This document shows positions 1-64,000 of a stretch of DNA of 64,000 bases, one piece after another. The notes beneath the pieces are model-generated. The model had not been told where the DNA came from and made no database searches. It saw nothing but the letters and a program-made list of their open reading frames with translations. Origin of the DNA: a virus (Duplodnaviria > Caudoviricetes); the IMG/VR virus record IMGVR_UViG_3300028048_000055, positions 1 through 64,000 of that record; one strand, 5' to 3'. The position numbers were made by a program, and so were the translations under genes. Each line of letters begins with the position of its first letter. Within the stretch, counting starts at the first letter, position 1.

Positions 1-180
1 TTTGGGTTGATTCATTCAATTTATATTACATTAGTCGGATTTCCAATTTTTTATAATTTGTTCTTTTTAGATAGAATTTGCTATCCGGAAATTTATAGAA
101 ATGTAAAAAAGGAAAAAGAAAAAGAATTGGAAAACCTTTATAAAAAGTTTAATGATTATCATAAGAAGAGAGGTTCCTAA

Positions 181-468
181 ATGTTCGTATTTCTCGCTAG
201 AACAGAAAAAGTCATGGGTGAAGTTTCTTGGTTAATTGGACTGTGGGTTCTTCTTGGCATATTTATTGGTCTTATTTATTTGATTTTGTGGGGACCGAAT
301 AAAATGGATGAGACTATTCCACCATCAGAACAGCCACCAGTATTTAATATGTTTGGTGCTTATGAAGGCTATTCTGTAAAAGTAGATAGCATTACGCCGC
401 AGAAACATAAGGAAGATGAAGCGGCAAAGTTTGAATATAATGGCAAAACATATACATCGAAGTTCTAA
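181..468 (+). CDS. hypothetical membrane protein
   Basis: ORF with one hydrophobic segment, GAGG SD upstream. Confidence 0.7.
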   Translation: MFVFLARTEKVMGEVSWLIGLWVLLGIFIGLIYLILWGPNKMDETIPPSEQPPVFNMFGAYEGYSVKVDSITPQKHKEDEAAKFEYNGKTYTSKF

Positions 469-560
469 TTACCTTAATAGAATTTTCAAAATAAAATTAA
501 TCACTCGGACTTCTGGGTGATTTTTTCTATATTTGATACGAAAGTTATAAGAGGTAAAAA

Positions 561-1313
561 ATGAATTACAATATTGATTTGATTAATCTTTTGTCAGAAC
601 TTAATCCAATTCAGACACAGCTTGAATTTCAGAAGACAGATGAGAAGGTTATTCTTAAGGCCAAGGAACTCAAGGAAAGAATTGCATATAAGCTTGAAGC
701 ACCAGCAGATTATTTTGATTTTCCAGCAGAATCTTTAAGATTTTATGATTTTAAAAAGTTCTTGGATTTCTTTAATACATTTAATGTAGTTAGTAGAAAT
801 GAAGAATTGACAGATACTCCGATTCTTGATACAGTATCAACTGATGATGGTGAAATTAGTAATATCATTATTCAATCTTCCAAGGGTAAGCAACAGTTCT
901 CTTATAGAACTGGTGTTCGTGGAACAATTGACGTTCCGACATTTAATGATATTAAGATCCCTAATGTAGCTAGTTCTTTTAGTTTGAGCGAAGCACAGAT
1001 TGAACATCTTCGTAAGTTAATTAACTTAATTTATGATAATAAGAATACTCCAGGTGGTATTAAGTTTGAATGTTCTGGCGATAAGTTGAATATTGTATTA
1101 TTTAATATGGTAAGTTCTAACAAGTATGAAATTGAATATAAGCTTGATACTCCAGTCGAAAAGGATTTTGTTCTTACTATAAACCGTGAAGGTTTCTTGC
1201 TTGTTCCGCCAGCAAACTTTAAGGTTGAAATTGGTGTCAAGGGCTTGATTTTTCATATGGTTAGAGATGATAAGATTGAATTGAAGTTGGGCATTTCCTA
1301 CATGAAGGTATAA
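561..1313 (+). CDS. probable DNA polymerase sliding clamp (T4 gp45-like)
   Basis: 250 aa, 'FYDFKKFL' resembling the gp45 'IYDLNEFL' motif; located upstream of the clamp loader. Confidence 0.6.
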   Translation: MNYNIDLINLLSELNPIQTQLEFQKTDEKVILKAKELKERIAYKLEAPADYFDFPAESLRFYDFKKFLDFFNTFNVVSRNEELTDTPILDTVSTDDGEISNIIIQSSKGKQQFSYRTGVRGTIDVPTFNDIKIPNVASSFSLSEAQIEHLRKLINLIYDNKNTPGGIKFECSGDKLNIVLFNMVSSNKYEIEYKLDTPVEKDFVLTINREGFLLVPPANFKVEIGVKGLIFHMVRDDKIELKLGISYMKV

Positions 1314-1322
1314 GAGGTTATA

Positions 1323-1616
1323 ATGGTTAAAGCAGAAGATTTTTTACCACAAGATAAGAAAACAGATATTCGTTCAATAGATCCGTGGCAAGTTATTAAA
1401 GAAGCTGCAAATGCTGCAGGAATTCCGATTAAGAATCCTAAGCCAAATTGTAAGCATTGTCATGGTCGTGGTTATATAGGTCGTTATGCAGATAGTGGTG
1501 AACCTATTGCATGTAGATGTATTTTTGAACAAGAAAAAACTGACAGAGATACAACTATTGATCCACAATATATCAGACCCAGAAATAGAGCAGAACGTAG
1601 AGCCTTAAATAAATAA
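1323..1616 (+). CDS. small zinc-finger protein
   Basis: CKHCHGRG...CRC motif. Confidence 0.6.
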   Translation: MVKAEDFLPQDKKTDIRSIDPWQVIKEAANAAGIPIKNPKPNCKHCHGRGYIGRYADSGEPIACRCIFEQEKTDRDTTIDPQYIRPRNRAERRALNK

Positions 1617-1637
1617 TAATATAAGGAAATTTCGAAT

Positions 1638-2579
1638 ATGTCTATATTTGATACAAAAAACTACGTATGGGAACATGCGTACAAACCTACTCATATTAAG
1701 GATGTTATTTTACCGCAAGATTATCTTAACTTCTTTAATAAGATAATTCGTGGCGGTGCATCCATGAACTTAATACTTGCTAGCTCGACTCCTGGTTCTG
1801 GTAAGTCAACAACTGCAAGGGCATTAGCAAATGACCTTGGTTCAGAATTTTTGTTTATCAATGCATCTGATGAAAATGGTATTGAAACTATTAGAGAAAC
1901 AGTAACAAATTTTGCCTCAACTGGTTCTAATAATGGTTTACCGAAAATGATTATTTTCGATGAAGCTGATGGCATGACTCCGAAAGGACAAGAAGCTTTA
2001 AGATCTTATATCGATAAGTATCAGGATAGTTGTAGATTTATTTTAACATGTAATCATATTGCGAGAATTATCAAGCCACTTAAGGAAGAAGGTGGTAGAA
2101 CGATGGTTTTCGATTATGACTTGAAGAATCCGAAATATCTTGCAGAGCTTAGAGAAAAAGTATTTAAGCGAATGACTGGTATTCTTACTCATGAGAAGAT
2201 TCCTTATGATGAAAAAGCAGTCAATGACTTAATAGATCTTAAATTCCCGTCTGTTCGTTCTATCGTTACTACTTTACAGAAGTATGCAATGATGAAGGAC
2301 AAGATTGATTCCGATATTATTCCGTATGTTCAGATTGGCGATGAATTTAAGCAGATTGTCTTGAGCAAGAACTATACAGAATGTAGAAAATACATTAATG
2401 AACATGGCTTATATCCTGTTGATGTATTTGGCTACTTAATGGATGCGATTGTTCCTGAATGTAAGAATAAGGGCGATGCAATTACTCAGATTGCCAATTA
2501 TGAATATCAGTCCAATATGTCTTCGGATCCGTCTATTCAGATTGCCGCATGTCTGGTTAATGTATTTCAGTGTATCTAA
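1638..2579 (+). CDS. clamp loader AAA+ subunit (T4 gp44/RFC-like)
   Basis: WEHAYKP, Walker A PGSGKST, INASD, DEAD, CRFILTCN motifs. Confidence 0.93.
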   Translation: MSIFDTKNYVWEHAYKPTHIKDVILPQDYLNFFNKIIRGGASMNLILASSTPGSGKSTTARALANDLGSEFLFINASDENGIETIRETVTNFASTGSNNGLPKMIIFDEADGMTPKGQEALRSYIDKYQDSCRFILTCNHIARIIKPLKEEGGRTMVFDYDLKNPKYLAELREKVFKRMTGILTHEKIPYDEKAVNDLIDLKFPSVRSIVTTLQKYAMMKDKIDSDIIPYVQIGDEFKQIVLSKNYTECRKYINEHGLYPVDVFGYLMDAIVPECKNKGDAITQIANYEYQSNMSSDPSIQIAACLVNVFQCI

Positions 2580-2849
2580 TGTCTAGCAATTTTAGATATG
2601 ATTATACTAAATTGAATCGTAAGCAATTAAAACTTGCTTACGGTTCTGATATTGAAAACATTGAGACAGAAATAGCTAATTTAGAAAGTATACTTAATAA
2701 TAAAAAATATAAAAAATTATTTAGCAAAGATAAGTATAATGAAGTGTATTCTAAGCTAATGGATTTAAAAGCCTATCGTGATCTTTTGTTATTTGAAAGA
2801 GATACAGCATTAATTTAAGATTGACAAACATTAAATAATTTACTATATT

Positions 2850-3293
2850 ATGATGGATAAAAAGAAAATGCTTTATATATTACGTGGTGTGCCAGGGTCT
2901 GGTAAGTCTACTTATGCTAAGCAGATAATGGAGAATCGTGTAGATGCAGTCGGTGAACATTATGAAGCTGATATGTATTTTACTGATGGCGATAACTACT
3001 ACTGGTCAGCAGATAAGTTATTTTATGCTCATAAGTGGTGTTATTTCAGTGTTTGCAAAGCTATGGATAAACCGTCAAACGATTATGTAATCGTTTCAAA
3101 TACCTTTGTAACCACGAAGGATATTAAGCCTTATGTAAAGGCTGCACAGGAAAGAGGATGGGAAGTTAGTGTTTTGAGATTTTCTAATAGATTTCAAAAT
3201 GTTCATTCTGTTCCTCCTGATGTAGTCCAGAATATGTTGGATAAGTTCCAAGATTACGAAGGCGAAATAAAAATACCAATAGCTAATGTATGA
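2850..3293 (+). CDS. AAA_33 / polynucleotide kinase-like P-loop protein
   Basis: LRGVPGSGKST, VIVSNTF, NVHSVP motifs. Confidence 0.85.
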   Translation: MMDKKKMLYILRGVPGSGKSTYAKQIMENRVDAVGEHYEADMYFTDGDNYYWSADKLFYAHKWCYFSVCKAMDKPSNDYVIVSNTFVTTKDIKPYVKAAQERGWEVSVLRFSNRFQNVHSVPPDVVQNMLDKFQDYEGEIKIPIANV

Positions 3294-3883
3294 CTGAAGA
3301 AGATAAGAAAAAATTTGACTATTTGAACCAAACTTCATATTTGTTCAGATTGTCTTTAAATAGATTAGGTTTCGATATTGAACGATTTAAAATCGTCAAT
3401 TCTGAAGTCTGGCATGTTTTCTATAAGAAAGCGATTGTCGGAAGTATAACATTTAGAACTGACGAAGAAAATTTTACATATTGTAACCTTAGACTTTATA
3501 AATATTTTTCTTTGAAATTTCCAAAGATTAAAGATTTTATAATGTCTGAATATTTTGAGCTTGAAGACGGTAAAAGAGTCAGATTCTTATTTGATAAGTT
3601 TGACGAATATTTTGAAAAGATTAAAACTTGTGTTGAATCTTTTATTGTAAAGCCAGAAGCTGAAAATGAAGATTATGACGAACAAGATGATCTTAGTGAT
3701 AGTATTTCAAGATTAAAAGAATATTGCGAAGAATATGATTCTAATTTTTCGAATAATGTCATGTTCAAAGATATTCAGAATATCTTAAAAGAAAATCAGA
3801 GATTACAAGTTGAACTTAATAGAACAAATGAAGTATTAAAGAGGCAGTCAGAAAATATCTTTAATGCATTCCTTCGTGGATAA
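3290..3883 (+). CDS. hypothetical protein
   Basis: 197 aa ORF, ATGA overlap with the upstream gene. Confidence 0.7.
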   Translation: MTEEDKKKFDYLNQTSYLFRLSLNRLGFDIERFKIVNSEVWHVFYKKAIVGSITFRTDEENFTYCNLRLYKYFSLKFPKIKDFIMSEYFELEDGKRVRFLFDKFDEYFEKIKTCVESFIVKPEAENEDYDEQDDLSDSISRLKEYCEEYDSNFSNNVMFKDIQNILKENQRLQVELNRTNEVLKRQSENIFNAFLRG

Positions 3884-3964
3884 CTTAATAGAATTATTTT
3901 AGTAGAGAACGGGTTAACAAATCCGTTCTTTTTTATTATATTTGAATCATAAAAGGATTTTAAT

Positions 3965-5041
3965 ATGGCAAAGTTAAAACAAAATTATCTTGTTTTAAAG
4001 GTCGTTAAGATTGATGAAAAGAACGACCTATATGATAACATCTATAAGGTGACAGATGAGTCTGGTGAGCTTAATCTGCTCGGTTATTACGATGAAAAAC
4101 AGACTCAACCGATTTATATTCTGACGAATAAGACTGTTCTTGAATATGATTGGTCTGGTATTGCAAGCAGAGTAATGAAACAGAATAAGGAATATTGTGA
4201 CCAATTCCTTAATAAAGAACGAATTATTATCATTACTCCTGAAGCTAAGACGGAAGATCCTAGTAAGAATTATGTTATCAACGGTAATGTAATGTTTATT
4301 ACTGAATACCGTTATAATACAGAATTCAAGCAAGAAAATGTTATTCAAGAAAAGAAAGATGCACCTGAAAATAAAGTTGGCATTTTTGCTGGTATTAAGA
4401 AGGCTTTGGGTTTAAATACAACTGTAGTTAAGTCAAAAAAGTCTCAAGAAGAACAATATCAGACATTTGTCGGTGAATTAACAGAATCTGAAAAGTTTGC
4501 AGCAAAGCATGTTAAATGGGGCATTGCTTTCATGTTGCTTTTGTCTGCATTGTTTATCTATGTTCAGCATCGATATGATAATTCTTATAAGCCTACTGAA
4601 GTAACTGAAGAATTTATGCAAAAGATTACTCAGTCTACAAATAAGGTTGTTTTTGATAGTGTAAAAATTGATACGATTGCTATTCCTGAACAGCTTGCAC
4701 TTAATGAAAATCTTAATGTAACAACAGAACAGCAACGTTTTATTGATTCTTTAGCTAAGGAAAAGAGATATCAGGATAGTGTGACGCTTTATCTTAAGCT
4801 TAATAGAAAAGTAAAGGTTTCTTTGTATTCAGCTATTAATGATGGTCATACTGAAAGAACGGCTAAGACTGAAATGGTAGCAGATTCTCTTAGGTCTCAA
4901 GATATCGCACAACTTACTACAGTTATTAATAATATGACCAAGGAAATGAATAACGAACGTCTTGAAGAACTTAAGCAACAGAGATTCATTTCTCCTGGCA
5001 CAGAAGGAAACTTTGTCATAGGAATGAGTAAAGATGAATAA
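3965..5041 (+). CDS. membrane-anchored protein, paralog of 5034 and 55018
   Basis: TM segment plus shared C-terminal 'I.DG...R..K....VDS' motif. Confidence 0.7.
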   Translation: MAKLKQNYLVLKVVKIDEKNDLYDNIYKVTDESGELNLLGYYDEKQTQPIYILTNKTVLEYDWSGIASRVMKQNKEYCDQFLNKERIIIITPEAKTEDPSKNYVINGNVMFITEYRYNTEFKQENVIQEKKDAPENKVGIFAGIKKALGLNTTVVKSKKSQEEQYQTFVGELTESEKFAAKHVKWGIAFMLLLSALFIYVQHRYDNSYKPTEVTEEFMQKITQSTNKVVFDSVKIDTIAIPEQLALNENLNVTTEQQRFIDSLAKEKRYQDSVTLYLKLNRKVKVSLYSAINDGHTERTAKTEMVADSLRSQDIAQLTTVINNMTKEMNNERLEELKQQRFISPGTEGNFVIGMSKDE

Positions 5042-5729
5042 TAATGACCAATTTTGGAAAGATAAACTAACAAGGAAAACAACAGAAACAAGACCAATGG
5101 TAACATTTATGAACGATTACGAACAAAAACATTACGCAGAAGATATTTATGAAGAAAACGAAGGATGGAACGATATGCCATTTGAATTAAAAGCACTTAT
5201 TACATTGACGCTTACCTTTGCTTTTGTGGTTGGCATCTTTATTTGTCCGGTTTTAAAGCCCGATACTCCTGTTATCATTTCTGAAAAGACTACAACGACT
5301 GTCGTGGATTCTGTTTCTGCATTTGATATCAATGATAATCCTGATATTCTTGAACAACAGATGAATAAGAAGAAGCAGGAAATTGCCAACGCTAATGAAG
5401 CAATTAAGGAATTTAACGAAAAGAAGCAAAAGGCTGAAATCCTTAAGGAAAACGGTCGTGAAATTCTTGTAGTTTCTGCATTAGTTGAAGATGGTGAAAT
5501 ATCCAGGGAAATCAAGGCTGAAGCAGAAGTTGATAGTGTAACTGATGAAGCTATTGATATGTTGTCCAAGTCTTTACAGACTACACTTGATAGTATTGCT
5601 CTCGAAACGAAAGTAAAGAATTTCATTGCAATACAGTCTCTCTATGGTAATTCTAATCATGCGGAAATTCTTTCAGCTTGGCAAAATAGTCGTAGACTGA
5701 ACCGGATGACTGGAATATTGGGACTCTAG
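5034..5729 (+). CDS. membrane-anchored protein, paralog of 3965
   Basis: TM segment; 'VEDGEISREIKAEAEVDSV'. Confidence 0.7.
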   Translation: MNNNDQFWKDKLTRKTTETRPMVTFMNDYEQKHYAEDIYEENEGWNDMPFELKALITLTLTFAFVVGIFICPVLKPDTPVIISEKTTTTVVDSVSAFDINDNPDILEQQMNKKKQEIANANEAIKEFNEKKQKAEILKENGREILVVSALVEDGEISREIKAEAEVDSVTDEAIDMLSKSLQTTLDSIALETKVKNFIAIQSLYGNSNHAEILSAWQNSRRLNRMTGILGL

Positions 5730-5788
5730 TAGAACTATTGACAGTCATAACATAATTTACTATATTAATATCAAACAAAGGAGTATTA

Positions 5789-6082
5789 ATGTTTAAAAGT
5801 AATGCAATTTTCCATCTAATTATTATGCTAGTATTGAAATTCATAATGTGTTATGGACTGTCTTATGGACTGGTATCACTTTTCACACCGGCAAGTCTTA
5901 CGTTTGGAATTATCATGTTTATCGTCAGTATCATTATGATGGTTACGACTGAACCGTTTCCTTCTGAAAAAGTTCGTAATGAACTTAATAAAGAAAAAGT
6001 TGAATATATCCAGAATTATTGTATTGACCATGGGTTGTTGACTAAGCGTCAAAAAGAACGACTTGGTCTTGCCGATAACTAG
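5789..6082 (+). CDS. hypothetical membrane protein
   Basis: two hydrophobic segments, AGGAG SD, promoter upstream. Confidence 0.7.
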   Translation: MFKSNAIFHLIIMLVLKFIMCYGLSYGLVSLFTPASLTFGIIMFIVSIIMMVTTEPFPSEKVRNELNKEKVEYIQNYCIDHGLLTKRQKERLGLADN

Positions 6083-6090
6083 GAGCTAGA

Positions 6091-6627
6091 ATGAAGCAAG
6101 TTTTAATATTTTTTGGACTGTTTATAATGCTTGCCGTTGATTTCGGCTGTTATTATGGTTTAGGATATCTTGCTGCGGATAATCTCATTGTTGAAGATAA
6201 TCCAACTTATACAGATAAAGATTTATGTGAGGCTTGTGTCGAAAGCAGACTTGCTAATATAAATACTAATTATGCAGAAATTTATAGATATAAGGTCTCC
6301 AAGTTTAAGAGGCAAGAAATACAGTCTGATCTTAATTCTGTAGAAGTTGCTATTGATAGGCCAATTGCGGTTAATTATTTTGCATTACATTTTGCAATGA
6401 TTTGTACTATTATTAGTGCTGTAGTATTATTAATATTGATTATTATGGCAAGTTGTGACGAAGAATTGCAGGTTGCAACACCTTGCATATATTTAGTCAC
6501 TATGCTATTAGATATTCCAGTTTATCTAATCTGTAAAATTAAAAATAATCATCAAGAACAAAAGTTAAGACATAAAGATAGAATTATTGGAACGTTTAAC
6601 AAATTTATTAATTTTAAGGAGCAATAA
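6091..6627 (+). CDS. hypothetical membrane protein
   Basis: hydrophobic segments, AGGAG SD. Confidence 0.7.
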   Translation: MKQVLIFFGLFIMLAVDFGCYYGLGYLAADNLIVEDNPTYTDKDLCEACVESRLANINTNYAEIYRYKVSKFKRQEIQSDLNSVEVAIDRPIAVNYFALHFAMICTIISAVVLLILIIMASCDEELQVATPCIYLVTMLLDIPVYLICKIKNNHQEQKLRHKDRIIGTFNKFINFKEQ

Positions 6628-7043
6628 TGGTAGTTTCAAAAGCTATATGGATTGACAGTGATGATTTTTATCTGAGCGATCCTTTATCAATTATAAGTGT
6701 TGTTTCGCTTGTAGTAGCAGTTTGTGCTCTTATTCTTGTTCTTTGTCTTTCAGATATTGGCATTGATAATAATACTAGAATAGCACTTGAAGAAAAAAAG
6801 ACTGAATGGGCTATGGATTATTTCGATAATAAGAAATATGAAAATAAATTAGCTAAGACAATAGATGAGTTTGTTAAAACTACCAAGAATAATGCTCCTC
6901 CGACAAAGGCTGTTCCGACAACTAGGCATGCTAAAGGACCTACTTATACATGGCATAGTAATGGAACAACTGTAACAGTTACATATCCGAATGGAAATGT
7001 AATTACTGTAGAAAAAGAACTTTTACCTTATTTAAAGAATTAA
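6627..7043 (+). CDS. hypothetical membrane protein
   Basis: TM segment, stop/start overlap. Confidence 0.65.
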   Translation: MVVSKAIWIDSDDFYLSDPLSIISVVSLVVAVCALILVLCLSDIGIDNNTRIALEEKKTEWAMDYFDNKKYENKLAKTIDEFVKTTKNNAPPTKAVPTTRHAKGPTYTWHSNGTTVTVTYPNGNVITVEKELLPYLKN

Positions 7044-7044
7044 T

Positions 7045-7992
7045 ATGAATTTTGAACCAAAAATAGAATTTCCGATTGAGTTAAAGAAACCTGGAAGTAA
7101 TTATGAATGGAAACCGTTTCGTAAAGACGGTTTCTTTCTTTGCCCGTCGCATCCAGATTTTAAAGACCATCTTTATATAGCATATGACGACCGTTCTCAT
7201 AGTTATCATTTTGTGAATATGGGTGGCATGGAACCTATGGGCAAACTTTATACTTTGCCATTTACTCATTGGTTTACAAAGCCCATTAATTATGAACTTT
7301 TTAGAAATGCACGTGAATATTCATTTAAGATTAATAATGTTAAGGAAACTTTAGTTTGTACTCATGATAAACTTGAGTGGATTAGTAAAGCATGTTTAAT
7401 TAGTGAAGACAGAATGCCTATTATTGAAAAATGGTATGATGACGAAGATTTTTATCCGGTAAATTTCTGTCATGACTTTAAGTACAAGATAATGCTTGAC
7501 ATGGACGGTGTATTAACTGACTATGATTATTGGCTTGATTATAATAATGCTAGAAAGGAAAATGGTAAGACTAACTGGGGGAAGCTTGCAAAGATAGGTG
7601 CTTCTTTCTGGTCTAATATGCCATGGAACCTTGAAGGTCATAAACTTTATAACATGATTCTTAATTATGTTAAAAATCGAGATTATTATAATGGAGGCTG
7701 TGTAGGTATTGGTATTCATTCTGCAATTGGAATGCCATGCGGAAAGATCGGTAAGCATTATTGGCTTGAAAAGAATTGTCCTGAAATTACAAGGGATATG
7801 GTTAAACTTGATAATGACGGTCATTTCAAGTATAAGACTGGAGCTAAAGATGAAATCTTAGTTGATGATAGGGCTGAAAATGTTGAAACATATCAAGCTG
7901 CAGGTTTTCCTGCTGTATTGTTTGCTAATGCAGAAGAAACATTTACTAATATCATCAAGATTATAGAAGGTAAAGATGAAGCTAAAGTATAA
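7045..7992 (+). CDS. protein with C-terminal HAD 5'(3')-deoxyribonucleotidase domain
   Basis: LDMDGVLTD and LVDDR motifs. Confidence 0.8.
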   Translation: MNFEPKIEFPIELKKPGSNYEWKPFRKDGFFLCPSHPDFKDHLYIAYDDRSHSYHFVNMGGMEPMGKLYTLPFTHWFTKPINYELFRNAREYSFKINNVKETLVCTHDKLEWISKACLISEDRMPIIEKWYDDEDFYPVNFCHDFKYKIMLDMDGVLTDYDYWLDYNNARKENGKTNWGKLAKIGASFWSNMPWNLEGHKLYNMILNYVKNRDYYNGGCVGIGIHSAIGMPCGKIGKHYWLEKNCPEITRDMVKLDNDGHFKYKTGAKDEILVDDRAENVETYQAAGFPAVLFANAEETFTNIIKIIEGKDEAKV

Positions 7993-8470
7993 GAAATTAT
8001 ACAAGAATGTCCTTAAAGAATATCAGCAATTCAGTAAGTGTGCTAGACTTAAAGTTGCTGCATTATTAGTTAATGACGGTAGAATTCTTTGCTGTGGCTA
8101 TAATGGAACACCTGCTGGTCAGACTAATTGTAATGAACTGTTCAAGTCTGAAGATGGTAAGTTTTATCTTCGTGAATCGACTAATGATGATTGGCGAGAA
8201 GTTTCTGAAGCTGATTGGAAAGCAATACATCATGAATTCGCAGAACAAAATGAAATACATGCAGAAATGAATTGTATTGCGCAAGGTTTTAGACATGGTA
8301 TTAATGTTGAAAATACTAATTTAGTAATATCTTTACAACCATGTGATAATTGTGCGAAATTAATTGTAGCTTCTGGTATTAAAAATGTATATTTTGTTGA
8401 TACATATGATAGAAATACAAATTCTATTAATTATTTAATATCTAATGGAGTATCAATAGAACAAATATAA
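7976..8470 (+). CDS. dCMP deaminase
   Basis: GYNGTP, HAEMN, PCDNC zinc motifs. Confidence 0.93.
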   Translation: MKLKYKKLYKNVLKEYQQFSKCARLKVAALLVNDGRILCCGYNGTPAGQTNCNELFKSEDGKFYLRESTNDDWREVSEADWKAIHHEFAEQNEIHAEMNCIAQGFRHGINVENTNLVISLQPCDNCAKLIVASGIKNVYFVDTYDRNTNSINYLISNGVSIEQI

Positions 8471-8556
8471 TATTTAATTATAAATAATATTATAAATAAA
8501 ACAGGATAAGAAACTGGCATTTCTTATCCAAACAAACATAACAAATAGAGGTTATT

Positions 8557-9609
8557 ATGTCTGTCGTTTTATTTATAAAATGTAAAATATGTAATCGTGA
8601 TTGTAATGGTTTGCGTGGATTAGGCGCACATATAAAATCACATGGTTTAACATCAAAAAAAATATTATAATTTATATTTAAGCAAACCTACAGAAGGTTT
8701 TTGTAAATGTTGTAATAAACCAACGCAGTTTTAGATATTGGTCGTGGCTATAGAATTTATTGTAGCGATAAATGTGCTGTAAATGATCCAGATTATATAG
8801 AACGTTTACAAAATACAAAATTAGAAAAATATGGTTCTAAAACATATAGTAATAGAGAAAAAGCAAAACAGACATGTTTAGAACGATATGGGAATGCAAC
8901 ATATAATAATCCGGAAAAAATTCAAGAAACGACATTTAAACGCTACGGAGTTAAAATATATTCAACAACGGATGAATGTAAAAATAAAGTAAAAGAAACA
9001 TCATTTAAAAAATATAATAAAAATTATTATACACAAACAGATGAATATAAAAATAAATCAGCAGAGACATGTTTTAAAAAATATGGTGCTGAATATTTTA
9101 CCCAGTCAAAGCAATATAAAGAAAATGTTAAAGATTATATTAAAAAAGCACAACAAACTTGTATTACTAAATATGGTGTATCTAATATAAGTTATTTACA
9201 AGATTTTATTAAATATAAAAAATCTGTTTACAAATATAATGGATTAAATTTTGATAGTAGTTGGGAACTTGCTTATTATATTTGGTTATTAGATCATAAT
9301 ATAAATTTTGAATATCATCCTAAAATAAGTTTTGACTATATATTTGAAAATAAAAAACATAAATATTTTCCAGATTTTATAGTAAATGATAAGATAATTG
9401 AAATTAAAGGTTTACAATTTTTTAAAAATTGCGATCCAACAAATATAATGGTTTGCCCATATAATCATAAATTTGATGGATTAATGGAAGCAAAACACCA
9501 ATGTATGTTAAAAAATAATGTAACTATTTTAACAGATTGTTCAATTTATTTTGATTATATTATAGTTACATATGGTAAAGATTTTTTAAATAATTTTAGA
9601 AAAAATTAA
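8557..9609 (+). pseudogene. frameshifted Zn-finger/KYG-repeat PD-(D/E)XK homing endonuclease
   Basis: CKIC..H...H finger, repeated TC.E/KYG units, C-terminal FDSSWE..YFPDF..IEIKG; +1 indel in A8 (8655-8662) and -1 indel in T4 (8729-8732); TATAAATA motifs upstream. Confidence 0.8.
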
Positions 9610-9703
9610 ATAAGTTGACTGAATTGAAATAAACCATTTAATAAGGTATTGACAATCGAAGATAAAATTACTATATTAATGACATAAATTAAAGGAGTCA
9701 TTA

Positions 9704-10282
9704 ATGAGTTATTACAACGACGACTCTAATCCAGGTTGCTGGATTGCTTGTTTTATCGGAGCATTGATTTTATGCTTTGCATTTGCAACTTGTCAGAACT
9801 CTCTTGTCGATAGTGACCTTAATAAAGTTTCTCCTAATGCGAAGACTGAATATCTTGAGCATAACACTGAAAGTTGGGGAAATAAGTTTGTTGGCGGAAA
9901 TAGTATGAAGAAAGCTGTTTATGCTACCTATCAAGGAATCGCTAAGGAAAACGGTATTACAGTCTATGAAGCTGTAAAGCAGACTCGAGGAAAGTTTGCC
10001 GGTCAGTTTAAGACGCATTTCCGTTCTCTTGGTTCATTTTTGGCTTTACCGAATATTAGAAATGCATATCGTTCTGATGATATGGGAAAACAAGTGGTGA
10101 TTGTTCACTTTACATGGCAAGAATGTAGCGGAAGCGGTGATAATCATCATTGTTGGACTGAGCATGATGAGGTTGTTATTCCTGAGATTAATCAAAGACC
10201 TTATCAAGAACCAGAATATGATGAACCTGTTGACGGAAATGTAGATATCGACTATGAAGGTTTCGATATGGTTGTCAATTAG
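9704..10282 (+). CDS. hypothetical membrane-anchored protein
   Basis: N-terminal TM, AAGGAG SD, promoter upstream. Confidence 0.7.
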   Translation: MSYYNDDSNPGCWIACFIGALILCFAFATCQNSLVDSDLNKVSPNAKTEYLEHNTESWGNKFVGGNSMKKAVYATYQGIAKENGITVYEAVKQTRGKFAGQFKTHFRSLGSFLALPNIRNAYRSDDMGKQVVIVHFTWQECSGSGDNHHCWTEHDEVVIPEINQRPYQEPEYDEPVDGNVDIDYEGFDMVVN

Positions 10283-10362
10283 GGGTTTACAAAATCAAAA
10301 ACATTTACTATCTTTTAAACAAACAATAACGAATCATAATTCACAAAAAAGGAAAAATAAAA

Positions 10363-11004
10363 ATGAGTACAAAGTTCAGTATCTTTAAGATTTTCAAGAA
10401 GAAGCTCTCTGCTGGCCTTCAGAAGATGGTTGACACGAAGGATAAGCTTGAATATATCCGTGACCACTACCAGGATGAAGTCGATAAGTATGTCGAATCA
10501 TCTGAAGGTCTGTTGACCACAGAAAAGGCTCTTCGTGATAAGGTAAAGGAACTTGACGAAAAGGTTAACGGTCTCGAAGCTACTGCCAAGCAGTATGCTA
10601 AGGCTGGTGATAAGCAGAAGGCTAAGAGTGTGTTTATCCAGTATAATGGTACTAAGCAAGCTCTTGATTCCGCTAAGGAAAGCTACAAGCTTATCTCTGA
10701 ACAGTGCCTGAAGGTCAAGGAAAATCTCAGCAAGGTGGAAATCAATAAGCTTATGCTCAATGCCAAGATTGATTCTCTCAAGGAACAGATTGAAGTTCTC
10801 AAGCTCTCTGACTTCGATGGTGTCAACTTCAGTGCCGAATGCGATGCTATGTTGAAGGAAGTTGAAGACGAAATCAAGATGACCAAGTATCGTGTTGAAG
10901 TCAAGAAGGATATCAAGAAGATCATTAACAATGATTCTAATGATGTTCAGAAGCTTACTTCTGTCGATACGGAATTTGAAGCTTTCTTCGAAGCCAATTC
11001 CTAA
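10363..11004 (+). CDS. PspA/IM30-like coiled-coil protein
   Basis: 213 aa all-helical coiled coil with 'AKQYAKAGDKQKAK' PspA-like segment. Confidence 0.6.
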   Translation: MSTKFSIFKIFKKKLSAGLQKMVDTKDKLEYIRDHYQDEVDKYVESSEGLLTTEKALRDKVKELDEKVNGLEATAKQYAKAGDKQKAKSVFIQYNGTKQALDSAKESYKLISEQCLKVKENLSKVEINKLMLNAKIDSLKEQIEVLKLSDFDGVNFSAECDAMLKEVEDEIKMTKYRVEVKKDIKKIINNDSNDVQKLTSVDTEFEAFFEANS

Positions 11005-11218
11005 TCTGATTTGAAGAAATTCAAATAAAAATAAGGACGATCCTCTCGGGTCGTTCTTTTTCTATATTTAATTACATGTTAAAATATATTTTACTTATCT
11101 CATTTTTCTTCATTATCGGTTGTTCTGATAACACGACTAATGCTCCGATTAATGATTGTCTTGCAACCAGTGATACCACTCGTGTTTGTGGCGACACAGA
11201 ATTTTACATGTATTAATT

Positions 11219-11842
11219 ATGGAAGATAAAGAATTCAATACAGAATTTTCAACTAATTTCTTTACAGACTTTTCAACATCATTTGATAATATCAAATTTG
11301 ATGATGTATCATTTGATAAGGTTGATACTGAGCCATTTATTGTAAAACCTACAGAATTTGCAGAAACTAAAAAGCCAGAGTCAGAACCTGTCAAAATGGA
11401 AGAATTATCCTGGACAGAGTGTAAAGCACGTGAAGCCGACTATGAAAAACGAAAAGCACTAAGAAAACAGAAAAAAAGAAACGGCTTAGATGAAGAAGAA
11501 AAAATAATTACTGATGAATGGAATAATTGCAAATCTATTACTGAACAAGAAGAAGAACAAAAGATACTTCGTCAGCATCGAGAAAAGTATAAAGAATTTA
11601 TAGATGAGTTTAAACAACAAAAAGAACAATGTGAAATTACGATTGAACCAACTATAACAGAACCATATCCCAGAGTAGCTACAGCTATGGATCTACTTTA
11701 TAGCACGATTACACCAGAAACTAAATATATAGCTAGAACAATTGGTTGTGAAATTATTGGAAATACATTATATCCTAAAAATTGGTCACAAGATGAAGTT
11801 AATGAATTGAATAGGAGAATAAAGAAGAAAAATGCAGTATAA
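11219..11842 (+). CDS. hypothetical protein
   Basis: acidic ORF; ATG at 11219 preferred over the GTG start. Confidence 0.6.
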   Translation: MEDKEFNTEFSTNFFTDFSTSFDNIKFDDVSFDKVDTEPFIVKPTEFAETKKPESEPVKMEELSWTECKAREADYEKRKALRKQKKRNGLDEEEKIITDEWNNCKSITEQEEEQKILRQHREKYKEFIDEFKQQKEQCEITIEPTITEPYPRVATAMDLLYSTITPETKYIARTIGCEIIGNTLYPKNWSQDEVNELNRRIKKKNAV

Positions 11843-12479
11843 TATAGCTAAATCAATAATTACTTGCTTAATTGTGGTTTTCTGTGGAATCATGATTAAG
11901 GATCCGATTGGACCAGATAAAGAATTTAGCGCATGGTTGGCATTTATTACAATTTGTGCCATTACTGGATGGCTTTCTTCAAAAAATATTGAAAGAAAGG
12001 TTTTGCAGAATAAATTGAAATATGTAACTGATGAACAGCTTGCAGAAGCTAAATTGTATTCTCTTTGTAAGATTCACCGTATTACATATATGGATAGTCA
12101 TCTTTTTCGCATGTACAAGTCCTGGGAGTCTATTTATAAAAAACATAGTGATATATGGTCTGCGATACAAAACTGGTCCTGGGATAGTTTAATACACGGT
12201 AATGCGGGTATTATACTTCACTGTTCTGATATCAGTAAGAAAGAAGATATTGAAGGTGTTTTATTTCCAGATTCTAGAGTAAAAGAAGATATGGAAATTC
12301 TTAATAAGCTTGGTATCGAGTTACAAATTTCAGATTATACTTATAATTCTGGAGTTGAAAAGGATAAAAAAGATACAGATTATTATGTAAGAGTTTGGAG
12401 ATGCGAAATTCCAGAATGGATGATAGGTTTAACAAAAGAAGAAATTTTAAAGGAATATGAAGATGAAGCAAATCATTGA
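11832..12479 (+). CDS. hypothetical membrane protein
   Basis: two N-terminal TM segments. Confidence 0.65.
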   Translation: MQYNIAKSIITCLIVVFCGIMIKDPIGPDKEFSAWLAFITICAITGWLSSKNIERKVLQNKLKYVTDEQLAEAKLYSLCKIHRITYMDSHLFRMYKSWESIYKKHSDIWSAIQNWSWDSLIHGNAGIILHCSDISKKEDIEGVLFPDSRVKEDMEILNKLGIELQISDYTYNSGVEKDKKDTDYYVRVWRCEIPEWMIGLTKEEILKEYEDEANH

Positions 12480-13071
12480 TATCGAAAAAATGAAACAAGT
12501 GGCAATGGACCATAATTATGAATATATCTTTCATTGGAAAGAACGTGGCGAATATAAGAGTGGAACATTGAATGACTATCTTGATGCAGTATCAAAATTA
12601 TATAGTGGTGCTATTTCAGAAGTTGTGGGCTTTATGAAAGATCCAGAATTAACAGAAGAACAGGAAAATTGGCTTCTTAAAGAAACAATGTACAAGATTG
12701 ATGTATTATTTGAAACTTATAGTCGTATAGATTTTTGCTTATTGACTGATATAATTAATCAAAATTATACAGATGGCTTTAATGATAATTGCATATATGT
12801 AAAGTGTTCTGACTATATCGATATTACAAAGCATGAATATGATGTTATTGATATTCAGACAATTGTGAAAGCATTTGCAAATGAAGCACTTAAAAGATAT
12901 CTTGAAAATTATAAAGAATGGCTGATGGATGGGGGTAGTGATACTAATTGGGAGCCACGTGGTGAATTCTGTCATAACAATATAGTGATTACTATTGAAA
13001 GAGATGGCGTTGATATATCGTATAGGCCAATTAGTGTTTATGTTTCATCAGATTATAGTAAAGAGGATTAA
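12457..13071 (+). CDS. hypothetical protein
   Basis: ORF in operon. Confidence 0.65.
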   Translation: MKMKQIIDIEKMKQVAMDHNYEYIFHWKERGEYKSGTLNDYLDAVSKLYSGAISEVVGFMKDPELTEEQENWLLKETMYKIDVLFETYSRIDFCLLTDIINQNYTDGFNDNCIYVKCSDYIDITKHEYDVIDIQTIVKAFANEALKRYLENYKEWLMDGGSDTNWEPRGEFCHNNIVITIERDGVDISYRPISVYVSSDYSKED

Positions 13072-13073
13072 TA

Positions 13074-13532
13074 ATGGATATTGTTTTAAAGGATGGAACT
13101 TTAATAAATCATGCCACAGCGGAAGATGTTTCTGAATTAATCCGTAGAGGCATTATTAAGTCTGATATGGAATATAAAACAGATTCTGTATTTGACCAAA
13201 ATGAATATATGAAAGATTGCTGTGGCACAAATGAATTGTTTGACGCCTGTATGGAATTATGTAAAGATAATGATTCTATCCCGCCGCATGATTATTCAAA
13301 TGAAGATGGTTATGACCATAATCTTCCTGGAATGCATATAATTCGAGAATTGATGAATAATGATAAAGTAGTTGATTGTCCACCAAATTTTGATAATCTT
13401 TCAGGAGTAGACTGGCTTAAAGGAGTATCTGGCCAAATAATAGATTCGGCTGTTGGTAGTGCTCTTGATATGGCGAAGCCAAATACAGGATATTGTCCAT
13501 CGACGACTGCAACTACTGATATTACTTGGTAA
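13074..13532 (+). CDS. hypothetical protein (N- and C-termini similar to 23120)
   Basis: T.E...EL..RG motif and TTATT tail. Confidence 0.65.
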   Translation: MDIVLKDGTLINHATAEDVSELIRRGIIKSDMEYKTDSVFDQNEYMKDCCGTNELFDACMELCKDNDSIPPHDYSNEDGYDHNLPGMHIIRELMNNDKVVDCPPNFDNLSGVDWLKGVSGQIIDSAVGSALDMAKPNTGYCPSTTATTDITW

Positions 13533-13581
13533 TTTAAAATACCGGTTGACAAAGCCGGTATTTTTTATTATATTTTATAAT

Positions 13582-13779
13582 ATGGAATCATTCTCTGACA
13601 TTTTAAGAACAATAAACACTATATCGACTTTTGGTTGGGTTATTGTTGCTTGGATTTTTATAGTTGCTAGTTATGTAAGAAATAAAAAGCAACAAGGTCG
13701 TAATAAGAGAGAAGCTTATCGTCATAGAATGGATTATTACATTAACAAGTTTATGAATTTTGAAGGAGCTAAGTTTTAA
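13582..13779 (+). CDS. small membrane protein
   Basis: ATG directly after a promoter; one TM segment. Confidence 0.55.
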   Translation: MESFSDILRTINTISTFGWVIVAWIFIVASYVRNKKQQGRNKREAYRHRMDYYINKFMNFEGAKF

Positions 13780-14138
13780 TGACACCTGAAAAAATCTCAG
13801 AAGTTTTTCATAAAGTAGAAAATATTATTAATAAAGAATGGCCGGAAATTCTTGGTTATGCACCATATAAGTTTAATGAATATGGTGAAGAACATGAATG
13901 ACTTATCAGATTTGATAATGTCAATTATTTGACTTATAGTGAAGATGAAAATGTTTTCGTTCTTGATCTTGGAGCAACTTTTGGTGAAAGTGATGATTTC
14001 TGGGGTATTGAAAACTATGAAGAAAAAGAACTTCCTAAACTATACAGAAAGTTCAAGAAACTTGTTAAATTTGTAGCAGAACGTTATAATTCTAATTTTG
14101 ACGAATTAGAAAAGGAGCAAAACAATGAATCCGTTTAA
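13779..14138 (+). CDS. hypothetical protein with one in-frame TGA (13899-13901)
   Basis: MTPEKISE...GEEHE*LIRFDNVNYLTYSEDE continuous frame; AAGGAG SD. Confidence 0.55.
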
Positions 14139-14505
14139 AATTATTTCAAATCTTCGTAATTGTTCATCTATTACGATTAATGGTAAGGCAAATAACTGTA
14201 ATATCATGGGTGATGGCTGTGATATCATGATTGATGGTAATCATGTAGTTATTAATGGTAATAGCATTGAAGTAAATGATAAAATTATTAATATCAATAT
14301 TACTGGTGATGTTGACAATATTGAAAATTGCCATAATGTTAAAGTTACTGGAAATGCGCATGATATTAATACTGGCTCTGGTGATATTGAAGTTGGTGGC
14401 GATGTATCTGGTAATGTTCAGACCGGTTCAGGTGATGTTGAAGTCGGTGGAAGTGTAGGCGGAAATATCAGAACTGGTTCTGGTGATGTATCAGTTGGTA
14501 GGTAA
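14125..14505 (+). CDS. beta-helix repeat (DUF4097/adhesin-like) protein
   Basis: three TGSGD(I/V)xVG repeats. Confidence 0.7.
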   Translation: MNPFKIISNLRNCSSITINGKANNCNIMGDGCDIMIDGNHVVINGNSIEVNDKIININITGDVDNIENCHNVKVTGNAHDINTGSGDIEVGGDVSGNVQTGSGDVEVGGSVGGNIRTGSGDVSVGR

Positions 14506-14513
14506 GCGAATTT

Positions 14514-14945
14514 ATGACTAGAGATGAAATACGTGAAGCATCATCGACGATGTTTAAAGCTTATATGGATGAGCTTTGTGATAATCGTTGGAAAGCTTAT
14601 CGTACTGAACGCAATTGGTTTGAATTAGTTGCAGTTGATTTTGAAAATCATAAGAATATTCATATTATTGATTGGGTTATTCTTAAAAATAGACCTCATG
14701 TTATTTTTACTGATGATAATTATCCGCAGTATGATAGAATCCATCTAGTTTTTAATCAATTTAATGATCCATATGATAAATATACACATTATATAGAAGT
14801 ATTTAAATCAGAAGGAACAGGTGAAGATAAGACATTCCCTATCTGGTTATATTCTTTTCCATTTAATAAGCATTGTATTTCTGAAATTGAATATGCATAT
14901 AATTATTATGTAGAACAAATGGACCATTTTTCAAGGACTGTATAA
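14514..14945 (+). CDS. hypothetical protein
   Basis: ORF in operon. Confidence 0.65.
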   Translation: MTRDEIREASSTMFKAYMDELCDNRWKAYRTERNWFELVAVDFENHKNIHIIDWVILKNRPHVIFTDDNYPQYDRIHLVFNQFNDPYDKYTHYIEVFKSEGTGEDKTFPIWLYSFPFNKHCISEIEYAYNYYVEQMDHFSRTV

Positions 14946-15316
14946 TGATTACTGTTAAATTACATGATTCACAAGGTAGAGAAGATCGAGTTTATGACTT
15001 AAAAAAATTCGATGCTATAGGTTCAAACATTGATTCTGGTTGTGTTTATTTGTATAAATACGGTAGTAATTATACAATTAGTTGTAATGCTAGTCATGCA
15101 TATATTAAGATATATGGTTTACCTGATTATCAAAAAACAGGTGAAAAACCACATCTTGAGGGTTTAACATATAGACTTGAAAAAGGAAAAGAATATCAAT
15201 TAACTGAAATTTTTGAACGCCTTGATAATGAACCGATTTTAATCGAATATATTAAATATAGGTTGTTTCCTGGAAAATTTCCAAATGAATCTACATCACA
15301 ATATCTATGCGGATAA
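14945..15316 (+). CDS. hypothetical protein
   Basis: TAATG overlap. Confidence 0.65.
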   Translation: MITVKLHDSQGREDRVYDLKKFDAIGSNIDSGCVYLYKYGSNYTISCNASHAYIKIYGLPDYQKTGEKPHLEGLTYRLEKGKEYQLTEIFERLDNEPILIEYIKYRLFPGKFPNESTSQYLCG

Positions 15317-15393
15317 CTTAATTCAATTATTTTTTAAAATAGGACTTTACAAATGTCCTATTTTTTATTATATTTGGTTAAAAGCGGATAAAA

Positions 15394-15549
15394 ATGAAAA
15401 AGTATATTAAGCCTAAGATGGAAATTTTGGATATGGGCTCTCAGCAACAGTTGCTTTCTGGTTCTGGTGATTCATGGTGGGTTCCGCCTGATGAACCTGA
15501 AGAAGGTTGTGAATCTGCTTGGCATTGTGGCGGTTGGGGAAACGACTAA
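15394..15549 (+). CDS. RiPP-precursor-like peptide MKKYIKPKMEILDMGSQQQLLSGSGDSWWVPPDEPEEGCESAWHCGGWGND
   Basis: own promoter; YxKPxME...LLxGS leader-like N-terminus and W/C-rich core; too short for the ORF track. Confidence 0.6.
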   Translation: MKKYIKPKMEILDMGSQQQLLSGSGDSWWVPPDEPEEGCESAWHCGGWGND

Positions 15550-15641
15550 ATTATGAAAAAGAATATTGTCATTATACATTAAATTTAGTGGCTTAATTAT
15601 AAATAACATAGAGTTATAGTTTTGTTATTAAGGAGAAGAAA

Positions 15642-16388
15642 ATGAATGAAGGTTATCCTGGTGAAAAGAGAGTATTTCAAAAAGTAAGATCTTTTGAAGA
15701 AGAATATCCAGATTTGAAGACTTATGAAAAAGAAGTATTGTCTTGGATAGACAATAAATATGAACGTATAGAATTGGAAACTTTTAAACCAAAAGTATTC
15801 AAGCTATTATCGATGACTGAACTTCTTCCTTGGGTAGAAGAAACTGTAAAGAATGTTATCCAGAATGGATATAATGAACAGACTCCTTCAGATGATTGTT
15901 GGGATGAAATTGTAGAGAAAATTGAAAAAGAACTAAATAAAGATGTCAATGAGTCAACCGACACAGAATATACAGATGAAACTTGGGATAACCAAGTAGA
16001 ATTTGAAACGCAGTTCATCTATAATGAATTGAAGACTTGGTTAAAGTCTTTCAAAGATACTGAGTTTAATGTTTATAAGTATGTTGGTGGAACTGATACT
16101 ATGCCACAACCTTTCATTCGTATTTACGATAGTAAAAACAATGTTATCAGAGAAATCTTATTATATGAAGATGAAGACGATATTTTCTTAAAAATGTGGT
16201 ATGGTTCTAGTATTGCTAAAAAAGAAAATTGTAAGACTTATGAACTTAGCGCAATCAAGAATATTCCTGAATTCTGTAAAGACATTATTATGGATATACG
16301 AAGTAATAAAATCTTATATCCAAAAGTAGAAGAATCAGTTAAGTTACTTAGAAAAGCTGGATATATTGTAGAAAAACTGAAAAAGTAA
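15642..16388 (+). CDS. hypothetical late (possible virion internal) protein
   Basis: TATAAATA upstream; 'ESVKLLRKAGYIVE' motif shared with 51354. Confidence 0.6.
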   Translation: MNEGYPGEKRVFQKVRSFEEEYPDLKTYEKEVLSWIDNKYERIELETFKPKVFKLLSMTELLPWVEETVKNVIQNGYNEQTPSDDCWDEIVEKIEKELNKDVNESTDTEYTDETWDNQVEFETQFIYNELKTWLKSFKDTEFNVYKYVGGTDTMPQPFIRIYDSKNNVIREILLYEDEDDIFLKMWYGSSIAKKENCKTYELSAIKNIPEFCKDIIMDIRSNKILYPKVEESVKLLRKAGYIVEKLKK

Positions 16389-16469
16389 AGAAAAGTTTAC
16401 ATAAGGAAAATTAGAAACTTTTTCAAAAAATGGGTTGACAAGTTCAACTCATTTTATTATATTTGTAAT

Positions 16470-16784
16470 ATGACGAACGAGAAATTCAATACAATCATTC
16501 GTGTTCTTCAAAAGACACTCGAACCAAAGAATGTAGAAATTAGATTATCATCCACGAAAAGTAACAAAGATAAACTGATTATTGAATTTTACACAAAACC
16601 ATATAATTTCTGTATTGCTGAACTTATTTTTGAACACGAACCTGTAATTAAAGGAAATAAGTTCTATCTTGAAATGGAATTTTCTTATGTACACATTGAC
16701 AAACAATGTACTGTAGAAGAAAAAGACCTAGTAAATAAAATTGTTAAACAGTTTAAGAGCGAGAATTATTATGAAAATCAGTGA
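16470..16784 (+). CDS. hypothetical protein
   Basis: ORF directly after a promoter. Confidence 0.65.
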   Translation: MTNEKFNTIIRVLQKTLEPKNVEIRLSSTKSNKDKLIIEFYTKPYNFCIAELIFEHEPVIKGNKFYLEMEFSYVHIDKQCTVEEKDLVNKIVKQFKSENYYENQ

Positions 16785-16998
16785 AATAATTAATGAGCTC
16801 ACCGAGTTACAAAAATACATCGGTGACAAGGATATTGATGTATGCGTTGCAAACAATACAACAGCTGGGGTCTTGGGAAAGAGATGAAACTAGACGTTCT
16901 ATTTTTAAAAAACTAGGTTATATTTTAATCGAAGTGTGGTCTGATGACTATAAGGCAAATAAAGAACAAGTTTTAAATGAGATAGTGAGACAAATCTT

Positions 16999-18189
16999 AT
17001 GATGCAGATACAAGGCAAATACGGTATTGCTGAAGTTTTTACAGATAATGTGTGTACAGAAGCATATACACAAATTCTTAATATTATGAATCAATGTTGG
17101 GCAAGAAATGCTGATATTAAATTTATGCCAGATATTTCGCCCGGACGTGATGCTTTGGTAGGCACTACCATGAAAGTTACCGATAAGGCAGTTCCAAATT
17201 TAATTGGTCCAGATATTGGATGCGGTATGCTTGTCGCAAAGCTTAAGGACAAGTTTATTGAATTTGGAAAACTTGATAAAGTTATCAAGGAAAAGATTCC
17301 ATCCGGTAAAAGTCATAATGATAAAAAACATCGTTATGCTAAAGAATTTGACGAAGAATTTGAAAAACTTATCGCTAATGTTAAGCGTGAAGAACTTCTG
17401 AGTATTTGTAGCCTTGGGTCGGGCAACCATTTCATTGAATGCGATAAGGATGAAGACGGTGCATTCTATATAGTTATTCATTCCGGTTCTCGTCATTTGG
17501 GTGTTGCTACTTGTGAATATTGGCAAAATCTTGCAATTAAGGATTGTGCTGACTTGACAGCAATTCGAGGTGCTGAAATAGCCAAGTATAAGAACCAAGG
17601 AAAGACGGATGCTGAAATTAAGGAACTTATGAAGGATTATGACCATTTCTCTGTTCCTAAGAATCTTTCTTATTTGACTGGTGAACATATGCAGGGTTAT
17701 CTGCATGATATGGAAATTGTCCAGCAGTTTGCCGTTATGAACCGTGCCGCAATGCTCGATGTTATTGTCAAGGAAATGGGTTTCAAGGTTGTCGAAAAGT
17801 TTGAAACTATTCACAACTATATCGATCTTAAGAATATGATTCTCCGTAAGGGTTCTATTTCTGCACAAGAAGGCGAAAGGGTCATTATTCCTATGAATAT
17901 GAGAGATGGTTCTTTGATTTGTGTCGGTAAGGGAAATCCAGATTGGAATTATTCAGCACCTCATGGAGCAGGTCGTTTAATGACCAGAAGTGATGCTAAG
18001 AACTCAATTTCTATGAAGGAGTATAAAGATGCTATGAAAGGAATTTTCACGTCCTGTGTGTCTTCCGCGACGATTGACGAGTCTCCTATGGCTTATAAGC
18101 CGATGGATGAAATCATAGCAAATATTGAACCTACTTGCACTATCGAAAAGATTATCAAGCCGGTTTATAACTTCAAGGCGGCATTTTAA
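16999..18189 (+). CDS. rtcB: RtcB-family RNA ligase
   Basis: MPD, DIGCG, SLGSGNHFIE, HSGSR, HNY, RKG, IPMNM, SAPHGAGR, DESPMAYK motifs. Confidence 0.95.
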   Translation: MMQIQGKYGIAEVFTDNVCTEAYTQILNIMNQCWARNADIKFMPDISPGRDALVGTTMKVTDKAVPNLIGPDIGCGMLVAKLKDKFIEFGKLDKVIKEKIPSGKSHNDKKHRYAKEFDEEFEKLIANVKREELLSICSLGSGNHFIECDKDEDGAFYIVIHSGSRHLGVATCEYWQNLAIKDCADLTAIRGAEIAKYKNQGKTDAEIKELMKDYDHFSVPKNLSYLTGEHMQGYLHDMEIVQQFAVMNRAAMLDVIVKEMGFKVVEKFETIHNYIDLKNMILRKGSISAQEGERVIIPMNMRDGSLICVGKGNPDWNYSAPHGAGRLMTRSDAKNSISMKEYKDAMKGIFTSCVSSATIDESPMAYKPMDEIIANIEPTCTIEKIIKPVYNFKAAF

Positions 18190-18653
18190 TGTTATATCTG
18201 GTAGGCTATTATTATAACGGTGCATACGGTGAAGGTACTACTGGACCTTACAGGCTTATAAAAGCAAAAAATAAACGCGAAGCCGAAAAAGAATATACTT
18301 TAAATACTTGCCTGTATGGGAAAGTTGTATGTTCTATTTTTAACAAAAAATGTTTGTTTAGAAATATGCAGACTTCTCGTGAAGCATGTAATGTAATTCT
18401 TAGAATGATAACACGGCCAACAATAAATTTGGATCCAAATTTTGTAATTGAACGTATCTGTGTAGATGCTTCAATAAATAGTAATTTTAAAGGCTTTATT
18501 GACGAATGTTCTTACTGGCCAAAAACTATTGATGAAGCTATAGACATTGCACAAGATTTAATGTTTAATCCTAATTTAAGAACTGGATTTATTTCAATTA
18601 CTGGGACACTTGATGGTGAATCAAAACATTATATGCATACAATAAAATGGTAA
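18189..18653 (+). CDS. hypothetical protein
   Basis: TAATG overlap. Confidence 0.65.
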   Translation: MLYLVGYYYNGAYGEGTTGPYRLIKAKNKREAEKEYTLNTCLYGKVVCSIFNKKCLFRNMQTSREACNVILRMITRPTINLDPNFVIERICVDASINSNFKGFIDECSYWPKTIDEAIDIAQDLMFNPNLRTGFISITGTLDGESKHYMHTIKW

Positions 18654-18665
18654 GGTGGTTTTCTA

Positions 18666-19175
18666 ATGAAACGTATTTTTCCAATATATAAAGGTGTTAG
18701 CTTAGACAAAGCTGGCATGGGTTATTCTTCTCTCCAATCTGCAAAGCATTATATGGATGAAAAACCGATTAGAGAGGATTTTGATAAGTCGTTACCGAAG
18801 AACTATTGGTATGAGTTTGAATATGTTTACAAGCATAATGGTGATGTAAACGATAATCTCTTTAGATCCGAATCAAATTATCAGTTTCACGATACTGACT
18901 ACGAAGAAAAGTTTTATATTAAAGACTTGACTGGTAAAGACAAGGAATTATGGGATAAAGTCTATGCTATTGAAGACAAATATCGTGAGCGTGGTTGGGG
19001 TTGGGCTGGCAAAAAAGTCGAAAAAGAAATGTACGCATTGCTTGAAAAACTGGACAAACGTGGCTGGTACTATACATTGTTTGAAGATACAAAGGATTAC
19101 TGGAAGAAGTATCGTGCTTATAAAAAGGCAAATGTTGAATATGTTGAGAAAACTGTTAAAATAAAGGTAGATTAA
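18666..19175 (+). CDS. hypothetical protein
   Basis: ORF in operon. Confidence 0.65.
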   Translation: MKRIFPIYKGVSLDKAGMGYSSLQSAKHYMDEKPIREDFDKSLPKNYWYEFEYVYKHNGDVNDNLFRSESNYQFHDTDYEEKFYIKDLTGKDKELWDKVYAIEDKYRERGWGWAGKKVEKEMYALLEKLDKRGWYYTLFEDTKDYWKKYRAYKKANVEYVEKTVKIKVD

Positions 19176-19423
19176 TGTGGTCATTAGTTTTAATGTTTTA
19201 TTTTCTTAGCGGATATGGTGGTGGAGTAGGTGCAACTACTGTAGATAATTTCACTTCTAAAGAAGCTTGCGAAGCAGCAGGTAATGCATTTGTTAATAGT
19301 TTAGATACATATCAATATAATAGAATTTCAAAAGGTTTTTTATCTAATAAGAAAGAAATTTCAGTAGAAACCAATAATCAAAGTAATATCGGTAAATCAT
19401 ATCAGTGCATTGAGGTAAAATGA
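19175..19423 (+). CDS. small secreted/membrane protein
   Basis: hydrophobic N-terminus, FTSKEACEAAG motif. Confidence 0.6.
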   Translation: MWSLVLMFYFLSGYGGGVGATTVDNFTSKEACEAAGNAFVNSLDTYQYNRISKGFLSNKKEISVETNNQSNIGKSYQCIEVK

Positions 19424-20169
19424 CTGAGTTAGAAGCCAAAGATAAAGAAATTGCTTTATTAAAGCATCAATTAAATCGTTTACGATGTTTTATGTGGTTG
19501 CATAAGACAAATTTTAAGACTAAACGAAAATTGACAAATATCGATATTTGGGATTATTTTAACAATAAAGATCCAAAACAAATTAAAAGGTAATTTAATG
19601 ACTGAAGCATATAAGGAACTTGAACGTTGGCATAAATTTTCAAATGGCGCAATTGGTGATAAGACAGCATTGATGACTTTGTTTGTCGCTACTGTTAGTC
19701 CTGAACATAAAGAAGAAGTTCAAGACTTGATCAGTCAGGAGATTTCTGTTGAACTTTAAAGGTGGACATTCTCATAGACGAAACTGGTGCCAATGCAGTC
19801 AATGCGGAAAATGGTTTCGTCGAAATAGAGGCTATCATGAAGATATTAATAGATGTATTCATGTAAAAGTTCATTTTTGTTCATGGTCTTGCAGTGAAAG
19901 TGCATCAAATGAAGTCGATTGGGAAACAGGTTGGCCTTATGAGCCACATTTTATGCATGATGAAGATTTGATTCCATATCAGGTTATGACAGATAAAGGA
20001 TTAATTTTGGTAAATACAGGAAATGACAACATTAACATATAGCTTATTAAGCTTAATAGAACTTTTAAGTTTTGCATTAGGAATTGCAGCTGGTTCCTTA
20101 CTTATGTTTGGAATTGGTTATTTTTTTGGTAGTATAACTTATAATTTTTTTCACAAGAAGGATTAAACT

Positions 20170-20472
20170 ATGCAAATGTTAATTTATATGCATATTGCAA
20201 TGATAGTATTGGCTGGAATTGGATTTACAGCTAATATCTTTATGGAAAATGGAAAAATCCAGAATCTCGTAGAAGCAATAGTTTGGGGTGTATTAGCTGC
20301 ATTTGCTGTTCATTTTGGCGGAACATTTGCATTTGTCATGGGTATTATTTTTACCGTGCTTTTGGGATGTTCGACATTTGCAGCGTTTATTAGTAAGCCG
20401 AAACCAGAATTTTTTATTCATGTGCCAATGTTCTTGTTGTTCCTTTATGCGGTTTATACTTATACCTATTAA
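20170..20472 (+). CDS. hypothetical membrane protein
   Basis: multi-TM. Confidence 0.65.
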   Translation: MQMLIYMHIAMIVLAGIGFTANIFMENGKIQNLVEAIVWGVLAAFAVHFGGTFAFVMGIIFTVLLGCSTFAAFISKPKPEFFIHVPMFLLFLYAVYTYTY

Positions 20473-20482
20473 GGAGTAAATT

Positions 20483-20845
20483 ATGTGGTTTGTTCATTAT
20501 CTTATAGGCATTTGTACAATAACTTTAGTTGTTTCTGCAATAATTTTTTGGTTTGCATGTGAAACCGACAAAACAAATAAAGTGGTAGATAGAATAATTG
20601 CAATAACCGCTACTATAATGATAACTTCAGCAGCAGTAGATCTTGTATCTGTATTATTACGGGATAGTGATAGTTATAAAGTTTCAGCTTATCAACATCA
20701 TTTGGATATTAGAACAGATTTAATATATGATTGCCCTATACGAGTGAATACGGAAGAATCGCCTATATGCACTTATAAATGGAAAGAATATAGAAAAGAC
20801 AGTACTAGATTATATGAAGTATATCAAAAGGTAATAAATGATTAA
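20483..20845 (+). CDS. membrane protein, paralog of 34673
   Basis: 2 TM plus CPI...C.Y.W..YR.DS motif. Confidence 0.7.
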   Translation: MWFVHYLIGICTITLVVSAIIFWFACETDKTNKVVDRIIAITATIMITSAAVDLVSVLLRDSDSYKVSAYQHHLDIRTDLIYDCPIRVNTEESPICTYKWKEYRKDSTRLYEVYQKVIND

Positions 20846-21074
20846 ATTAATTAAAAAAATTTGGAATTTTTATCCAGTTAAAGTTTTTGTCGCTTCATTG
20901 TTTATTTTGGCAGACGGAGGTATTCTTGAAGCTAATATAGGTGGTGATTATAATGTATTAGTTGGTGTACTTGTTGGTTTACCAGGATTTATGCTTATAA
21001 CTGATGCATTTCGTCGGTTGTCAGAATATGATAAAGAAATTTTAGATATTTGCAATAGGAATAAAAATGATTAA
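20838..21074 (+). CDS. small membrane protein
   Basis: overlapping operon ORF. Confidence 0.6.
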   Translation: MIKLIKKIWNFYPVKVFVASLFILADGGILEANIGGDYNVLVGVLVGLPGFMLITDAFRRLSEYDKEILDICNRNKND

Positions 21075-21396
21075 TCTTACTGTAGAATGGTCATATCATG
21101 ATAAAGATATGTCCGAAAATGAAGAACCTGCCTGCCTTTATGATACGGTTACTATAGGTGATGATAAATTATATGATTTTTTAGAATCACTCATTATGGG
21201 TTGGGATGCAGATGAAAGTTTTAATGATTGGCAATTAGTAAATCCAGATATATTAGTTGAATCTTTCTTTAAAGTATTCAAGTTTTATCCATTTGATATA
21301 GATTCTGAAAATTATGAAAAATTCAGAATGTTCCCATATCCTAATAATGTAACAATTAACGATAAGGTTGATTTGTGGGATATATTTACTGATTGA
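21067..21396 (+). CDS. hypothetical protein (frame stays open past TGA to 21513)
   Basis: ORF track; 38 further sense codons after the TGA. Confidence 0.6.
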   Translation: MINLTVEWSYHDKDMSENEEPACLYDTVTIGDDKLYDFLESLIMGWDADESFNDWQLVNPDILVESFFKVFKFYPFDIDSENYEKFRMFPYPNNVTINDKVDLWDIFTD

Positions 21397-21636
21397 CGAG
21401 AACGTTTAGAAATAGAATCAGACCTTAATGATGATATAAGTGTGGGTGAAGTATCGGAACCGTGTTATGTTAGGCAAATTTACAAAGAAGTCGTCGAAAA
21501 ACTTAATGGATAATAAGACTATTGCAAAATATGCAAGTGCTCTTATTAAACAGTTTGACCAGGAACATTTAGCTTCTGGTCATAAAGCTCTTTATATTAC
21601 AGGTAAATAACAAAGAAAATTACAAAAAGCAGGCTA

Positions 21637-22110
21637 ATGATGGAATATAATAAAATCAATAATAATGAAATAGAATTTGTTTTTGAAAACTGTGAATGTA
21701 TACATATTTCTACCAATGCCATTAAAAGTATATGGATGGAAACTAAGGGTGAACGTTATGAATATGATAGGCATGGTATATTATATAAGACTAAATTAGT
21801 TAAGTCTTTCTGTATAGAACTTTATCTTAAAAATGAATTGAATTTTTATCATAAGCCAAATCAGTCAGATAAGACTACAATTAAAGAAGAAGGTAGTGCT
21901 GCAAGAGACCGTTTAAGATATTGTGATGATATCTGTAGACTTTATATTAACGGCGAACATTTTAGTATGCCTTGGAATTCAGAAAAAGTCATTTATGATA
22001 AAGAACTTCCTATTCCATGTTATAAGAATAAGTGGCAAGAAAATAAAGAAGAAACATTATCAGATGGTACTCATGTTTTAACAATTAAAATCAAAGAAGG
22101 TGAAAAATAA
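21637..22110 (+). CDS. hypothetical phage protein
   Basis: FVFENCE motif. Confidence 0.65.
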   Translation: MMEYNKINNNEIEFVFENCECIHISTNAIKSIWMETKGERYEYDRHGILYKTKLVKSFCIELYLKNELNFYHKPNQSDKTTIKEEGSAARDRLRYCDDICRLYINGEHFSMPWNSEKVIYDKELPIPCYKNKWQENKEETLSDGTHVLTIKIKEGEK

Positions 22111-22112
22111 TC

Positions 22113-22568
22113 ATGATTTTTACATTAAAATCTTATAGCGATCTTGGTAGATGTAGCTATGCTACATTAAAAGAATCTTTTGATTCTGAAAAAGATGAAA
22201 TATATCTTAAAGATGTAAAAGTAGAGATTAATAAGCTAGAAGATTTGTTCCCATTCCTTTGGCAAGCTACAGCCATTGGTTTTTACGATAATAAAGAACA
22301 TAAATCAGTTTGTAAGTTCTATAGTGATAAACCTTGGTGGCATAATGACTATGATAAGTCTATCGAAGAATGTGATAAAGAAATTCAGAAGTTAAATAAA
22401 AAGATAGTCAAAGGTGGTGTAAAAGATAAAACTATCGAACGTTGGAAACAGACGATCGATTTTACAGAAAAACATAAGTCTTCTCTTATAAATTTAATAG
22501 AGCGGCTTGATAATGAATTAGAAGAACAAAAATTAAAACTTATAAAGGAAAATACAAATGAGCACTAG
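22113..22568 (+). CDS. hypothetical protein
   Basis: ORF in operon. Confidence 0.65.
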   Translation: MIFTLKSYSDLGRCSYATLKESFDSEKDEIYLKDVKVEINKLEDLFPFLWQATAIGFYDNKEHKSVCKFYSDKPWWHNDYDKSIEECDKEIQKLNKKIVKGGVKDKTIERWKQTIDFTEKHKSSLINLIERLDNELEEQKLKLIKENTNEH

Positions 22569-23136
22569 ATGCCAATTTATTGTATGGGAATATAATCCTG
22601 AAACTGATAATTTTGACCGCAAGCTTAACTTTTATCATCATCATGATGGCTATCCTTCTTTTATGGAAGAAGATGTAAAGAAGGCAATTAAGAGTCTTGA
22701 TGAAATTACTATTGAAAAAATAGCTGTTGATTTGCCTAAATATGACAGTGAATATGAACTTGAAGAATTAGACTCCGAACATGGCGATATTGAATATGTA
22801 TGGCATTTATTCCTTACAGATTTTAGTGTTGAATTAAAATATGTTGATTTATGGGGTGCTAAGACAGAACTTGCTTTATATGAACCGAATAAATGTGGTA
22901 AAAAGTATATTAAGTCATGGGTTATGGTAAGAAATACTAAGGAAATGTTGACAGATATTCCTGTGGAACTTTCTCCAGAACATATGAACTTGCTTGAAAA
23001 AGGCGCAAAAGAAGCAAAGATGACTGTTGAAGATTATGCATCTTATGTAATTAATTATGTATATAAGAAAGGCATGTTAGATGATATTTTTGCCGAATTA
23101 CTAAAGGAGAAAGAATCTGATGAAGGTGAAGATTAA
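22558..23136 (+). CDS. hypothetical phage protein (MSTR...HHDGYP type)
   Basis: MSTR, YHHHDGYP, HGDIEY motifs. Confidence 0.7.
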   Translation: MSTRCQFIVWEYNPETDNFDRKLNFYHHHDGYPSFMEEDVKKAIKSLDEITIEKIAVDLPKYDSEYELEELDSEHGDIEYVWHLFLTDFSVELKYVDLWGAKTELALYEPNKCGKKYIKSWVMVRNTKEMLTDIPVELSPEHMNLLEKGAKEAKMTVEDYASYVINYVYKKGMLDDIFAELLKEKESDEGED

Positions 23137-23479
23137 GGATATTGAAATCGAATGTACAGTTGATGAATATGAAGAACTTGTAGTTCGTGGCCTTTTAGGT
23201 GATGAACCTAAGACAATTATCAATACTGATGAACTTACTATTCAAGGTGATAAAAGTGATAATGGTCAACTTGATGATTGGATGAAGTTATTAAAGAAAT
23301 ATGAGCCAAAGAAAAGAGACCCATGGAAAGATATGGTTGTAACGGCTTATGGCTGCGAAATGCCATATCAGCAAATCTCTATTCCAGATAGTAAATTAAC
23401 TACAGAAATTCCAGTTGGTCCATTAACTGCAACAACAACTAGTCAAGTTATAACAGACGATAATAAAGCACATGTTTAA
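23120..23479 (+). CDS. hypothetical protein
   Basis: similar to 13074. Confidence 0.65.
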   Translation: MKVKIKDIEIECTVDEYEELVVRGLLGDEPKTIINTDELTIQGDKSDNGQLDDWMKLLKKYEPKKRDPWKDMVVTAYGCEMPYQQISIPDSKLTTEIPVGPLTATTTSQVITDDNKAHV

Positions 23480-24083
23480 TTATAATAAGTCAAAATATCC
23501 AATTACAGATGAACAAATGGATCTTTATCTCGATAAATATCCATTTTTAAATTTTACTGATATAAATGGAAATTTAACTATACATGATAGTGTAGAACGT
23601 CGACATGCTAATTATTATGCATTGTGGGATGGAACTGGTTGGGAAGAACTTTGGAAAAAATATTTAACTAAACTTTTTAGCCTATATGATAGTTGGAATG
23701 AAAACAAAAAGAAAGTCTTTAAATTTACTGATGTAAAAGAAAAATATGGTGGGCTTCGAATTTATACCTCATTTGATACAGGACTAGAAAACATCGCAGA
23801 ATCACTTTCTGAATGGGTTTGTGCAGAATGTGGTAAAATATCTAGGGAAGATGGAAAACGAGTCATATGGACCACTTCTGGATGGATAATAAACCTTTGT
23901 GAAGATTGTATGATTGAACGTGGATTTTGTAGTAATATATTAGCTAAAAAGTTTAAACATATACAAGAAAAACCGTTTGGATATAAACAATATGATAAAG
24001 ATTTTATAAAAACTGTTATTTATAAAGAAACTGATGATAATTGGCTAGAAATTGATTCTGAAACTAAAGAAAAGAGGGGTTAA
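23472..24083 (+). CDS. hypothetical phage protein (KEKYGGLR type, Zn-binding)
   Basis: VKEKYGGLRIY, CAECG, LCEDC. Confidence 0.7.
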   Translation: MFNYNKSKYPITDEQMDLYLDKYPFLNFTDINGNLTIHDSVERRHANYYALWDGTGWEELWKKYLTKLFSLYDSWNENKKKVFKFTDVKEKYGGLRIYTSFDTGLENIAESLSEWVCAECGKISREDGKRVIWTTSGWIINLCEDCMIERGFCSNILAKKFKHIQEKPFGYKQYDKDFIKTVIYKETDDNWLEIDSETKEKRG

Positions 24084-24135
24084 CAAAATACCCTCTTTTT
24101 ATTATATTTTATATTAAAATATAAGGGATATTATA

Positions 24136-24390
24136 ATGTCAAAATATAATGAAGTTAAATTTGGACAGCATACAGAAACATTGTATGCGGTTTATAATAG
24201 AAATACAAAGCAATTAGTTCACCAACATGGAATTTGTTTTGCTGGTTTACCTCAATATTGGCATTCTGATTATAAAACCGCAGAACGAATTTTAGATGGT
24301 GCATTAAAGTATTATCCAGATGATCATATTTTGACAATTATTAAGCAAGAAGTAACTTCTAATATTACTGATACTATGCCTCCGAGGTAA
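24136..24390 (+). CDS. hypothetical protein
   Basis: ORF after promoter. Confidence 0.6.
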   Translation: MSKYNEVKFGQHTETLYAVYNRNTKQLVHQHGICFAGLPQYWHSDYKTAERILDGALKYYPDDHILTIIKQEVTSNITDTMPPR

Positions 24391-24392
24391 TT

Positions 24393-24644
24393 ATGTGTAA
24401 GTATTGTAAAGATTTTGCTATTCTTAGTACAACTGTTGGTAAGTATAAGGTTTCTACAAGAATCCGTATTTATGAAGGTCAGGCATATTTAATTTCTGAT
24501 TCTATGCTTATTGAGGGTCTTTATGATGATTGGCCAATTCCACCAGTTGTAAAGATTCCGATTTCATATTGTCCGTTCTGTTCTACTCCAGTTGGTGGAA
24601 TGCCATGTGAAACTTATAGTGATACAATCCATAGAGAAGGTTAA
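24393..24644 (+). CDS. small zinc-binding protein
   Basis: MCKYC...YCPFC. Confidence 0.65.
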   Translation: MCKYCKDFAILSTTVGKYKVSTRIRIYEGQAYLISDSMLIEGLYDDWPIPPVVKIPISYCPFCSTPVGGMPCETYSDTIHREG

Positions 24645-24646
24645 AT

Positions 24647-24928
24647 ATGACAAAAGAAGATAAAAAAGAACGAATTGTCATTTTTCATTATGGAAATAAA
24701 ATTTTCGATAAAGTGGTTTGGGTAATTAAAGGAGAGCTTTATTATTGTTCAAATTCTGGGTGTAAAATTATTGGATATCGAGAAACTGAAGATGGTCCAG
24801 AAAATTCTATTACGCTTGGTAATAATGATACAGTATTTGAGCTTGATTTAAAATCTAAACTGTTTAAGGATGATGAAGACTCATTTGAATCGACTGGTTT
24901 TGATATATTTGCAATGAATAAAGATTAA
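24647..24928 (+). CDS. hypothetical protein
   Basis: ORF in operon. Confidence 0.6.
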   Translation: MTKEDKKERIVIFHYGNKIFDKVVWVIKGELYYCSNSGCKIIGYRETEDGPENSITLGNNDTVFELDLKSKLFKDDEDSFESTGFDIFAMNKD

Positions 24929-24985
24929 GTATTATTTATGAAACAGGTATTGACAAAATACCTGTTTTTTATTATATTTGTTATC

Positions 24986-25588
24986 ATGAAAGTTTTATTA
25001 TTGGACATTGAGAATACTGTAATTGATGATTTGCAGAATCGTAATTTTCTTGAAGATAATTGCGAAAGAATTTCTGCATTTATTAGAGAAAGTGAACCTA
25101 TTATAGTTACTTTCTTTACATGGGGCTGGAAAGAACCAAAAGAAATCGATTGGGAACTAGTTCATATAATGTTTGATAAGCTTGGTGTAAGCAAAGAACA
25201 GCGAGATATAAACTTGATTCTTAAGCAAGATTCAGTAGATATCGCTATTGAAGCTGGTTGGCTTGCTAAGGAAGATTTTGATAGAGCTATTCAACCTGGA
25301 ATGATGGGCGAATTCGGTATCAGTAAGTTATCTTGTTTTACTGAATGTGTTGTTCGTTCTATTACGAATGAGCATCTTACATTTGCTGATGCTACTATCA
25401 GAAATCCGCTTGAATACTGGTTAATTGATGATTTGGCTGGAAGTTTTGAAGATATTTCTTGGCATGGTGGTATACTTCATGCTATAACTATTAATCCGAA
25501 GTCATTAACGCAGTATACTTCACATATTCCGCTTAATCTTCCGACTGATCCAATTTGCGGAGCTCCACATCTTATAGAAACAAAGTAA
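24986..25588 (+). CDS. HAD-like hypothetical protein
   Basis: LLLDIENTVI and LIDD motifs; ATG after promoter. Confidence 0.55.
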   Translation: MKVLLLDIENTVIDDLQNRNFLEDNCERISAFIRESEPIIVTFFTWGWKEPKEIDWELVHIMFDKLGVSKEQRDINLILKQDSVDIAIEAGWLAKEDFDRAIQPGMMGEFGISKLSCFTECVVRSITNEHLTFADATIRNPLEYWLIDDLAGSFEDISWHGGILHAITINPKSLTQYTSHIPLNLPTDPICGAPHLIETK

Positions 25589-25845
25589 TGAATATAAGTT
25601 TAGATGAAACATTAAAAAGTGCATTTGGACTGTTCAAAGTTCCGTTTGAACCGGTTTCTAATATATTTTATATTCCTAATAAAGCAAATGCTAAGTATAT
25701 CATAGAATTTGATTATATGACTTCGCCTCCACTTACAGTAGTATCTGAAAATAATAAAATAATCTTTAGAGGAAATCCGACTGCGGTATTTATAAGAGTT
25801 TCATATCTATGGAAAAAATTTCATAAGGGAGAATTTGATGAATAG
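25588..25845 (+). CDS. hypothetical protein
   Basis: TAATG overlap. Confidence 0.6.
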   Translation: MNISLDETLKSAFGLFKVPFEPVSNIFYIPNKANAKYIIEFDYMTSPPLTVVSENNKIIFRGNPTAVFIRVSYLWKKFHKGEFDE

Positions 25846-26218
25846 TATTGACCCTCGTGGTATTAAAAATGTAAACTTTACTCTCGGTAAAGAAAATGAT
25901 GAAAGAGAACCTGAATGGAAGGCTCAACGTCTTACTCGTGGGTTTGATGATTCTGAACTATGGAGTCTTGATTGCACAATCGCTGAATTTATTGCTCCTC
26001 GTCTTAAAGCTTTTAAGGAACATGTCGAACAAGTTGGCGATCATCCATGTAATATTACTTATGAAAAATGGAAAGAAATTCTTGATCAGATGATTGAAGG
26101 TTTTGAACTTTATCCTGACCATTTTAATTGGATATCGACCAATTCAAATGAAAATTGGAGTAAGGTTTATAAAGCGCTTGAACTTTTTAAAAAATGGTTT
26201 TTTAATCTTTGGAACTAA
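25835..26218 (+). CDS. hypothetical phage protein
   Basis: WSLD.TIA..I.PRL..F, F..LW motifs. Confidence 0.7.
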   Translation: MMNSIDPRGIKNVNFTLGKENDEREPEWKAQRLTRGFDDSELWSLDCTIAEFIAPRLKAFKEHVEQVGDHPCNITYEKWKEILDQMIEGFELYPDHFNWISTNSNENWSKVYKALELFKKWFFNLWN

Positions 26219-26340
26219 AGGTAAAATATGGTAGAAATTATACAGTTAGCATATAATAATCCAGGTACAACCATTGCATTTATTTTCTTTGGTGGTTGGG
26301 CACTTAGTGAAATTATATCAGAATTCAGGAACAAGAAGTA

Positions 26341-27141
26341 ATGGGCTTAGATGTTTATTTTTATAAGATTAAGAATAAGTCTACTTGGAAGACATATAAA
26401 AATGCTTCCAAGGAATATAACAATTATTCTGATTTTCTTTGGACAAAATATGACAAAGAAACTACTGAAGCTTATAACAAATATCGTAAGTGGCTTGATG
26501 ATCTTGAAGAAAAACTTGATACTAATAAAATAACATCAGAACAATATTATAAAGAAGTTGACGAATCTAAATATACTTATACGTTAACAGACTTTTTAAC
26601 TTCTGATGAAAAATTAAAATATAATTTGCTTAGATCTGAACAAGATAAAGCAAAGAATGATTGTTGGTATATAGAACTCGAAGGCTTATATATGAGAAAA
26701 CAATATTGGTTTATTCAATATTGTTATAATAAGTTTAGAAATTATATGACTGATAATGAAAGATTTGACGGAAAAATTCTTAACGATGATCATTATTATG
26801 ATATGATTCTTACTAAAGAAGACATCAAGGATATTATCAGTAAGCTTGAACAATTAGTTAATTGTCCTGAAGACAAGAAAACTATTGCAGATGAAAAATA
26901 TGTAGACTTAAAAGAATTATTGTCTGGTAATGCTAATACTGCTGAAAAGACACATAAAGTAAAATATATCAATTCTGAATATTTTGATTCAATTTTTCCG
27001 ATTTATAATGAATTCGTTCATTCTGCAAGGCCAAATTGGAATTATCAATATGACACTATTGAATTTTATTTAAATAAATTTACTGATGTCTATAATCAGA
27101 TGGATGATGAAAATCTTATTTGCATTAATGAGAGCTGGTAA
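26341..27141 (+). CDS. hypothetical phage protein (MGLD type)
   Basis: MGLDVY, YMRK, terminal SW. Confidence 0.7.
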   Translation: MGLDVYFYKIKNKSTWKTYKNASKEYNNYSDFLWTKYDKETTEAYNKYRKWLDDLEEKLDTNKITSEQYYKEVDESKYTYTLTDFLTSDEKLKYNLLRSEQDKAKNDCWYIELEGLYMRKQYWFIQYCYNKFRNYMTDNERFDGKILNDDHYYDMILTKEDIKDIISKLEQLVNCPEDKKTIADEKYVDLKELLSGNANTAEKTHKVKYINSEYFDSIFPIYNEFVHSARPNWNYQYDTIEFYLNKFTDVYNQMDDENLICINESW

Positions 27142-27398
27142 TGTTTAAAAAATTCTTAAGCTTATTCACACGGGAAAAAATAATGTATATTGGAACTGAC
27201 CTTTATGAAGTTAATATAAGGAAAGTTCCTCAATGGTGGTTTATCTGGTGGCATTATCATTGGTATGAGGATGGCTATCAGCATTGTTCACCTGTTATGT
27301 ATGAAGTTACGCAAGAAGAACGTGAGCGTTTTATAAATAAGACGAAATACATAATTGAAAAATTTAAAAATTTAAGGTTACTTAATGAAGATACTTAG
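27141..27398 (+). CDS. hypothetical protein
   Basis: TAATG overlap. Confidence 0.55.
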   Translation: MFKKFLSLFTREKIMYIGTDLYEVNIRKVPQWWFIWWHYHWYEDGYQHCSPVMYEVTQEERERFINKTKYIIEKFKNLRLLNEDT

Positions 27399-28470
27399 AC
27401 CGATTAAAGACGGTAAATTTACAGAAACTAATGATTTAAGAAATTCTATTTTCCTTGCTGGCCCATGTCCTAGAGAAAAAGATGACTTTAAGAATGACTG
27501 GCGAAATCAAGCATTTGAAATTCTTAAGGATATTGGTTTTACTGGAACAGTAATTACGCCGACAAATCAAGATTATCAGGATTATCGAAAGCATGATCAT
27601 AATGCTTTGACAGTTCAGACAAAGTGGGAATATGAAACAATGAAAAAGTGTTCCGCACTTGTTTTCTGGATTGACCGTTCTGATAAGCATCCGGCAATGA
27701 CTACAAATATCGAAATCGGTGACTGGTATGACAGAGAGGGTGTATATGTTGGTTGGCCTAAGGATGCACCTAAGAATGATTATATTGAAATCCGACTTAA
27801 GATGAGGAAGGAAAAGAGAATCTATAATGACTTGCGAGAAATGTTAAAGCAAGTTGTTGATGATTTGAATAGACCTGCACAGATGTTCTTCACTAGTGAT
27901 ACTCATTTTGGCCAAGAAGCTACACGTAAGCATTCCAGAAGACCGTTTGTCGATGCTCATGATATGGATTTGGGACTTATCTCTAACTGGAATAAGAGAG
28001 TCACGATGAATGATACTGTAGTTCATGCTGGTGATTTTGGCGATATTAAGCAGTTGAAGGAAGTTCTCGGAAATCTTAATTTCGGTAAGCTGATTTGGGT
28101 TATGGGTAACTATGACAGAGTTGATGCCCTTTTTATTAGACAAATAATTAAGGAAACAAAACGAGATATTGAACTTAGAGATGATTATTCCTTTACTCAT
28201 ACTACTGATAAAGGTAAAAAAGTCACATTCTATGTAGTTCACGAGCCAAAAACATTTGATACTATAAAGTCTGGCCATGAACCTACTTATCCGTCTGAAT
28301 TTGTGCTCTTTGGACATATTCATGGAAGAGGTGCAGCTAAGATGAATGGTTTTGATGTAGGAACAGATTATCATCGATATACTCCAATTTCCATGGAAGA
28401 CGTATTATGGTATCATAATGCTTGTCAATATTGGGACGATAACGTTTATTGCGATAAAGCTATTGTTTAA
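27385..28470 (+). CDS. fusion of nucleoside 2-deoxyribosyltransferase-like domain and calcineurin-like phosphoesterase
   Basis: IFLAG..WR..Q..WE..TTNIE then SDTHF, GDF, GNYD, HE, GHIH. Confidence 0.85.
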   Translation: MKILRPIKDGKFTETNDLRNSIFLAGPCPREKDDFKNDWRNQAFEILKDIGFTGTVITPTNQDYQDYRKHDHNALTVQTKWEYETMKKCSALVFWIDRSDKHPAMTTNIEIGDWYDREGVYVGWPKDAPKNDYIEIRLKMRKEKRIYNDLREMLKQVVDDLNRPAQMFFTSDTHFGQEATRKHSRRPFVDAHDMDLGLISNWNKRVTMNDTVVHAGDFGDIKQLKEVLGNLNFGKLIWVMGNYDRVDALFIRQIIKETKRDIELRDDYSFTHTTDKGKKVTFYVVHEPKTFDTIKSGHEPTYPSEFVLFGHIHGRGAAKMNGFDVGTDYHRYTPISMEDVLWYHNACQYWDDNVYCDKAIV

Positions 28471-28538
28471 TTAAAATACTGGTTTACAAAACCAGTATTT
28501 TTTGTTATATTTAATCTGTATTGCAATGGAGATTAAAT

Positions 28539-29024
28539 ATGTTTGGCTGGTTTAATAAGAAAAAAGAATATCCTGTTCATCACGAAGAACATATAGTTCA
28601 TAATTTTGGTTGGCTTTCATCTCGAAAGGATGATATTAATGATACACAAGAAAAAATTCAAAAAGTATTAAATGCAGTTAATGTAAATAGTATCAGCTAT
28701 AATGATAGACAGCAATTTGTTATTCATGAATTCAAAAAAGAAAATATAACTTTAATTCTTGGAAATTTTAGAGGATTAGCTTTAGTAAAGAAATTTGCCC
28801 ATCCCAATAGTCCTATGCAAGATAAAGATAATTTTACATGGGAATTAATGTGGCTAAGTTATGGATTTGATTATCAAGAAAGCACCACTTATAAATGGTA
28901 TATTAAGGATTTACCAAAAGTTATGACAAATATGGTGTTCCAAGACATTGCAGCAATAACGAAAGAAGCATTGAAAATTATTGGTGATGTTGATGTAAAA
29001 TTTAAAAATAATTTGGTTGACTAA
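28539..29024 (+). CDS. hypothetical protein
   Basis: GGAG SD before ATG 28539. Confidence 0.6.
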   Translation: MFGWFNKKKEYPVHHEEHIVHNFGWLSSRKDDINDTQEKIQKVLNAVNVNSISYNDRQQFVIHEFKKENITLILGNFRGLALVKKFAHPNSPMQDKDNFTWELMWLSYGFDYQESTTYKWYIKDLPKVMTNMVFQDIAAITKEALKIIGDVDVKFKNNLVD

Positions 29025-29098
29025 AGAAATATGGTTATGAGTATAGGGTTGACGAAAGTCGACCTTATTTTTATATTTGTCAAAAAAAGGAAATAATT

Positions 29099-29863
29099 AT
29101 GAATTTTATTCAAGAAATGATTTATAACCATTACTTCAAGAAAGCAGTCAAGGAACTGGAAAAGCTTACTTATACTCGTTCTGACGGTAAAATTGATAAG
29201 TTTTCTGATTATTTTTATCTTGAACTTAAAAAGAGCAATGATGGCAGTACAAAAATCTGCAATATGAGAGTATTGCCGTGTAAGTTTTTTGAAAACGTGG
29301 GTTTATTTTCTATAAAGTTTAAGCGTGAACTAAATTATTCTGATAAAATTGACTATTTATTCGAAGATAATAAGATAGTTAATTATTATGGCATCCATTG
29401 GTATGATTCTATGATTGATACATTTACGCAGGAATTTAAAATACGTATGTCTATCCTTGATCAGTTTAGACAGCGTTATTCTGAAATTGAATTCTTGAAA
29501 AATAATTATACATTTTCATATGATACAATGGATGATGAAAATATCTATAAGAGAGTTATTAATCTTCAGATGACTCATATCAAGCCAATGGATATTGATA
29601 TGATTATTAAACTTTATAAGGCTAATTTGCCAAAAGCTGACTTAGAATATTTGCCGGAATATAGAAAATATTTAATTGACCAATTTGCTGCTGGATTTGC
29701 TGTAGTTGAAGCTATTATGCCTGAACATTCTATTATGTTTTATTCTGACTGGCTTAATAATATTCATCTCCCGTATATAAGGCGTATAGAATTGAACAAG
29801 GAATTTTCTGGTATTATCAAAGAGATTAACGAAGCAAGAACACAAAAACCATGCGAACAATAA
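29099..29863 (+). CDS. hypothetical protein (C-terminus weakly similar to 35433)
   Basis: ORF after promoter. Confidence 0.65.
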   Translation: MNFIQEMIYNHYFKKAVKELEKLTYTRSDGKIDKFSDYFYLELKKSNDGSTKICNMRVLPCKFFENVGLFSIKFKRELNYSDKIDYLFEDNKIVNYYGIHWYDSMIDTFTQEFKIRMSILDQFRQRYSEIEFLKNNYTFSYDTMDDENIYKRVINLQMTHIKPMDIDMIIKLYKANLPKADLEYLPEYRKYLIDQFAAGFAVVEAIMPEHSIMFYSDWLNNIHLPYIRRIELNKEFSGIIKEINEARTQKPCEQ

Positions 29864-30177
29864 ACCAAATACTAAGTAATGAGCATGAATATGCTACATA
29901 TCCGCCTTGGGATGCGATTGATGATTTGATAAGAGATCCTAATGCAGATATTAGTTATTGGGAAAAGTGTCCAGATCAAAAAATTCATGTTTGGATGTCT
30001 GATGGTAAAGAATATGATATGCGTGTAGTCGCAGAGGAAGATAGTATTAGAAAATACGGCCATCCTGAATACTGGTTTGCATTCGATAATAATGAATATA
30101 TTGATTATAGAACAGAACGTGAATTAGCAACAGAGTTTAATTTTACGAGACATATACTTTCATGGAAATTTATTTAG
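29851..30177 (+). CDS. hypothetical protein
   Basis: ORF in operon. Confidence 0.6.
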   Translation: MRTINQILSNEHEYATYPPWDAIDDLIRDPNADISYWEKCPDQKIHVWMSDGKEYDMRVVAEEDSIRKYGHPEYWFAFDNNEYIDYRTERELATEFNFTRHILSWKFI

Positions 30178-31635
30178 TGAACTAACTCCGGCTTAAAAGC
30201 CGGAATCTTCTTTTTCGTTTCTACGACCTACCTTGCCGTTTACCATTGCTGGCTTAACGGTAGAGGATAATGTCTCCACGGAGGCCTGTTCCAGGCACTC
30301 GGTACGTTTAATTGTACCAATAAATTTTACGTTCTTGGCGGCATGGATATCCCTGTCCTCGGCATAACCGCAGGCACACCGAAATATTCTATCTGCAAGA
30401 CTTAATGTATTAAGACATCCACAGGCCGTACAAAGCTTGGTAGTGGGATGTGATTTACTAATCTTGAAAGATTTAGTTCCTTCCATGCTTACCAGTTTCG
30501 CCTTGACCCTGCCGAGATACGAGCACTGTACCTGCCTGCCAAACGAGTTACCACACTTCTTACCGTTTTTCTTACTATGTTTCTTCTTTTTCCATTTAAA
30601 AATCATTTCATCCTGGAAATAGACAGTATTGTAGTTGGCAATAAGATAATGTATCAGCTTGTTCGTGGCATCTACTTTCTTATTGGTAAGGTGTTCGTAT
30701 TCCTTCCTGATCTGGTTACGAAGTTTCCAATAACGCTTTGAATCCTTTTGTTTACGATGTAACTGCTTTTGCAGGTAATTCAGGTATTCGCTTTCTCGCA
30801 CATTGCAGTTGAACTTCTCGCCGTCAGACGTGGTTATGTTGTCCTTGATGCCGAAGTCTAGACCGACTTCTTTGTATAATTTATTATTTTTATAATTTTC
30901 TTTATTTAGACAAACCGAAACATGAATGTATATACCGCTTGCTTTCTTGACAATTCTAGCGTCAGCAAGTTCGTAATTATTCAAGTTTAAAATTTGATTT
31001 AAACCGTACACCTTCAAGTTCTTGAAACCGGGTATAGTAATATGGCTGTTGTCTATAATTTTTACACCGCCGGATAAGATAGGTATAGAATTACACTCGG
31101 ATTTAAATTTCAACATACCTATTTTTATACCTTTCTTCTTAGCTTTTGACAGATTGACTATATCCTGCTTGACGTTTGCAACCATTCCACGATGAAGGTA
31201 AACCGGTAATGTAATATTGTCGTATACCTCGTTTTTGTCCTTATCGAAATGCTTTATGTTCTTGTGTTCAAGATAGTTGTAATCAAATATGTCTATATTC
31301 CGTTCTTCGTTATGTTTAGACAAAGCGATCATGTCGTTACGAATCCATTTTGCCTGCTTGAAGAAAACATTAAATTTCCTGAAAGTTTCCGGTTTGGTCT
31401 GGTGGCAATTAACCTTTAACTCAAATATCCTAATTATTTGGGTTTTTCTACGTTCACGTGTTTCAGCTAAGGATTTCCTTATTTGTTCACGTTCAGTATC
31501 TGTTAATTGTTTTCTTGCCATACATTATATTTATAAAAATTATTTTTAATTTTTGACATATTTACAATTTAGGTCATTTTTATTATATTTAATATGTCTG
31601 CTTGAATTACCACCCTAAAGGGTGGAATCTTGCGC
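30177..31635 (-). mobile_element. IS200/IS605-IS607 superfamily non-autonomous TnpB element
   Basis: higher GC than flanks; right end on - strand CCGGCTTTTAAGCCGG hairpin then AGTTAGTTCAC; related hairpin CCACCCT/AGGGTGG at about 31610; no tnpA. Confidence 0.75.
30193..31521 (-). CDS. tnpB: TnpB RNA-guided endonuclease
   Basis: RuvC-I GLDFGIKD, RuvC-II YFQDE, Zn ribbon CTACG/CACG, RuvC-III DRDIHAAKN. Confidence 0.92.
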   Translation of the reverse strand: MARKQLTDTEREQIRKSLAETRERRKTQIIRIFELKVNCHQTKPETFRKFNVFFKQAKWIRNDMIALSKHNEERNIDIFDYNYLEHKNIKHFDKDKNEVYDNITLPVYLHRGMVANVKQDIVNLSKAKKKGIKIGMLKFKSECNSIPILSGGVKIIDNSHITIPGFKNLKVYGLNQILNLNNYELADARIVKKASGIYIHVSVCLNKENYKNNKLYKEVGLDFGIKDNITTSDGEKFNCNVRESEYLNYLQKQLHRKQKDSKRYWKLRNQIRKEYEHLTNKKVDATNKLIHYLIANYNTVYFQDEMIFKWKKKKHSKKNGKKCGNSFGRQVQCSYLGRVKAKLVSMEGTKSFKISKSHPTTKLCTACGCLNTLSLADRIFRCACGYAEDRDIHAAKNVKFIGTIKRTECLEQASVETLSSTVKPAMVNGKVGRRNEKEDSGF

Positions 31636-31655
31636 AGATATTTTTGTCAATATTT

Positions 31656-31967
31656 ATGAACGTTTTACCTAAAATCGTCAATAAATTAGAACAGTTTTTT
31701 GATTTCTTGTTTTCAAAGGAAGAAACTGTTTTAAAGAAATTTATAAGAGTTATCGATAATGAAGTTATCACTTTTTATATCGTTAGAAAAACTGTTAAAA
31801 TTTTAGGCGGTATTATACGGTTTGATAATAATATTCTTTATCATGACTATAATTCTGATGATATTTCTACAGAAAAGAAATATTATATGGATATGCATGT
31901 TATGGCTGCACGTTATACTATCTTAGCGAATGAATGGAAAACAATGCTGAATCATGAGGAAATATGA
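31656..31967 (+). CDS. hypothetical protein
   Basis: ATG start outside the IS hairpin. Confidence 0.55.
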   Translation: MNVLPKIVNKLEQFFDFLFSKEETVLKKFIRVIDNEVITFYIVRKTVKILGGIIRFDNNILYHDYNSDDISTEKKYYMDMHVMAARYTILANEWKTMLNHEEI

Positions 31968-32395
31968 AGCAACTGTCAGAACTTAATTATGAAGTAAATG
32001 AAAGATTGAAAGGTAATGTAAAAGTAATGACTAAGGCTTTTGAAAATTATCTGGAAAATCAAATCATTGCATTATTGCTGCAGGAACCATCAAATGATGT
32101 ATGTTTTTTAAATGACAATTTTTCAAGATTTATTGATGATTTTCGCATGAGACATTCAGATTGCATAATTACAAAAAATAGCATCTGTAAAATGTTAAAT
32201 AAATGCCATGAATTAAATAATGGCATGAAATGTTGGTATAATACGCCTAAAATTAATGATAAATGGTATTGGCATTTGGATGCGACTGATATAGATAATA
32301 TTAATAATATTAAACTTATGGTTGCATTCAGGGATGTTAAACGCGCTGAAACATTAATTGATGGTCATAATATGATCTATAACTTTCAAGGATAA
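31964..32395 (+). CDS. hypothetical protein
   Basis: GAGG SD, ATGA overlap. Confidence 0.65.
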   Translation: MKQLSELNYEVNERLKGNVKVMTKAFENYLENQIIALLLQEPSNDVCFLNDNFSRFIDDFRMRHSDCIITKNSICKMLNKCHELNNGMKCWYNTPKINDKWYWHLDATDIDNINNIKLMVAFRDVKRAETLIDGHNMIYNFQG

Positions 32396-32404
32396 ATTTG
32401 AATT

Positions 32405-32698
32405 ATGTGTAAACGTCATTATTATATTGCTGTAAAAAATAAGTTTAATGCATGGGCTACAATTTATTGTGGAACCAACCTTCCTAAAATGTCAAAAGCT
32501 TTCTGTAAATTAGAAAAACAGATGGAAGGCTACGGATTTAAATTTAAGCTTGATATTGATGAAAATTATGATTCAGATTGCGGTGCATTTAAAACTTATG
32601 AGCAGGTTTTTGGTGAACCTTCACAAGTAGGACCTACATTAGCATTTGATAATGTACTTTGTGATATTAGAAAAGAATTTGGCGAAGAGGCAGATTGA
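32405..32698 (+). CDS. hypothetical protein
   Basis: ORF in operon. Confidence 0.6.
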   Translation: MCKRHYYIAVKNKFNAWATIYCGTNLPKMSKAFCKLEKQMEGYGFKFKLDIDENYDSDCGAFKTYEQVFGEPSQVGPTLAFDNVLCDIRKEFGEEAD

Positions 32699-32767
32699 TG
32701 AAAGATTATATTGTTTTTATTGGTGTTACCGTTATTGTTATAGCTATAGCTATTATTGGAATTTAAT

Positions 32768-33259
32768 ATGCAAAAACTTTATTGCTTTAGTCGAAAAGAC
32801 TTTAATACTTATATGGATATATGCGACTGGGATGATAATACTCTTCCTGATAGTGTCACAGTTATCTCTATTTGTTGTACAGAACCGGTTATTAAGAATT
32901 ATCATTCCGAACATTATCAAGGAAAACATGATATACATCGTTTTTCGTCCAGAAACAACGTTCTGAACCTCGATTTCGATGACATAGATGAAGAAGTAAG
33001 GGAATGTTCCGGCGGGTTTACAGCAACCAATATAACGAAAGAACAAGCAGATAAAGCTGTAGCTTTTATTGAAGCTCATAAGGATTCTGATTTTTTTATT
33101 CATTGTAATGCTGGAAAATCCAGAAGCCAGGCATTTGTCAAGTATATTAAGGAACAATATCCTTATATTGAATGGGACACGAATCCAAAAAATCCGTGTC
33201 TTTATCCGAATGTCTATGTTTCTAACATGTTAAAAAGATCAGCACGAGAAATCTTATAA
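32768..33259 (+). CDS. protein-tyrosine/dual-specificity phosphatase-like protein
   Basis: HCNAGKSRS P-loop, L.FDD, PN..V motifs. Confidence 0.85.
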   Translation: MQKLYCFSRKDFNTYMDICDWDDNTLPDSVTVISICCTEPVIKNYHSEHYQGKHDIHRFSSRNNVLNLDFDDIDEEVRECSGGFTATNITKEQADKAVAFIEAHKDSDFFIHCNAGKSRSQAFVKYIKEQYPYIEWDTNPKNPCLYPNVYVSNMLKRSAREIL

Positions 33260-33274
33260 TTAATGGAGTAAAAT

Positions 33275-33736
33275 ATGCTTAATGAGTATAAAGAATGCTT
33301 TATAACAATTGGTAAATGGATTGGTAAATTCCTTTATGGTATTTTAATCCTTTTGCCTGCACTTGTATGGATTATACATTGTGTGATAATGAATATACAA
33401 GAACCACCAGTATTAGATGCAATCTGTATGGTTGTACTGAATATTGTATGGGCACTTATTCCGGTATGGTTTACTTGGGGTAAGCAATTTGGTACAAAAA
33501 AAGAATATTGTAAAGAATATTTCTCGTCATTTAGCCTCTGCATTATAGCAGTTGTTTTAATGGTTGGCTGTTTGTTTTATATTGTTCTGCCGGCATCATT
33601 GTATGTTATTTACCTATGTATAAATGGACCTGAACCACCACTACATTGGTATGATGTATTTATTATACCGATAACATTACTGTGGTTTCCGTTTGGAAAA
33701 TGGTCAATAGACAAGTTTTGGGCGTTATTAGATTAA
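33275..33736 (+). CDS. membrane protein
   Basis: multi-TM. Confidence 0.65.
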   Translation: MLNEYKECFITIGKWIGKFLYGILILLPALVWIIHCVIMNIQEPPVLDAICMVVLNIVWALIPVWFTWGKQFGTKKEYCKEYFSSFSLCIIAVVLMVGCLFYIVLPASLYVIYLCINGPEPPLHWYDVFIIPITLLWFPFGKWSIDKFWALLD

Positions 33737-33788
33737 AATAAAGTAAGAAGGGTTAACAAAACCCTTCTTTTTTACTATATTATTTAAT

Positions 33789-34079
33789 ATGAGTAAAATT
33801 TTAAAGATATTTGGTATATTTAATATAAACACGATATGGAAATCTATATTCTGGATTATCTGGGATATTACATTTGCTTTATATGATTTCATCAATGCAA
33901 AAACATGGACAGTTTATTTGTTTGGTGTTACAATGTGTGTATTTTTAGTATTTCATATTATAATGTATTTAGATCTTAGAAACAAGCAACGGGAAAAAAT
34001 AAATAAATTAGTATCTGATTTTATGAGATGGTTTCCGGAAAATTATAAGAATATTGTAGAATCTAAGACAAATGAATGA
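33789..34079 (+). CDS. membrane protein
   Basis: TM segments, ORF after promoter. Confidence 0.6.
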   Translation: MSKILKIFGIFNINTIWKSIFWIIWDITFALYDFINAKTWTVYLFGVTMCVFLVFHIIMYLDLRNKQREKINKLVSDFMRWFPENYKNIVESKTNE

Positions 34080-34662
34080 GTTTGTTGTATCAAAAGCTGA
34101 ATTAAGGCGTCATACGTTAGATATGCTTGAAACTAAGTTCAAGCTGTTTGAACCGTTTGATGTAAAAGCTGAACCGATTTATTCATGCTGTTTTGACGAT
34201 GATGGTGTTATAGCAAATCAAAAATATAGAATCGGCCATAAAAATATCATGTTTAATAGGGTTATACCTGCTGGAATGAAATTATTTACACTTAGTAATC
34301 CAAATGTTCCAGCTTATGAATGTAAACCTGACCAAGCAATAATTATTGAAAAGTCATTTGTTGATAATTCTGATTTTTTCTATAAAGACGATTTGCTTTT
34401 TACATATAAACTTGTTAAAATGACAGATTTTTGTAGGATGTATAATGAACATGAAAGTTCTAACCCTTTATTGATTAGAGAATACAATGAGTTAAACAAG
34501 TTTACAGATTGGTATTTTAAAACTTATTCATATTTTCCAGATTATAAAGTTTTAAGAAGGGCATATCGTTCTTATTTTGAGAATAGAAAAACTGCATTAT
34601 TTAATTATGATGATTTTATGCAATATTATACTTACTATACAAATAATAGATATTTAGTTTAA
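34072..34662 (+). CDS. hypothetical protein
   Basis: ORF in operon. Confidence 0.65.
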   Translation: MNEFVVSKAELRRHTLDMLETKFKLFEPFDVKAEPIYSCCFDDDGVIANQKYRIGHKNIMFNRVIPAGMKLFTLSNPNVPAYECKPDQAIIIEKSFVDNSDFFYKDDLLFTYKLVKMTDFCRMYNEHESSNPLLIREYNELNKFTDWYFKTYSYFPDYKVLRRAYRSYFENRKTALFNYDDFMQYYTYYTNNRYLV

Positions 34663-34672
34663 GGAGAAATTA

Positions 34673-35038
34673 ATGTTTTGGGCAGCAGGTTATATTGCAA
34701 TTAGTTGCGTAATTTGTATATTTGTATTTTTAGGCATTTTATGGATTATAACATCAATTAATTCTACCGGTAAAATTGCAGATATTATCGGAGATAGTAG
34801 TATTATACTTTGTATTGTATCATTTATTACATGTGTTGTATTTTTATGTATCTATGATACAGATAAGGCTAAGGTAGAAAGATATCTTCATCAGGTTGAA
34901 ATTCGTGATGCCCTAGTAAATGTATGTCCAATTGAAAATAAGTCCGCACGGTGCGAATATGAGTGGTTAAACTATAGAAATGACAGTCTTAGAGCTTATA
35001 AAGTATATTCTGATGTTATAAAGAGGATGGAGAAGTAA
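34673..35038 (+). CDS. membrane protein, paralog of 20483
   Basis: 2 TM plus CPI...CEYEWLNYRNDS. Confidence 0.7.
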   Translation: MFWAAGYIAISCVICIFVFLGILWIITSINSTGKIADIIGDSSIILCIVSFITCVVFLCIYDTDKAKVERYLHQVEIRDALVNVCPIENKSARCEYEWLNYRNDSLRAYKVYSDVIKRMEK

Positions 35039-35432
35039 TGATTGACGGAACTGCATATTTCAGCGAATTAAGAATGAAAGAATATAAGAAGTTTCCATAT
35101 AGGCATTTATTTGAAAATGCAAATCGTAACTGTGGAAAAACAACATATTGGTTATGTAAATTTTTATGCTATATGTTAACTGACCCTGATTTTAAAAGAA
35201 AATATGATTATAGGACAAAGTTAATGTATGATTGAGGGGAAAGGTGTTATTTTGGTTTTTAATCTGCTGCTGGGTCATAATGACTACAGCCATGGTAATA
35301 GGATTATATAAAATTATTAAATTAAAGATGGATATTGTTGAATTATCCACCATTGTCTTACCAATAAGCATATTGTATATTGCCGCAACAATATGTTTCT
35401 ATAAAATTATATTAGAATAAGGAGTTATCTAT

Positions 35433-36314
35433 ATGTGGCCGTTTACTAGACAGAAAGCAATCACTGACCCGAATATACTTGGAAGGGCAAATTTTATTAC
35501 TGATGTAAATAACATTAGTTTTCAACTTGATTTGTTAGACGGATCTGGTCCAATTGATTATAAGTTCTGTGAAATTTTTTATATTACGAAAGATGGTTGC
35601 ATTGCTATAAAGCCTGATGCTAATATTCTTACCGCAGATCCATTTAATTTTACCTACGCTAGTTTGTCTGGGCTTAAAACATATGGTTCAAATACGACAG
35701 TATTAAAACTTTATACTAAAGAATTTCGTTCACTTCATTCAGATTGTAATAAGCTTAGTCATATTTACGGGATTACTTTGAATCCATGGTCTTCAGACCG
35801 TGTTTATCATAATTGTTATGATGATAAAAAAGAATATAGTAAATCATTTGATGCCATTAAGGCTGCAGTTGATAATCAAGTAGATTGTATTCAAAAATAT
35901 GTAAATAAGTTTAAACAAGATTTTAATTGCATTAATACAGATTTAATTACACTAAACTTTAAGGGTTTTGGCTATAATTCTATTGTTATTTCAATTAAAC
36001 CGTGTAATGTAAATAAGTATATTGAATATTTAAAGGCTGTTGGTATAACAGAACATATTGACGGTTATCGTAATTATATTATTGAAGAACTTGCAAATAA
36101 ATCATTATATAGTCGTGAAAAAAATGAAGTAGCAAAAAGAAATATTCAATATGATAAACCTATTGCAGAAATTGATTCATATAATAGTTGGCATAAAATT
36201 TATTTAGCACAGCGTGAACGCATTCGTAAAAATAAAGAAAATGAAGCTATTATTAATGAAATTGACGCAAAACGAGATGAGATTATTAAAGAAAAAAATC
36301 TTAAAGTAGTTTAA
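35433..36314 (+). CDS. hypothetical protein
   Basis: AAGGAG SD, 293 aa. Confidence 0.7.
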   Translation: MWPFTRQKAITDPNILGRANFITDVNNISFQLDLLDGSGPIDYKFCEIFYITKDGCIAIKPDANILTADPFNFTYASLSGLKTYGSNTTVLKLYTKEFRSLHSDCNKLSHIYGITLNPWSSDRVYHNCYDDKKEYSKSFDAIKAAVDNQVDCIQKYVNKFKQDFNCINTDLITLNFKGFGYNSIVISIKPCNVNKYIEYLKAVGITEHIDGYRNYIIEELANKSLYSREKNEVAKRNIQYDKPIAEIDSYNSWHKIYLAQRERIRKNKENEAIINEIDAKRDEIIKEKNLKVV

Positions 36315-36315
36315 T

Positions 36316-36597
36316 ATGGAAAATTGTACTTGTCCAACATGTAGATTCGTAAAAGGCGAGATTTCTAAAGAAGCATATGCTTGGTATCTTAAGGGTTCTA
36401 TTGAGGCTGCTCATAGAATTCTTAAGACTTATAATGAAAAAGATACTAACATGTCTCCGATTTCATGGAAATCTGCAGCACAATATGAACTCGATAATGA
36501 TATTGTAACATTACAGCAATTAATTGAATCAAACTTTGAAAATCCAGATCCTGCATTAGTGCATCCGGAAGAATATTTAGCAAAGATAGAAAAATGA
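36316..36597 (+). CDS. hypothetical protein
   Basis: ORF in operon. Confidence 0.6.
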   Translation: MENCTCPTCRFVKGEISKEAYAWYLKGSIEAAHRILKTYNEKDTNMSPISWKSAAQYELDNDIVTLQQLIESNFENPDPALVHPEEYLAKIEK

Positions 36598-37499
36598 AAT
36601 ATTTAGTATTATCAGACGTTCATGCTGATTTTAATTTTGAACAGTTTCAACGAAAATTGGGTTTTCCCGTATTAAAAGATGATTGGGAAGATGATGAAGC
36701 TGAAAAAGCATTTCAAGAATGGTATGACGTTTATAAAATTCCATCAGCTGATGGTATAATTATTGCTGGCGATATATCTAATGATTATCGTTCATTTAAG
36801 CAATTTATAAATTTTATTTCTAAGAAATATAAAGAAGTTATACTTACACTTGGAAATCATGATTTAGTTATTAAGGGTGGAACTTGTTCTAAGTCAAATC
36901 AGGAATTTATTAATTCTGAAGGTAAAATCAAGAAGATGATTGAATATTGTTCTAAATTTGACAATGTTCATTTTCTTGAAGGTAATACTTATAAGGATTT
37001 TGCTGGTTGTATGGGCATGTGTGATTTTGAAGCAGATGCAAATCCATTATATAAGCACAATTTACCATTAATGTGGCGTAACAACTGGTTTGACGGTTGT
37101 TATTGGAATTATTTTAATCAGCAACCTGCTGTAATCTGGGATCATTATGAAAAAATGATGATGGATTTGGTTAAAAAACAGCCTAAGGTAATGATTACTC
37201 ATTTCTGCCCTATTGAATTAGGCATTTCTTGGGAATATAGGAATAATGTAATGAATCCTATGTTCTATTTTGTCGGAAAGAAATTTCTTGATGAAATGGC
37301 TGATGGTTCTATCTGGATTTGCGGACATATCCACACAAATGCCACTACAGTTTATACAAATGCTAAAGGAAATAAGATAACTATTATGGCTCGTCCAAAT
37401 GGCTATCCTGGCGAATCACCCAAAGATGGTTATACATGGACAAGCGGAACTTATCTTTCTCAGCATTATACATGGGACGATTATTTTATCGAGGTCTAA
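36594..37499 (+). CDS. calcineurin-like metallophosphoesterase
   Basis: SDVH, AGD, GNHD, TH, GHIH motifs. Confidence 0.9.
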   Translation: MKYLVLSDVHADFNFEQFQRKLGFPVLKDDWEDDEAEKAFQEWYDVYKIPSADGIIIAGDISNDYRSFKQFINFISKKYKEVILTLGNHDLVIKGGTCSKSNQEFINSEGKIKKMIEYCSKFDNVHFLEGNTYKDFAGCMGMCDFEADANPLYKHNLPLMWRNNWFDGCYWNYFNQQPAVIWDHYEKMMMDLVKKQPKVMITHFCPIELGISWEYRNNVMNPMFYFVGKKFLDEMADGSIWICGHIHTNATTVYTNAKGNKITIMARPNGYPGESPKDGYTWTSGTYLSQHYTWDDYFIEV

Positions 37500-38090
37500 A
37501 TGAATAAGGAATGTTTAAATTTACTTGGAAAAATGAATGGCTATGATCAAATCTTGTTTTTACGATTTGTGAAAGTTCTTGGCCAAACTGATCCTGAACA
37601 ATATAATATGGGTCTTGTTTATGGTGGTTTATCAAGTTGTAAGCGTTGGAAAGCAACTAGCGATTCAAATAATGAACTTAATGAGACTATCTGGAACAAG
37701 ATTAAAGAAATTGCAACAGTAAGAGAATTTAAGGCTTCAGATAATCCTAATTATGATGTTTTATTTGCTCATATTTGTGCAGAATGTAATAATATAGCAC
37801 TTAGTTCTCATAGAACTGCTGGTAATGTTTTTGTTTATAATAATCAGTTTGCACCACATCTTGAAAAGTTAGCACCATATTATAATGGTGAAATGAAAGT
37901 TCTTAATGGTGTTATTCCTTGTTATCCTTCTCATATAGATGGAGATAAACCTGAAGCTATTATTGCTTATGTTGGATATGGCAAGGGTGATTTTGGTAAT
38001 GGCTATATTGAACATGAAGATAATAAGTATGAATTTTATTGGGATGTTCCTGGCAATAATAATTACTATAGGTTGATTAGACTTGCGTAA
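37500..38090 (+). CDS. hypothetical protein
   Basis: GAGG SD. Confidence 0.65.
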   Translation: MNKECLNLLGKMNGYDQILFLRFVKVLGQTDPEQYNMGLVYGGLSSCKRWKATSDSNNELNETIWNKIKEIATVREFKASDNPNYDVLFAHICAECNNIALSSHRTAGNVFVYNNQFAPHLEKLAPYYNGEMKVLNGVIPCYPSHIDGDKPEAIIAYVGYGKGDFGNGYIEHEDNKYEFYWDVPGNNNYYRLIRLA

Positions 38091-38139
38091 TTAATCTATT
38101 GCCTTTCATATATAATAAGTATAAACGAACACGACGTTT

Positions 38140-39156
38140 ATGCTTATTTTATTTTCGTGCATAGGAAACTATCATATGGAAGGCAAATTAATGACGTTCG
38201 AAGAATTCGAACGAATGAGTTATTCTTTTAAGAAACAATTATCAAAACAAAAATTACGCTATGAAGCAATCTTAAAAGAAAAAGAAGAAGCAATAAGAAA
38301 TCTATTACAGCAAGTTCAAGGGCCTGGAATAGAACATCGATTAGACGGTTCCATAGTCTATAATCCAAATTCAGTTACAGAAGTTAAATATGGCGATGTA
38401 TCAAATTTCATGAAAATGAAATATGATTTAGGTTTTTTCGCCAGATATATTCTTAAAGAAGTCTATGATTTAGAATTAAGACAATATCAAAAAGGTTGGC
38501 TTGATTTATTTGTCAATAATCATAATTGTGCTATAAATGCATTTAGACAGTCTGGTAAATCTTTAATTTCTGATATCTATGCTGTTTGGTATATAATTTT
38601 TAATTCTAGTAAAATTGTTGCGATGGGTGCAATAAAAAATGATCTTTGTAAAGAGCATAAAAAAGAGCTTACAAAGATTTTAGAATTCCTTGAAAGTAAA
38701 CGTTATATTTCAATTATTAGAAATAATAAAAATGTAATTGAACTAGAAAATGGTTCACAAATTAGATTTGTATCTGGCGAAAATTTAAATACAGCTAGAG
38801 GATTTGGAATAAATCTTTTTATATTTGATGATTATGCATTCTGGAAATGTGGTGAAGAAGTTTTAAAAACAATTTTTCCAACAATGAATAGTGCTAATCC
38901 AAAAGATCATCAAATGATTTTTATTTCTACACCATTTGGGCTAAATCATTTTCATAAAGTCTATACTAATCCAGAAGTTACAAGTATAACTACCACCATA
39001 GAGGGAAGTTTTGAATATTGGTATAATAAAGTACAGCAATTAATTACAAATATTGGTCTAATGGCTGTTAGACAAGAATATTATTGTGAATTTATTGGTC
39101 CTGCTGATAAAGGTATCAAAATACAGTTAGGAAATCATGATTTTTTCTATAAGTAA
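38140..39156 (+). CDS. terminase large subunit-like ATPase domain only (gp17 N-terminal like)
   Basis: LRQYQ, RQSGKS, ELENGS, ARG, FIFDDYAF, ISTP.G.NHF, QEYYCEF; no nuclease domain. Confidence 0.8.
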   Translation: MLILFSCIGNYHMEGKLMTFEEFERMSYSFKKQLSKQKLRYEAILKEKEEAIRNLLQQVQGPGIEHRLDGSIVYNPNSVTEVKYGDVSNFMKMKYDLGFFARYILKEVYDLELRQYQKGWLDLFVNNHNCAINAFRQSGKSLISDIYAVWYIIFNSSKIVAMGAIKNDLCKEHKKELTKILEFLESKRYISIIRNNKNVIELENGSQIRFVSGENLNTARGFGINLFIFDDYAFWKCGEEVLKTIFPTMNSANPKDHQMIFISTPFGLNHFHKVYTNPEVTSITTTIEGSFEYWYNKVQQLITNIGLMAVRQEYYCEFIGPADKGIKIQLGNHDFFYK

Positions 39157-39218
39157 AAAATTCAAATAAAATATAAATCATTAAATATGATTTATATTTT
39201 TCTATATTTTAATATGAG

Positions 39219-39461
39219 GTGATAATTATGACCCCGGAAGAAGAAATAATTCAGAAAGAAGTTAAAAAAATTATGGATAGAACACCAAAACCGACTATTA
39301 GATTGAACTGTTGTAGTTTACCATTACTTGTTGGTATTGTAGGCGCAGTATGCACAAGTTGGTATTTTAACCATTCTGCACTATGGGCTATTTTCCATGG
39401 TTTCTTGAACTGGTTTTATCTGGCATATAAAACAATCTGGTATTTTGTAACACATTTTTAA
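39219..39461 (+). CDS. small membrane protein
   Basis: SW..NHS.LWAI.HG motif. Confidence 0.65.
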   Translation: MIIMTPEEEIIQKEVKKIMDRTPKPTIRLNCCSLPLLVGIVGAVCTSWYFNHSALWAIFHGFLNWFYLAYKTIWYFVTHF

Positions 39462-39462
39462 T

Positions 39463-39663
39463 ATGAAAAAGAACAAATGGAATTCTGTAAATGAAATCTT
39501 ACCCGATAACAACAGGAATGTACTTGTTGTATCTTGTGGTAGAGTATGTATTGGCGATTATGATGGAGTCATTAATCATCAATGGTGGGTTAATGATACT
39601 GAAGGTTATCATAAAACCATGTCTGTCTCACATTGGATGGAATTGCCAGAATTGCCGAAATAA
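39463..39663 (+). CDS. DUF551-like small phage protein
   Basis: WNSVNEILP...VSHWMELPELP. Confidence 0.8.
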   Translation: MKKNKWNSVNEILPDNNRNVLVVSCGRVCIGDYDGVINHQWWVNDTEGYHKTMSVSHWMELPELPK

Positions 39664-39678
39664 AAAGAGGAAACTAAA

Positions 39679-39870
39679 ATGGGTTTAATTGAAATTTGGA
39701 CAATCGTCGCTATTATTCTGCATTTTGCAGGTGTAGGTGATTTTGCTACATGGCCGGTAATTGCAAGTCCGTTCTCATGGTCTTGTCTTTGCCTTGAAAT
39801 GTGGGTCTTTATTCTATACATAGCATTTTTTGTGTTTATAATTCTTGGCACAATGTTTGGTAAGAAGTAA
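39679..39870 (+). CDS. small membrane protein
   Basis: GAGG SD, hydrophobic. Confidence 0.6.
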   Translation: MGLIEIWTIVAIILHFAGVGDFATWPVIASPFSWSCLCLEMWVFILYIAFFVFIILGTMFGKK

Positions 39871-40108
39871 ACTGGACAAATGTATTTAATTAAAGTAACC
39901 GTTTACAGAACGGTTATTTTTTGTTATATTTGATAGGTAATTATGGGTAAAAAGAAAGAAAAAGAACAAGTCGCTCCAGATTACACAGTTTATATCGAAG
40001 TCTGGGACACTGATAGAAAACCTCATCGATATAAAATTGATAAAGACGGTGAATTTACTATTCGTGGCGGTTCTACAACTGAAACAACTACTCAACAAGG
40101 AGTTTAAT

Positions 40109-40774
40109 ATGTGTACAAAGCTTAATCTTGATGAAAAGGTAGCAAAGTATAATTCAGATAATATTTTCTTCGTAAGTGATTTACATTTTAACCATACAAA
40201 GCTCTGTAATGGTTATGAAGTTCATTTTGACAGAACTCGTAAGTATGCAACTATCGAGGAAATGAATGCAGATATTATTAAACAGTGGAATGATACTGTT
40301 GGCGAAAACGATATTGTAATTTTCCTTGGCGATATGTTCATGGGAACTCCAGGTAGTAAGTTGCTTGAAAATTACAGGCATTATGTTAGCCAGCTTAAGT
40401 TCAAGAGAATGTATTTCCTTCGTGGAAATCATGATTATGATATCTTTAAGAGATTGAATAAGTTTCCGACTTGGGAAGATGAAAGAGTTCTTCGTTTCCC
40501 TGTTGATTATATAACTGCTACTTATAAGGGTAAGAATTATTTTATCCAGCATTATGCAATCGATAAGGATCCGATGTTTGGAATTGTTGATAGTCTTAAT
40601 AAGTGTGTTAATGAAGGCATGAATTTCGATTACATTGTCCATGGTCATACTCATTCTGACGTTAAACTTTCTGAAATTAAGGATGTTGATAATTATAAGA
40701 TTCAGAATAATGTCTGTTGGGATGCTTGGTATCGTCCAGTGAATATTAACGAACTTGTAGCAACTAGGGATTAA
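40109..40774 (+). CDS. calcineurin-like metallophosphoesterase
   Basis: SDLHFNH, LGD, GNHD, HGHTH; AAGGAG SD before ATG 40109. Confidence 0.9.
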   Translation: MCTKLNLDEKVAKYNSDNIFFVSDLHFNHTKLCNGYEVHFDRTRKYATIEEMNADIIKQWNDTVGENDIVIFLGDMFMGTPGSKLLENYRHYVSQLKFKRMYFLRGNHDYDIFKRLNKFPTWEDERVLRFPVDYITATYKGKNYFIQHYAIDKDPMFGIVDSLNKCVNEGMNFDYIVHGHTHSDVKLSEIKDVDNYKIQNNVCWDAWYRPVNINELVATRD

Positions 40775-40775
40775 T

Positions 40776-41279
40776 ATGTCAAGGACAAATGGATTATATG
40801 TTGGTTCATTTGACCCGCTTACTGTTGGTCATATGGATATTATCAAAAGAGCTGCAAAGCTATTTGATTCACTTTATGTTGGTATTGCCACCAATTCTAC
40901 AAAGAATTATTTATTTACTGAACCTGAACGTTATAAAATGGTTCAAGAAGCAATAAGATATCAAGGAATAGGCAATGTCTCAATTATTAGCATTCCTGAT
41001 CAAATGACGACAGATGTAATGATTAACTATAATATTCAGACATTGGTTAGAGGAGTTCGTAATTCTAAAGACATGGAAGATGAATATATATTGAATCAAT
41101 ATTATACGAATCTTAAGTATGATATGGAAGAAATTATATTGTTTAGTAGATTTCCAGCTGTTAGTTCTACATTTGTAAAAGAATGTATTAAATACGATAA
41201 ATTTGAACGACTCGGTGAAAAATCGCTATTTGTACCAGCTAATGTGTCAAGTATGATTTTAGATAGATTTAAGAGATAG
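40776..41279 (+). CDS. coaD: phosphopantetheine adenylyltransferase-like protein
   Basis: GSFDPLTVGH.DII.RA, LVRGVR, VSST motifs. Confidence 0.85.
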   Translation: MSRTNGLYVGSFDPLTVGHMDIIKRAAKLFDSLYVGIATNSTKNYLFTEPERYKMVQEAIRYQGIGNVSIISIPDQMTTDVMINYNIQTLVRGVRNSKDMEDEYILNQYYTNLKYDMEEIILFSRFPAVSSTFVKECIKYDKFERLGEKSLFVPANVSSMILDRFKR

Positions 41280-41283
41280 TAAT

Positions 41284-41913
41284 ATGGCAAGAAAGAAAAG
41301 CGAAAATTGTTCAGATGTAATTCAGATTCTAGGCGGTGCTAATCATGATACCGTCCGTGAAGAAGATGATTTTTATGCCACTCCGACAATAGCTGTTCAA
41401 AAACTTATCGATTCTTTTGGTTCTGTATTGAAAATCGGTAATGCAACAATATTTGATCCGTGTGTAGGTAAAGGTCATATCTTAAAGCCGTTCAGGGATC
41501 AAAAATACAATGTTGATGGAACAGATTTAATATCAAGAACTGATTTATGGGATTCACATATTGAATATCAAGGCGGTCAGGATTTTTTGAGCAGAATAGA
41601 ACCTCTTCATGGTTGTAATATCGTAACAAATCCGCCATATAAGATTTGTCTTGATTTCGCTAAGAAAGGCATAGAACTTATTGACGATAATCGTTATATG
41701 TGTATGCTTCTTAAGATTCAGTTCCTTGAAACTAAGGCAAGATATGAATTCTTTAAAGAATATCCACCCAAGTATGTCTATGTATTCGTAAATCGAATCG
41801 GTTGTATTCCTGGTGGAGAAACTGACATCAATAAACCGTCTGCTATTTGCTATGCATGGTATATTTGGCAAAAAGGATATAATGGCGATCCGATGATTAA
41901 ATGGATTGTATAG
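41284..41913 (+). CDS. DNA methyltransferase (amino-MTase)
   Basis: DFYATP, DPCVGKG, NPPY motifs. Confidence 0.85.
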   Translation: MARKKSENCSDVIQILGGANHDTVREEDDFYATPTIAVQKLIDSFGSVLKIGNATIFDPCVGKGHILKPFRDQKYNVDGTDLISRTDLWDSHIEYQGGQDFLSRIEPLHGCNIVTNPPYKICLDFAKKGIELIDDNRYMCMLLKIQFLETKARYEFFKEYPPKYVYVFVNRIGCIPGGETDINKPSAICYAWYIWQKGYNGDPMIKWIV

Positions 41914-41921
41914 GAGATAAA

Positions 41922-42269
41922 ATGAATTTCAGTTATATTAATGATGATTTTGAATTAGAAGCATCTTTTACAAGTAATGATGCATTAAATGCATTTAATA
42001 AAAAGATTGTAGAATTTGCATATTATAATGATAAAACTCATACTGATTTCCGTGGTAAGCCATATATTAAGTTTGAATATAGTAAAGGTAATGAATTAGT
42101 TCTCTGCGGTAAAGATACTGATCAGCTAATTGAAATTCTTAATATGTTCAATGATGTTATGATTAATTCTAGTGAACTTAATAAGTATAATATTGAAACA
42201 TATAAAGAATATGTACGGAAAGCTGCAAAAGAAGAAAAAGAAAACGGAATAAAAATTATTTCATGGTAA
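41922..42269 (+). CDS. hypothetical protein
   Basis: AGGAG SD. Confidence 0.6.
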   Translation: MNFSYINDDFELEASFTSNDALNAFNKKIVEFAYYNDKTHTDFRGKPYIKFEYSKGNELVLCGKDTDQLIEILNMFNDVMINSSELNKYNIETYKEYVRKAAKEEKENGIKIISW

Positions 42270-42317
42270 GGGTTTACAAAACAAGAAATAATTACTATAT
42301 TATATGATGTTGATTGT

Positions 42318-42437
42318 GAATGTCTGATAGACGATCAATAAAATGAAGTAAGAACAGTTGTTAGTGGTTAACCTGCAAATTACCGGTAGGTCTGGTCTTA
42401 CATGAGGGTGACGAATCGGTATTCCTTCAAGACATTC
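42318..42437 (+). ncRNA. rod-shaped ncRNA with central bubble (6S-like candidate)
   Basis: own promoter 42273-42301; GAATGTCT/AGACATTC and CGAT/ATCG outer stems, 12-13 nt bubble, GTAAGA/TCTTAC inner stem. Confidence 0.45.
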
Positions 42438-42451
42438 TTTAAAAATAGGGG

Positions 42452-42480
42452 TTTACAAAACAAGAAAAAATTTCTATATT
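42452..42480 (+). promoter_or_regulatory. sigma70-type promoter of tRNA block 1
   Basis: TTTACA-N17-TATATT. Confidence 0.8.
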
Positions 42481-42542
42481 AATCAACGTAAAAACGAAAA
42501 ATGAAAAAAAGTTTTTATATATAATATAAAATGAGGATGAAA

Positions 42543-42605
42543 ATGCAATTAGTAATAACAACAAACATGACACCAGTCAATAATCCAAAGGTAACTTTCG
42601 ATTAG
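42543..42605 (+). CDS. attenuator leader peptide 1 MQLVITTNMTPVNNPKVTFD
   Basis: GAGG SD; T/N/V/P/M-rich, matching downstream tRNAs. Confidence 0.85.
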   Translation: MQLVITTNMTPVNNPKVTFD

Positions 42606-42631
42606 TTTGTTTCATTACTCGATTTCATTTG

Positions 42632-42666
42632 AATCCTGTATGAGACAAACTCAAACAGGATTTTTT
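42632..42666 (+). terminator. attenuator terminator 1
   Basis: AATCCTGT...ACAGGATT plus T tract. Confidence 0.85.
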
Positions 42667-42680
42667 AATTTTCCTTTTAT

Positions 42681-42994
42681 TGTTCCATAGCTCAGTTGGT
42701 AGAGCGACGGACTGTTTGAAATAGACACTTATATTGGAAACGATATATGAAAATCATCGCTAAGTCGGTGAAACCTGTAAAATGGCAACGCCGAGCAAGG
42801 ATTAGAAATAATCTATGTGTAGAGACTTTATACGATGAGCCTAAGTCAGTAATGATATGGCTAAGACAAAGTCCAGACTACAAACGAGTGTCCAATTTGC
42901 GCGGTGGGGGGCTTAACACCCATGCGGATGCTTGGTAACGAAAGTTATAGTAGTATGAATCCGTTGGTCCCTGGTTCGAGTCCAGGTGGAACAG
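42681..42994 (+). tRNA. tRNA-Asn(GTT) interrupted by a group I intron
   Basis: exon1 42681-42716, exon2 42958-42994 form a perfect cloverleaf. Confidence 0.92.
42717..42957 (+). ncRNA. group I intron (241 nt, no ORF)
   Basis: U.G pair at the 5' splice site in P1, terminal G, core elements TCGGTGAAACC, AACGCCGAGC, GTAGAGACT, AAGACAAAGTCC. Confidence 0.9.
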
Positions 42995-43000
42995 CTAACA

Positions 43001-43130
43001 CTTAGACAGTAATTGTTCATTGTTACAACGTTATTGTTACGCACGATGAAATTCATGCAAGTTTGGAATCGACAATATTTTGTTAATTCTGGGTAAAGTT
43101 TCAATGAATAGCGGGTGATTATTATCTAAG
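43001..43130 (+). ncRNA. unknown rod-like structured RNA
   Basis: CTTAGA/TCTAAG, TTGTTCATTG/CAATGAATAG, TATTGTT/GACAATA pairings. Confidence 0.4.
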
Positions 43131-43135
43131 TAGAT

Positions 43136-43208
43136 GCTGATGTAGCACAGCTGGTAGTGCAGCGGCTTTGTAATCCGCAGGTCGGGGGTTCGGATCCCTC
43201 CATCAGCG
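43136..43208 (+). tRNA. tRNA-Thr(TGT)
   Basis: cloverleaf. Confidence 0.92.
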
Positions 43209-43214
43209 CTAAAA

Positions 43215-43330
43215 ATATTGTTAGGCGTTATTTAGAAGCTGCAGACTCTTTATAATGCTAAGCCGGGTGCAGCAACGGGATGTCAGCTGCGGGAAGAGCT
43301 GGTATAATCAGAGACCTCCAGTAACAATAT
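43215..43330 (+). ncRNA. unknown structured RNA
   Basis: ATATTGTTA/TAACAATAT closing stem, internal CTCT/AGAG, TTATA/TATAA, GCAGC/GCTGC. Confidence 0.4.
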
Positions 43331-43398
43331 AATTTTTACATTAGGTGGTAGTCCACTAGGAAGTTGGATCTCCTTTAAACCAACAAAAGAGAATTTAT

Positions 43399-43482
43399 CG
43401 CGGGATAGTCTAATGGTAAGATATTGGGCTCATAACCCAAGGACTGGTAAAGCTTGTCTCGGTTCGACTCCGAGTCCCGCTA
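43399..43482 (+). tRNA. initiator-type tRNA-Met(CAT) with 17-nt variable region
   Basis: C1xU72 mismatch, GGG/CCC anticodon stem. Confidence 0.85.
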
Positions 43483-43521
43483 TAGTTTAGAGCAGTGGTT
43501 AGCTTATATTATAAATATTAT

Positions 43522-44280
43522 ATGGAATTAAAAATAAAACATATATGTAAATTTTGTAATATGGAGTTTACTACTGGGGCACAATTAGGAACACATATTT
43601 CTAAACAATGTCTTAAAAATCCAAATAGAGGAATACAAAAGAATTCTAAAATTTGGAAATGTTCAATTTGTGGTAATGATTTTCTTTCACGAAGAAGATT
43701 ACAACAGCATCGCAAAGATGAACATATTAACGAAATTAAAAGCAAATACTATGGGTATCATCCGATATTGAATATACCTTGTCAATTTTGCGGTTTAATT
43801 TGTAAAAGAGCTCGTGATTTAACAAGACATGAAAAATTTTGCAAAGAAAACCCAAATAAACAAATTTGGCAAGGACATAAAACTTCGGATGAAACTAAAA
43901 AGAAATTATCAGAAGCGGCTATTAAAAATCTTAGTGGTACACATTGTAATTGGTTAAATAAAAAGAAATCTTATGCTGAAGAATATTTTGAAACTATATT
44001 TACAAATGCTGAATCACAATATCAAGTTGGAAGATACGTATTAGATTTTGCATGGACTAAATCAAAAATTTATATTGAAGTTGATGGTGAACAGCATTAT
44101 ACTAAAGAAGGTATCGAACACGATAAGATTAGGACAGAATTTTTAATAGAAAATGGTTGGAGACTTTTAAAAAGAATTAGATGGTCTGAATTTCAAAAAC
44201 TTTCTAAAGCTGAACGTGAAAATGAAATTTATAGATTATTACAGACTATCAAAATTCAAGAAGAAACTAAAACGTTATGA
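43522..44280 (+). CDS. Zn-finger + DUF559/Vsr-like endonuclease
   Basis: C2H2-like fingers, Y.LDFAW..KIYIEVDGEQH; TATAAATA upstream. Confidence 0.85.
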   Translation: MELKIKHICKFCNMEFTTGAQLGTHISKQCLKNPNRGIQKNSKIWKCSICGNDFLSRRRLQQHRKDEHINEIKSKYYGYHPILNIPCQFCGLICKRARDLTRHEKFCKENPNKQIWQGHKTSDETKKKLSEAAIKNLSGTHCNWLNKKKSYAEEYFETIFTNAESQYQVGRYVLDFAWTKSKIYIEVDGEQHYTKEGIEHDKIRTEFLIENGWRLLKRIRWSEFQKLSKAERENEIYRLLQTIKIQEETKTL

Positions 44281-44318
44281 TCGTAGTCGGTCGGTGGTGG
44301 AACCACCTAAAAAACTTG

Positions 44319-44392
44319 CGGAGTGTAGCTCAGCCTGGTAGAGCATCTGCTTTGGGAGCAGAGGGTCGTGAGTTCGAATCTCGCTACTCCGA
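44319..44392 (+). tRNA. tRNA-Pro(TGG)
   Basis: cloverleaf. Confidence 0.95.
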
Positions 44393-44395
44393 TAA

Positions 44396-44458
44396 AAGAC
44401 ATAGGAAGTTCCTATTAATGAATATTTTTTAGGCAAATAAAATTATACTTCCCGTCTT
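44396..44458 (+). ncRNA. TCCTAT scaffold RNA copy 1 (anticodon-like loop TT-TAG-GC)
   Basis: AAGAC/GTCTT, GGAAGT/ACTTCC. Confidence 0.7.
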
Positions 44459-44460
44459 AA

Positions 44461-44535
44461 CTCTCCTTCGCCTAGCTGGTCATGGCACTTGCCTTACAAG
44501 CAAGCAAAACCTTGGTTCAAATCCAAGAGGGGAGA
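44461..44535 (+). tRNA. tRNA-Val(TAC)
   Basis: cloverleaf. Confidence 0.88.
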
Positions 44536-44541
44536 TAAAAA

Positions 44542-44660
44542 TATAGCATAGGTAGTTCCTATTACTAAGCGTATAGCTCAACTGGTGGAGCAGTTACCGA
44601 AAGGTAAAAGGTTGTCGGTTCGAATCCGATTGTGCTTGCCATTCGATACTACCCGCTATA
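44542..44660 (+). ncRNA. TCCTAT scaffold copy 2 enclosing an anticodon-less tRNA body (44567-44641, GAAA loop, CCA)
   Basis: TATAGC/GCTATA, GGTAGT/ACTACC. Confidence 0.75.
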
Positions 44661-44670
44661 AGGGTTTAAC

Positions 44671-44739
44671 GGCATAAGACGTTCCTATTTAGCTCATGTG
44701 AGCGTTTGATTGATATTCAAAAGGTTATTACGTCTCGCC
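44671..44739 (+). ncRNA. TCCTAT scaffold copy 3 (mini D arm + Ile GAT anticodon loop)
   Basis: GGC/GCC, AGACGT/ACGTCT; TTTGA-TTGATAT-TCAAA. Confidence 0.75.
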
Positions 44740-44796
44740 AAACTTTTAACAAAAAGAGAACAAACAAAAACATAAATAAACAAAAGAGAAAATAAA

Positions 44797-44862
44797 ATGA
44801 CTTACGTTATGAACACAAATAATACCAACCCTAATAATAACCCTGAGGTTCTACAGGATTAG
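44797..44862 (+). CDS. attenuator leader peptide 2 MTYVMNTNNTNPNNNPEVLQD
   Basis: 7 Asn, 3 Thr, 2 Pro; downstream tRNAs Asn/Pro/Thr. Confidence 0.88.
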   Translation: MTYVMNTNNTNPNNNPEVLQD

Positions 44863-44894
44863 TTTTGTTTCATAACTTGATGAATTTTTAAACT

Positions 44895-44934
44895 GGATCC
44901 TGTAAGATATTAGAACTTACAGGATTTCTTTTTT
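44895..44934 (+). terminator. attenuator terminator 2
   Basis: GGATCCTGTAAG/CTTACAGGATTT plus T tract. Confidence 0.88.
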
Positions 44935-44936
44935 AT

Positions 44937-45021
44937 TCTAGTGTACCCGAGTTGGTAGCAGGGGGAGGACTGTTAATCCTTTGGCGAAAGCCCGTCGCAC
45001 GTCCGAGTCGTGCCACTAGAG
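44937..45021 (+). tRNA. tRNA-Asn(GTT), long variable arm
   Basis: cloverleaf with GGC-GAAA-GCC variable arm, G73. Confidence 0.85.
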
Positions 45022-45030
45022 CTAAATTAT

Positions 45031-45114
45031 TGGTAGGTACCCGAGTGGTAGCAGGGGGCGGCCTGTTAAGCCGTTGGCGAAAGCCCGTCGTTGGTTCGAA
45101 TCCAACGTGGACAG
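45031..45114 (+). tRNA. tRNA-Asn(GTT)-like, long variable arm, mismatched acceptor stem
   Basis: TGGTAGG vs GTGGACA has 3 mismatches. Confidence 0.65.
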
Positions 45115-45123
45115 CTAAAATAT

Positions 45124-45203
45124 TGTCTTGTGGCGGAATTGGTAAACGCACTGCACTGTTAATGCAGCACTTCGGTTTGTAGGTTCGATGCCTACCAAGA
45201 CAG
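45124..45203 (+). tRNA. tRNA-Asn(GTT), Leu-like D arm, 11-nt variable region
   Basis: cloverleaf. Confidence 0.88.
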
Positions 45204-45213
45204 TTAGATAAAA

Positions 45214-45286
45214 CAGAATGTAGCTCAGATGGCAGAGCGCACCGTTCGGGGCGGTGAGGCCGGAGGATCGTAACCTCTCATTCTGA
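45214..45286 (+). tRNA. tRNA-Pro(CGG)
   Basis: cloverleaf, T loop ATCGTAA. Confidence 0.9.
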
Positions 45287-45294
45287 TAAAATAA

Positions 45295-45367
45295 CAGGGT
45301 GTAGGCTAGTTGGTTAGTCGCATGGCCTGGGACCATGTTCACGCAAGTTCGAATCTTGCCACCCTGA
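45295..45367 (+). tRNA. tRNA-Pro(TGG) with C33
   Basis: loop CCTGGGA. Confidence 0.85.
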
Positions 45368-45403
45368 TACAACCGAGCACTCTGACTGTATTATAAATAT
45401 AAT

Positions 45404-46039
45404 ATGAATGAATATATATGTAAATTTTGCGGTAAGATTTGTAAAAACATAAATTCTTTAAAAAATCATGAAAGATTATGTAAATTAAATCCTAATAGAC
45501 AAATATCGCCATTTGTAAAATATAATGCAGAGCATGAAACAAGTTGGAATAAAGGGCTTACAAAAGAAAATGATGAAAGAGTTAAGCAAATGGCTGAAAC
45601 TATGAGTCAAAAAATAAGAGCAGGCCTAATACATAACTATGATCATCAAAAAGTATGGACAGAAGAACGTAGAAAAGCACAATCTGAAAGGAAAAAGAAA
45701 TTTTATGAAGAACACCCAGAAAAGCATCCTAATAGCTTAGTAGCTGGTGCACTTAATAAAATGACATATCCTGAAAAATTAGTTACTGAATATTTAAAAG
45801 AACATAATATAACAGCAGAACATAATTGGTATTTTAAAACAGAAAAATTTACAAGATATATAGATTTTTATATAGATGAATTAAAATTATTTATTGAAGT
45901 TGATGGAGAATATTGGCACAAAGATAAACAAAAAGATATTGATAAAGATAATGATGCATTAATGTATGGTTATAAAACATTAAGGTTAAAACCAAAAACA
46001 GTTATAACACAATTAAATGAATTTTTTAATATGGCATAG
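45404..46039 (+). CDS. Zn-finger + DUF559/Vsr-like endonuclease
   Basis: CKFCG..H.RLC, WNKGLTKE, DFY..IEVDGEYWH. Confidence 0.85.
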   Translation: MNEYICKFCGKICKNINSLKNHERLCKLNPNRQISPFVKYNAEHETSWNKGLTKENDERVKQMAETMSQKIRAGLIHNYDHQKVWTEERRKAQSERKKKFYEEHPEKHPNSLVAGALNKMTYPEKLVTEYLKEHNITAEHNWYFKTEKFTRYIDFYIDELKLFIEVDGEYWHKDKQKDIDKDNDALMYGYKTLRLKPKTVITQLNEFFNMA

Positions 46040-46098
46040 GAAGTTCCTATTAGCTCAATGAGCATTTGATTGTTAATCAAAAGGTTTTACTTCCCGCC
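46033..46098 (+). ncRNA. TCCTAT scaffold copy 4 (mini D arm + Asn GTT anticodon loop)
   Basis: GGC/GCC, GGAAGT/ACTTCC; TTTGA-TTGTTAA-TCAAA. Confidence 0.75.
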
Positions 46099-46109
46099 TA
46101 AATTTTTTA

Positions 46110-46180
46110 GCTTCTATAATTCAATGGTAAAATGCCGGTTTAGTAGTCCGGATTTCTTGGTTCGAGTCCAGGTGGAAGCG
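46110..46180 (+). tRNA. tRNA-Thr(AGT)
   Basis: G1-C72/C2-G71, loop TT-AGT-AG. Confidence 0.75.
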
Positions 46181-46222
46181 TAAAAATCTAAACTTCTGCT
46201 CTACCGAATTTATAAATATAAT

Positions 46223-46882
46223 ATGGAAGAAAATTATATTTGTAAATTTTGTGGGAAACAATGTAAAAATGCTAATTCTTTACGAAATCACGAAAGATTT
46301 TGTAAAGAAAACCCTGAACACCAAGAATCTCCATGGATAAAATTTAATCATGAACGAGGCGCTTGGAATAAAGGATTAACTAAAGATACGGATGAACGTA
46401 TTAAAAAACGTAGCGAAACATTTTCAAAACGCTATAAAGGCACTGAAGAAGGGAAACGAATTTTTAGTCATCCGCAATCTGAAGAACATAAACAAAAAAT
46501 GCGTAAAATTGCAACAGAAAGACATTGGGGCGGTTGGCATACCTCAAAATCTATTGAATTTAATGGTATAAATTTAGATTCTAGTTATGAAGTTGAAGTA
46601 GCAAATCAACTTAATGAAAATAAAATAAAATGGGAAAGACCTACTTATTTTCTATGGGAAGATACTAATGGAGTAAAACATCGTTATTATCCTGATTTTT
46701 ATCTTCCAGAATATAATGTATATCTTGACCCAAAAAATGATTATTTAATAAATAATAAATCTAAAAAATTTGGTATTACTGATGTTGAAAAAATAATGAA
46801 AGTTGAACAACAAAATGGAATACGTATAATTATTTTAGATAAAGATAATTTAACATGGGAAAACATTAAAGAAAAGATTTAA
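46223..46882 (+). CDS. Zn-finger + PD-(D/E)XK (TnsA-like) endonuclease
   Basis: DSSYE, YYPDFYLPEYNVYLDPK; TATAAATA upstream. Confidence 0.85.
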   Translation: MEENYICKFCGKQCKNANSLRNHERFCKENPEHQESPWIKFNHERGAWNKGLTKDTDERIKKRSETFSKRYKGTEEGKRIFSHPQSEEHKQKMRKIATERHWGGWHTSKSIEFNGINLDSSYEVEVANQLNENKIKWERPTYFLWEDTNGVKHRYYPDFYLPEYNVYLDPKNDYLINNKSKKFGITDVEKIMKVEQQNGIRIIILDKDNLTWENIKEKI

Positions 46883-46914
46883 GTTAGTCGGGAGTTCGAA
46901 TCTCTCACCAGGCG
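46883..46914 (+). pseudogene. orphan tRNA 3' half (T arm + acceptor strand ACCAGGCG)
   Basis: GGGAG-TTCGAAT-CTCTC directly after the endonuclease stop. Confidence 0.6.
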
Positions 46915-46981
46915 TATCAATGAGAAAGGGTTGACATTTGTCGACCTTTTTTCTATATTAAAAGAAAAAGGAAATATAATA

Positions 46982-47902
46982 ATGTTTAAGAAAATTATCG
47001 ATAAAATTGAACAAGCAACCATCAATTATACGATTAAGCATAGGAAGCCATTTACTTATTACTTGAATAGACCTGACGGAAAACGTTGTAAAACCCGTCA
47101 TACATCCTTTAATGCACAGTCAAAGTATTTCTATGACGATAAAGGTCGTGAAATTGCATGGATATATTCTAATAACGGGAAAATAACTAGTTGTACTACT
47201 TACGAATATAAAAATAACGAGAGTAATGAACAAAGTAAGCGTTGGAAGCGTGAATTTAAAATTGTTGATAATAAGCGTGTTTTAATCGAAGATTCGTTAG
47301 TTGTTTACAATGATGATGGTACATATACTGTTACAGAAAACGGTATTACGACAACAAAACATATTATTAAGCCTACGGTTATTAAAGATAATAATGGCAA
47401 TATTATTGAAGAAAAATCATTTGACCCTGATGAAAATGAAGATTTTCATGCTGTAATGTCATATGACGAACAAAATAGATTAATTCGTAAAGTAACAACA
47501 TATACAGTCAATAATGTGATTAAAAACAAATATATTGATGAAAATGCATATGATGCTGAAGGCCATATTATAAAACATACATGGTATATGAATACTGATT
47601 ATGGTACTGATGAAAGTACTACTATTGACTATAATGTATATGACAAGAAAAATCGTTTAGTTAAATGCTGTTCACATACATCTTATAATAGAGCTTGTTT
47701 GGGTAAGCATAAGTATATAGATACTACATATTATAAGTATGATGAAAAAAATAATGCTGAAATAACTTTACATGAATATACTAATTGGTTATCTAAGTGT
47801 TATGATAAAACTGTAACATTGCCAAATGGTTATACTGTTGAATCCCATTGGGATCTTCCGGTTTGGCCTGATAAGTTGCGTCGATTCTTTGGAGCATATT
47901 AA
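46982..47902 (+). CDS. YD-repeat-like protein
   Basis: repeated YD.xG/N motifs. Confidence 0.6.
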   Translation: MFKKIIDKIEQATINYTIKHRKPFTYYLNRPDGKRCKTRHTSFNAQSKYFYDDKGREIAWIYSNNGKITSCTTYEYKNNESNEQSKRWKREFKIVDNKRVLIEDSLVVYNDDGTYTVTENGITTTKHIIKPTVIKDNNGNIIEEKSFDPDENEDFHAVMSYDEQNRLIRKVTTYTVNNVIKNKYIDENAYDAEGHIIKHTWYMNTDYGTDESTTIDYNVYDKKNRLVKCCSHTSYNRACLGKHKYIDTTYYKYDEKNNAEITLHEYTNWLSKCYDKTVTLPNGYTVESHWDLPVWPDKLRRFFGAY

Positions 47903-47904
47903 TC

Positions 47905-48507
47905 ATGACAGAATTACTGATTATCGCAAGTGTAATTACGGTTACAGTAATTCTTAGTTATTATTTCGGTATTCAGCTTTTATATAAGTATAGAAAAGGA
48001 ATAACGAAGATTCTTGGACTTATTACATTTATTTCTGTTATCGGATATGGAATGTATAAAGATTATCAAGACGAAAAAATTCTTGAAAATGTACTTACTG
48101 AAGTAACAACTGAAATTAATAGCACAGATAGAAGTATGTTAACTGATGATGGTTTTCATGAATTTGTGGAACATTTTGTTATGAAGAAAAACGACGTAAA
48201 TTTTAAAGTCGTTCCACAAATTGATACAGCAATTTTGAAAATCAATAAAGTCTACCAGAATGTACTTAATGACCCTGATTATAAGATTCTTATAACGAGC
48301 GCAAATGATTCGAAGTCACATTCGAAAAATTCTGCACATTATCGTGGTGAAGCAGTAGATATTCGTATCAAGAATATTGATCGACATTCGAAGAATGAAA
48401 TTATATCTACAGTTAAAGAAATTCTTGGAGATAGATTTTTCATATTGCATGAAGATCGAGGAAAACCCAATGAACATTTACATATTCAATTAAAAAATAA
48501 GGGTTGA
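47905..48507 (+). CDS. membrane-anchored peptidase M15/DD-peptidase-fold protein
   Basis: 2 TM; SAHYRGEAVDI...HLHIQ zinc motif. Confidence 0.75.
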   Translation: MTELLIIASVITVTVILSYYFGIQLLYKYRKGITKILGLITFISVIGYGMYKDYQDEKILENVLTEVTTEINSTDRSMLTDDGFHEFVEHFVMKKNDVNFKVVPQIDTAILKINKVYQNVLNDPDYKILITSANDSKSHSKNSAHYRGEAVDIRIKNIDRHSKNEIISTVKEILGDRFFILHEDRGKPNEHLHIQLKNKG

Positions 48508-48539
48508 CAAAGAGAATATAATTTACTATATTTAACATC

Positions 48540-48608
48540 GTTAAAGCAAAGAATGTTCCTATTAATATCAAATTATTTTTAGCAGATGACAATACATTCC
48601 GCTTTAAC
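48540..48608 (+). ncRNA. TCCTAT scaffold copy 5 (loop TT-TAG-CA)
   Basis: GTTAAAGC/GCTTTAAC, GAATGT/ACATTC; starts just after promoter 48504-48532. Confidence 0.75.
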
Positions 48609-48612
48609 AATT

Positions 48613-48734
48613 CGACGAGTAGCTCAATTGGTAGAGCACATGTTTTTTATACCAACCGCTACTTGGCAAACTTGGTTCCTATTAATTATGGAATAGGTCC
48701 ATGGGGGTTGTAGGTTCGAGTCCTACCTTCCCGG
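48613..48734 (+). ncRNA. tRNA-like RNA with a circularly permuted TCCTAT scaffold in place of the anticodon loop
   Basis: D and T arms intact; T-ACCAAC-C-GCTA-CT-TGGC-AAA-CTTGGT-TCCTATT inside the CATG/CATG stem. Confidence 0.65.
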
Positions 48735-48756
48735 TTATAAAAAATTTATCGCTGAA

Positions 48757-48831
48757 TGCTCTATCGTCTAGTGGTTTAGGACAGCCGGGGGTTAAACCGG
48801 TGAACAGTGGGTTCGAATCCCCTTAGAGGTA
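48757..48831 (+). pseudogene. aberrant Glu-like tRNA body, 8-nt anticodon loop
   Basis: GCCGG-GGGTTAAA-CCGGT; terminal acceptor mismatches. Confidence 0.5.
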
Positions 48832-48941
48832 ACTAAATATTGATTGCAGTCAATATATTCTTCAGCGAGAGGTATACTGATTGACGCCTGCAAACGTTGT
48901 GATGTATACCGGCGCTATTAAAAATATTTTAAAAAGAGGGG

Positions 48942-48970
48942 TTGACAAACCAAAAACTTTTTACTATATT
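48942..48970 (+). promoter_or_regulatory. sigma70-type promoter of tRNA block 3
   Basis: TTGACA-N17-TATATT. Confidence 0.8.
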
Positions 48971-49032
48971 TTAATCAAACAAAAAACAAAAACAGGAAAA
49001 AAATTTTTATATATAATATAAAAGGTAACAAA

Positions 49033-49140
49033 ATGAACAAGAACTTTAACATTGAATTCATCGCGATTGCAGCAGAACGTATTGCAGAATTTGCAGAACG
49101 TGTTTTTGCGATTGACAATTCAGTGCACAGGTTCAAGTAA
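49033..49140 (+). CDS. attenuator leader peptide 3 MNKNFNIEFIAIAAERIAEFAERVFAIDNSVHRFK
   Basis: AAGGT SD; A6 E4 F5 I5 V2. Confidence 0.9.
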   Translation: MNKNFNIEFIAIAAERIAEFAERVFAIDNSVHRFK

Positions 49141-49170
49141 ACGAAATTACTTAAGGTATGAAGAATTTAC

Positions 49171-49205
49171 GGTTCCTGTGTATAACACAGGGACCTTAAT
49201 TTTTT
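49171..49205 (+). terminator. attenuator terminator 3
   Basis: GGTTCCTGTG/CACAGGGACC plus T-rich tail. Confidence 0.85.
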
Positions 49206-49215
49206 ATATAACTTT

Positions 49216-49289
49216 GGGACTTTAGAATACGTTAGCTAGTTCACCGCCCTTTCACGGCGGAGAATCGGGGGCAGCACCCGGAAGTCCTA
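49216..49289 (+). tRNA. tRNA-Glu(TTC)
   Basis: cloverleaf, T loop GGCAGCA. Confidence 0.85.
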
Positions 49290-49297
49290 CTAATTTT

Positions 49298-49368
49298 GGG
49301 CTTATGATGTAATGGTAGCATAATAGCTTTGCAAGCTATTTGTTAGGTTTCGAATACCTATAGGTCCA
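49298..49368 (+). tRNA. tRNA-Ala(TGC)
   Basis: cloverleaf, G3.U70. Confidence 0.88.
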
Positions 49369-49377
49369 CTATATTAT

Positions 49378-49451
49378 GCCGCTCAATCCGAATCCAGTGA
49401 TCGGACGGGACTGAAAATCCCAGAAGCTCAGGGCAGCACTGAGGGGCGGCA
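49378..49451 (+). tRNA. tRNA-Phe(GAA)
   Basis: cloverleaf, atypical D and T loops. Confidence 0.78.
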
Positions 49452-49463
49452 CGAAAACATTAT

Positions 49464-49537
49464 GGGCCAGTAGCCTAGTAGGAAAGGCACCGCACCTGCA
49501 ATGCGGAGTTCATGGGTTCGATCCCCATCTGTGTCCA
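49464..49537 (+). tRNA. tRNA-Ala(TGC), C33, bulged acceptor
   Basis: cloverleaf, G3.U70. Confidence 0.78.
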
Positions 49538-49547
49538 CTAAATTTTT

Positions 49548-49620
49548 GGGCTCGCATGTACCCTGGAGGCGAGCTGGCCTTGCAAGCCGGCTGAGATGGG
49601 TTCGACACCCACCGGGTCCA
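49548..49620 (+). tRNA. tRNA-Ala(TGC), weak D arm
   Basis: G3.U70; anticodon and T arms clear. Confidence 0.75.
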
Positions 49621-49677
49621 TGAAAATAAATTTACATTAAGGAGTTAAAATGGGAACTGATATGTAAAAATAAATAT

Positions 49678-49750
49678 GGGCTTATGGTGTAATTGGTAAC
49701 ATGTCGGCTTTGCAAGCCGAAGAGTCCGGAATCGTCCTCCGGTAGGTCCA
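49678..49750 (+). tRNA. tRNA-Ala(TGC)
   Basis: G3.U70, atypical T loop. Confidence 0.8.
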
Positions 49751-49755
49751 CTAAT

Positions 49756-49830
49756 GGGGGCAAAGGTTACTTTTCGCAACTTTTGCACAAAGAGTTCCTA
49801 ACTATATTGGTTCAATTCCAATAGCCTCCA
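49756..49830 (+). ncRNA. Ala-type acceptor/T-arm minihelix fused to a permuted TCCTA scaffold
   Basis: GGGGGC/GCCTCC-A with G3.U70; T-ACTTTT-C-GCAA-CTT-TTGC-ACA-AAGAGT-TCCTAA. Confidence 0.65.
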
Positions 49831-49840
49831 CTAAATTTAT

Positions 49841-49915
49841 GGGGCTGTAGCTCAGTTTTGGTGGAGCGGAAGACTGAAGATCTTCGCGTCGCAGGTTCGA
49901 TTCCTGCCGGGGGCA
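49841..49915 (+). tRNA. tRNA-Phe(GAA)-like, mismatched acceptor stem
   Basis: GGGGCTG vs CGGGGGC (three G.G pairs). Confidence 0.65.
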
Positions 49916-49922
49916 CTAATAT

Positions 49923-49997
49923 GGTTCTATCGTCTACGGAAGGCTAGGATGTAACCCTCTCAAGGTTATGAATTTGGTTCGACCCCAAATGGAACTA
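49923..49997 (+). tRNA. tRNA-Glu(CTC)
   Basis: cloverleaf. Confidence 0.88.
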
Positions 49998-50007
49998 TTA
50001 AAAATAT

Positions 50008-50081
50008 GGGACTTTAGAATATGCTGGTTAGTTCGCTGCCCTTTCAAGGCGGAAAGTCCGGATCATCGCCGGAAAGTCCTA
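50008..50081 (+). tRNA. tRNA-Glu(TTC)
   Basis: cloverleaf, paralog of 49216. Confidence 0.85.
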
Positions 50082-50090
50082 CTAAAATAT

Positions 50091-50164
50091 ATCCGATTAA
50101 CTCAGTGGTTCAGAGTGACGCTTTGACTAAGCGTAAGTCATAGGTTCGAATCCTTTATTGGGTA
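50091..50164 (+). tRNA. tRNA-Val(GAC)
   Basis: cloverleaf. Confidence 0.9.
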
Positions 50165-50168
50165 CTAT

Positions 50169-50245
50169 CCATAGGCATAACGATTGGTTTTCCGTTTGCC
50201 ACTCTGATAAGGTGGAGACTGTAGGTTCAAATCCTACCCTATGGA
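50169..50245 (+). tRNA. tRNA-Ile(GAT)
   Basis: cloverleaf. Confidence 0.85.
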
Positions 50246-50254
50246 CTAAAATAT

Positions 50255-50331
50255 CGGCAACTATCTCCTCGCTCTGATAAGGCGTTGAAAGAGTAATTGG
50301 TTACATGTAGGTTCAATTCCTATGTTGCCGA
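50255..50331 (+). tRNA. D-arm-less tRNA-Ile(GAT)-like RNA with expanded variable region
   Basis: perfect acceptor CGGCAAC/GTTGCCG and T arm; CTGATAA loop. Confidence 0.6.
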
Positions 50332-50395
50332 CTAAATTAAATTTTAATATTTAAAAGGATTGACATTAGTCAATCCTTTTTCTATATTATAGTAT

Positions 50396-51247
50396 ATGGG
50401 AAGAATTTTTAATAAAATGTATATTGTGTCTGGTGCGGTTAAACCTACTGATATATTGGACTATTATCGTTTTCAAACAAAGAAGATGTTAGATGATATT
50501 CCTTATGGTTATACTCATCAGTTATTTGATGAAGCCATTGAAGTTGATTCTACTGGAAAGCATATTGAATATGATAAATTCCACTGTGATAATTATTGGA
50601 CCACATCAGATGAAACACAGCTTAAAGATTTAAATTGTCATCGAGTTGCAAAGATTAACGGTGTTTGGATGACACTTGATATTGATCCGTTTGAAGACGA
50701 TGTAGTTGATTACCTTGAAGGAAATGGCTATTATCAGAAACTTGGTGAATATGGTTCAGGCTGGTTTGATAAAAATCATAGACCAGAATTTAAACAAGCA
50801 ATTTTTACGAGAATTCATCAGTCATTAAAATTAGAATGGGATTTTAAACATAATTGTTATGCTGGTATTGTTCCAAATATGAAAAAAGATGAACTTACAA
50901 TTTACGCTGGTGATCGCCCTTACAATTATAAAAAACAAATTGGTAATATTAAGGTTGACGGTAAAAAAGTAATTGTAAAAGTTAATGACGACATTTATGA
51001 ATTTGAAAAAGAAACTGATCAAGGCTTTATTGATTTCGTAAAACTTTGTCTTGATGCAAAAAATAAAGTTGTCTTTGGTCGTGAAACGGGTGAAACTGAA
51101 TGGGATAAGTCAGAATGGTCAGACCGTAGGATTATGACAGAAGCACGAATGAAAGCAAGGAATGTAACTCTCGATGAATTAACTAAAGATGAGATTACAT
51201 GGAAGCAAGAAGATTTTAACAAACTTTTTAATGCATATAATGAATGA
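50396..51247 (+). CDS. hypothetical protein
   Basis: 283 aa ORF after promoter. Confidence 0.7.
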   Translation: MGRIFNKMYIVSGAVKPTDILDYYRFQTKKMLDDIPYGYTHQLFDEAIEVDSTGKHIEYDKFHCDNYWTTSDETQLKDLNCHRVAKINGVWMTLDIDPFEDDVVDYLEGNGYYQKLGEYGSGWFDKNHRPEFKQAIFTRIHQSLKLEWDFKHNCYAGIVPNMKKDELTIYAGDRPYNYKKQIGNIKVDGKKVIVKVNDDIYEFEKETDQGFIDFVKLCLDAKNKVVFGRETGETEWDKSEWSDRRIMTEARMKARNVTLDELTKDEITWKQEDFNKLFNAYNE

Positions 51248-51353
51248 GTTATTTCTTGGTGAAATAGACGCCACAGTTTAAGTAAAAGAGATTAAGTAAT
51301 AAAAATAAGGATTGACTAATGTCAATCCTTATTTAAATTTTTATAATAATTTA

Positions 51354-51848
51354 TTAATTTCCTTCTATAGAATTACAAAAGCTATTAACGAAATTTGTTG
51401 CATAATCTTTTACTTTTGCTTCAAATTCTTGACTATCTGTATCTGTTAATAACTCACCGTCTTCATCATATTCTAACAGATCGTCGATTAAACCAGCACC
51501 ATTAAGTTCAAAATTATCTATATTTGCAAGGCGTAATAATGTTACGCGCTCACGTGGACTAAGGGTTTCTTTATTTAATGCTTTTTGCATTATTCGTATA
51601 TCAGCATCCCTATCTAAATAACACAACCCACCATATGTTATATCATCAGGACCATAATTAATAAAACCTATTACTTGTTTAATTAATTCATTTCTGTCTG
51701 ATGTTACCGCCTTGACATATGCCCATTCTGGTCTTTCATGTGCACGATCGCCAGATATTTCATAAAACATATATGTTGGACTATTATTTTCTTTAATCAG
51801 CTTATAGCCAGCAGATTTAAGAGTTTTTATAGCTTCATTTAAATTCAT
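51354..51848 (-). CDS. hypothetical late protein
   Basis: TATAAATA and AAGGAG upstream on - strand; EAIKTLKSAGY motif. Confidence 0.7.
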   Translation of the reverse strand: MNLNEAIKTLKSAGYKLIKENNSPTYMFYEISGDRAHERPEWAYVKAVTSDRNELIKQVIGFINYGPDDITYGGLCYLDRDADIRIMQKALNKETLSPRERVTLLRLANIDNFELNGAGLIDDLLEYDEDGELLTDTDSQEFEAKVKDYATNFVNSFCNSIEGN

Positions 51849-51901
51849 TTGATGTTCTCCTTAAATTATATATTATTTATAAAAAAAATTATTTTAGGGG
51901 G

Positions 51902-51930
51902 TTTACAAGAGTTAAATAATTTACTATATT
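51902..51930 (+). promoter_or_regulatory. sigma70-type promoter of tRNA block 4
   Basis: TTTACA-N17-TATATT. Confidence 0.8.
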
Positions 51931-51951
51931 TAACAACGTAAATAAAACAAG

Positions 51952-52071
51952 AATAGCAAAAGCGGTTCCTATAACCAGAGGAATAGCTTAGTTGGTTAGA
52001 GCAACGCAGCAATGCGGAGGCCGTCGGTTCGAGTCCGATTTCCCCTACCATCAAGTTTACTGCTCGCTATT
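51952..52071 (+). ncRNA. TCCTAT scaffold copy 6 enclosing an anticodon-less tRNA body (51977-52050, GCAA loop, CCA)
   Basis: AATAGC/GCTATT, AGCGGT/ACTGCT. Confidence 0.75.
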
Positions 52072-52121
52072 TTTACAAAAACAGGAAAAAATTTTTTATA
52101 TATAATATAAAGGTTAAGAAA

Positions 52122-52223
52122 ATGACAAAGTTTGTAGTTGATATGCATGATGTTGATACTCGCCGCGATGGACGAGGTTTCGGCAAGCATGATAAGGATC
52201 GCTACAGACACAGGGTCATTTGA
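52122..52223 (+). CDS. attenuator leader peptide 4 MTKFVVDMHDVDTRRDGRGFGKHDKDRYRHRVI
   Basis: AAGGT SD; D6 R6 G3 K3 H3. Confidence 0.9.
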   Translation: MTKFVVDMHDVDTRRDGRGFGKHDKDRYRHRVI

Positions 52224-52250
52224 TATTAACTATATAAAGAGTTTATAAAG

Positions 52251-52283
52251 ATGATTCCTGTGTAAAAACGGGAATCATTTTTT
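52251..52283 (+). terminator. attenuator terminator 4
   Basis: ATGATTCCTG/CGGGAATCAT plus T tract. Confidence 0.88.
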
Positions 52284-52287
52284 ATTT

Positions 52288-52358
52288 GGTCTCATCGTTT
52301 AATGGATGGACACTAGCTTGTCACGCTAGAAGTACGGGATCGTGACCCGTTGAGACCG
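52288..52358 (+). tRNA. tRNA-Asp(GTC)
   Basis: cloverleaf. Confidence 0.88.
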
Positions 52359-52365
52359 CTAATAA

Positions 52366-52430
52366 AATAGCATAAGAAGTTCCTATTGAAAAATACAGAC
52401 TGCAAATCCGTTAATATACTTCTCGCTATT
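52366..52430 (+). ncRNA. TCCTAT scaffold copy 7 (Cys GCA anticodon loop)
   Basis: AATAGC/GCTATT, AGAAGT/ACTTCT; ACAGA-CTGCAAA-TCCGT. Confidence 0.75.
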
Positions 52431-52435
52431 AATTT

Positions 52436-52509
52436 GGTACCTTAGTTCAGTTGGTTAGAATGCCAGCCTGTCACGCTGGAGGTCACGAGATCGAAGCTCG
52501 TAGGTATCG
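52436..52509 (+). tRNA. tRNA-Asp(GTC)
   Basis: cloverleaf. Confidence 0.92.
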
Positions 52510-52566
52510 TTAAGTCTGTTAAATTATTTTTGACAGGTTCGAAGAATAAAGAATTATATATAATAT

Positions 52567-53331
52567 ATGAATTACAGAAACATATATTATAAGATAATTG
52601 AGAAAGCAAAAAACGAGGATAAAAATGGACACAGACAGTTAGGTTATTTTGAAAAACATCATATATTACCTAAGTCATTAGGCGGTAGTAATGATAAAAA
52701 TAATTTAGTTAAACTTACAGCACGTGAACATTTTATTTGTCATTGGCTACTTGTTAAAATGTATGATAAAGGAACTGATGAAAGAAATAAAATGCTATGT
52801 GCTCTTTGGCGAATGCGTTCAAATCCATTACAAAATCATATACGGTATACTAATGCTAGAACATATGAAAATTTAAGAATAGAATATTCAAAAATTATAA
52901 GTAATCAAATGCATATTATACAAATGGGTAAAAACAATTCACAATTTGGAACTAAATGGTATACAAATAGAAATACAGGAGAAAGTAAAAAATTTAAAGA
53001 AAAACCAAAAGAAGAATATTGGATTGAAGGTAGAAATTTGTTTCATGGCGAAAGCAGTGTATTAAAAATAAAATTAATAACATTACGACATACTGAAACT
53101 AAAGTGCCGCAAAAAAATTATTTAAAATCAGTTGATGATGCACATAAATTATGGGATGAGTTTCATTCTGGAACTTATGAAAAATTAGATGACTTTGCTA
53201 AAATACACAATAAAACTAGAAGTGCAATATTTGTAAAATTTAAAAGATATATACCAGCATTTAATACAGATAAAAAACGTAGTTGCAGAAGTTATAAATC
53301 AAATAATATATTAATTGGAAAATATGAATAA
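52567..53331 (+). CDS. HNH homing endonuclease
   Basis: EKHHILPKSLGG...NLVKLTAREHFICHWLL. Confidence 0.9.
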   Translation: MNYRNIYYKIIEKAKNEDKNGHRQLGYFEKHHILPKSLGGSNDKNNLVKLTAREHFICHWLLVKMYDKGTDERNKMLCALWRMRSNPLQNHIRYTNARTYENLRIEYSKIISNQMHIIQMGKNNSQFGTKWYTNRNTGESKKFKEKPKEEYWIEGRNLFHGESSVLKIKLITLRHTETKVPQKNYLKSVDDAHKLWDEFHSGTYEKLDDFAKIHNKTRSAIFVKFKRYIPAFNTDKKRSCRSYKSNNILIGKYE

Positions 53332-53344
53332 TAGTTTTGAATAT

Positions 53345-53419
53345 AGTCTCGTAGGCTAAGTGGATTTAAACCAGAAGACTACGAATCTTCAATTTCCAGT
53401 TCGAATCTGGACGAGACTA
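53345..53419 (+). tRNA. tRNA-Arg(ACG)
   Basis: cloverleaf. Confidence 0.88.
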
Positions 53420-53567
53420 CTAGAGTTGTCAGCTTAACAACTTTAAATAAATGAGTTCCTGGAGTTTGTAGGTAGCTTCTGCACAAAATCAAAAACCTTC
53501 ATTATGCGGTGGGAGTTTTGCTGGCTTCTCGTGTCCGACACCGGGCAGATAAAAAACCAGTATTTAT

Positions 53568-53641
53568 GCGGTAGTAGCTCAACTGGTAGAGCACCGGATT
53601 GCCATTTCGGAGGTTTGTGGGTTCGAGACCCATCTACCGCT
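53568..53641 (+). tRNA. tRNA-Gly(GCC)
   Basis: cloverleaf, U73. Confidence 0.92.
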
Positions 53642-53650
53642 CTAAAATTT

Positions 53651-53722
53651 GGATCTGTAACTCAGAGGAAGAGTACCTGCCTCTTAAGCAGGGAGTCGTG
53701 ATATCGTAATTCACCAGGTCCA
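53651..53722 (+). tRNA. tRNA-Lys(CTT)
   Basis: cloverleaf. Confidence 0.88.
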
Positions 53723-53737
53723 TTAAAAAATTTCATC

Positions 53738-53808
53738 CCATGTGTAGTGTAACGGTAGCACGCAAGTTTGTGGCACTTGAAGATTGGATTCGACTTCCAA
53801 CCTATGGA
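53738..53808 (+). tRNA. tRNA-His(GTG), no encoded G-1, A73
   Basis: cloverleaf. Confidence 0.8.
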
Positions 53809-53812
53809 TAAT

Positions 53813-53884
53813 GCGGTTATGGTGTAACTGGCAACATAATAGTCTTCCAAACTGTAGTTTCGGGATCGTACCCCGATAGCCGCT
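53813..53884 (+). tRNA. tRNA-Gly(TCC)
   Basis: cloverleaf, U73. Confidence 0.88.
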
Positions 53885-53887
53885 CTA

Positions 53888-54607
53888 ATGAATTACTTAG
53901 AATTAAATGATAAAGGTAAGCTCGGAAGTGATGAGCAAAAATTGGCCGACTATTTTGGAGTCGGTCATTATACTACATTTTATAAAAAGCATTTTTTACA
54001 AAATAAAATAAAACTCACTAAGGATGATTTTATTGCAGGCGTAATTCCAGTAATGTTTTGCGCTATGAAAAAACTTAACATTGATTATAAGCATGATGAT
54101 TATCCTGAACAGCTACAAAAATATCTTCATCGTAGAATTTGGGAATCGACTCTTGGTCGTATAAAAACTAGTGTCTTTAATGATTATCTATTTGGACCTG
54201 TTTTTATTAAACCAAAAGATAAATTAAAAAAGTTTACTGGTTTTGTTTTAAATTCAAGAGATGATTGGCTTCTTACTGAAGGCGCAGGCGATAGCACGAA
54301 AATTATCTGTTCAAAACCGGTAAAATGGGTTACAGAATATCGTATTCCTGTAATTAATGGCGTCGCAAGAGATTATTGTCATTATTTTGGAAATCCAGGT
54401 ATATTTGTAGATAAGGCTGTAATTCAAAATATGATAGGTGATTGGAAAGATTCTCCAAAAGCATATTGCTTGGATGTTGGAGTCTTAGATACTGGAGAAA
54501 CTGCATTAATAGAAGTTAATGATGCATTTAGCTGCGGTAGTTACTCAATGAGTGCTGAAACCTATGGTGATTTACTGACAACAAGATGGAATGAGTTAAA
54601 AGGTTGA
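53888..54607 (+). CDS. ATP-grasp (R2K/DUF4343-like) protein
   Basis: DYPEQL, FIKP..K.FTG, EYR, LDVG..LIEVND. Confidence 0.8.
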   Translation: MNYLELNDKGKLGSDEQKLADYFGVGHYTTFYKKHFLQNKIKLTKDDFIAGVIPVMFCAMKKLNIDYKHDDYPEQLQKYLHRRIWESTLGRIKTSVFNDYLFGPVFIKPKDKLKKFTGFVLNSRDDWLLTEGAGDSTKIICSKPVKWVTEYRIPVINGVARDYCHYFGNPGIFVDKAVIQNMIGDWKDSPKAYCLDVGVLDTGETALIEVNDAFSCGSYSMSAETYGDLLTTRWNELKG

Positions 54608-54638
54608 CGAAAGTCAACCTTTTTTCTATATTTAAATT

Positions 54639-54953
54639 ATGTTCAAAAAGTTGGTTAAAAAAATATTAAAAGAAAACCTACCAGTAATTGAATTTGTCGA
54701 TTATACTGGTGAATATCCATGTCTTTGTTCAGGGACATTGACTATTAAAGTTAACGGCAAAGAATATGAAATCGACCATTTGCGTTCCGGTGGACATGTT
54801 TGGTTTGATGATGATTGGGGTGATCATGTCGAGACAGGGCCGTGGCGCATTGACGAAGACGATATACCAGAAGAAATTCGGCAGTATAAGGACGAAATAG
54901 AGGATGTTGTCAATAAACACGTGCCGCATGGCTGTTGTGGTGGTTGTGTTTAA
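54639..54953 (+). CDS. hypothetical phage protein
   Basis: YPCLCSG...HGCCGGCV. Confidence 0.7.
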   Translation: MFKKLVKKILKENLPVIEFVDYTGEYPCLCSGTLTIKVNGKEYEIDHLRSGGHVWFDDDWGDHVETGPWRIDEDDIPEEIRQYKDEIEDVVNKHVPHGCCGGCV

Positions 54954-55017
54954 TAGGATAAAGGTTGACGAAAGTCAATCTTTTTTCTATATTATAATAT
55001 GGAATAAAGGATTAATA

Positions 55018-55398
55018 ATGGATATTCTTAAATGTATGGGTTTATTAGCTGCATCGATTATGGTTTTCATAATTGCTGGAGGCGGAGCTGATTTACATAA
55101 GGATAGATCTACTTATGTCGAAAAGACTTATGAAAAGTCAGAACTCATTAATGCTGGTAAAGTGTTAGTGGAAATGCATACAATTATCGATGACGGTATT
55201 ACAAGACGAGTTTTAAAGTCTCAGATTCTTGTTGATTCTATTCAAGAAAGAGATGTAGAATATCTTAATTCTGCTATAAAAAATATGACCTATAATAATA
55301 TTGTTGCCAGACAGCATGAAATTGACAATAAGACGGGTAGTTATAGGGATAATATTATCATAAATCCGACTTTGGAAATGACTCCAGTAAATTATTAA
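55018..55398 (+). CDS. membrane-anchored protein, paralog of 3965/5034
   Basis: TM plus IIDDGITRRVLKSQILVDSI. Confidence 0.65.
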   Translation: MDILKCMGLLAASIMVFIIAGGGADLHKDRSTYVEKTYEKSELINAGKVLVEMHTIIDDGITRRVLKSQILVDSIQERDVEYLNSAIKNMTYNNIVARQHEIDNKTGSYRDNIIINPTLEMTPVNY

Positions 55399-55408
55399 GA
55401 GATTTAAT

Positions 55409-55852
55409 ATGAGAAGACTATTTATTATTAGAAAAGATTTACATCTTACAGGCGGTAAACTAGCCGCCATGATAGGACATTGTGCAGAATGTTATTGGAT
55501 GAACTTAATTAAATCTGCCAATCGACCGTTTAATGACGGTCCAGGTACATTAGTATCTTTTGTCATCGACGATGATGTTATGCAAAATTATATTCAAGGT
55601 ATTTTCACTAAGACCATTTGTGAAGCAAAGAACCTTAATCATTTGATGAAGGTTGTTGATATTGCTAAAAAACTTGGTCTTGTTGAAGGTACTGATTACG
55701 GTTTTATCGATGATGTATGTAAGACAGAACTTACTCCAGAATTTACCGATGAAAATGGTGTTGACCGTTGTCGTGTAGGAATCTGGTTTAAACCGTTGTC
55801 GGATGAAATCAGTCATAAGCTTAGTAAGAAATATCAATTATACAAGGGTTGA
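55409..55852 (+). CDS. peptidyl-tRNA hydrolase 2 (Pth2)-like protein
   Basis: IIRKDL...GKLAAMIGH, TKTIC, IDD.C.TE motifs. Confidence 0.85.
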   Translation: MRRLFIIRKDLHLTGGKLAAMIGHCAECYWMNLIKSANRPFNDGPGTLVSFVIDDDVMQNYIQGIFTKTICEAKNLNHLMKVVDIAKKLGLVEGTDYGFIDDVCKTELTPEFTDENGVDRCRVGIWFKPLSDEISHKLSKKYQLYKG

Positions 55853-56328
55853 TTATGAAAAATGAAAGAGTATTTACTAACGGTAATGAAGTATCTAAAG
55901 CATCAATGGTTCTTTTTGACATTAATGCCCATGTAAAAGAAATTGCAAAAAAATATAAAAATTATGCAATGACTGCATTTAATGAGTTTAAAGAAGTCAT
56001 GTATATTGCTAAAACTGATAAACGGTTTAAAGTTACTAAAGGCTTAAAACTAAAGCAGTCTTTTATTGACAAGACAAAGCAGACGCTTGTATTTCATTTT
56101 CAGGATGTAGTTGATAAAGTTAATTGCGAACTTGTCATGCAACCTTATTGTCGGGATTCTGATAGTCCTGAAGCAGAACTTGATTATGGTTATCATCTTT
56201 ATCTTGAAATGGAAAAAAATAAAGAAACAACTACCTTAAGTGATCCAGCACGAGACTTTGAAGAACGATATGAAAAATATAAAAATGAATTATTGGATTC
56301 TTTAAAATACAAGAACAAAAAATCCTAA
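55849..56328 (+). CDS. hypothetical protein
   Basis: ORF in operon. Confidence 0.6.
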   Translation: MIMKNERVFTNGNEVSKASMVLFDINAHVKEIAKKYKNYAMTAFNEFKEVMYIAKTDKRFKVTKGLKLKQSFIDKTKQTLVFHFQDVVDKVNCELVMQPYCRDSDSPEAELDYGYHLYLEMEKNKETTTLSDPARDFEERYEKYKNELLDSLKYKNKKS

Positions 56329-56364
56329 AAAATTAAATTACGAAATATAGGAATTATATTCACG

Positions 56365-56946
56365 ATGTTATACGATGATTTTAAAAAGGTTCTAGATCAG
56401 CAAGGAATCGGTATAGTTGCAGATGGAATAGGAAATGCTGCTATCTATTATATTGTCAAGGCCGGCGATGGCCGTAAGGATATACATATTGATCTTGGTG
56501 GCTATTGCGATATGGAACCGTTCAAGTGGTCTGTTGATTCTGAATGGAATGTAGCGAAAAATACGAAAAACTATCATGGTCAACCGTGGGATATCATTTC
56601 CGTGAAATCTGAATATGTCGATAGCGAATTTGGTGGTGGTTATTATGATATAGATACAAAAACCTATCTTGCAGACGAAGAATATCTGAAGCAAATCATC
56701 GCGGCAAAAGACAAACTATTGTCTATATTACCGGAATTGACGGAAATGAGCAAAGCTGTTTTCGATGATGCAATGAAAGATGTCTTTAGCTTAAGTATCG
56801 AGAAAAACTACATATCAAAGAAATGGGTTGGGCATCTTACTTATAAAGGCATAAGAAAACATACAAAAAGTTGTACTAGTTTCTTCGAAGCCAAAGAAGA
56901 GCTCGATAAGCTCTATACTGAGGCTTATGCTATGGACCATTCCTAA
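56365..56946 (+). CDS. hypothetical protein
   Basis: 193 aa ORF. Confidence 0.65.
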   Translation: MLYDDFKKVLDQQGIGIVADGIGNAAIYYIVKAGDGRKDIHIDLGGYCDMEPFKWSVDSEWNVAKNTKNYHGQPWDIISVKSEYVDSEFGGGYYDIDTKTYLADEEYLKQIIAAKDKLLSILPELTEMSKAVFDDAMKDVFSLSIEKNYISKKWVGHLTYKGIRKHTKSCTSFFEAKEELDKLYTEAYAMDHS

Positions 56947-57041
56947 GTATCAATTAAATAAACCAATATTACTAGTCCAGAATATACAAAATTACGTAAT
57001 TCACCAGAATTCAAGAAATTGATTCATAATGAGGAATAAAT

Positions 57042-57272
57042 ATGGCCAATCCAAAAGAAAAATATTTTAATATTGATACTGATGAAGTTGTATGTCCATA
57101 TTGTGGTGCTGAAGTAATGGATTCATGGGAATTACCTGATTGTGATGATATTGAATGCTGGGAATGTGGAAAGAAATTTCATTATGAAAGAGAAGTAACT
57201 GTAACTTACTGGTCACATAGAATTAAAGACGATGGTAAAGTAGATTATAAAGATGAATTAATTGAACAATAA
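57042..57272 (+). CDS. small zinc-ribbon protein
   Basis: CPYCG...CWECG. Confidence 0.75.
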   Translation: MANPKEKYFNIDTDEVVCPYCGAEVMDSWELPDCDDIECWECGKKFHYEREVTVTYWSHRIKDDGKVDYKDELIEQ

Positions 57273-57285
57273 TTTATTTTTAGGG

Positions 57286-57314
57286 TTTACAAACAGAAAA
57301 TAATTTACTATATT
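57286..57314 (+). promoter_or_regulatory. sigma70-type promoter of tRNA block 5
   Basis: TTTACA-N17-TATATT. Confidence 0.8.
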
Positions 57315-57376
57315 TAACAACGTAAAATAACAAAAAAGAAGAAAAAAATTTTATATATAATATAAAGGTTTAAAAA

Positions 57377-57463
57377 ATGAAGACTCTTAGTTTAACACTT
57401 GTCCTACTCAGTAGCCTGCTCCTCAGCTGGTTATTGCGTCGTAATATAGTGGGAACTAAGTAG
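57377..57463 (+). CDS. attenuator leader peptide 5 MKTLSLTLVLLSSLLLSWLLRRNIVGTK
   Basis: AAGGT SD; L10 (all six codons), S4 (all AGY), W1. Confidence 0.9.
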   Translation: MKTLSLTLVLLSSLLLSWLLRRNIVGTK

Positions 57464-57491
57464 TTCGGTTTTTTAATCGTATGAATTTATA

Positions 57492-57524
57492 AAGGTTCCC
57501 ATAAGTTGGGGACCTTAATTTTTT
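57492..57524 (+). terminator. attenuator terminator 5
   Basis: AAGGTTCCCA/TGGGGACCTT plus T tract. Confidence 0.85.
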
Positions 57525-57528
57525 ATAT

Positions 57529-57600
57529 AGCTCTATGAGGTAACGGTAGCCTACGAGACTCCAAATCTGCGAAATCCCTGTTCGAATCGGGGTAGGGCTG
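57529..57600 (+). tRNA. tRNA-Trp(CCA), imperfect anticodon stem
   Basis: CGAGA-CTCCAAA-TCTGC, G73. Confidence 0.8.
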
Positions 57601-57604
57601 TAAA

Positions 57605-57694
57605 CGGTCTGTGATTGGAATTGGTATACAGCATCGGCTTAAACCCGGTGGCCGAGATAAATACGGATTGGGGGTTCGAGTCCCTTCAGGCCGA
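57605..57694 (+). tRNA. tRNA-Leu(TAA)
   Basis: class II cloverleaf. Confidence 0.88.
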
Positions 57695-57704
57695 TAAAAT
57701 ATAA

Positions 57705-57786
57705 CGGTATGTGATGGAATGTATACATGCGGGCTTGAGAGGTCCGTGCCCAAAAGGGATTGGGAGTGCGAATCTCCCCGTACCGA
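57705..57786 (+). tRNA. tRNA-Leu(GAG)
   Basis: class II cloverleaf. Confidence 0.85.
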
Positions 57787-57794
57787 TAACATAA

Positions 57795-57878
57795 CGTCAG
57801 GTGGAGTAATTGGTAGCCTCGCAAGAACGAGAGTCTTGTGGTAGAAATACCGTGAGGGTTCGAGTCCCTCTCTGACGA
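57795..57878 (+). tRNA. tRNA-Leu(GAG) with A32/C33
   Basis: loop ACGAGAG, A73, long variable arm. Confidence 0.78.
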
Positions 57879-57887
57879 TAAATTAAT

Positions 57888-57972
57888 GGAAGCGTAGGCT
57901 AATAGGTAAGCCAGCACTTTGCTAAAGTGCCGTGGAGAAATCTGCTTGAAGGTTCGAGCCCTTCCGCTTCCG
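57888..57972 (+). tRNA. tRNA-Ser(GCT)
   Basis: class II cloverleaf, G73. Confidence 0.92.
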
Positions 57973-57980
57973 CTACATAT

Positions 57981-58092
57981 TGCTTGGTGGTGAAAATCGT
58001 GTGGCCTAGGCGCATCGTAGGTAAACACGCCCCGCATAGTAGGGGTGTCTACTTAGCTGGTAGACTTGTTGGTTCGAGTCCAACCTAAGCAG
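57981..58092 (+). tRNA. aberrant 112-nt class II tRNA-like RNA (hairpin inserted in D loop, 8-nt anticodon loop GCATAGTA)
   Basis: good acceptor, T and variable arms. Confidence 0.55.
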
Positions 58093-58100
58093 TTAAATAT

Positions 58101-58174
58101 CCACTGGTGATGGAACTGGCATACATATCGGATTCAAAACCCGAGTTTTGAGGGTTCGACTCCCTCCTGGTGGA
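58101..58174 (+). tRNA. tRNA-Leu(CAA), short variable loop
   Basis: cloverleaf, A73. Confidence 0.85.
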
Positions 58175-58180
58175 CTAAAT

Positions 58181-58265
58181 GGCCGAGTGATGGAACTGGC
58201 GAGACAACGGTGCCTTAGAAGCATCGGTCCGAAAGGGCGTGTGGGTTCGAATCCCACCTTGGCCA
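58181..58265 (+). tRNA. tRNA-Leu(TAG)
   Basis: class II cloverleaf. Confidence 0.9.
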
Positions 58266-58267
58266 CT

Positions 58268-58489
58268 ATGACTAACTTTGAAATGTGAAAGGAATCGCTC
58301 ACTGCAGAAGAGTGGGCAAATAAATTTGTAGAACTGGATTATTGTCCAAAATGTCCAGCCTATAGTTTTTGTAGAGATTGTGATATATTGAATCCAACAA
58401 AGTTAGATGGAACAGTCAATACAGAAGAATGTAATAATACTTGTAGAAAGAGATTTCTTACTTGGGCAAATAAAGATGCACAATGTTAA
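58268..58489 (+). CDS. Cys-rich small protein with in-frame TGA at codon 7
   Basis: MTNFEM*KESLTAEEWANKF...CPKCPAYSFC...CRKRFLTWAN. Confidence 0.5.
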
Positions 58490-58799
58490 ACATGCATATG
58501 TATATTGTAATGATAAGCTTGCGGGTCATTTGTTAAGAAACCGCAAGCATTATGTTTTTATATACGATAAAGATTATGTTGGTCCATCTATTGCCATAAA
58601 TTTTCCTAAATCAACTAGATACTATTCTAGTCCGTATTTATTTCCGTATTTTTATGGATTGTTGCCAGAAGGTGAAAATAAAGAATTCTATTGCAAAATA
58701 TTTCACCTTAATCCAGATGATAATTTTGAAATCCTGACAAATTTAGCATGGCATGAAACAATTGGTCCTGTTACTGTAAGACCTTTCAAAAACGGTTGA
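58476..58799 (+). CDS. stand-alone HipA N-terminal domain (HipS-like) protein
   Basis: AG.L...YVFIYD..Y, LFPYFYGLLPEG, D.F.IL, ETIGPVTV. Confidence 0.85.
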   Translation: MHNVKHAYVYCNDKLAGHLLRNRKHYVFIYDKDYVGPSIAINFPKSTRYYSSPYLFPYFYGLLPEGENKEFYCKIFHLNPDDNFEILTNLAWHETIGPVTVRPFKNG

Positions 58800-58845
58800 C
58801 AAAACATTAATAGTTTTCTATATTAAAATAAAAAAGAGAACCTTA

Positions 58846-59250
58846 ATGTATACATGTAATCCAGATAGAGTTTTTCGTGGACCACGTGAAGCACAAGAAC
58901 ATGATATGGTAGTTGACTTTACTCATGAAGTTGCTAAAAAACTTGAAAAACTTAAATTACCTACATTTGGTAATAATGAAAAATTATTTTCATATATCGA
59001 ACGTGAAAACAGAGATAAGTTATATTTGTCATTTAAATGTGATTATAGAAAAGAATCCATTTTCGTAGAAATTCCTTCAGTTGATTTTGGTATATCTTTA
59101 CACGTAAAAGATTTAAAAAAGATTAAAACTAAACTTAAACCTGATGGTTATCTTATAAAAGCTATTAATGAAGGTGAAGATTTAATAAGGCAAATTCGTA
59201 GTACAATAAAGTCGAAAATTCATACAGCAATTACATTGGATGAAGTATAA
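58846..59250 (+). CDS. hypothetical protein, tandem paralog 1
   Basis: FRGP.EA...A.KLEK...GYLIKAI.E...LDEV. Confidence 0.7.
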   Translation: MYTCNPDRVFRGPREAQEHDMVVDFTHEVAKKLEKLKLPTFGNNEKLFSYIERENRDKLYLSFKCDYRKESIFVEIPSVDFGISLHVKDLKKIKTKLKPDGYLIKAINEGEDLIRQIRSTIKSKIHTAITLDEV

Positions 59251-59702
59251 TGCATGAAATTATAGATGATAGACAATGGCGTGGACCGACTGATGCTGTA
59301 ACATTTAAGAGAACTTGTGAAAATAATCATAGTTTAGCACAAAAACTTGAAAAACAAGGTATTAAGACTAGTGGTATAAATGATGAACTTTATGCTTGTT
59401 TAAAAATTAATAAGCATCCATTATTAATACAACCTAGTTGGCGTTATATTGATTGTTGGGGTTCGCATCCTAGTGGTAAAGATCCATATGATGTTAATAT
59501 TATGATTCCTGCGGTAGGAGTAACAATTCCTGTTAAACTTGCTAAAATTAAAAAGACATTTGAATCTAAAACTTATCTTGTAAAAGCATTGACCGAATAT
59601 AGTGCGGCATTAGCTGCTGCAAAAAGTAAAAAAGCAAAAAAATCTGTAGACTTGGCATATACAAGTATAATTGAATCAGCTCAAGCATTTGATGAGGCAT
59701 AA
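59250..59702 (+). CDS. hypothetical protein, tandem paralog 2
   Basis: WRGP...KLEKQGI...PSWRY...DPYDVNI. Confidence 0.7.
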   Translation: MHEIIDDRQWRGPTDAVTFKRTCENNHSLAQKLEKQGIKTSGINDELYACLKINKHPLLIQPSWRYIDCWGSHPSGKDPYDVNIMIPAVGVTIPVKLAKIKKTFESKTYLVKALTEYSAALAAAKSKKAKKSVDLAYTSIIESAQAFDEA

Positions 59703-59704
59703 TT

Positions 59705-60130
59705 ATGCATATAATTGAAAGAGATAGTACATGGCGTGGTCCAAGCGAAGCTGTGGCATTCAATAGAGAGTGTAATGATAAGCATGATCTTGCTGTAAAA
59801 CTTGAAAAACAAGGTATTATAACTGAAGGTGTAAATACTACACTTTATGGTTATATTAACTTAGGAGAAAGATTTTTACGAATAATTCCTTCTTGGCGTT
59901 ATGATGGCTATTGGAGAACTAAAGATGGTAAATCAGATCCATATGATGTCAATATTGAAATTCCATCATTTGATGTAACTATTCCGGCTAAGCTTGATAA
60001 TATTAAGAAAGTATTTAGTTCTGACGGATATCTTATGAAAGCTATTAAAGAATATGAAGCATCTTTGCATACTGCAAAGCTTGTATTCGCAAATACTATT
60101 AAAGCAGCACAAGCATTGGATGAAGTATAA
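59705..60130 (+). CDS. hypothetical protein, tandem paralog 3
   Basis: WRGP...KLEKQGI...PSWRY...DPYDVNI. Confidence 0.7.
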   Translation: MHIIERDSTWRGPSEAVAFNRECNDKHDLAVKLEKQGIITEGVNTTLYGYINLGERFLRIIPSWRYDGYWRTKDGKSDPYDVNIEIPSFDVTIPAKLDNIKKVFSSDGYLMKAIKEYEASLHTAKLVFANTIKAAQALDEV

Positions 60131-60262
60131 ATGGAAACTTATATTTTATTTGGAATTCCTGCAGTAATTTTTGGTTACATGTTTTTTGGAACCATTGGAA
60201 GTATTCTTAAAACCCGAAAAGAAATTTTAAGATTAAGACATGAAAAAAATTATTTTTATGGG

Positions 60263-60291
60263 TTTACAAACAGAAAATAAATTACTATATT
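60263..60291 (+). promoter_or_regulatory. sigma70-type promoter of tRNA block 6
   Basis: TTTACA-N17-TATATT. Confidence 0.8.
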
Positions 60292-60357
60292 TAACAACGT
60301 AAAATAACGAAAAACAAGAAAAAACTTTTATATATAATAATAAAGGATAAAAGCAAA

Positions 60358-60447
60358 ATGAACTATCAGTTATATACATCATGCACTTCTTCATGCAGAC
60401 AGCAGTCTTCATGTTATTGCATGTATTCCATTAAAACTGATGGGTGA
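60358..60447 (+). CDS. attenuator leader peptide 6 MNYQLYTSCTSSCRQQSSCYCMYSIKTDG
   Basis: AAGGA SD; S6 (all UCN), Y4, C4, Q3 (all CAG). Confidence 0.9.
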   Translation: MNYQLYTSCTSSCRQQSSCYCMYSIKTDG

Positions 60448-60477
60448 CATCATTAAAGTTTGTATATAAACTTTTAT

Positions 60478-60508
60478 GGCGTCACGAAAAGTGACGCTTT
60501 TATTTTTT
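60478..60508 (+). terminator. attenuator terminator 6
   Basis: GGCGTCAC-GAAAA-GTGACGCT plus T tract. Confidence 0.88.
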
Positions 60509-60516
60509 ATTAATTT

Positions 60517-60601
60517 GGCAGTTTCGGATAGCGGCAATTCCTGGAGGCTGTAACCCTCCCGCCTTAACGGGCTTCCGTAGGTTCGAGTCCTACAGCTGTC
60601 A
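60517..60601 (+). tRNA. tRNA-Tyr(GTA)
   Basis: class II cloverleaf. Confidence 0.9.
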
Positions 60602-60621
60602 CTAAAAATTTATGAATTTAT

Positions 60622-60708
60622 GCTAGTTTGGCAGAGTGGCGAATGCGCGTGACTGTAGATCACGTCTCTAACGAGTTAACATCAGGGGTTCGACTCCCTT
60701 AGCTAGCA
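60622..60708 (+). tRNA. tRNA-Tyr(GTA)
   Basis: class II cloverleaf. Confidence 0.9.
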
Positions 60709-60725
60709 CTAAAATATAGGTAAAA

Positions 60726-61262
60726 ATGTCAATAAGTTTAATTGAAAAATATGGAGAAGATTATATACGTAATGTTTTTAAAACTGCCAAAACAGTTGAT
60801 GAAGCATGTGAAAAATTACAAACAATAACAAAATATTTAAATTATTATGCAAAAGAATTAAATTGTATTGATGATTATAATAGAATAAAAATTAATTCTA
60901 GTCAAATTGTTAAAGAACGTTTAAAAGATTATCCAGATGCATACATAATGAAAAATGTTAATGGTGTAGTTACACGTACTATAAATGATGATGCATGGCT
61001 TAAATTAATTTTTGAAAATAAAATTAGTAGTAAAAAACAAACAATATTACGTATTCTTATTAAAGCAGGATATAAAGAAAATAAATGTGAATGTTGCGGT
61101 ATTAATGAATGGAATAAAAAACCAATAACTTTACAATTACATCACAAAAATGGAAATCCACGTGATAATTGTTTAGAAAATTTAGAAATATTATGTCCAA
61201 ATTGTCATTCACAAACTAATAATTATGGAAGTAAAAATGCGGCATTACATATAAAAGATTAA
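60726..61262 (+). CDS. HNH endonuclease
   Basis: CECCG...LQLHHKNGNPRDN..ENLEILCPNCHS. Confidence 0.9.
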   Translation: MSISLIEKYGEDYIRNVFKTAKTVDEACEKLQTITKYLNYYAKELNCIDDYNRIKINSSQIVKERLKDYPDAYIMKNVNGVVTRTINDDAWLKLIFENKISSKKQTILRILIKAGYKENKCECCGINEWNKKPITLQLHHKNGNPRDNCLENLEILCPNCHSQTNNYGSKNAALHIKD

Positions 61263-61529
61263 AACACAAACGAGTAGAACCCGTGTTGCATCATTCTTGA
61301 TTTCATGCTAACGGGCTAACCCAGATGGGGAAAACTCTGGGACGAGGAATCTGCTCTTGCGAATTAGATGAATAACAGAATGATGGTCGCAAGAGTGTAG
61401 TATTGGCTCTACTAAAATATGCCACGTGAGGCCACTTGAAATAAGAGTGAGCGGAGAGAAATTCTGGATTAACCACCTGCTGTGCTCCTTAATCAGTCCT
61501 TGCAATTAGGACGCCTGTAAGTTTGTGTT
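61263..61529 (+). ncRNA. unknown multi-stem structured RNA (~270 nt)
   Basis: AACACAAAC/GTTTGTGTT closing stem, several GC-rich hairpins, CATCATTCT/AGAATGATG long-range pairing. Confidence 0.6.
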
Positions 61530-61535
61530 AATTGT

Positions 61536-61608
61536 GCTGATATAGCCAAGTCTGGTAAGGCTGATGGTTGCAACCCATCGATCGGGAGTTCGAATCTCTC
61601 TATCAGCT
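61536..61608 (+). tRNA. tRNA-Cys(GCA)
   Basis: cloverleaf, U73. Confidence 0.92.
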
Positions 61609-61613
61609 CTACA

Positions 61614-61708
61614 TGTAGCATAGGATGTTCCTATTAATGGAAGATAGGCCATCAGGCCTTGATTCGGTTCAAATCCGAAAGCCGAAAGGCAAATTACATC
61701 CCGCTATA
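61614..61708 (+). ncRNA. TCCTAT scaffold copy 8 (T arm plus two hairpins)
   Basis: TGTAGC/GCTATA, GGATGT/ACATCC; TTCGG-TTCAAAT-CCGAA. Confidence 0.75.
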
Positions 61709-61720
61709 AGAAATTAAAAA

Positions 61721-61791
61721 ATGGCATAAGAAGTTCCTATTTCGCCCGTTAGGGCATCCGACTTGAAATCAGACTAATTACTTCTCGCTAT
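61721..61791 (+). ncRNA. TCCTAT scaffold copy 9 (hairpin + Ser TGA anticodon loop)
   Basis: ATGGC/GCTAT, AGAAGT/ACTTCT; TCCGA-CTTGAAA-TCAGA. Confidence 0.75.
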
Positions 61792-61796
61792 TTAAC

Positions 61797-61868
61797 GGCA
61801 GTATAACACAATGGTTAGTGTAGCGGAATCATAATCCGTTAATATTGGTTCGAATCCAGTTATTGCTA
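61797..61868 (+). tRNA. tRNA-Met(CAT), elongator type
   Basis: cloverleaf, G2-C71/C3-G70; Ile2 not excluded. Confidence 0.8.
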
Positions 61869-61884
61869 TAATAAAAAATTAATT

Positions 61885-62718
61885 ATGAAGTTAAAATACA
61901 TATGTCAATATTGTAATAAAGAATTAACTAGGCCATGTGCATTAGCTATACATCAACGTGTTTGTAAATTAAATCCAAATAGACAACCGTTAATAAATAA
62001 TGGTAATTTAAATATAGCTAAATATCATAAACCTAAGGCTCCATATGGAACATGGAAATGTAAGTGGTGTAATAATGACATTATTTTTGATACTAGAAAA
62101 CAATTAAAAGAACATTTAAAAGAAAAACATCCAGAAAAACGTAATGCATGGAATAAAGGCTTAACAAAAGAAACTGATGAACGTGTTAAACAATTTGGTC
62201 AAACATATTCTAAGCGAATAAAAAATAAAGAAATATCTGCACTTTTTGCAGGCAAAAAACATACAGATGAATGGCGAAAAAATCATTCAGAATTACAAAA
62301 AGAAAGATATAAAGGAATATCGATATATGCAACCGTAAGGGAAAAACGAAAATCTTATCCTGAACAATATTTTGATAAAATATTTAGTGATGCAGAAAAA
62401 CAATATCATGTAGATAGTTATTTTTTAGATTATGCATGGCCATATATTAAATTATATATTGAAGTTGATGGTGAACAACATTATACTGAATCTGGTTTAC
62501 TTCATGATAAAGAAAGAGCAGAAATATTAAGTAAATTAGGTTGGAATTGTATTACGCGTATTAGATGGAAAAATTATATAAAATTAACAACTAATGAAAA
62601 AGAAAATTTTATAAATAATTTATTAAATAAAATTAATATTTTTAAAAATGAAACTATAGGAAGCAAAACAGACTGCCGGCTCCTATATACGGTGTACAAC
62701 GTCGAAGATAAGGTCTAG
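61885..62718 (+). CDS. Zn-finger + DUF559/Vsr-like endonuclease
   Basis: paralog of 43522; LDYAW..LYIEVDGEQHY. Confidence 0.85.
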   Translation: MKLKYICQYCNKELTRPCALAIHQRVCKLNPNRQPLINNGNLNIAKYHKPKAPYGTWKCKWCNNDIIFDTRKQLKEHLKEKHPEKRNAWNKGLTKETDERVKQFGQTYSKRIKNKEISALFAGKKHTDEWRKNHSELQKERYKGISIYATVREKRKSYPEQYFDKIFSDAEKQYHVDSYFLDYAWPYIKLYIEVDGEQHYTESGLLHDKERAEILSKLGWNCITRIRWKNYIKLTTNEKENFINNLLNKINIFKNETIGSKTDCRLLYTVYNVEDKV

Positions 62719-62784
62719 GGTTTGTAAGTTTCAGTATTGGAGAAACTTATACGGCAAGGTTCACCGGGAACAATGAACCATTTT

Positions 62785-62870
62785 TGAGGATTAACCCTAA
62801 TTGGTAAGGGCACGGTTTGGAATACCGTCGTGGGTTTACTCACTTGAAAGTTCGAGTCTTTCATCCTCAG
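62785..62870 (+). tRNA. tRNA-Ser(GGA)
   Basis: class II cloverleaf. Confidence 0.9.
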
Positions 62871-62972
62871 CTACGTATGGTGTTAGCGTTAAAACGGCAT
62901 AGGTATACATATGCACGGCACTGCACAGATGAACTATGCGTATTACTGTGCAAAATAAAAAATACGCTGTCT

Positions 62973-63056
62973 GGAAGAGCATCAGATTGGCGACTCAAGC
63001 TGTCCTGAAAACAGTAGTTCCGCAAGGGCTTGTGGGTTCAAATCCCTCCTCTTCCT
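62973..63056 (+). tRNA. tRNA-Ser(TGA) with C33
   Basis: class II cloverleaf, loop CCTGAAA. Confidence 0.8.
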
Positions 63057-63061
63057 CTAAT

Positions 63062-63142
63062 GGAAGATTAGACTAACTGGTAAGTCAGCAATTTCGAACG
63101 TTGCCGCCGAAAGGCTTGGGTGTTCGAGTCACTCATCTTCCG
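63062..63142 (+). tRNA. tRNA-Ser(CGA)
   Basis: class II cloverleaf. Confidence 0.9.
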
Positions 63143-63152
63143 TTATATTTTC

Positions 63153-63228
63153 TGTCCGTTAGCCAAGTCTGTTCTAAGGCAGGGGTCTCTGAAGCCTCCA
63201 TTCGGTGGTTAAAATCCATCACGGACAA
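63153..63228 (+). tRNA. tRNA-Gln(CTG)
   Basis: cloverleaf, U1-A72. Confidence 0.85.
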
Positions 63229-63313
63229 TATTTTCAAATCTTTTTTATAACGGTCATCATTGACCGTTATTTTTTTATATTTGTTTTTATAAAAACAAAA
63301 ATAGGAAACAAAT

Positions 63314-64000
63314 ATGAGTCATTTTACCACATACGTTTTTACAAAAACTAACGATCAAGAAGAACTGGATAGATTAATGCTTCCATATCATGAATATGAA
63401 TGCACAGGCATTACTGACTATTGTATTCATCAGGATATTACAGCAGAATGTCAAAAAGATTTTGATGATACTGATGAAGAAGATTATAATAGACTTGACC
63501 CGACTGCAATCGAACAGTTCCTTGAAGATGATCGTGGAATTACTAATTATTATGAAGAAGAACCTAGAAAAAAGCCATTGAATTCTTATGCTGTTATTAA
63601 GGACGGTAAGTTAATCGCCGCATATGACTTTACTAATCCTAATCATAAGTGGGATTATTATGTTCCATATTCTTGGCAAAAGTCTGAATATGTCGATGTT
63701 GATGATGACGATGAATCAAAGGCAATTCTTAAGTCTAAATTTGATATTGCAAAATATTTGAAGCGTGCTGAAAATAAAGCTAGAGATAAATTTAATCTTG
63801 TAAAGCCTCATATTAAAGAAGGTTATATTACATGGAAGCAAGCTCGCGAGCAGAATGCTGACAATATTGATAAGGCCCGTGAAATTTATAATGGTCAAGC
63901 ATCGCAGGTAAGTTTAAAAAATGCAATAGATAGTCGTACATATTTTGATTTGACTTTTAACTGCAATACGGTTGACGATATTGCCATAATGAATGAAGAA
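63314..64000 (+). CDS. hypothetical phage protein, truncated by the window end
   Basis: MSHFTTYVF...PYHEYECTG...NPNHKWDYY; AGGA SD. Confidence 0.7.
   Translation, partial: MSHFTTYVFTKTNDQEELDRLMLPYHEYECTGITDYCIHQDITAECQKDFDDTDEEDYNRLDPTAIEQFLEDDRGITNYYEEEPRKKPLNSYAVIKDGKLIAAYDFTNPNHKWDYYVPYSWQKSEYVDVDDDDESKAILKSKFDIAKYLKRAENKARDKFNLVKPHIKEGYITWKQAREQNADNIDKAREIYNGQASQVSLKNAIDSRTYFDLTFNCNTVDDIAIMNEE

Follow-up and report, generated by a model that had tools for sequence, protein, structure and literature searches.

The question raised by this locus is why each of six tRNA blocks in a phage genome lies behind a short open reading frame (ORF) and an intrinsic terminator. The window, a stretch of 64,000 nucleotides, stems from an uncultured T4-like giant phage. 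Complete genomes of its relatives measure 411-424 kb; the record itself is a 165 kb fragment with a completeness of about 40%. Between 42452 and 63228 on the + strand, the window contains six units, each running from a short ORF through an intrinsic terminator into a tRNA block. A first-pass annotation had described six such modules, five of them with a promoter. All six were recovered in place with leader ORF, terminator and tRNA block, and five carry promoters of their own, module 2 being the one without. The features are as follows.

42452..42480, +, module 1 sigma70-like promoter (TTTACA, 17 nt, TATATT)
42531..42605, +, leader 1 ORF, rich in Thr(ACA), Asn, Pro(CCA), Val(GTA) and Met
42631..42672, +, module 1 intrinsic terminator with T tract (-15.5 kcal/mol)
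42681..44641, +, block 1: split Asn(GUU), Thr(UGU), Met or Ile2(CAU), homing endonuclease gene, Pro(UGG), Val(UAC), odd tRNA with a 6-nt anticodon loop
44797..44862, +, leader 2 ORF, without its own promoter: 7 Asn, 3 Thr, 2 Pro; putative antiterminator strand 44851-44861
44895..44936, +, module 2 terminator with T tract (-14 kcal/mol); first tRNA from 44937
44937..46180, +, block 2: three Asn(GUU), Pro(CGG), Pro(UGG), homing endonuclease gene, Thr(AGU)
48942..48970, +, module 3 promoter (TTGACA, 17 nt, TATATT)
49033..49140, +, leader 3 ORF: Ala GCA/GCG, Glu GAA, Phe, Ile ATT/ATC, Val; putative antiterminator strand 49124-49135
49171..49205, +, module 3 terminator with T tract (11 pairs, about -18 to -20 kcal/mol)
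49298..50245, +, block 3: four Ala(UGC), Phe(GAA), Glu(CUC), Glu(UUC), Val(GAC), Ile(GAU)
51902-51930, +, module 4 promoter, upstream of an odd tRNA-like gene
51977-52047, +, module 4 odd tRNA-like gene with a short anticodon loop
52122..52223, +, leader 4 ORF: Asp, Arg CGC/CGA, Gly, Lys AAG, His; putative antiterminator strand 52209-52221
52247..52287, +, module 4 terminator with T tract (-16 to -19 kcal/mol); tRNA-Asp from 52288
52288..53885, +, block 4: two Asp(GUC), HNH endonuclease gene, Arg(ACG), Gly(GCC), Lys(CUU), His(GUG), Gly(UCC)
57286..57314, +, module 5 promoter (TTTACA, 17 nt, TATATT)
57377..57463, +, leader 5 ORF: all six Leu codons, Ser AGY only, one Trp; putative antiterminator strand 57449-57458
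57492..57524, +, module 5 terminator with T tract (-16 kcal/mol); tRNA-Trp from 57528
57528..58266, +, block 5: Trp(CCA), Leu(UAA), two Leu(GAG), Ser(GCU), 124-nt tRNA-like element, Leu(CAA), Leu(UAG)
60263..60291, +, module 6 promoter (TTTACA, 17 nt, TATATT)
60358..60447, +, leader 6 ORF: Tyr, Cys, Ser TCN only, Gln CAG only, Met; putative antiterminator strand about 60443-60452
60478..60508, +, module 6 terminator with T tract (-15.5 to -17 kcal/mol)
60517..63228, +, block 6: two Tyr(GUA), ORF, Cys(GCA), Met(CAU), homing endonuclease gene, Ser(GGA), Ser(UGA), Ser(CGA), Gln(CUG)

Leader 1 probably starts at its third ATG (42543), since GAGGA lies 5 nt upstream and the orthologue in one relative (G002) starts there. 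Five modules combine the sigma70-like promoter (TTTACA or TTGACA, 17 nt, TATATT) with a second AT-rich, promoter-like motif that is unique to these leaders; neither element was found upstream of module 2. The second motif is present where a module heads a unit and degenerate where it sits directly behind another block. The odd tRNA-like element of module 4 likewise precedes the Asp leader in relatives. All six leaders are followed by a predicted terminator, consisting of a hairpin of -14 to -20 kcal/mol and a T tract. The distance from T tract to first tRNA gene is 93 nt in module 3 and 1-9 nt in the other five, which therefore have no room for another promoter.

ARAGORN identified 38 tRNAs, to which Rfam and relaxed ARAGORN settings added Phe(GAA) at 49844, Ile(GAU) at 50169, a third Asn(GUU) at 45038 and Ser(UGA) at 62973. 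The Asn(GUU) gene at 42681-43035 is split by an intron. Together, the tRNAs of the six blocks cover all 20 amino acids, as the first-pass annotation had proposed. Relatives hold at least one further module, for Lys(UUU), Gln(UUG), Arg(UCU) and Ile(UAU), and some of their tRNA sets have a plain promoter and no leader.

The codons of each leader match the tRNAs of its own block. At the level of amino acids, 103 of 164 leader codons match, compared with a permuted mean of 38, bearing out the earlier claim that the leaders are enriched for the amino acids of the following tRNAs; under strict wobble rules the match is 93 of 164, compared with a permuted mean of 30. The true pairing of leaders and blocks is the best of 720 permutations for the six window modules, and the best of 120, 5040 and 720 in the relatives G001, G002 and G003, respectively. 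Binomial P values per leader range from 3e-5 to 7e-8, and only 0-4 of about 26,000 real-gene windows of the same length reach the observed match. Among 30 leaders, the match amounts to 58% in the frame of the ORF versus 13% and 16% in the other two. About 40% of the leader codons are unmatched; the Ala and Leu leaders, for instance, carry conserved CGT codons, and the Asp leader has Phe-Val-Val close to its start.

Furthermore, the match extends to synonymous codons. Lys is encoded by AAG ahead of Lys(CUU) (21 of 21 codons) and by AAA ahead of Lys(UUU) (7 of 8), and Arg by CGC/CGA ahead of Arg(ACG) (23 of 24) and by AGA ahead of Arg(UCU) (8 of 9). The same partition is seen for Ser, with AGY ahead of Ser(GCU) (23/24) and TCN ahead of Ser(GGA/UGA/CGA) (16/16), and for Ile, with ATA ahead of Ile(UAU) (6/7) and ATT/ATC ahead of Ile(GAU) (13/13). 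Gln follows with CAG ahead of Gln(CUG) in 8 of 9 cases and CAA ahead of Gln(UUG) in 6 of 8. In leader 5, half of the ten Leu codons are the rare CTA, CTC and CTG, each with a genome usage of 3-5%, ahead of Leu(GAG) and Leu(UAG).

In relatives, leader codons shift along with tRNA genes that have changed blocks. The Leu/Ser/Trp leader has acquired Cys codons where its block holds tRNA-Cys, and Cys and Gln codons where the block holds both of those tRNAs; in the latter genome, Cys codons have disappeared from the Tyr leader, which retains a single Gln codon. Ile codons appear in the Tyr leader where Ile(GAU) belongs to its block, and in the Ala/Glu/Phe leader, Ile and additional Val codons are confined to genomes in which its block contains Ile and Val tRNAs. 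Permuting blocks among orthologous leaders gave 39.8 +/- 5.0 compared with 59 observed (P = 5e-5). The check put forward with the first annotation, that leader codons track block anticodons in related phages, thus came out positive. The genome is AT-rich with many short ORFs, and the leaders might be chance frames or relics whose match to the tRNAs is a coincidence or an effect of composition. We give this reading next to no credence; it was rejected by the permutation, sliding-window, frame, codon-partition and co-variation tests.

We postulate, with considerable confidence, that the units are ribosome-mediated attenuators which raise transcription of a block when decoding is slow. The anatomy, codon matching, co-variation and pairing geometry are drawn from sequence and comparison; leader translation, termination at the hairpins and the direction of the response we infer. 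Host RNA polymerase would start at the sigma70-like promoter and transcribe a leader of 20-35 codons, which would be translated during its own transcription. The central codons would form a roster, listing what the downstream tRNAs decode. If all rostered codons are decoded fast, the ribosome would reach the last codons and the stop codon and cover the strand able to pair with the 5' arm of the terminator; the terminator would then form, and transcription would stop a few nucleotides short of the first tRNA gene. Where even one rostered codon is slow, with its charged tRNA scarce, the ribosome would wait upstream, the 3' end of the leader would pair with the 5' arm, and the polymerase would read into the whole block. 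Control would act block by block, at the resolution of single anticodons. As the tRNA product speeds decoding of the leader, the circuit would regulate decoding capacity through negative feedback. One argument against the model is that additional tRNA would not relieve ribosome stalls that arise from amino-acid starvation.

The predicted duplex between the leader 3' end with its stop codon and the terminator 5' arm has an energy of -8.6 to -14.6 kcal/mol; of 31 distinct leader/terminator pairs examined, 26 reach p <= 0.036. The first-pass annotation had placed this pairing in every module. It holds for modules 2-5 (p 0.001-0.016) and is weak in module 6 (p about 0.1); among the 31 pairs, no significant duplex was found for module 1 and for the Lys/Gln/Arg module of one relative. 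Three Tyr leaders possess three different terminator stems, with significant pairing in two of them (p 0.002 and 0.013) and weak pairing in that of the window (p 0.12). In the Leu family, a C-to-U change at one site of the 5' arm is accompanied by G-to-A in both partner strands; pairing amounts to 100% in the terminator and 95.8% in the antiterminator.

These observations also bear on a reading in which the leaders are translated and codon-matched but act without termination, through processing or stability of tRNA precursors or protection from Rho. The position of leader 2 within a polycistronic tRNA transcript would suit it. We nevertheless consider it very improbable, given the canonical hairpin and T tract behind every leader, within 1-9 nt of the first tRNA in five modules, and the pairing of the leader end with the hairpin 5' arm, with compensatory changes.

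For the attenuation model, folding was simulated co-transcriptionally with a ribosome footprint, before the terminator 3' arm is made. With the A site on a rostered codon, the 5' arm is predicted to be sequestered with P 0.64-0.87. Over the last 3-9 codons, the modelled sequestration drops to 0.02-0.31 in four units, but stays higher in modules 4 and 5, at 0.31-0.57. In all six units, the predicted drop starts at the end of the matched run or within 3 codons of it. The proposal of leader-peptide attenuation, codon-matched per block, is strongly supported in silico, by frame and anticodon specificity, by leader changes that accompany the transfer of tRNA genes, by the position of the antiterminator strand and its co-variation with the terminator, and by the footprint-model switch in six of six units.

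The logic might instead be inverted, with efficient leader translation promoting read-through and a block switched on only when its codons decode well. Equilibrium folding of modules 3, 5 and 6 gives no clear direction. The terminator is favoured there at most ribosome positions, a point against the attenuation model, in which antitermination would therefore have to be kinetic, as it is in classical attenuators. In the folding model, moreover, three leaders (modules 2, 4 and 6) fold into the antiterminator when no ribosome is present. However, the strand pairing with the 5' arm overlaps the very end of the leader, its final codons and stop codon, so a ribosome finishing translation there would mask it, and it is hard to see what positive feedback would achieve for an abundant product. 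An inverted response thus seems to us very unlikely.

What such attenuators would be selected for is a separate matter. Plain autoregulation of tRNA supply accounts for the same anatomy. A main role in counter-defence, as put forward in the first-pass annotation, in which host anticodon nucleases deplete tRNAs, the matching leader stalls and only the replacing block is switched on, is a tentative possibility. Sensors of single anticodons would suit damage to specific tRNAs, and genes for an RtcB-type RNA ligase (2e-122) and for phosphoesterases, kinds of enzymes able to reseal cleaved tRNAs, are present in the window. The phage RtcB gene is the sole circumstantial support; it could equally serve the several insertion-bearing tRNA genes present here. 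Moreover, the blocks cover all 20 amino acids, beyond the usual targets of nucleases, and nothing in the sequence separates counter-defence from plain homeostasis. It has been proposed that phage tRNA sets stand in for host tRNAs that tRNA-targeting defences deplete (PMC10264068). This could explain why an infected cell would lose decoding capacity and come to need phage tRNAs. The paper deals with tRNA sequence and not with the control of tRNA expression, and attenuation or a leader is not mentioned in its text (PMC10264068).

The closest parallels to the proposed attenuators are found among enterobacterial amino-acid operons (ilvGMEDA, thr, trpL, hisL, pheL, leuL), which likewise combine a short translated leader of regulatory codons with an intrinsic terminator, and in which the 5' strand of the antiterminator also overlaps the leader end. 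Multivalent leaders (ilvGMEDA for Leu/Val/Ile, thr for Thr/Ile) respond to several amino acids with OR logic, as the phage units would. In contrast, no clear protector pairing is seen in three of the six phage leaders when translation is absent; the untranslated trp leader terminates, whereas modules 2, 4 and 6 are predicted to adopt the antiterminator. Furthermore, amino-acid operon attenuators control biosynthetic enzymes, whereas the phage units would control tRNA genes, and the sensed molecule would therefore be the product itself.

Leader-peptide attenuation of a gene of the translation apparatus is known from E. coli pheST, where the pheM leader senses charged tRNA-Phe. Unlike the phage units, this cellular system controls a synthetase, responds to one amino acid and governs no tRNA gene. 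T-box riboswitches also couple tRNA state to terminator read-through upstream of translation-related genes, but they bind uncharged tRNA directly and do not need translation, on which the phage leader model depends. An Rfam scan of the region returned only tRNA scores and no T-box or other cis-regulatory family. In Mycobacterium tuberculosis, small upstream ORFs with Cys codons reportedly sense VapC4-cleaved tRNA-Cys through ribosome stalling, in work attributed to Barth et al. 2021; this is said to be a cellular stress response over protein-coding genes, not tRNA genes. Our literature search found no paper describing attenuation logic of the trp-operon type for tRNA genes. Compared with enterobacterial leaders, the phage rosters comprise up to five or six amino acids and discriminate synonymous codons, and as a whole, six or more such units would partition the entire code in a phage.

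The tRNA genes of the window are organized into six units, each composed of a short ATG open reading frame (the leader), an intrinsic terminator, and a block of tRNA genes. The leaders span 20-35 codons, are preceded at 5-10 nt by AAGG or GAGG, and lie on the same strand as, and directly upstream of, their blocks. Leader start and frame are conserved in relatives, for which the leader set was compiled with an automatic finder and supplemented by hand with missed leaders; the finder also gave a small number of false leaders inside tRNA blocks.

Leader ORFs of the six units
42531, + strand: short ATG ORF ahead of tRNA block 1 (Asn/Thr)
44797, + strand: short ATG ORF ahead of tRNA block 2 (Asn)
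49033, + strand: short ATG ORF ahead of tRNA block 3 (Ala)
52122, + strand: short ATG ORF ahead of tRNA block 4 (Asp)
57377, + strand: short ATG ORF ahead of tRNA block 5 (Leu)
60358, + strand: short ATG ORF ahead of tRNA block 6 (Tyr)

A sigma70-like promoter (TTTACA or TTGACA, 17 nt, TATATT) is located 65-90 nt upstream of the leader in five units, except in unit 4, where an odd tRNA-like gene intervenes and the distance is 192 nt. These five units also carry a second AT-rich motif immediately before the ribosome-binding site, which is found elsewhere in the 165 kb just once, on the other strand. Unit 2, situated directly behind block 1, has neither element. Behind every leader (6/6) lies a hairpin (-14 to -20 kcal/mol) with a T tract, the T tracts being at 42672, 44936, 49205, 52287, 57524, and 60508 in units 1 to 6; four of these hairpins also pass a stricter terminator scan. 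As the first tRNA begins 1-9 nt past the T tract in five units, their blocks can be transcribed only through the terminator. The modular order described in the first-pass annotation, namely a promoter in five of six modules, a Shine-Dalgarno sequence, a 20-35 codon ORF, a terminator, and a tRNA block, was thus recovered at all six places. Downstream of the leaders, we found tRNA and homing endonuclease genes alone and no amino-acid biosynthesis enzymes. Some tRNA sets in relatives are served by a plain promoter without a leader.

The 38 tRNA genes called by ARAGORN span 43136-63228 and share the + strand. Further tRNAs came from Rfam, from ARAGORN at relaxed settings, and from inspection by eye.

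tRNA genes in addition to the 38 ARAGORN calls
42681-43035: split Asn(GUU), first gene of block 1, with a ~240-nt insertion just 3' of the anticodon
45038: third Asn(GUU)
49844: Phe(GAA)
50169: Ile(GAU)
62973: Ser(UGA)

The resulting tRNA set covers all 20 amino acids, in agreement with the earlier claim. The genes between the tRNAs encode homing endonucleases, either HNH or with a Vsr-like DUF559 domain and C2H2 zinc fingers. The insertion in the split tRNA-Asn(GUU) holds a 63-codon ORF (42747-42938) and a sub-threshold group I intron match (42705-42896; 27.7 bits against a cut-off of 50), and the orthologue in the related genome G002 (locus L058, 3791-3863) is uninterrupted. Two further tRNA genes, 44567-44641 and 51977-52047, score 44 and 48 bits with Rfam, yet have anticodon loops of at most 6 nt; the latter is the odd gene between promoter and leader 4, and its position is kept in the relatives G001, G003, and G004. 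tRNA-like elements of 122-124 nt with extra arms lie at 48613-48734 and 57975-58098, and similar ~112-nt elements sit ahead of the Ala leader in relatives. Long variable arms are unusual for bacterial Met/Ile and Asn tRNAs; here, they occur in tRNAs of 82-86 nt with CAU or GUU anticodons (43398-43483, 44937-45022, 45123-45204), which the Arg(ACG) of relatives resembles. An R2K-clade ATP-grasp gene (53888-54623), located elsewhere in relatives, begins 3 nt past the last block-4 tRNA and ends at a terminator, a placement which suggests that, in the present genome, it may be transcribed together with block 4 under attenuator 4.

The codon content of each leader follows the block behind it. Amino acids of the own block are encoded by 103 of the 164 leader codons (start excluded), compared to a mean of 38 over 720 leader-block assignments, of which the true one is the best; the proposed enrichment of each leader for its own block's amino acids is thereby confirmed. 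At the codon level, with strict wobble, 93/164 codons match the own block versus 30 expected. Per-leader binomial P values against genome usage range from 3e-5 to 7e-8, and 0-4 of the ~26,000 same-length windows drawn from 82 long ORFs attain the observed match. The permutation of leader codons against downstream anticodons that had been suggested for related phages likewise places the true pairing first, as the best of 120 (G001), 5040 (G002), and 720 (G003). These statistical tests rule out that the leaders are chance ORFs. Across 30 leaders, anticodon-matched codons account for 58% of the ORF frame versus 13% and 16% of the other frames. The match is frame-specific, so the information is written in codons and hence presumably read by ribosomes. 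Approximately 40% of leader codons are without a match to their own block.

The correspondence extends to synonymous codons, which we partitioned by downstream anticodon across the combined leader set of the window and relatives.

Synonymous codons of leaders sorted by downstream anticodon
Lys: AAG 21/21 before Lys(CUU); AAA 7/8 before Lys(UUU)
Arg: CGC/CGA 23/24 before Arg(ACG); AGA 8/9 before Arg(UCU)
Ser: AGY 23/24 before Ser(GCU); TCN 16/16 before Ser(GGA/UGA/CGA)
Ile: ATA 6/7 before Ile(UAU); ATT/ATC 13/13 before Ile(GAU)
Gln: CAG 8/9 before Gln(CUG); CAA 6/8 before Gln(UUG)

One relative, with both Gln tRNAs in its block, has the two Gln codons in the leader. All six Leu codons occur in leader 5, including CTA, CTC, and CTG, each of which makes up 3-5% of the Leu codons in phage genes.

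Furthermore, the leaders track tRNA genes that have moved between blocks. In the window, G001, and G002, the Leu/Ser/Trp leader is free of Cys and Gln codons; at locus L026 of a relative it has two Cys codons with tRNA-Cys in the block, and in G003 two Cys and two Gln codons with both tRNAs in the block. Correspondingly, the Tyr leader of G003, whose block lacks Cys and Gln tRNAs, has lost its Cys codons and keeps one Gln codon. Three or four Ile codons mark the Tyr leaders of G001 and G002, whose blocks include Ile(GAU); in the window, no Ile tRNA is present in the Tyr block, and the leader's sole Ile codon sits in the tail. In the Ala/Glu/Phe leader, four or five Ile codons occur in the window and G003 only, where Ile and Val tRNAs end the block, and the G003 leader has extra Val codons besides. 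Permuting blocks among orthologous leaders, scored on just those amino acids whose tRNA occurs in some members, gave 59 matches versus 39.8 +/- 5.0 (P = 5e-5).

Two apparent exceptions were resolved. Asp leaders seemed to carry Arg codons without an Arg tRNA; relaxed ARAGORN settings and hand reading of one miscalled gene recovered Arg(ACG) in every Asp block examined. ATA codons in a Lys/Gln/Arg leader without a called Ile tRNA are accounted for by an insertion-bearing Ile(UAU) gene in G003 (locus L061, ~3590-3690), missed by ARAGORN, with a ~27-nt insertion in the anticodon loop; its presence was predicted from the ATA codons of the upstream leader. The G001 Tyr leader (locus L054, 2300-2395) has an in-frame TAA at codon 9, with the remaining frame, terminator, and antiterminator intact and no suppressor tRNA seen in the block of this module. 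Possible explanations for the TAA are a natural knockout, an error in the assembly, or read-through at this codon.

The last three to five leader codons and the stop codon form the strand that pairs with the terminator 5' arm (the antiterminator). Such pairing had been claimed for every module; it holds for units 2-5 (duplexes of -11 to -15 kcal/mol, p 0.001-0.016 versus random genome segments), is weak in unit 6 (-7.5 kcal/mol, p ~0.1 (0.12)), and is absent between leader end and 5' arm in unit 1. The Lys/Gln/Arg unit of one relative is likewise without a clean antiterminator duplex. Among relatives, pairing reaches significance throughout the Ala, Asn, Asp, Leu, and Arg/Ser/His leaders (p 0.001-0.036), with p 0.026-0.036 in the weakest members of the Asp family. 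Three Tyr leaders face three different terminator stems, and pairing with the own stem is significant in two (p 0.002 and 0.013) and weak in that of the window. When eight Leu-family units are aligned, all cells (100%) of the terminator are paired, as are 95.8% of those of the antiterminator; where the shared 5' arm carries a single C-to-U change, both of its partners show G-to-A, a three-way compensatory change.

Equilibrium terminator probability as a function of ribosome position gave no consistent switch; this model is uninformative because the terminator usually wins thermodynamically. We therefore refer to a co-transcriptional footprint model, which considers the RNA before the 3' arm is made and hides the bases under the ribosome. 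In this model, with any rostered codon (one read by the block's tRNAs) in the A site, the 5' arm is sequestered with a probability of 0.64-0.87. Once the ribosome is in the last 3-9 codons, sequestration drops to 0.02-0.31 for four units, but units 4 and 5 reach only 0.31-0.57, so that the modelled switch is seen in 6/6 units, partial in these two and clear in the others. The drop starts at, or at most three codons from, the end of the matched run in 6/6 units; the unmatched leader tail therefore serves as both spacer and antiterminator strand. Without a ribosome, three leaders adopt the antiterminator fold in the footprint model. In minimum-energy folds of modules 1, 3, 4, and 5, which differ in this from 2 and 6, the leader body pairs with the leader end and the terminator is kept.

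The most likely mechanism of the units is leader-peptide attenuation of the trp/his/ilv type, a reading that we consider quite probable and that is well supported by sequence and comparison. Fast decoding is predicted to bring the ribosome to the stop codon, where it would mask the antiterminator, so that transcription would end immediately ahead of the first tRNA. If any rostered codon were decoded slowly, the antiterminator would stay free and the whole block would be transcribed. As the tRNAs made would speed leader decoding, each unit would control, by negative feedback, the decoding capacity for its own anticodon set.

The first-pass annotation had further envisaged a counter-defence role, in which tRNAs cut by host anticodon nucleases are replaced on demand; we regard this idea as possible but less likely than not. 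It would fit with the anticodon resolution of the leaders and with an RtcB-type RNA ligase gene at 16999-18189 (PHROG tRNA splicing ligase, 2e-122); plain homeostasis, however, explains the same anatomy, and RtcB could instead serve the insertion-bearing tRNA genes. Two phosphoesterase genes lie near RtcB (27385-28470 and 36594-37499), and together these enzymes could take part in repairing tRNAs or in splicing the products of insertion-bearing tRNA genes. It is conceivable, if on balance doubtful, that the leaders form a surveillance array, in which at least six to seven sensors monitor all 20 amino acids per anticodon, register the selective destruction of tRNAs, whether by anticodon nucleases of the host or through host shut-off by the phage itself, and transcribe the replacement block alone, in concert with RtcB-based tRNA repair. 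If true, this would represent a programmable counter-defence layer on the translation apparatus.

The window makes up the first 64 kb of a 165-kb IMG/VR record that is ~40% complete (CheckV); it is AT-rich (~31% G+C), and its + strand carries almost all transcription. The IMG/VR relatives measure 411-424 kb with 46-56 tRNA hits each; CheckV rates two, which have terminal repeats, as 100% complete and the third as 98% complete. The clamp loader is T4-like, with at most 37% identity to any cultured phage protein (T4-like cyanophage, Campylobacter phage), and both sigma70-type promoter-like sites and T4-type TATAAATA motifs are frequent; this places the uncultured phage among the distant T4-like phages, with a presumed reliance on host RNA polymerase. 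A megablast of 8 kb for close cultured relatives returned just tRNA-Pro fragments from other phages, and a sensitive search with block 4 yielded nothing beyond scattered tRNA and homing-endonuclease matches. The T4 late-promoter consensus TATAAATA lies at most 60 nt upstream of 26 ORF starts in the 165-kb record (43510, 45392, and 46211 in the window, and 23 more), among them homing endonuclease genes within tRNA blocks, and exactly 4 nt ahead of the ATG at 11 of these, a placement pointing to late mRNAs that are nearly leaderless. On the - strand, a transposase gene (30193-31521) lies in the sole stretch where GC skew falls to zero and is probably an insertion sequence within the phage genome.

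Attenuation is known for amino-acid operons; to our knowledge, no tRNA genes are known to be under leader-peptide attenuation, and a full-text literature search returned no account of it. An eLife paper on phage tRNAs versus tRNA-targeting defences does not mention such control (PMC10264068). The phage leaders do not match the T-box riboswitch (Rfam RF00230), nor does Rfam report any other known cis-regulatory RNA, as tRNA is the one family to reach the gathering threshold. Over 42600-52100 (modules 1-3), relaxing the cut-off to E <= 0.1 adds a weak tmRNA as the sole non-tRNA match; at E <= 5 over 42600-43130, the sub-threshold group I intron match also appears.

The arrangement implies that phage tRNAs would be supplied on demand, codon by codon, which suggests that decoding capacity is a contested resource in giant-phage infection. 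The rosters would be compact sensors telling synonymous codons apart and are possible reporters of tRNA availability or anticodon-nuclease activity. Leader-block co-variation also offers an annotation-free assignment of odd phage tRNAs to codons, as for the intron-bearing Ile(UAU) and ATA. As a whole, the device would work like the multivalent attenuators of enterobacterial amino-acid operons, with which it shares the codon-enriched short leader, the intrinsic terminator, and, in most units, the alternative pairing at the leader end, with wider rosters that, unlike theirs, distinguish synonymous codons. In contrast to trp, three phage leaders are predicted to form the antiterminator when untranslated. 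Because they control tRNA genes, the phage units do not belong to the set of amino-acid-operon attenuators (trpL, hisL, ilvL, and others); they would instead apply a textbook mechanism to a new target, with the ribosome measuring the product of the genes it gates.

Follow-up and report, generated by a model that had tools for sequence, protein, structure and literature searches.

In textbook attenuation of the trp/his/thr type, as seen in the enterobacterial leaders thrL (which senses Thr and Ile), ilvGMEDA (Ile, Leu and Val), trpL and hisL, a promoter-proximal short ORF is rich in the codons that are sensed, and the leader RNA has four segments that pair as 1:2, 2:3 or 3:4. A ribosome at the stop codon of the leader ORF leads to the terminator, a stalled ribosome leads to the antiterminator, and in the multivalent leaders of this group several amino acids are sensed by a single leader. 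The genes that these leaders gate encode biosynthetic enzymes. In the case of the pheM leader of E. coli pheST, leader-peptide attenuation is applied to a component of the translation apparatus; here the gated product is an aminoacyl-tRNA synthetase, one amino acid is sensed, and the system is cellular rather than phage-encoded. T-box riboswitches, which also place a terminator/antiterminator switch before translation-related genes, sense a specific tRNA pool by binding the uncharged tRNA directly and need no ORF or ribosome.

The carriage of tRNA genes by phages, and the timing of their expression, are debated in terms of codon-usage compensation, host shut-off and escape from tRNA-cleaving defences. 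A full-text search of the literature yielded no account of leader-peptide attenuation of tRNA genes. The nearest case is the trn operon of Anabaena sp. PCC 7120 (PMC8421152, PMC10272220), a long tRNA array that is induced under translational stress and whose promoter is covered by direct repeats to which the ribbon-helix-helix repressor TrcR binds; the 2021 paper on this operon mentions no leader, attenuator or terminator.

The locus considered here consists of a 20-codon ORF, called L1, and a terminator, together designated attenuator 1, positioned upstream of the first tRNA genes of a phage. Like the enterobacterial leaders, L1 is promoter-proximal, is rich in the codons that it is proposed to sense, is embedded in RNA with the same four-segment pairing scheme, and would be multivalent. 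It differs from them in that it precedes tRNA genes, whose product would directly relieve the stall; in that the matching between leader and downstream genes reaches down to the choice of codon and anticodon; and in that it is phage-encoded and one of six parallel units, one of which is nested. It would resemble the Anabaena operon in keeping an accessory tRNA array off until translation is impaired, except that the Anabaena response is not codon-set-specific. Taken together, the anatomy, statistics, folding and conservation presented below argue, with a probability of roughly 0.7, that expression of the first tRNA unit is gated at attenuator 1 by ribosome-mediated leader-peptide attenuation of transcription, a multivalent switch whose signal is decoding speed. 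L1 is unrelated in sequence to the enterobacterial leaders: none of the Rfam models for Thr, His, Trp and Leu leaders or for the T-box matched within 42250-43400 at E values up to 1, the only matches there being to tRNA and, weakly, to a group I intron; across the whole window at the gathering score, only tRNA was found.

The phage is uncultured and is represented by a single contig of 165,061 bp (32% G+C), the first 64 kb (64,000 nucleotides) of which constitute the window. Encoded in the window are a T4-type terminase N-terminal domain, a metallophosphoesterase, a cytidylyltransferase-like protein and several zinc-finger/DUF559 endonuclease ORFs. The genome has at least 38 tRNA genes, all of them on the plus strand and within 42.6-63.2 kb. 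A search of GenBank phages gave no relative, only tRNA-level or intron-level matches, and an IMG/VR search with the protein of the neighbouring ORF (41901-42266) also found no relatives. The relatives discussed below are metagenome contigs from IMG/VR and JGI, two of which measure 424 kb and 416 kb. (A search with an exact 16-mer returned mostly chance matches; the true relatives came from a gapped pattern.) One short relative contig is labelled as sheep rumen. Two short contigs with L1- or L2-type leaders, L091 and L092 (1.6 and 2.5 kb), are binned in Acutalibacteraceae and sheep-rumen Elusimicrobia metagenome-assembled genomes; a host assignment from these two contigs only is unreliable, and they are probably mis-binned phage fragments.

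The elements of attenuator 1, in order along the DNA, are as follows.

42273-42301, plus strand: upstream tandem putative promoter of the L1 unit, TTTACA-17-TATATT (consensus scan, 10/12 matches)
42452-42480, plus strand: leader-proximal putative sigma-70-type promoter, TTTACA-17-TATATT (consensus scan; repeat families D1, D4 and D9)
42513-42537, plus strand: conserved TTTTATATATAATATAAA box followed by GAGGA, the box being repeated before leader ATGs
42533-42537, plus strand: Shine-Dalgarno GAGGA, 5 nt before the L1 ATG
42541-42566, plus strand: segment 1, from the L1 start codon to codon 8, predicted by folding to pair with segment 2 in untranslated RNA
42543-42605, plus strand: leader ORF L1, 20 codons plus TAG, MQLVITTNMTPVNNPKVTFD (ORF call; conserved in homologues)
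42604-42630, plus strand: segment 2 (folding), the first 12 nt of which (42604-42615) are the 5' strand of the antiterminator and begin in the TAG stop
42631-42663, plus strand: terminator hairpin (helix 3:4), 9 bp, an A/A mismatch, 4 bp and the loop ACAAA (-15.5 kcal/mol, z -5.8)
42632-42651, plus strand: segment 3, common to terminator and antiterminator (folding)
42661-42666, plus strand: terminator T-run TTTTTT, then AATTTT

L1 thus has the placement expected in an attenuator, as a short reading frame with its own ribosome-binding site, just downstream of a promoter and 5' of tRNA genes. Its codons are ATG CAA TTA GTA ATA ACA ACA AAC ATG ACA CCA GTC AAT AAT CCA AAG GTA ACT TTC GAT TAG. Both promoter modules are kept in relatives; that at 42273-42301 is repeated in the genome, and that at 42452-42480 is common to leaders L3-L6. 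Within the 165-kb genome the TTTTATATATAATATAAA box is exact at L1, L3, L4 and L5 only, with 1-2 changes at L6, and every copy lies just 5' of a leader ATG. No consensus promoter is present on the plus strand between 42480 and 46931, hence none between the T-run and the first tRNA gene.

Between the two tandem promoters there is a conserved structured RNA of ~140 nt (42305-42445), which has no Rfam match. Its helices show compensatory changes among relatives, for example CCUAC/GUAGG versus CUGGA/UCCAG.

Downstream of the terminator lies the first tRNA unit, block 1.

42681-42995, plus strand: tRNA-Asn(GTT), split, the first putatively gated gene, 14 nt after the T-run (missed by default ARAGORN; intron-less homologues in relatives)
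42717-42957, plus strand: 241-nt insert in tRNA-Asn after the anticodon, a weak match to RF00028 (group I intron; 27.7 bits, E 8e-5)
43136-43209, plus strand: tRNA-Thr(TGT), which reads the three ACA codons of L1 (tRNA scan)
43398-43483, plus strand: tRNA with anticodon CAT, initiator-like, with a long variable arm (tRNA scan, structure)
44319-44392, plus strand: tRNA-Pro(TGG), which reads the two CCA codons of L1 (tRNA scan)
44461-44535, plus strand: tRNA-Val(TAC), which reads the two GTA codons of L1 (tRNA scan)
44567-44641, plus strand: tRNA-shaped RNA with an encoded CCA and an anticodon arm capped by a tetraloop, at the end of block 1

The Asn, Thr, CAT, Pro and Val genes that the earlier note had placed behind the leader are therefore all found downstream of it. 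The Asn gene was missed by default ARAGORN because it is split by the insert; the homologous gene has no intron in relatives L017, L075, L078, L080 and L082, and in L081 its insert is a different one, which contains an ORF of 233 aa. The tRNA-shaped RNA at 44567-44641 was considered as a Phe(GAA) gene and rejected, since its tetraloop is GAAA here and GTAT, TTAT or CAAT in relatives; with a tetraloop on its anticodon arm this RNA cannot decode. Every relative retains it as the last element of block 1.

Several other features of the tRNA region may be recorded here. Zinc-finger ORFs lie among the tRNA genes at 43522-44280, 45404-46039 and 46223-46882, two of the three also having a DUF559 (Vsr-like) endonuclease domain, and ORFs at these inter-tRNA positions are present or absent across relatives, as expected for homing-type mobile genes. 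Farther along, at 48612-48831, a tRNA-Lys(TTT) with a 48-nt insert in its anticodon loop is accompanied by a tRNA with an 8-nt anticodon loop (gtta); these have a separate promoter at 48504 and no leader ORF.

The first indication that L1 is connected with the genes behind it comes from its codons. After the start codon, 13 of its 19 residues are N, T, P, V or M, relative to a genome background of 0.237 (binomial P 4.6e-5), and with Met left out 12 of the 19 are N, T, P or V (P 9.6e-5). At the codon level, ACA, CCA and GTA in L1 correspond to Thr(TGT), Pro(TGG) and Val(TAC) in block 1. The match is incomplete: 6 of the 19 codons (those for Q, L, I, K, F and D) have no cognate tRNA in block 1, and GTC and ACT are not strictly cognate to the anticodons UAC and UGU.

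The earlier note had proposed Thr, Asn, Val, Pro and Met as the sensed residues. The enrichment upholds the first four, but Met is doubtful. The CAT tRNA has the initiator features of a C1xU72 mismatch and a GGG/CCC anticodon stem (three G-C pairs), and the internal ATG of L1 (M9) is GTA or ATA, giving V or I, in relatives; both considerations argue that Met is probably not sensed. (In relatives, the CAT tRNA occurs in the long-variable-arm form together with an initiator-like copy of normal length.)

A simpler explanation takes the hairpin for an ordinary, leaky intrinsic terminator, or for a hairpin that serves RNA processing; L1 would be an incidental or separate mini-gene, and the tRNAs would be made by constitutive read-through with no sensing. 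This explanation gains something from the fact that Asn-rich small ORFs arise more easily in AT-rich genomes. However, when all 1,134 ATG ORFs of 15-40 codons in the six frames of the whole genome are ranked by their richness in N/T/P/V/M, the residues of the tRNAs behind them, L1 and its paralogue L2 are the top two. The arrangement of signals, with a conserved promoter 5' of the ORF and none after the terminator, is also unfavourable to a mini-gene that is merely adjacent to the tRNAs.

A further argument comes from the other leaders. There are six leader/tRNA-block units in the window, with the following leaders.

L1, 42543-42605: enriched in N/T/P/V
L2, 44797-44862, MTYVMNTNNTNPNNNPEVLQD: enriched in N/T/P
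L3: enriched in A/E/V
L4: enriched in D/R/G/K/H
L5: enriched in L/S/W
L6: enriched in Y/C/S/Q/M

When leaders and blocks are permuted, the true pairing is the single best of the 720 permutations, at both the amino-acid and the codon level, which again speaks against constitutive read-through. L1 and L2 differ in the expected direction: L2 uses ACT/ACC, CCT and GTT, and the block behind it has Thr(AGT) and no Val tRNA. Of the 9 conserved non-start residues in this pair, 6 differ at the third codon position only, and the changes at N, P and V are synonymous, as expected of a translated ORF. The L2 unit (44797-44934) has neither a promoter module nor a TTTTATATATAATATAAA box of its own, which would make it a nested second gate inside the L1 unit.

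Folding indicates how L1 could be coupled to the terminator. The stem that the earlier note had described is a real hairpin, although it is longer than was stated, with 9 bp, an A/A mismatch and 4 bp. Also as had been claimed, a strand that overlaps the stop codon pairs inside the terminator: AGTTTGTTTCAT (42604-42615) pairs exactly with ATGAGACAAACT (42640-42651) to give a 12-bp antiterminator with one G-U. In ViennaRNA folds this helix is lengthened to take in GAAUC of the terminator 5' arm, so that terminator and antiterminator are mutually exclusive. The antiterminator has an energy of -16.6 to -17.0 kcal/mol (z -4.9), with 0 of 200 shuffles as good; when its upstream strand alone is shuffled, the native energy is attained in 1 of 2000 cases. 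The third helix, 1:2, in which L1 codons 1-8 pair with 42605-42630, has an energy of -21.1 kcal/mol and a z-score of -4.3 (MFE, 42538-42632). (The z-scores of the three helices are relative to dinucleotide shuffles.) Thus a terminator, an antiterminator that would be occluded by a ribosome at the stop codon, and an anti-antiterminator are each found computationally at L1.

The effect of a ribosome was modelled by masking the RNA that it would cover, and the masks flip the terminator and antiterminator probabilities with ribosome position. In the free transcript, the pair probability of the terminator is 0.96 and that of the antiterminator ~0. With masks ending at 42575-42603 (A sites at about codons 7-17), the antiterminator rises to 0.46-0.90, and with masks that extend to 42610 or beyond, which correspond to a ribosome at the last codons or the stop, the terminator is back at 0.96. 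Val, Thr, Asn and Pro codons account for nearly all of codons 4-17, and a ribosome that stalled in this part of L1 would leave 42604-42615 free. For masks ending at 42585-42595, the two structures are nearly equal at equilibrium (terminator 0.43-0.50, antiterminator 0.46-0.53). This near-equality is a point for a leaky terminator, and it means that the outcome of the proposed switch rests on assumed co-transcriptional kinetics. A findpath direct-path barrier of ~18.5 kcal/mol from antiterminator to terminator suggests that whichever helix forms first should last while the polymerase crosses the T-run.

The mechanism proposed for attenuator 1 would then proceed as follows. Transcription would start at the conserved promoter or promoters at 42273 and 42452. 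If L1 were untranslated, helices 1:2 and 3:4 would form and RNA polymerase would stop at ~42666. If L1 were read fast, the ribosome at the TAG would cover 42604-42616, the terminator would form, and transcription would again stop. When charged tRNAs for the L1 codons are scarce, whether from a mismatch between host tRNAs and the codons of an AT-rich phage, from host shut-off or from tRNA-cleaving defences, the ribosome would stall at Asn (AAC/AAT), Thr (ACA), Pro (CCA) or Val (GTA) with segment 1 covered and segment 2 free. The freed segment 2 would pair with segment 3 while segment 4 is still to be transcribed, and the polymerase would read into the genes for Asn, Thr(TGT), CAT, Pro(TGG) and Val(TAC); transcripts that pass the L1 terminator would also reach the nested gate L2. 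The tRNAs so made would relieve the stall and close the gate, a negative feedback that would match the supply of decoders to demand. In a Firmicute host, transcription-translation coupling may be poor, which would work against such a mechanism. As naked RNA is predicted to fold as 1:2 plus 3:4, an oligonucleotide on 42600-42616, which had been expected to increase termination, may change little in a ribosome-free reaction.

It could also be that L1 is translated and does sense decoding, but that its output is Rho access, RNase cleavage or the stability of the tRNA precursors instead of intrinsic termination. Precursors of tRNAs are untranslated and generally exposed to Rho and RNases, and codon matching alone cannot separate the possible output steps. 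This variant is nonetheless quite unlikely, given that the hairpin is canonical and has a T-run (z -5.8), that a helix of similar strength competes with it and would be occluded by the stop-codon ribosome, and that this geometry is repeated in L2-L6.

In L2-L5 the terminator 5' arm has its partner in the final two to four codons of the leader (in L2, the strand is the last codons, CTA CAG GAT), and in L6 it has its partner in the stop region; the energies of the alternative folds lie in the best 0-4% of shuffles in all five. In L1, unlike its siblings, the first nucleotides of the antiterminator strand belong to the stop codon, and the partner of this strand is the upper half of the terminator. 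With simple static masks, the terminator is kept in L3-L5 and the antiterminator is never the minimum-energy fold; the antiterminators of these three emerge only when the terminator 3' arm is omitted, as in a co-transcriptional view. In all six units the antiterminator strand lies exactly under a ribosome at the stop codon, a position that a plain leaky terminator does not account for.

L1 is present in 9 distinct metagenomic homologues, in which the start, frame, stop, terminator and T-run are all kept; the terminator hairpin is nearly invariant and the T-run is invariant. The homologous peptides begin MQLVITTNMT..., MQLVVTTNVT..., MQSIVTTNVT... and MQSIVTTNIT.... The blocks behind them always contain Asn, Pro(TGG), Thr(TGT), one or two CAT tRNAs, Val(TAC) and the anticodon-less RNA, while differing in gene order, introns and inserted endonuclease ORFs. 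In a more distant clade, a single N/T/P leader with mixed ACA and ACY codons precedes Asn, Pro and both Thr tRNAs, and Val(TAC) and Phe(GAA) are positioned behind an L3 leader rich in A/E/F/V/I. Pairing in the three helices is kept in 94.6-98% of cells across relatives (94.6% for segment 1:2). No compensatory double changes were found in these helices among homologues that are 95% identical and were retrieved with a pattern that fixed parts of the helices. Such a lack of covariation is again a point for a leaky terminator or processing hairpin; weighed against the codon statistics, the pairing of leaders with blocks, the promoter arrangement and the position of the antiterminator strand, however, that explanation is unlikely.

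Conservation of the peptide itself invites a different reading. The C-terminal half of L1 is invariant in all L1 homologues, including third codon positions, and its C-terminus, NNP(K/E)Vxx-D-stop (NNPxVxxD*), is common to L1 and L2. A peptide that acts by itself, as a nascent-chain arrest motif or a small effector responding to something other than tRNA supply, would show such a pattern. Yet L3-L6 have the same promoter, Shine-Dalgarno box and terminator design with unrelated C-termini, and RNA pairing also explains the invariance, as folding places a hairpin at 42581-42604 that adjoins the antiterminator. An acting peptide is accordingly a highly improbable explanation.

For attenuator 1, then, every sequence-level feature required of a ribosome-mediated attenuator is found, which supports the attenuator reading given in the earlier note. 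Beyond this single locus, it is on balance probable that in this phage and in its whole clade of large rumen phages the tRNA blocks are codon-specific supply-on-demand circuits. Each block would lie behind a translated 'checklist' ORF of its own codons, and a shortage of any listed decoder would open exactly that block, with attenuator 1 as the outer gate of the series L1-block 1-L2-block 2. If this is true, tRNA genes would for the first time be seen under the control of leader-peptide attenuation, and the reach of the textbook mechanism would grow to include viruses and target genes of a new class. The leader would be a compact natural sensor of codon-specific translation speed, giving the phage a built-in read-out of the codons that limit its translation, for example after host tRNA cleavage. 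The phage itself would then measure decoding speed and top up the limiting decoders only.

Follow-up and report, generated by a model that had tools for sequence, protein, structure and literature searches.

The bacterial and phage Y RNAs YrlA and Yrn1 do not decode and combine a tRNA-like domain with a conserved helix (Chen et al. 2014, PMC4201824); the "anticodon" stem of D. radiodurans Yrn1 is 5 bp long and closes on a loop of 6 nt, and YrlA of M. smegmatis is cleaved by RNase P and receives CCA. tmRNA carries G3.U70, is alanylated and has an mRNA part. Among phages, the T4 RNAC and RNAD and the tRNA-like stable RNAs of T5 are located in tRNA clusters and have tRNA-like ends; RNAs of the RNAC/RNAD type are larger, about 120–140 nt, and we know of no described GNRA-capped anticodon arm in the T4 or T5 stable RNAs. 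RNAC and RNAD are described as small stable RNAs encoded with the phage tRNA genes, with a function that is still unknown (PMC9697503). Among gut phages, the Lak megaphages are huge, encode large sets of tRNAs and have "enigmatic" tRNA introns (Devoto et al. 2019, PMC6784885); short conserved inserts in their tRNA genes are described as present or absent between alleles, and one of them "itself may encode a tRNA".

The window (the whole stretch of viral DNA analyzed, 64,000 nt, from a huge uncultured phage) contains two tRNA-shaped RNA genes without an anticodon loop, m1 and m2 (Table 1). An initial annotation had described them as tRNA bodies with a GNRA loop in place of the anticodon and with a genomic CCA, unlike the conventional tRNAs, nested in a scaffold and, for m2, situated upstream of an attenuator; their coordinates and anatomy hold. 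They resemble a canonical elongator tRNA (RF00005) in their acceptor stem, D arm, T arm, 5-nt variable loop, and elbow and core nucleotides, but differ in lacking the 7-nt anticodon loop, U33 and an anticodon, in having a tetraloop-closed arm of 14–16 nt, and in encoding CCA. Relative to YrlA, the topology is reversed: in YrlA a closed stem-loop occupies the place of the acceptor and the RNA ends exit on the other side, whereas the mimics have an open acceptor and a closed anticodon arm. The Y RNA motif GNCGAAN0-1G does not occur near m1 or m2, and a Ro60/TROVE gene is present in 0/5 records. With the tRNA-like domain of tmRNA the mimics share an apparently non-decoding character, an acceptor stem, a T arm and a CCA end, but G3.U70 occurs in none of 13 distinct mimic variants, and ARAGORN found no tmRNA in the window. 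Huge size, a large tRNA set and short inserts in tRNA genes are features that this clade has in common with the Lak phages; however, a search of Lak-A1 with the mimic model gave nothing above 61 bits, the level of ordinary tRNAs, and two tRNA-rich stretches of Lak-A1 contained no TTCCTAT-type scaffold. No Rfam family other than tRNA exceeded its gathering score, the m1 and m2 regions, compared by blastn with 50,697 phage records, matched ordinary tRNA genes only, and our literature search found no paper describing anticodon-less, CCA-ended phage tRNA mimics. A search for a reverse transcriptase found none.

Table 1. Positions of the mimics, their scaffolds and neighboring features in the window.
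Feature	Position	Strand	Basis or detail
RtcB RNA ligase gene	16999..18189	+	Pfam RtcB; tblastn to phage "tRNA splicing ligase" genes, 48–49% identity
Scaffold copy with m1	44543..44659	+	Strict scaffold test; matching flanks in relatives
m1, tRNA-shaped RNA gene without anticodon loop, end G73-CCA	44567..44641	+	Rfam tRNA, ARAGORN, model R1
m1 anticodon-arm substitute, GTTACC-GAAA-GGTAAA	44593..44608	+	GAAA cap at 44599–44602
Genomic CCA of m1	44639..44641	+	CCA after N73
Next scaffold copy after that of m1	44671..44739	+	Read from sequence; complementary "lower half" design
Sigma-70-like promoter, TTTACA-17-TATATT	51902..51930	+	Consensus match only, 10/12
Scaffold copy with m2	51953..52070	+	Strict scaffold test, covarying helices
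m2, tRNA-shaped RNA gene without anticodon loop, end A73-CCA	51977..52050	+	Rfam tRNA, model R1
m2 anticodon-arm substitute, ACGCA-GCAA-TGCGG	52004..52017	+	GCAA cap at 52009–52012
Genomic CCA of m2	52048..52050	+	CCA after N73
PTH2-family peptidyl-tRNA hydrolase gene	55409..55852	+	Pfam PF01981, 32.2 bits vs cut-off 23

Against the Rfam tRNA model, m1 and m2 score 44.4 and 47.8 bits (gathering score 29), with anticodon-arm loops aligned as 6 and 4 nt, respectively, instead of 7; on model R1 they reach 82.5 and 87 bits. ARAGORN overlooks m2 and labels m1 "tRNA-???", giving it an anticodon of 2 nt. The m1 acceptor is AAGCGTA/TGTGCTT, followed by G at N73, and the body has a D arm and a T arm of GTCGG-TTCGAAT-CCGAT; the m2 acceptor is AGAGGAA/TTCCCCT, with an A3.C70 mismatch and A at N73. 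The arm that replaces the anticodon arm has five Watson-Crick pairs with G.A at the top in m1 (16 nt) and four plus A.G in m2 (14 nt), compared with the usual 17 nt. Single-sequence MFE folding gave z-scores of -0.35 for m1 and +0.18 for m2.

Each mimic lies inside one copy of a scaffold with the pattern ATAGC-bulge-5 bp-TTCCTAT-N4-[insert]-N-TA-5 bp'-C-GCTAT. On the plus strand, 7/13 TTCCTAT sites pass a strict test for this scaffold, compared with 23/5000 random positions. The m1 copy reads ATAGC / ATA bulge / GGTAG / TTCCTAT / TACT / [m1] / TTCGATA / CTACC / C / GCTAT, and the m2 copy reads ATAGC / AAA / AGCGG / TTCCTAT / AACC / [m2] / TCAAGTTTA / CTGCT / C / GCTAT, followed by a T run. Among relatives, both helices of the m2 scaffold covary, the outer as ATAGC:GCTAT or ACAGC:GCTGT and the inner as AGCGG:CTGCT, AGCGG:CCGCT or AGCAG:CTGCT. 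The promoter-like box lies ~22 nt upstream of the m2 scaffold, and a terminator-like hairpin follows at 52247–52282, so any transcript begun at the box would contain m2. The same box, likewise a consensus match only, recurs at 42452–42480 and in relatives.

Pattern scans of related contigs, which required the scaffold motif at fixed spacing and thus leave out diverged or differently built homologues, retrieved 12 further distinct mimic homologues, some of them in complete phages of 415–424 kb. The family has 13 distinct variants, spread over at least 15 different contigs. Homologues of m1, with matching scaffold flanks, occur in three of these contigs (L023, identical; L030; L031); m2 has nine further distinct homologues, always preceding an Asp-Asp-...-Gly tRNA block. 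The arm loop is GCAA or GAAA in 12/13 variants and TTAT in one, whereas across this genome GNRA caps only 104 of 3177 (3.3%) hairpins made of a 5-bp stem and a 4-nt loop. Arm stems take seven different sequences, among them those of TCGGGA-GCAA-TCTCGG in L030, TCGGCC-TTAT-GGTCGG in L031 and, in m2 relatives with a 98% identical body, a wholly different TTCACC-GCAA-GGTGAA. CCA and A1:U72 are kept in all 13, as are U8, A14, G53, T54, T55, C56 and A58; position 15 matches 48 throughout (G:C in 11, A:U in two), and N73 is A in eight, T in four and G in one.

In the alignment of the 13 variants, 97.1% of helix cells are paired and both sides have changed in 12/22 pairs, a level of covariation reached by 0/500 shuffles, although these are close relatives (mean column identity 84%) and the counts partly repeat shared ancestry. 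When the partner was slid by 1–3 columns as a control, only 29–52% of cells paired. This covariation shows that selection maintains the tRNA fold together with the closed hairpin and the CCA. The earlier proposal of a selected rather than decayed tRNA shape is thereby supported, and the observation that would have spoken against it, normal anticodon loops in homologues from related phages, was made in 0/12 further sequences; a 7-nt loop occurs in 0/13 variants. The jobs put forward for the shape in the initial annotation, elbow/CCA decoy or RNase P processing signal, are candidates only. We consider m1 and m2 very probably to be selected non-decoding tRNA mimics. The modules are nevertheless dispensable. 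The m2 module is cleanly missing from the same site in complete genome G002, where the leader is otherwise conserved, and m1, present in only three lineages, is missing from complete G003 and near-complete G004.

Among the 44 tRNA-like genes of the window, CCA follows N73 only in the two mimics; the others end most often in CTA (20), otherwise in TAA (10), TTA (5) or another triplet (7). Across 96 distinct tRNA-model matches from the window and the relatives' arrays, CCA occurs in 6/6 mimics, in one intron-bearing tRNA-Thr and in one truncated alignment. The ordinary tRNAs of the phage would thus have to receive CCA post-transcriptionally (a CCA-adding enzyme is encoded in 4/5 records of the clade), while the mimics have it in their DNA. 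None of the known rules for anticodon-independent charging, as set out in PMC9976931, is consistently followed by the mimic sequences: besides the absence of G3.U70, C73 and a long variable arm each occur in 0/13 variants, G at -1 in 0/14 module flanks, and A73 combined with A15:U48 in 1/13. The mimics therefore probably stay uncharged.

We tentatively propose that the mimics are selected non-decoding tRNA look-alikes that serve as bait for factors acting on uncharged tRNA. Each would form a full L-shaped body, with acceptor stem, D arm, T arm, elbow nucleotides and the 15:48 pair, in which a closed, usually GNRA-capped hairpin of approximately natural arm length takes the place of the anticodon loop. 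As the cargo of a repeated, covarying scaffold, it could be released as a stable, tRNA-sized RNA of ~75 nt. Being unable to read codons and probably uncharged, this RNA would offer an abundant free CCA end and elbow, and could act as bait or competitor for factors that handle uncharged tRNA bodies and tails. The foremost candidate targets belong to host immunity, namely effectors by which the acceptor end is modified or cut: toxSAS, MenT/AbiEii-type nucleotidyltransferases and tail-cutting nucleases such as Cas12a3. The CCA end is the site of toxSAS and MenT action (10.1101/2021.04.30.441581, 10.1101/2024.07.05.602228, PMC10435456), and Cas12a3 is reported to bind both the T arm and the CCA tail and to cleave tails even from tRNAs whose loops have been removed. 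If this is correct, the mimics would join the phage's tRNA-protection kit of RtcB, Rnl1, CCA-adding enzyme and PTH2. This particular job at the acceptor end, although the likeliest of those considered, is possible but doubtful. Against catalytic toxins a decoy competes only as an alternative substrate and would need very high abundance, and should the scaffold instead be cut and ligated, a free CCA end may never arise. Moreover, a minihelix would be enough for a pure CCA-end bait, so that conservation of the full body points to a reader of the whole L shape.

A somewhat unlikely alternative is that the module works only in cis, the tRNA shape recruiting RNase P and 3' trimming enzymes or keeping nucleases away from the scaffold RNA or from the 5' end of the operon transcript. 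Acceptor and T arms suffice for RNase P, but conservation here extends to the D arm, the 15:48 pair and a helix of anticodon-arm length; the attenuator operon of G002 does without the m2 module, and the neighboring CCA-less tRNAs must mature too, making CCA unnecessary for processing. On the other hand, CCA acts as an anti-determinant for RNase Z, so that the 3' junction would be handled unlike those of the neighboring tRNAs, m2 lies at the very 5' end of the predicted transcript, and the scaffold, also found with short non-tRNA inserts, may itself be the functional part. Protection from nucleases by a tRNA fold has been proposed for YrlA (PMC4201824). It is less likely again that the module is a selfish, intron-like mobile RNA element, its scaffold being the site of an unknown endonuclease, its ends sealed by RtcB or Rnl1 and the mimic excised, possibly circularized, as a by-product. 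This would suit the clean presence or absence of m2 within a conserved leader, the restriction of m1 to three lineages, and the presence of RtcB and Rnl1 (each in 5/6 records) and of free-standing DUF559 and HNH endonuclease genes among the tRNAs. The scaffold motif in hairpin order (TA-helix-C-...-helix-TTCCTAT) also forms the inserts, ~40 nt in relatives, of 11/12 oversized tRNA genes in the window and relatives, and deleting the insert by eye gives back a canonical 7-nt loop in three worked cases (Thr TGT, Ile TAT, Glu TTC). Exon 2 begins 2–4 nt past TTCCTAT in these genes, and A1 of the mimic lies 4 nt past it in 14/14 modules, but the former splice sites were placed by eye, at no fixed distance from the motif, and the latter spacing was imposed by the search pattern. 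The archaeal-type splicing endonuclease (EndA, PF01974) is present in 0/5 records, and selfishness leaves selection for the CCA, elbow nucleotides and GNRA cap in 13 variants unexplained.

The features that suggest bait, namely a CCA end that would stay uncharged for good, an elbow left intact and an arm of natural length, would equally suit a decoy for sensors of uncharged tRNA, as the initial annotation suggested, engaging T-box leaders, or RelA-type stringent factors at their CCA-reading domain, without codon or specifier pairing and blunting the host starvation response. This is improbable: the affinity of both depends strongly on anticodon pairing, and N73, which T-box antiterminators read, varies among close relatives. 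Slightly more improbable still is a charged carrier, loaded by an anticodon-independent synthetase and donating its amino acid off the ribosome or serving as substrate of the array's PTH2. The discriminator varies, no known identity set (G3.U70, C73, G-1, long variable arm, A73 with A15:U48) is kept, and a class IIa synthetase core was found in 0/6 records, although the CCA end is conserved, as is the acceptor stem with its invariant A1:U72, and E. coli LeuRS is reported to charge tRNA-Leu without an anticodon arm (PMC9976931). The PTH2 gene does lie within the tRNA array, but 3.4 kb downstream of m2, and G003, which has m2, gives only a sub-cut-off PTH2 match of 18.7 bits, outside the array stretches examined. 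That the mimics are decaying pseudo-tRNAs that lost loop nucleotides by chance is scarcely credible; many tRNAs in the arrays are duplicated and the m1 arm is just 1 nt below normal length, but the closed arm, CCA and tertiary nucleotides are kept with compensatory changes, and neither the excess of GNRA caps over background nor the confinement of CCA to the mimics in the window fits decay. Covariation, conserved features and homologues without normal anticodon loops contradict this reading, which we rejected.

The scaffold copy that follows that of m1 lacks acceptor and T arms. It contains a short D-stem hairpin, a variable-loop-like AGGTT and an anticodon arm whose loop, TTGATAT (anticodon GAT), has the normal 7 nt.

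Both m1 and m2, which the initial annotation described as tRNA bodies without an anticodon loop, match the Rfam tRNA family (RF00005; gathering score 29) from end to end, with 44.4 and 47.8 bits. Each has the cloverleaf of a decoding tRNA, with acceptor, D, and T arms and the core nucleotides, but lacks the 7-nt loop with U33 and a readable triplet; the loop region in the Rfam alignments is 6 in m1 and 4 in m2, in agreement with the proposed replacement. The anticodon arm of an ordinary tRNA is 17 nt long. ARAGORN labels m1 "tRNA-???", giving it a two-base anticodon, and misses m2, and single-sequence minimum free energy folds do not recover the cloverleaf and are uninformative for splice-site structure. 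Over the whole window, no Rfam family besides tRNA reaches its gathering score, and a permissive search of the two stretches containing m1 and m2 returned only a chance 19.2-bit plastid motif.

Features of the window and of related phage and other metagenome contigs (contig names beginning with L; all other positions are in the window)
Feature	Position	Strand	Description
m1	44567-44641	+	arm GTTACC-GAAA-GGTAAA, 16 nt
m2	51977-52050	+	arm ACGCA-GCAA-TGCGG, 14 nt
Sigma-70-like box	51902-51930		good match, upstream of m2
Terminator-like hairpin	52247-52282		downstream of m2
Alternative hairpin	51966-51983		TTCCTAT pairs 6/7 with m2 5' acceptor strand (AGAGGAA) across 4-nt spacer
Scaffold copies	44682; 46044		fit by eye, 3-bp outer helix
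Scaffold copy, lower half	44671-44739		D-stem hairpin and anticodon arm with normal TTGATAT loop; no acceptor or T arm
Scaffold copies, lower half	46030-46105; 52366-52430; 61721-61790		
Scaffold copy, T-arm-like	61615-61710		GCC-GAAA-GGC and TTCGG-TTCAAAT-CCGAA
Scaffold copy, T-arm-like (G002)	L074:10819-10890		TTATC-TTCG-GATAA hairpin and AAGG-TTCAAAT-CCTT
Oversized tRNA gene	48613-48737		acceptor strands CGACGAG and CTTCCCG unpaired
Oversized tRNA genes, relatives	L076:1310-1425; L080:14984-15099; L074:10688-10804 and 15807-15920		
Oversized tRNA genes, relatives	L078:755-994; L081:2936-3295; L031:526-640 and 4298-4414		
Third anticodon-less RNA	L015:6466-6528; L021:3361-3423	-	arm CCAC-TTCG-GTGG
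Odd tRNA-like gene, Ala/Glu block	L081:4070-4145; L085:9466-9541; L019:7954-8026		arm region one base short
R2K-clade ATP-grasp gene	53888-54607	+	128 bits
PTH2 gene	55409-55852		in array, 3.4 kb downstream of m2, seven tRNA genes past it
Couple_hipA-only ORF	58407-58799	+	130 aa, 56.7 bits
TnpB-like ORF	30193-31521	-	442 aa

Homologues were sought in IMG/VR and a metagenome collection with a pattern combining the D arm, the T arm, and the scaffold, the repeated RNA motif that encloses m1 and m2; an additional narrower pattern was also run. A flexible spacing of 18–28 nt between D arm and T arm allowed short and canonical arms alike to match. The metagenome scan gave 20 loci: nine homologues of m1 or m2, two UUCG-capped RNAs without CCA, and nine ordinary tRNAs that matched the upstream pattern by chance. 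All matches with the canonical gap of 26 lack the 3' half of the scaffold, while every match in scaffold context has a gap of 22–25. Two homologous loci (L009 and L020) fail the strict test for the scaffold arrangement; their flanks are nevertheless plainly homologous. The set amounts to 13 distinct sequences of this type (hereafter mimics), ten m2-type and three m1-type, with the window m1 identical to that of contig L023. Homologues with normal anticodon loops would have contradicted the initial annotation; in this set, whose retrieval demanded the scaffold motif at fixed spacing, none of the 13 has a 7-nt loop.

Mimics of the m2 type stand in every case at the head of an Asp-Asp-(Arg)-Lys-Lys-Gly-Gly-His-Gly tRNA block, and those of the m1 type in every case behind tRNA-Val(TAC). 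The m2 module (scaffold plus mimic) is absent from the complete 424-kb relative G002, in which the promoter-like box and the leader are both kept with nothing in between, a clean presence/absence difference; m1 is missing from three other relatives (G003, G004, and G005). Among 50,697 phage records, a collection without close relatives of the window, blastn of the m1 and m2 regions found only ordinary tRNAs. Searching for relatives at the protein level with the ORF upstream of m2 turned up no more than two 15-residue matches, and a pattern built on the m1 D arm found one unrelated tRNA-Met.

Two further kinds of odd tRNA-like gene were seen in relatives and other metagenome contigs. A third anticodon-less RNA (contigs L015 and L021) has D and T arms, a UUCG-capped arm, an AU-rich acceptor, and no CCA, and is preceded 4 nt upstream by GTTCCTAT. 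The other lies in the Ala/Glu block of relatives, where ARAGORN assigns it a 2-nt "anticodon" (ga).

The fold of the mimics is conserved by compensatory change. With the cloverleaf imposed on the 13-sequence alignment, 97.1% of cells hold standard pairs and 12 of the 22 pairs change on both sides, values reached in none of 500 shuffles; these are close relatives (mean column identity 84%), so the cell counts overstate the number of independent events. Sliding the partners by 1–3 columns lowers pairing to 29–52%. Double changes occur in six of the seven acceptor-stem pairs and five of the six pairs of the substitute anticodon stem, and covariation extends to the tertiary 15:48 pair (G:C in 11, A:U in 2). 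No variation occurs at U8, A14, G53, T54, T55, C56, A58, the A1:U72 pair, or the CCA. Twelve of the 13 arms are capped by GCAA or GAAA and one (L031) by TTAT, against a genomic background of 104 GNRA loops in 3177 hairpins of the same format. Apart from the arm and variable loop, the window m2 is 98% identical to its copy in a 415-kb phage, yet the two arms match in neither sequence nor length (ACGCA-GCAA-TGCGG versus TTCACC-GCAA-GGTGAA). By this comparison, conservation applies to the presence of a closed, capped helix of near-natural length rather than to its sequence. Conservation, covariation, and an arm closed in all 13 members thus support the proposal of a selected tRNA mimic.

To read the 3' ends, we located the T arm and acceptor stem in all 44 tRNA-like genes of the window and recorded the bases after N73. 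Genomic CCA is confined to m1 (G-CCA) and m2 (A-CCA), as the initial annotation had it; the other 42 genes end in CTA (20), TAA (10), TTA (5), or other triplets (7). Across 96 distinct matches to a tRNA-shaped model in the arrays of the window and its relatives G002–G007, all six mimics carry CCA, and the only other instances are one insert-bearing tRNA-Thr gene and one truncated alignment, an artefact. A CCA-adding enzyme is encoded in four of the five records searched. Given this enzyme and the near-restriction of CCA to the mimics, the real phage tRNAs are evidently finished post-transcriptionally, while the mimics would be born with their tail. Nearly all ordinary tRNA genes between 43136 and 63228 are followed by a common trailer, N73-(C/T)TA(A)AA, which looks like a shared 3' processing signal.

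The scaffold of both mimics has the form ATAGC-(3-nt bulge)-5 bp-TTCCTAT-N4-[mimic]-N5–9-TA-5 bp'-C-GCTAT. Seven of the 13 TTCCTAT sites on the plus strand of the window pass the strict test, compared with 23 of 5000 random positions, upholding the description of m1 and m2 as nested in a scaffold; a lax form of the test was passed by 142 of 300 random sites and was replaced by the strict one. Both scaffold helices covary among m2 modules. Other scaffold copies hold short AT-rich inserts or tRNA "lower halves". A lower half has a short D-stem hairpin, an anticodon arm with a normal 7-nt loop (anticodons GAT, GTT, GCA, and TGA by eye), or both, but neither acceptor nor T arm, and so mirrors the mimics. 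Two copies, one in G002 and a similar one in the window, combine a capped hairpin with a T-arm-like element. The TTCCTAT next to m2 could also form an alternative hairpin that would compete with the m2 acceptor stem; because neither the L032 variant nor m1 retains it, we treat it as a coincidence. If the sigma-70-like box is a promoter, all transcripts from it would include m2, whatever the attenuator downstream does.

The same motif occurs inside tRNA genes. In 11 of 12 oversized tRNA genes (104–125 nt) of the window and its relatives, the anticodon arm contains an insert with the scaffold motif in hairpin order (TA-helix-C-...-helix-TTCCTAT). For the oversized genes listed in the table, gene lengths are 114–125 nt and the inserts measure 40–70 nt. 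Removal of the insert restores a canonical loop in three cases judged by eye (Thr TGT, Ile TAT, and Glu TTC), the Thr and Ile inserts sitting between positions 29 and 30, and for this reason the inserts resemble genuine introns of a type not yet described, with splice points placed by eye. The unpaired acceptor strands of the window gene give it a chimeric appearance. A blastn search of phage records with the insert-bearing tRNA-Thr gene gave one weak, unrelated match. RtcB and a T4 Rnl1-type ligase are each encoded in five of six records, and no EndA-type splicing endonuclease (PF01974) was found in five records at E <= 1, which argues against archaeal-type (bulge-helix-bulge) splicing.

Without a decoding loop, the mimics should be unable to serve the ribosome as adaptors. 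An abundant tRNA body that stays permanently uncharged and is inert in translation would make a well-designed bait for enzymes acting on free tRNA ends. A decoy of the acceptor end and elbow is the reading we rank first, tentatively and well short of an even chance, because immune effectors acting on free tRNA ends are well documented. In published abstracts, toxSAS enzymes pyrophosphorylate the CCA end of tRNA and MenT/AbiEii-type transferases extend it (PMC10435456); Cas12a3 is described as gripping the T arm and CCA tail, and its tail cutting as persisting when tRNA loops are removed. After the decoy we place a purely cis-acting role in processing or stability, then selfish intron-like cargo, and then a decoy for RelA or T-box elements.

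A charged carrier ranks fifth, and charging of the mimics appears unlikely because the known anticodon-independent identity sets (Ala, His, Ser, and E. coli Leu, as given in PMC9976931) are not kept and the discriminator varies. The Ala determinant G3.U70 occurs in none of the 13 mimics, which have G:C (4), A:U (2), U:A (1), or A.C (6) at 3:70; its absence also excludes a tmRNA tRNA-like domain. The His set G-1/C73 is likewise absent, position -1 being T or C in all 14 modules and N73 being A (8), T (4), or G (1), with differences between near-identical relatives. No mimic has the long class II variable arm of the Ser rule (variable region 4–5 nt in 13/13), and only one combines A73 with A15:U48, the E. 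coli Leu rule in PMC9976931. No phage-encoded Ser/Thr/Pro/His/Gly-type synthetase was found in six records, nor a reverse transcriptase (PF00078), and the lack of the latter led us to reject a role as a reverse-transcription primer. Decay ranks last and is effectively excluded by conservation and covariation.

The mimics belong to a known broad kind, the tRNA-like non-coding RNAs, with an unusually clear anatomy. They are not Y RNAs (YrlA/Yrn1): the Ro60/Rsr TROVE gene (PF05731) was found in none of five records, among them two complete and one 98%-complete genome, the Ro60-binding motif GNCGAAN0-1G, as stated in PMC4201824, has no match in 44480-44720 or 51900-52120, and the topology of YrlA described there is opposite to that of the mimics. 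The closest published parallels come from the T4 tRNA cluster, whose stable RNAs are still "of yet unknown functions" (PMC9697503), and from Lak megaphages, whose tRNA introns are called "enigmatic" and include one that "may encode a tRNA" (PMC6784885). A link to the latter was rejected, as the Lak-A1 record contains no mimic and the stretches of it searched contain no scaffold. A literature search returned no phage-encoded anticodon-less, tetraloop-capped, CCA-ended tRNA bodies; the supplements of PMC6784885 and PMC4201824 may hold relevant sequences.

Phage tRNA genes are usually viewed as codon supplements or nuclease-resistant replacements. Here, a phage keeps tRNA-shaped RNAs that would be unable to decode and are clearly selected, with a sealed anticodon arm and a hard-wired CCA. 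Should these act as bait for enzymes modifying or cutting the ends of tRNAs, they would represent RNA-based counter-defence against an immune strategy recently said to have no known viral answer (PMC12851939). The sharing of the scaffold with short tRNA-gene inserts, in phages encoding both RtcB and Rnl1, suggests that bacteriophages have an RNA cut-and-seal pathway so far overlooked. A joint reading, improbable when taken as a whole, would make the scaffold the recognition structure of a predicted RNA-cutting activity of the phage, one that would likewise excise scaffold-type inserts from its tRNAs before RtcB or Rnl1 seals the ends; the same machinery would free precisely trimmed, anticodon-less, permanently uncharged bodies from free-standing scaffolds, and these would swamp host effectors that attack CCA tails (Cas12a3-type, toxSAS, and MenT). 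If this joint reading is correct, the mimics would be the "yet unknown means of resistance" against immunity directed at tRNA tails, and the sister scaffolds with bare anticodon arms would swamp anticodon nucleases likewise.

The window comprises the opening 64 kb of a 165-kb virus record (32% G+C; ~40% complete by CheckV) whose relatives are phages of 411–424 kb, two with terminal repeats. The tRNA array spans 43–63 kb, with 38 genes by ARAGORN and 34 Rfam matches merging into the list of 44, and small ORFs are scattered through it, several of which encode free-standing DUF559- and HNH-type endonucleases. Neither m2 nor m1 lies directly behind the PTH2 gene of the array, and in the complete genome of G003, which has m2, the best PTH2 match scores 18.7 bits, below the cut-off. 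The array also includes an ORF with a Couple_hipA domain and no kinase domain, and an R2K-clade ATP-grasp gene stands directly 3' of the last tRNA of the Asp-to-Gly block. Elsewhere in the window, an ORF with OrfB_IS605 and Cas12f1-like TNB domains resembles TnpB and lies on the strand opposite to nearly all other large ORFs.
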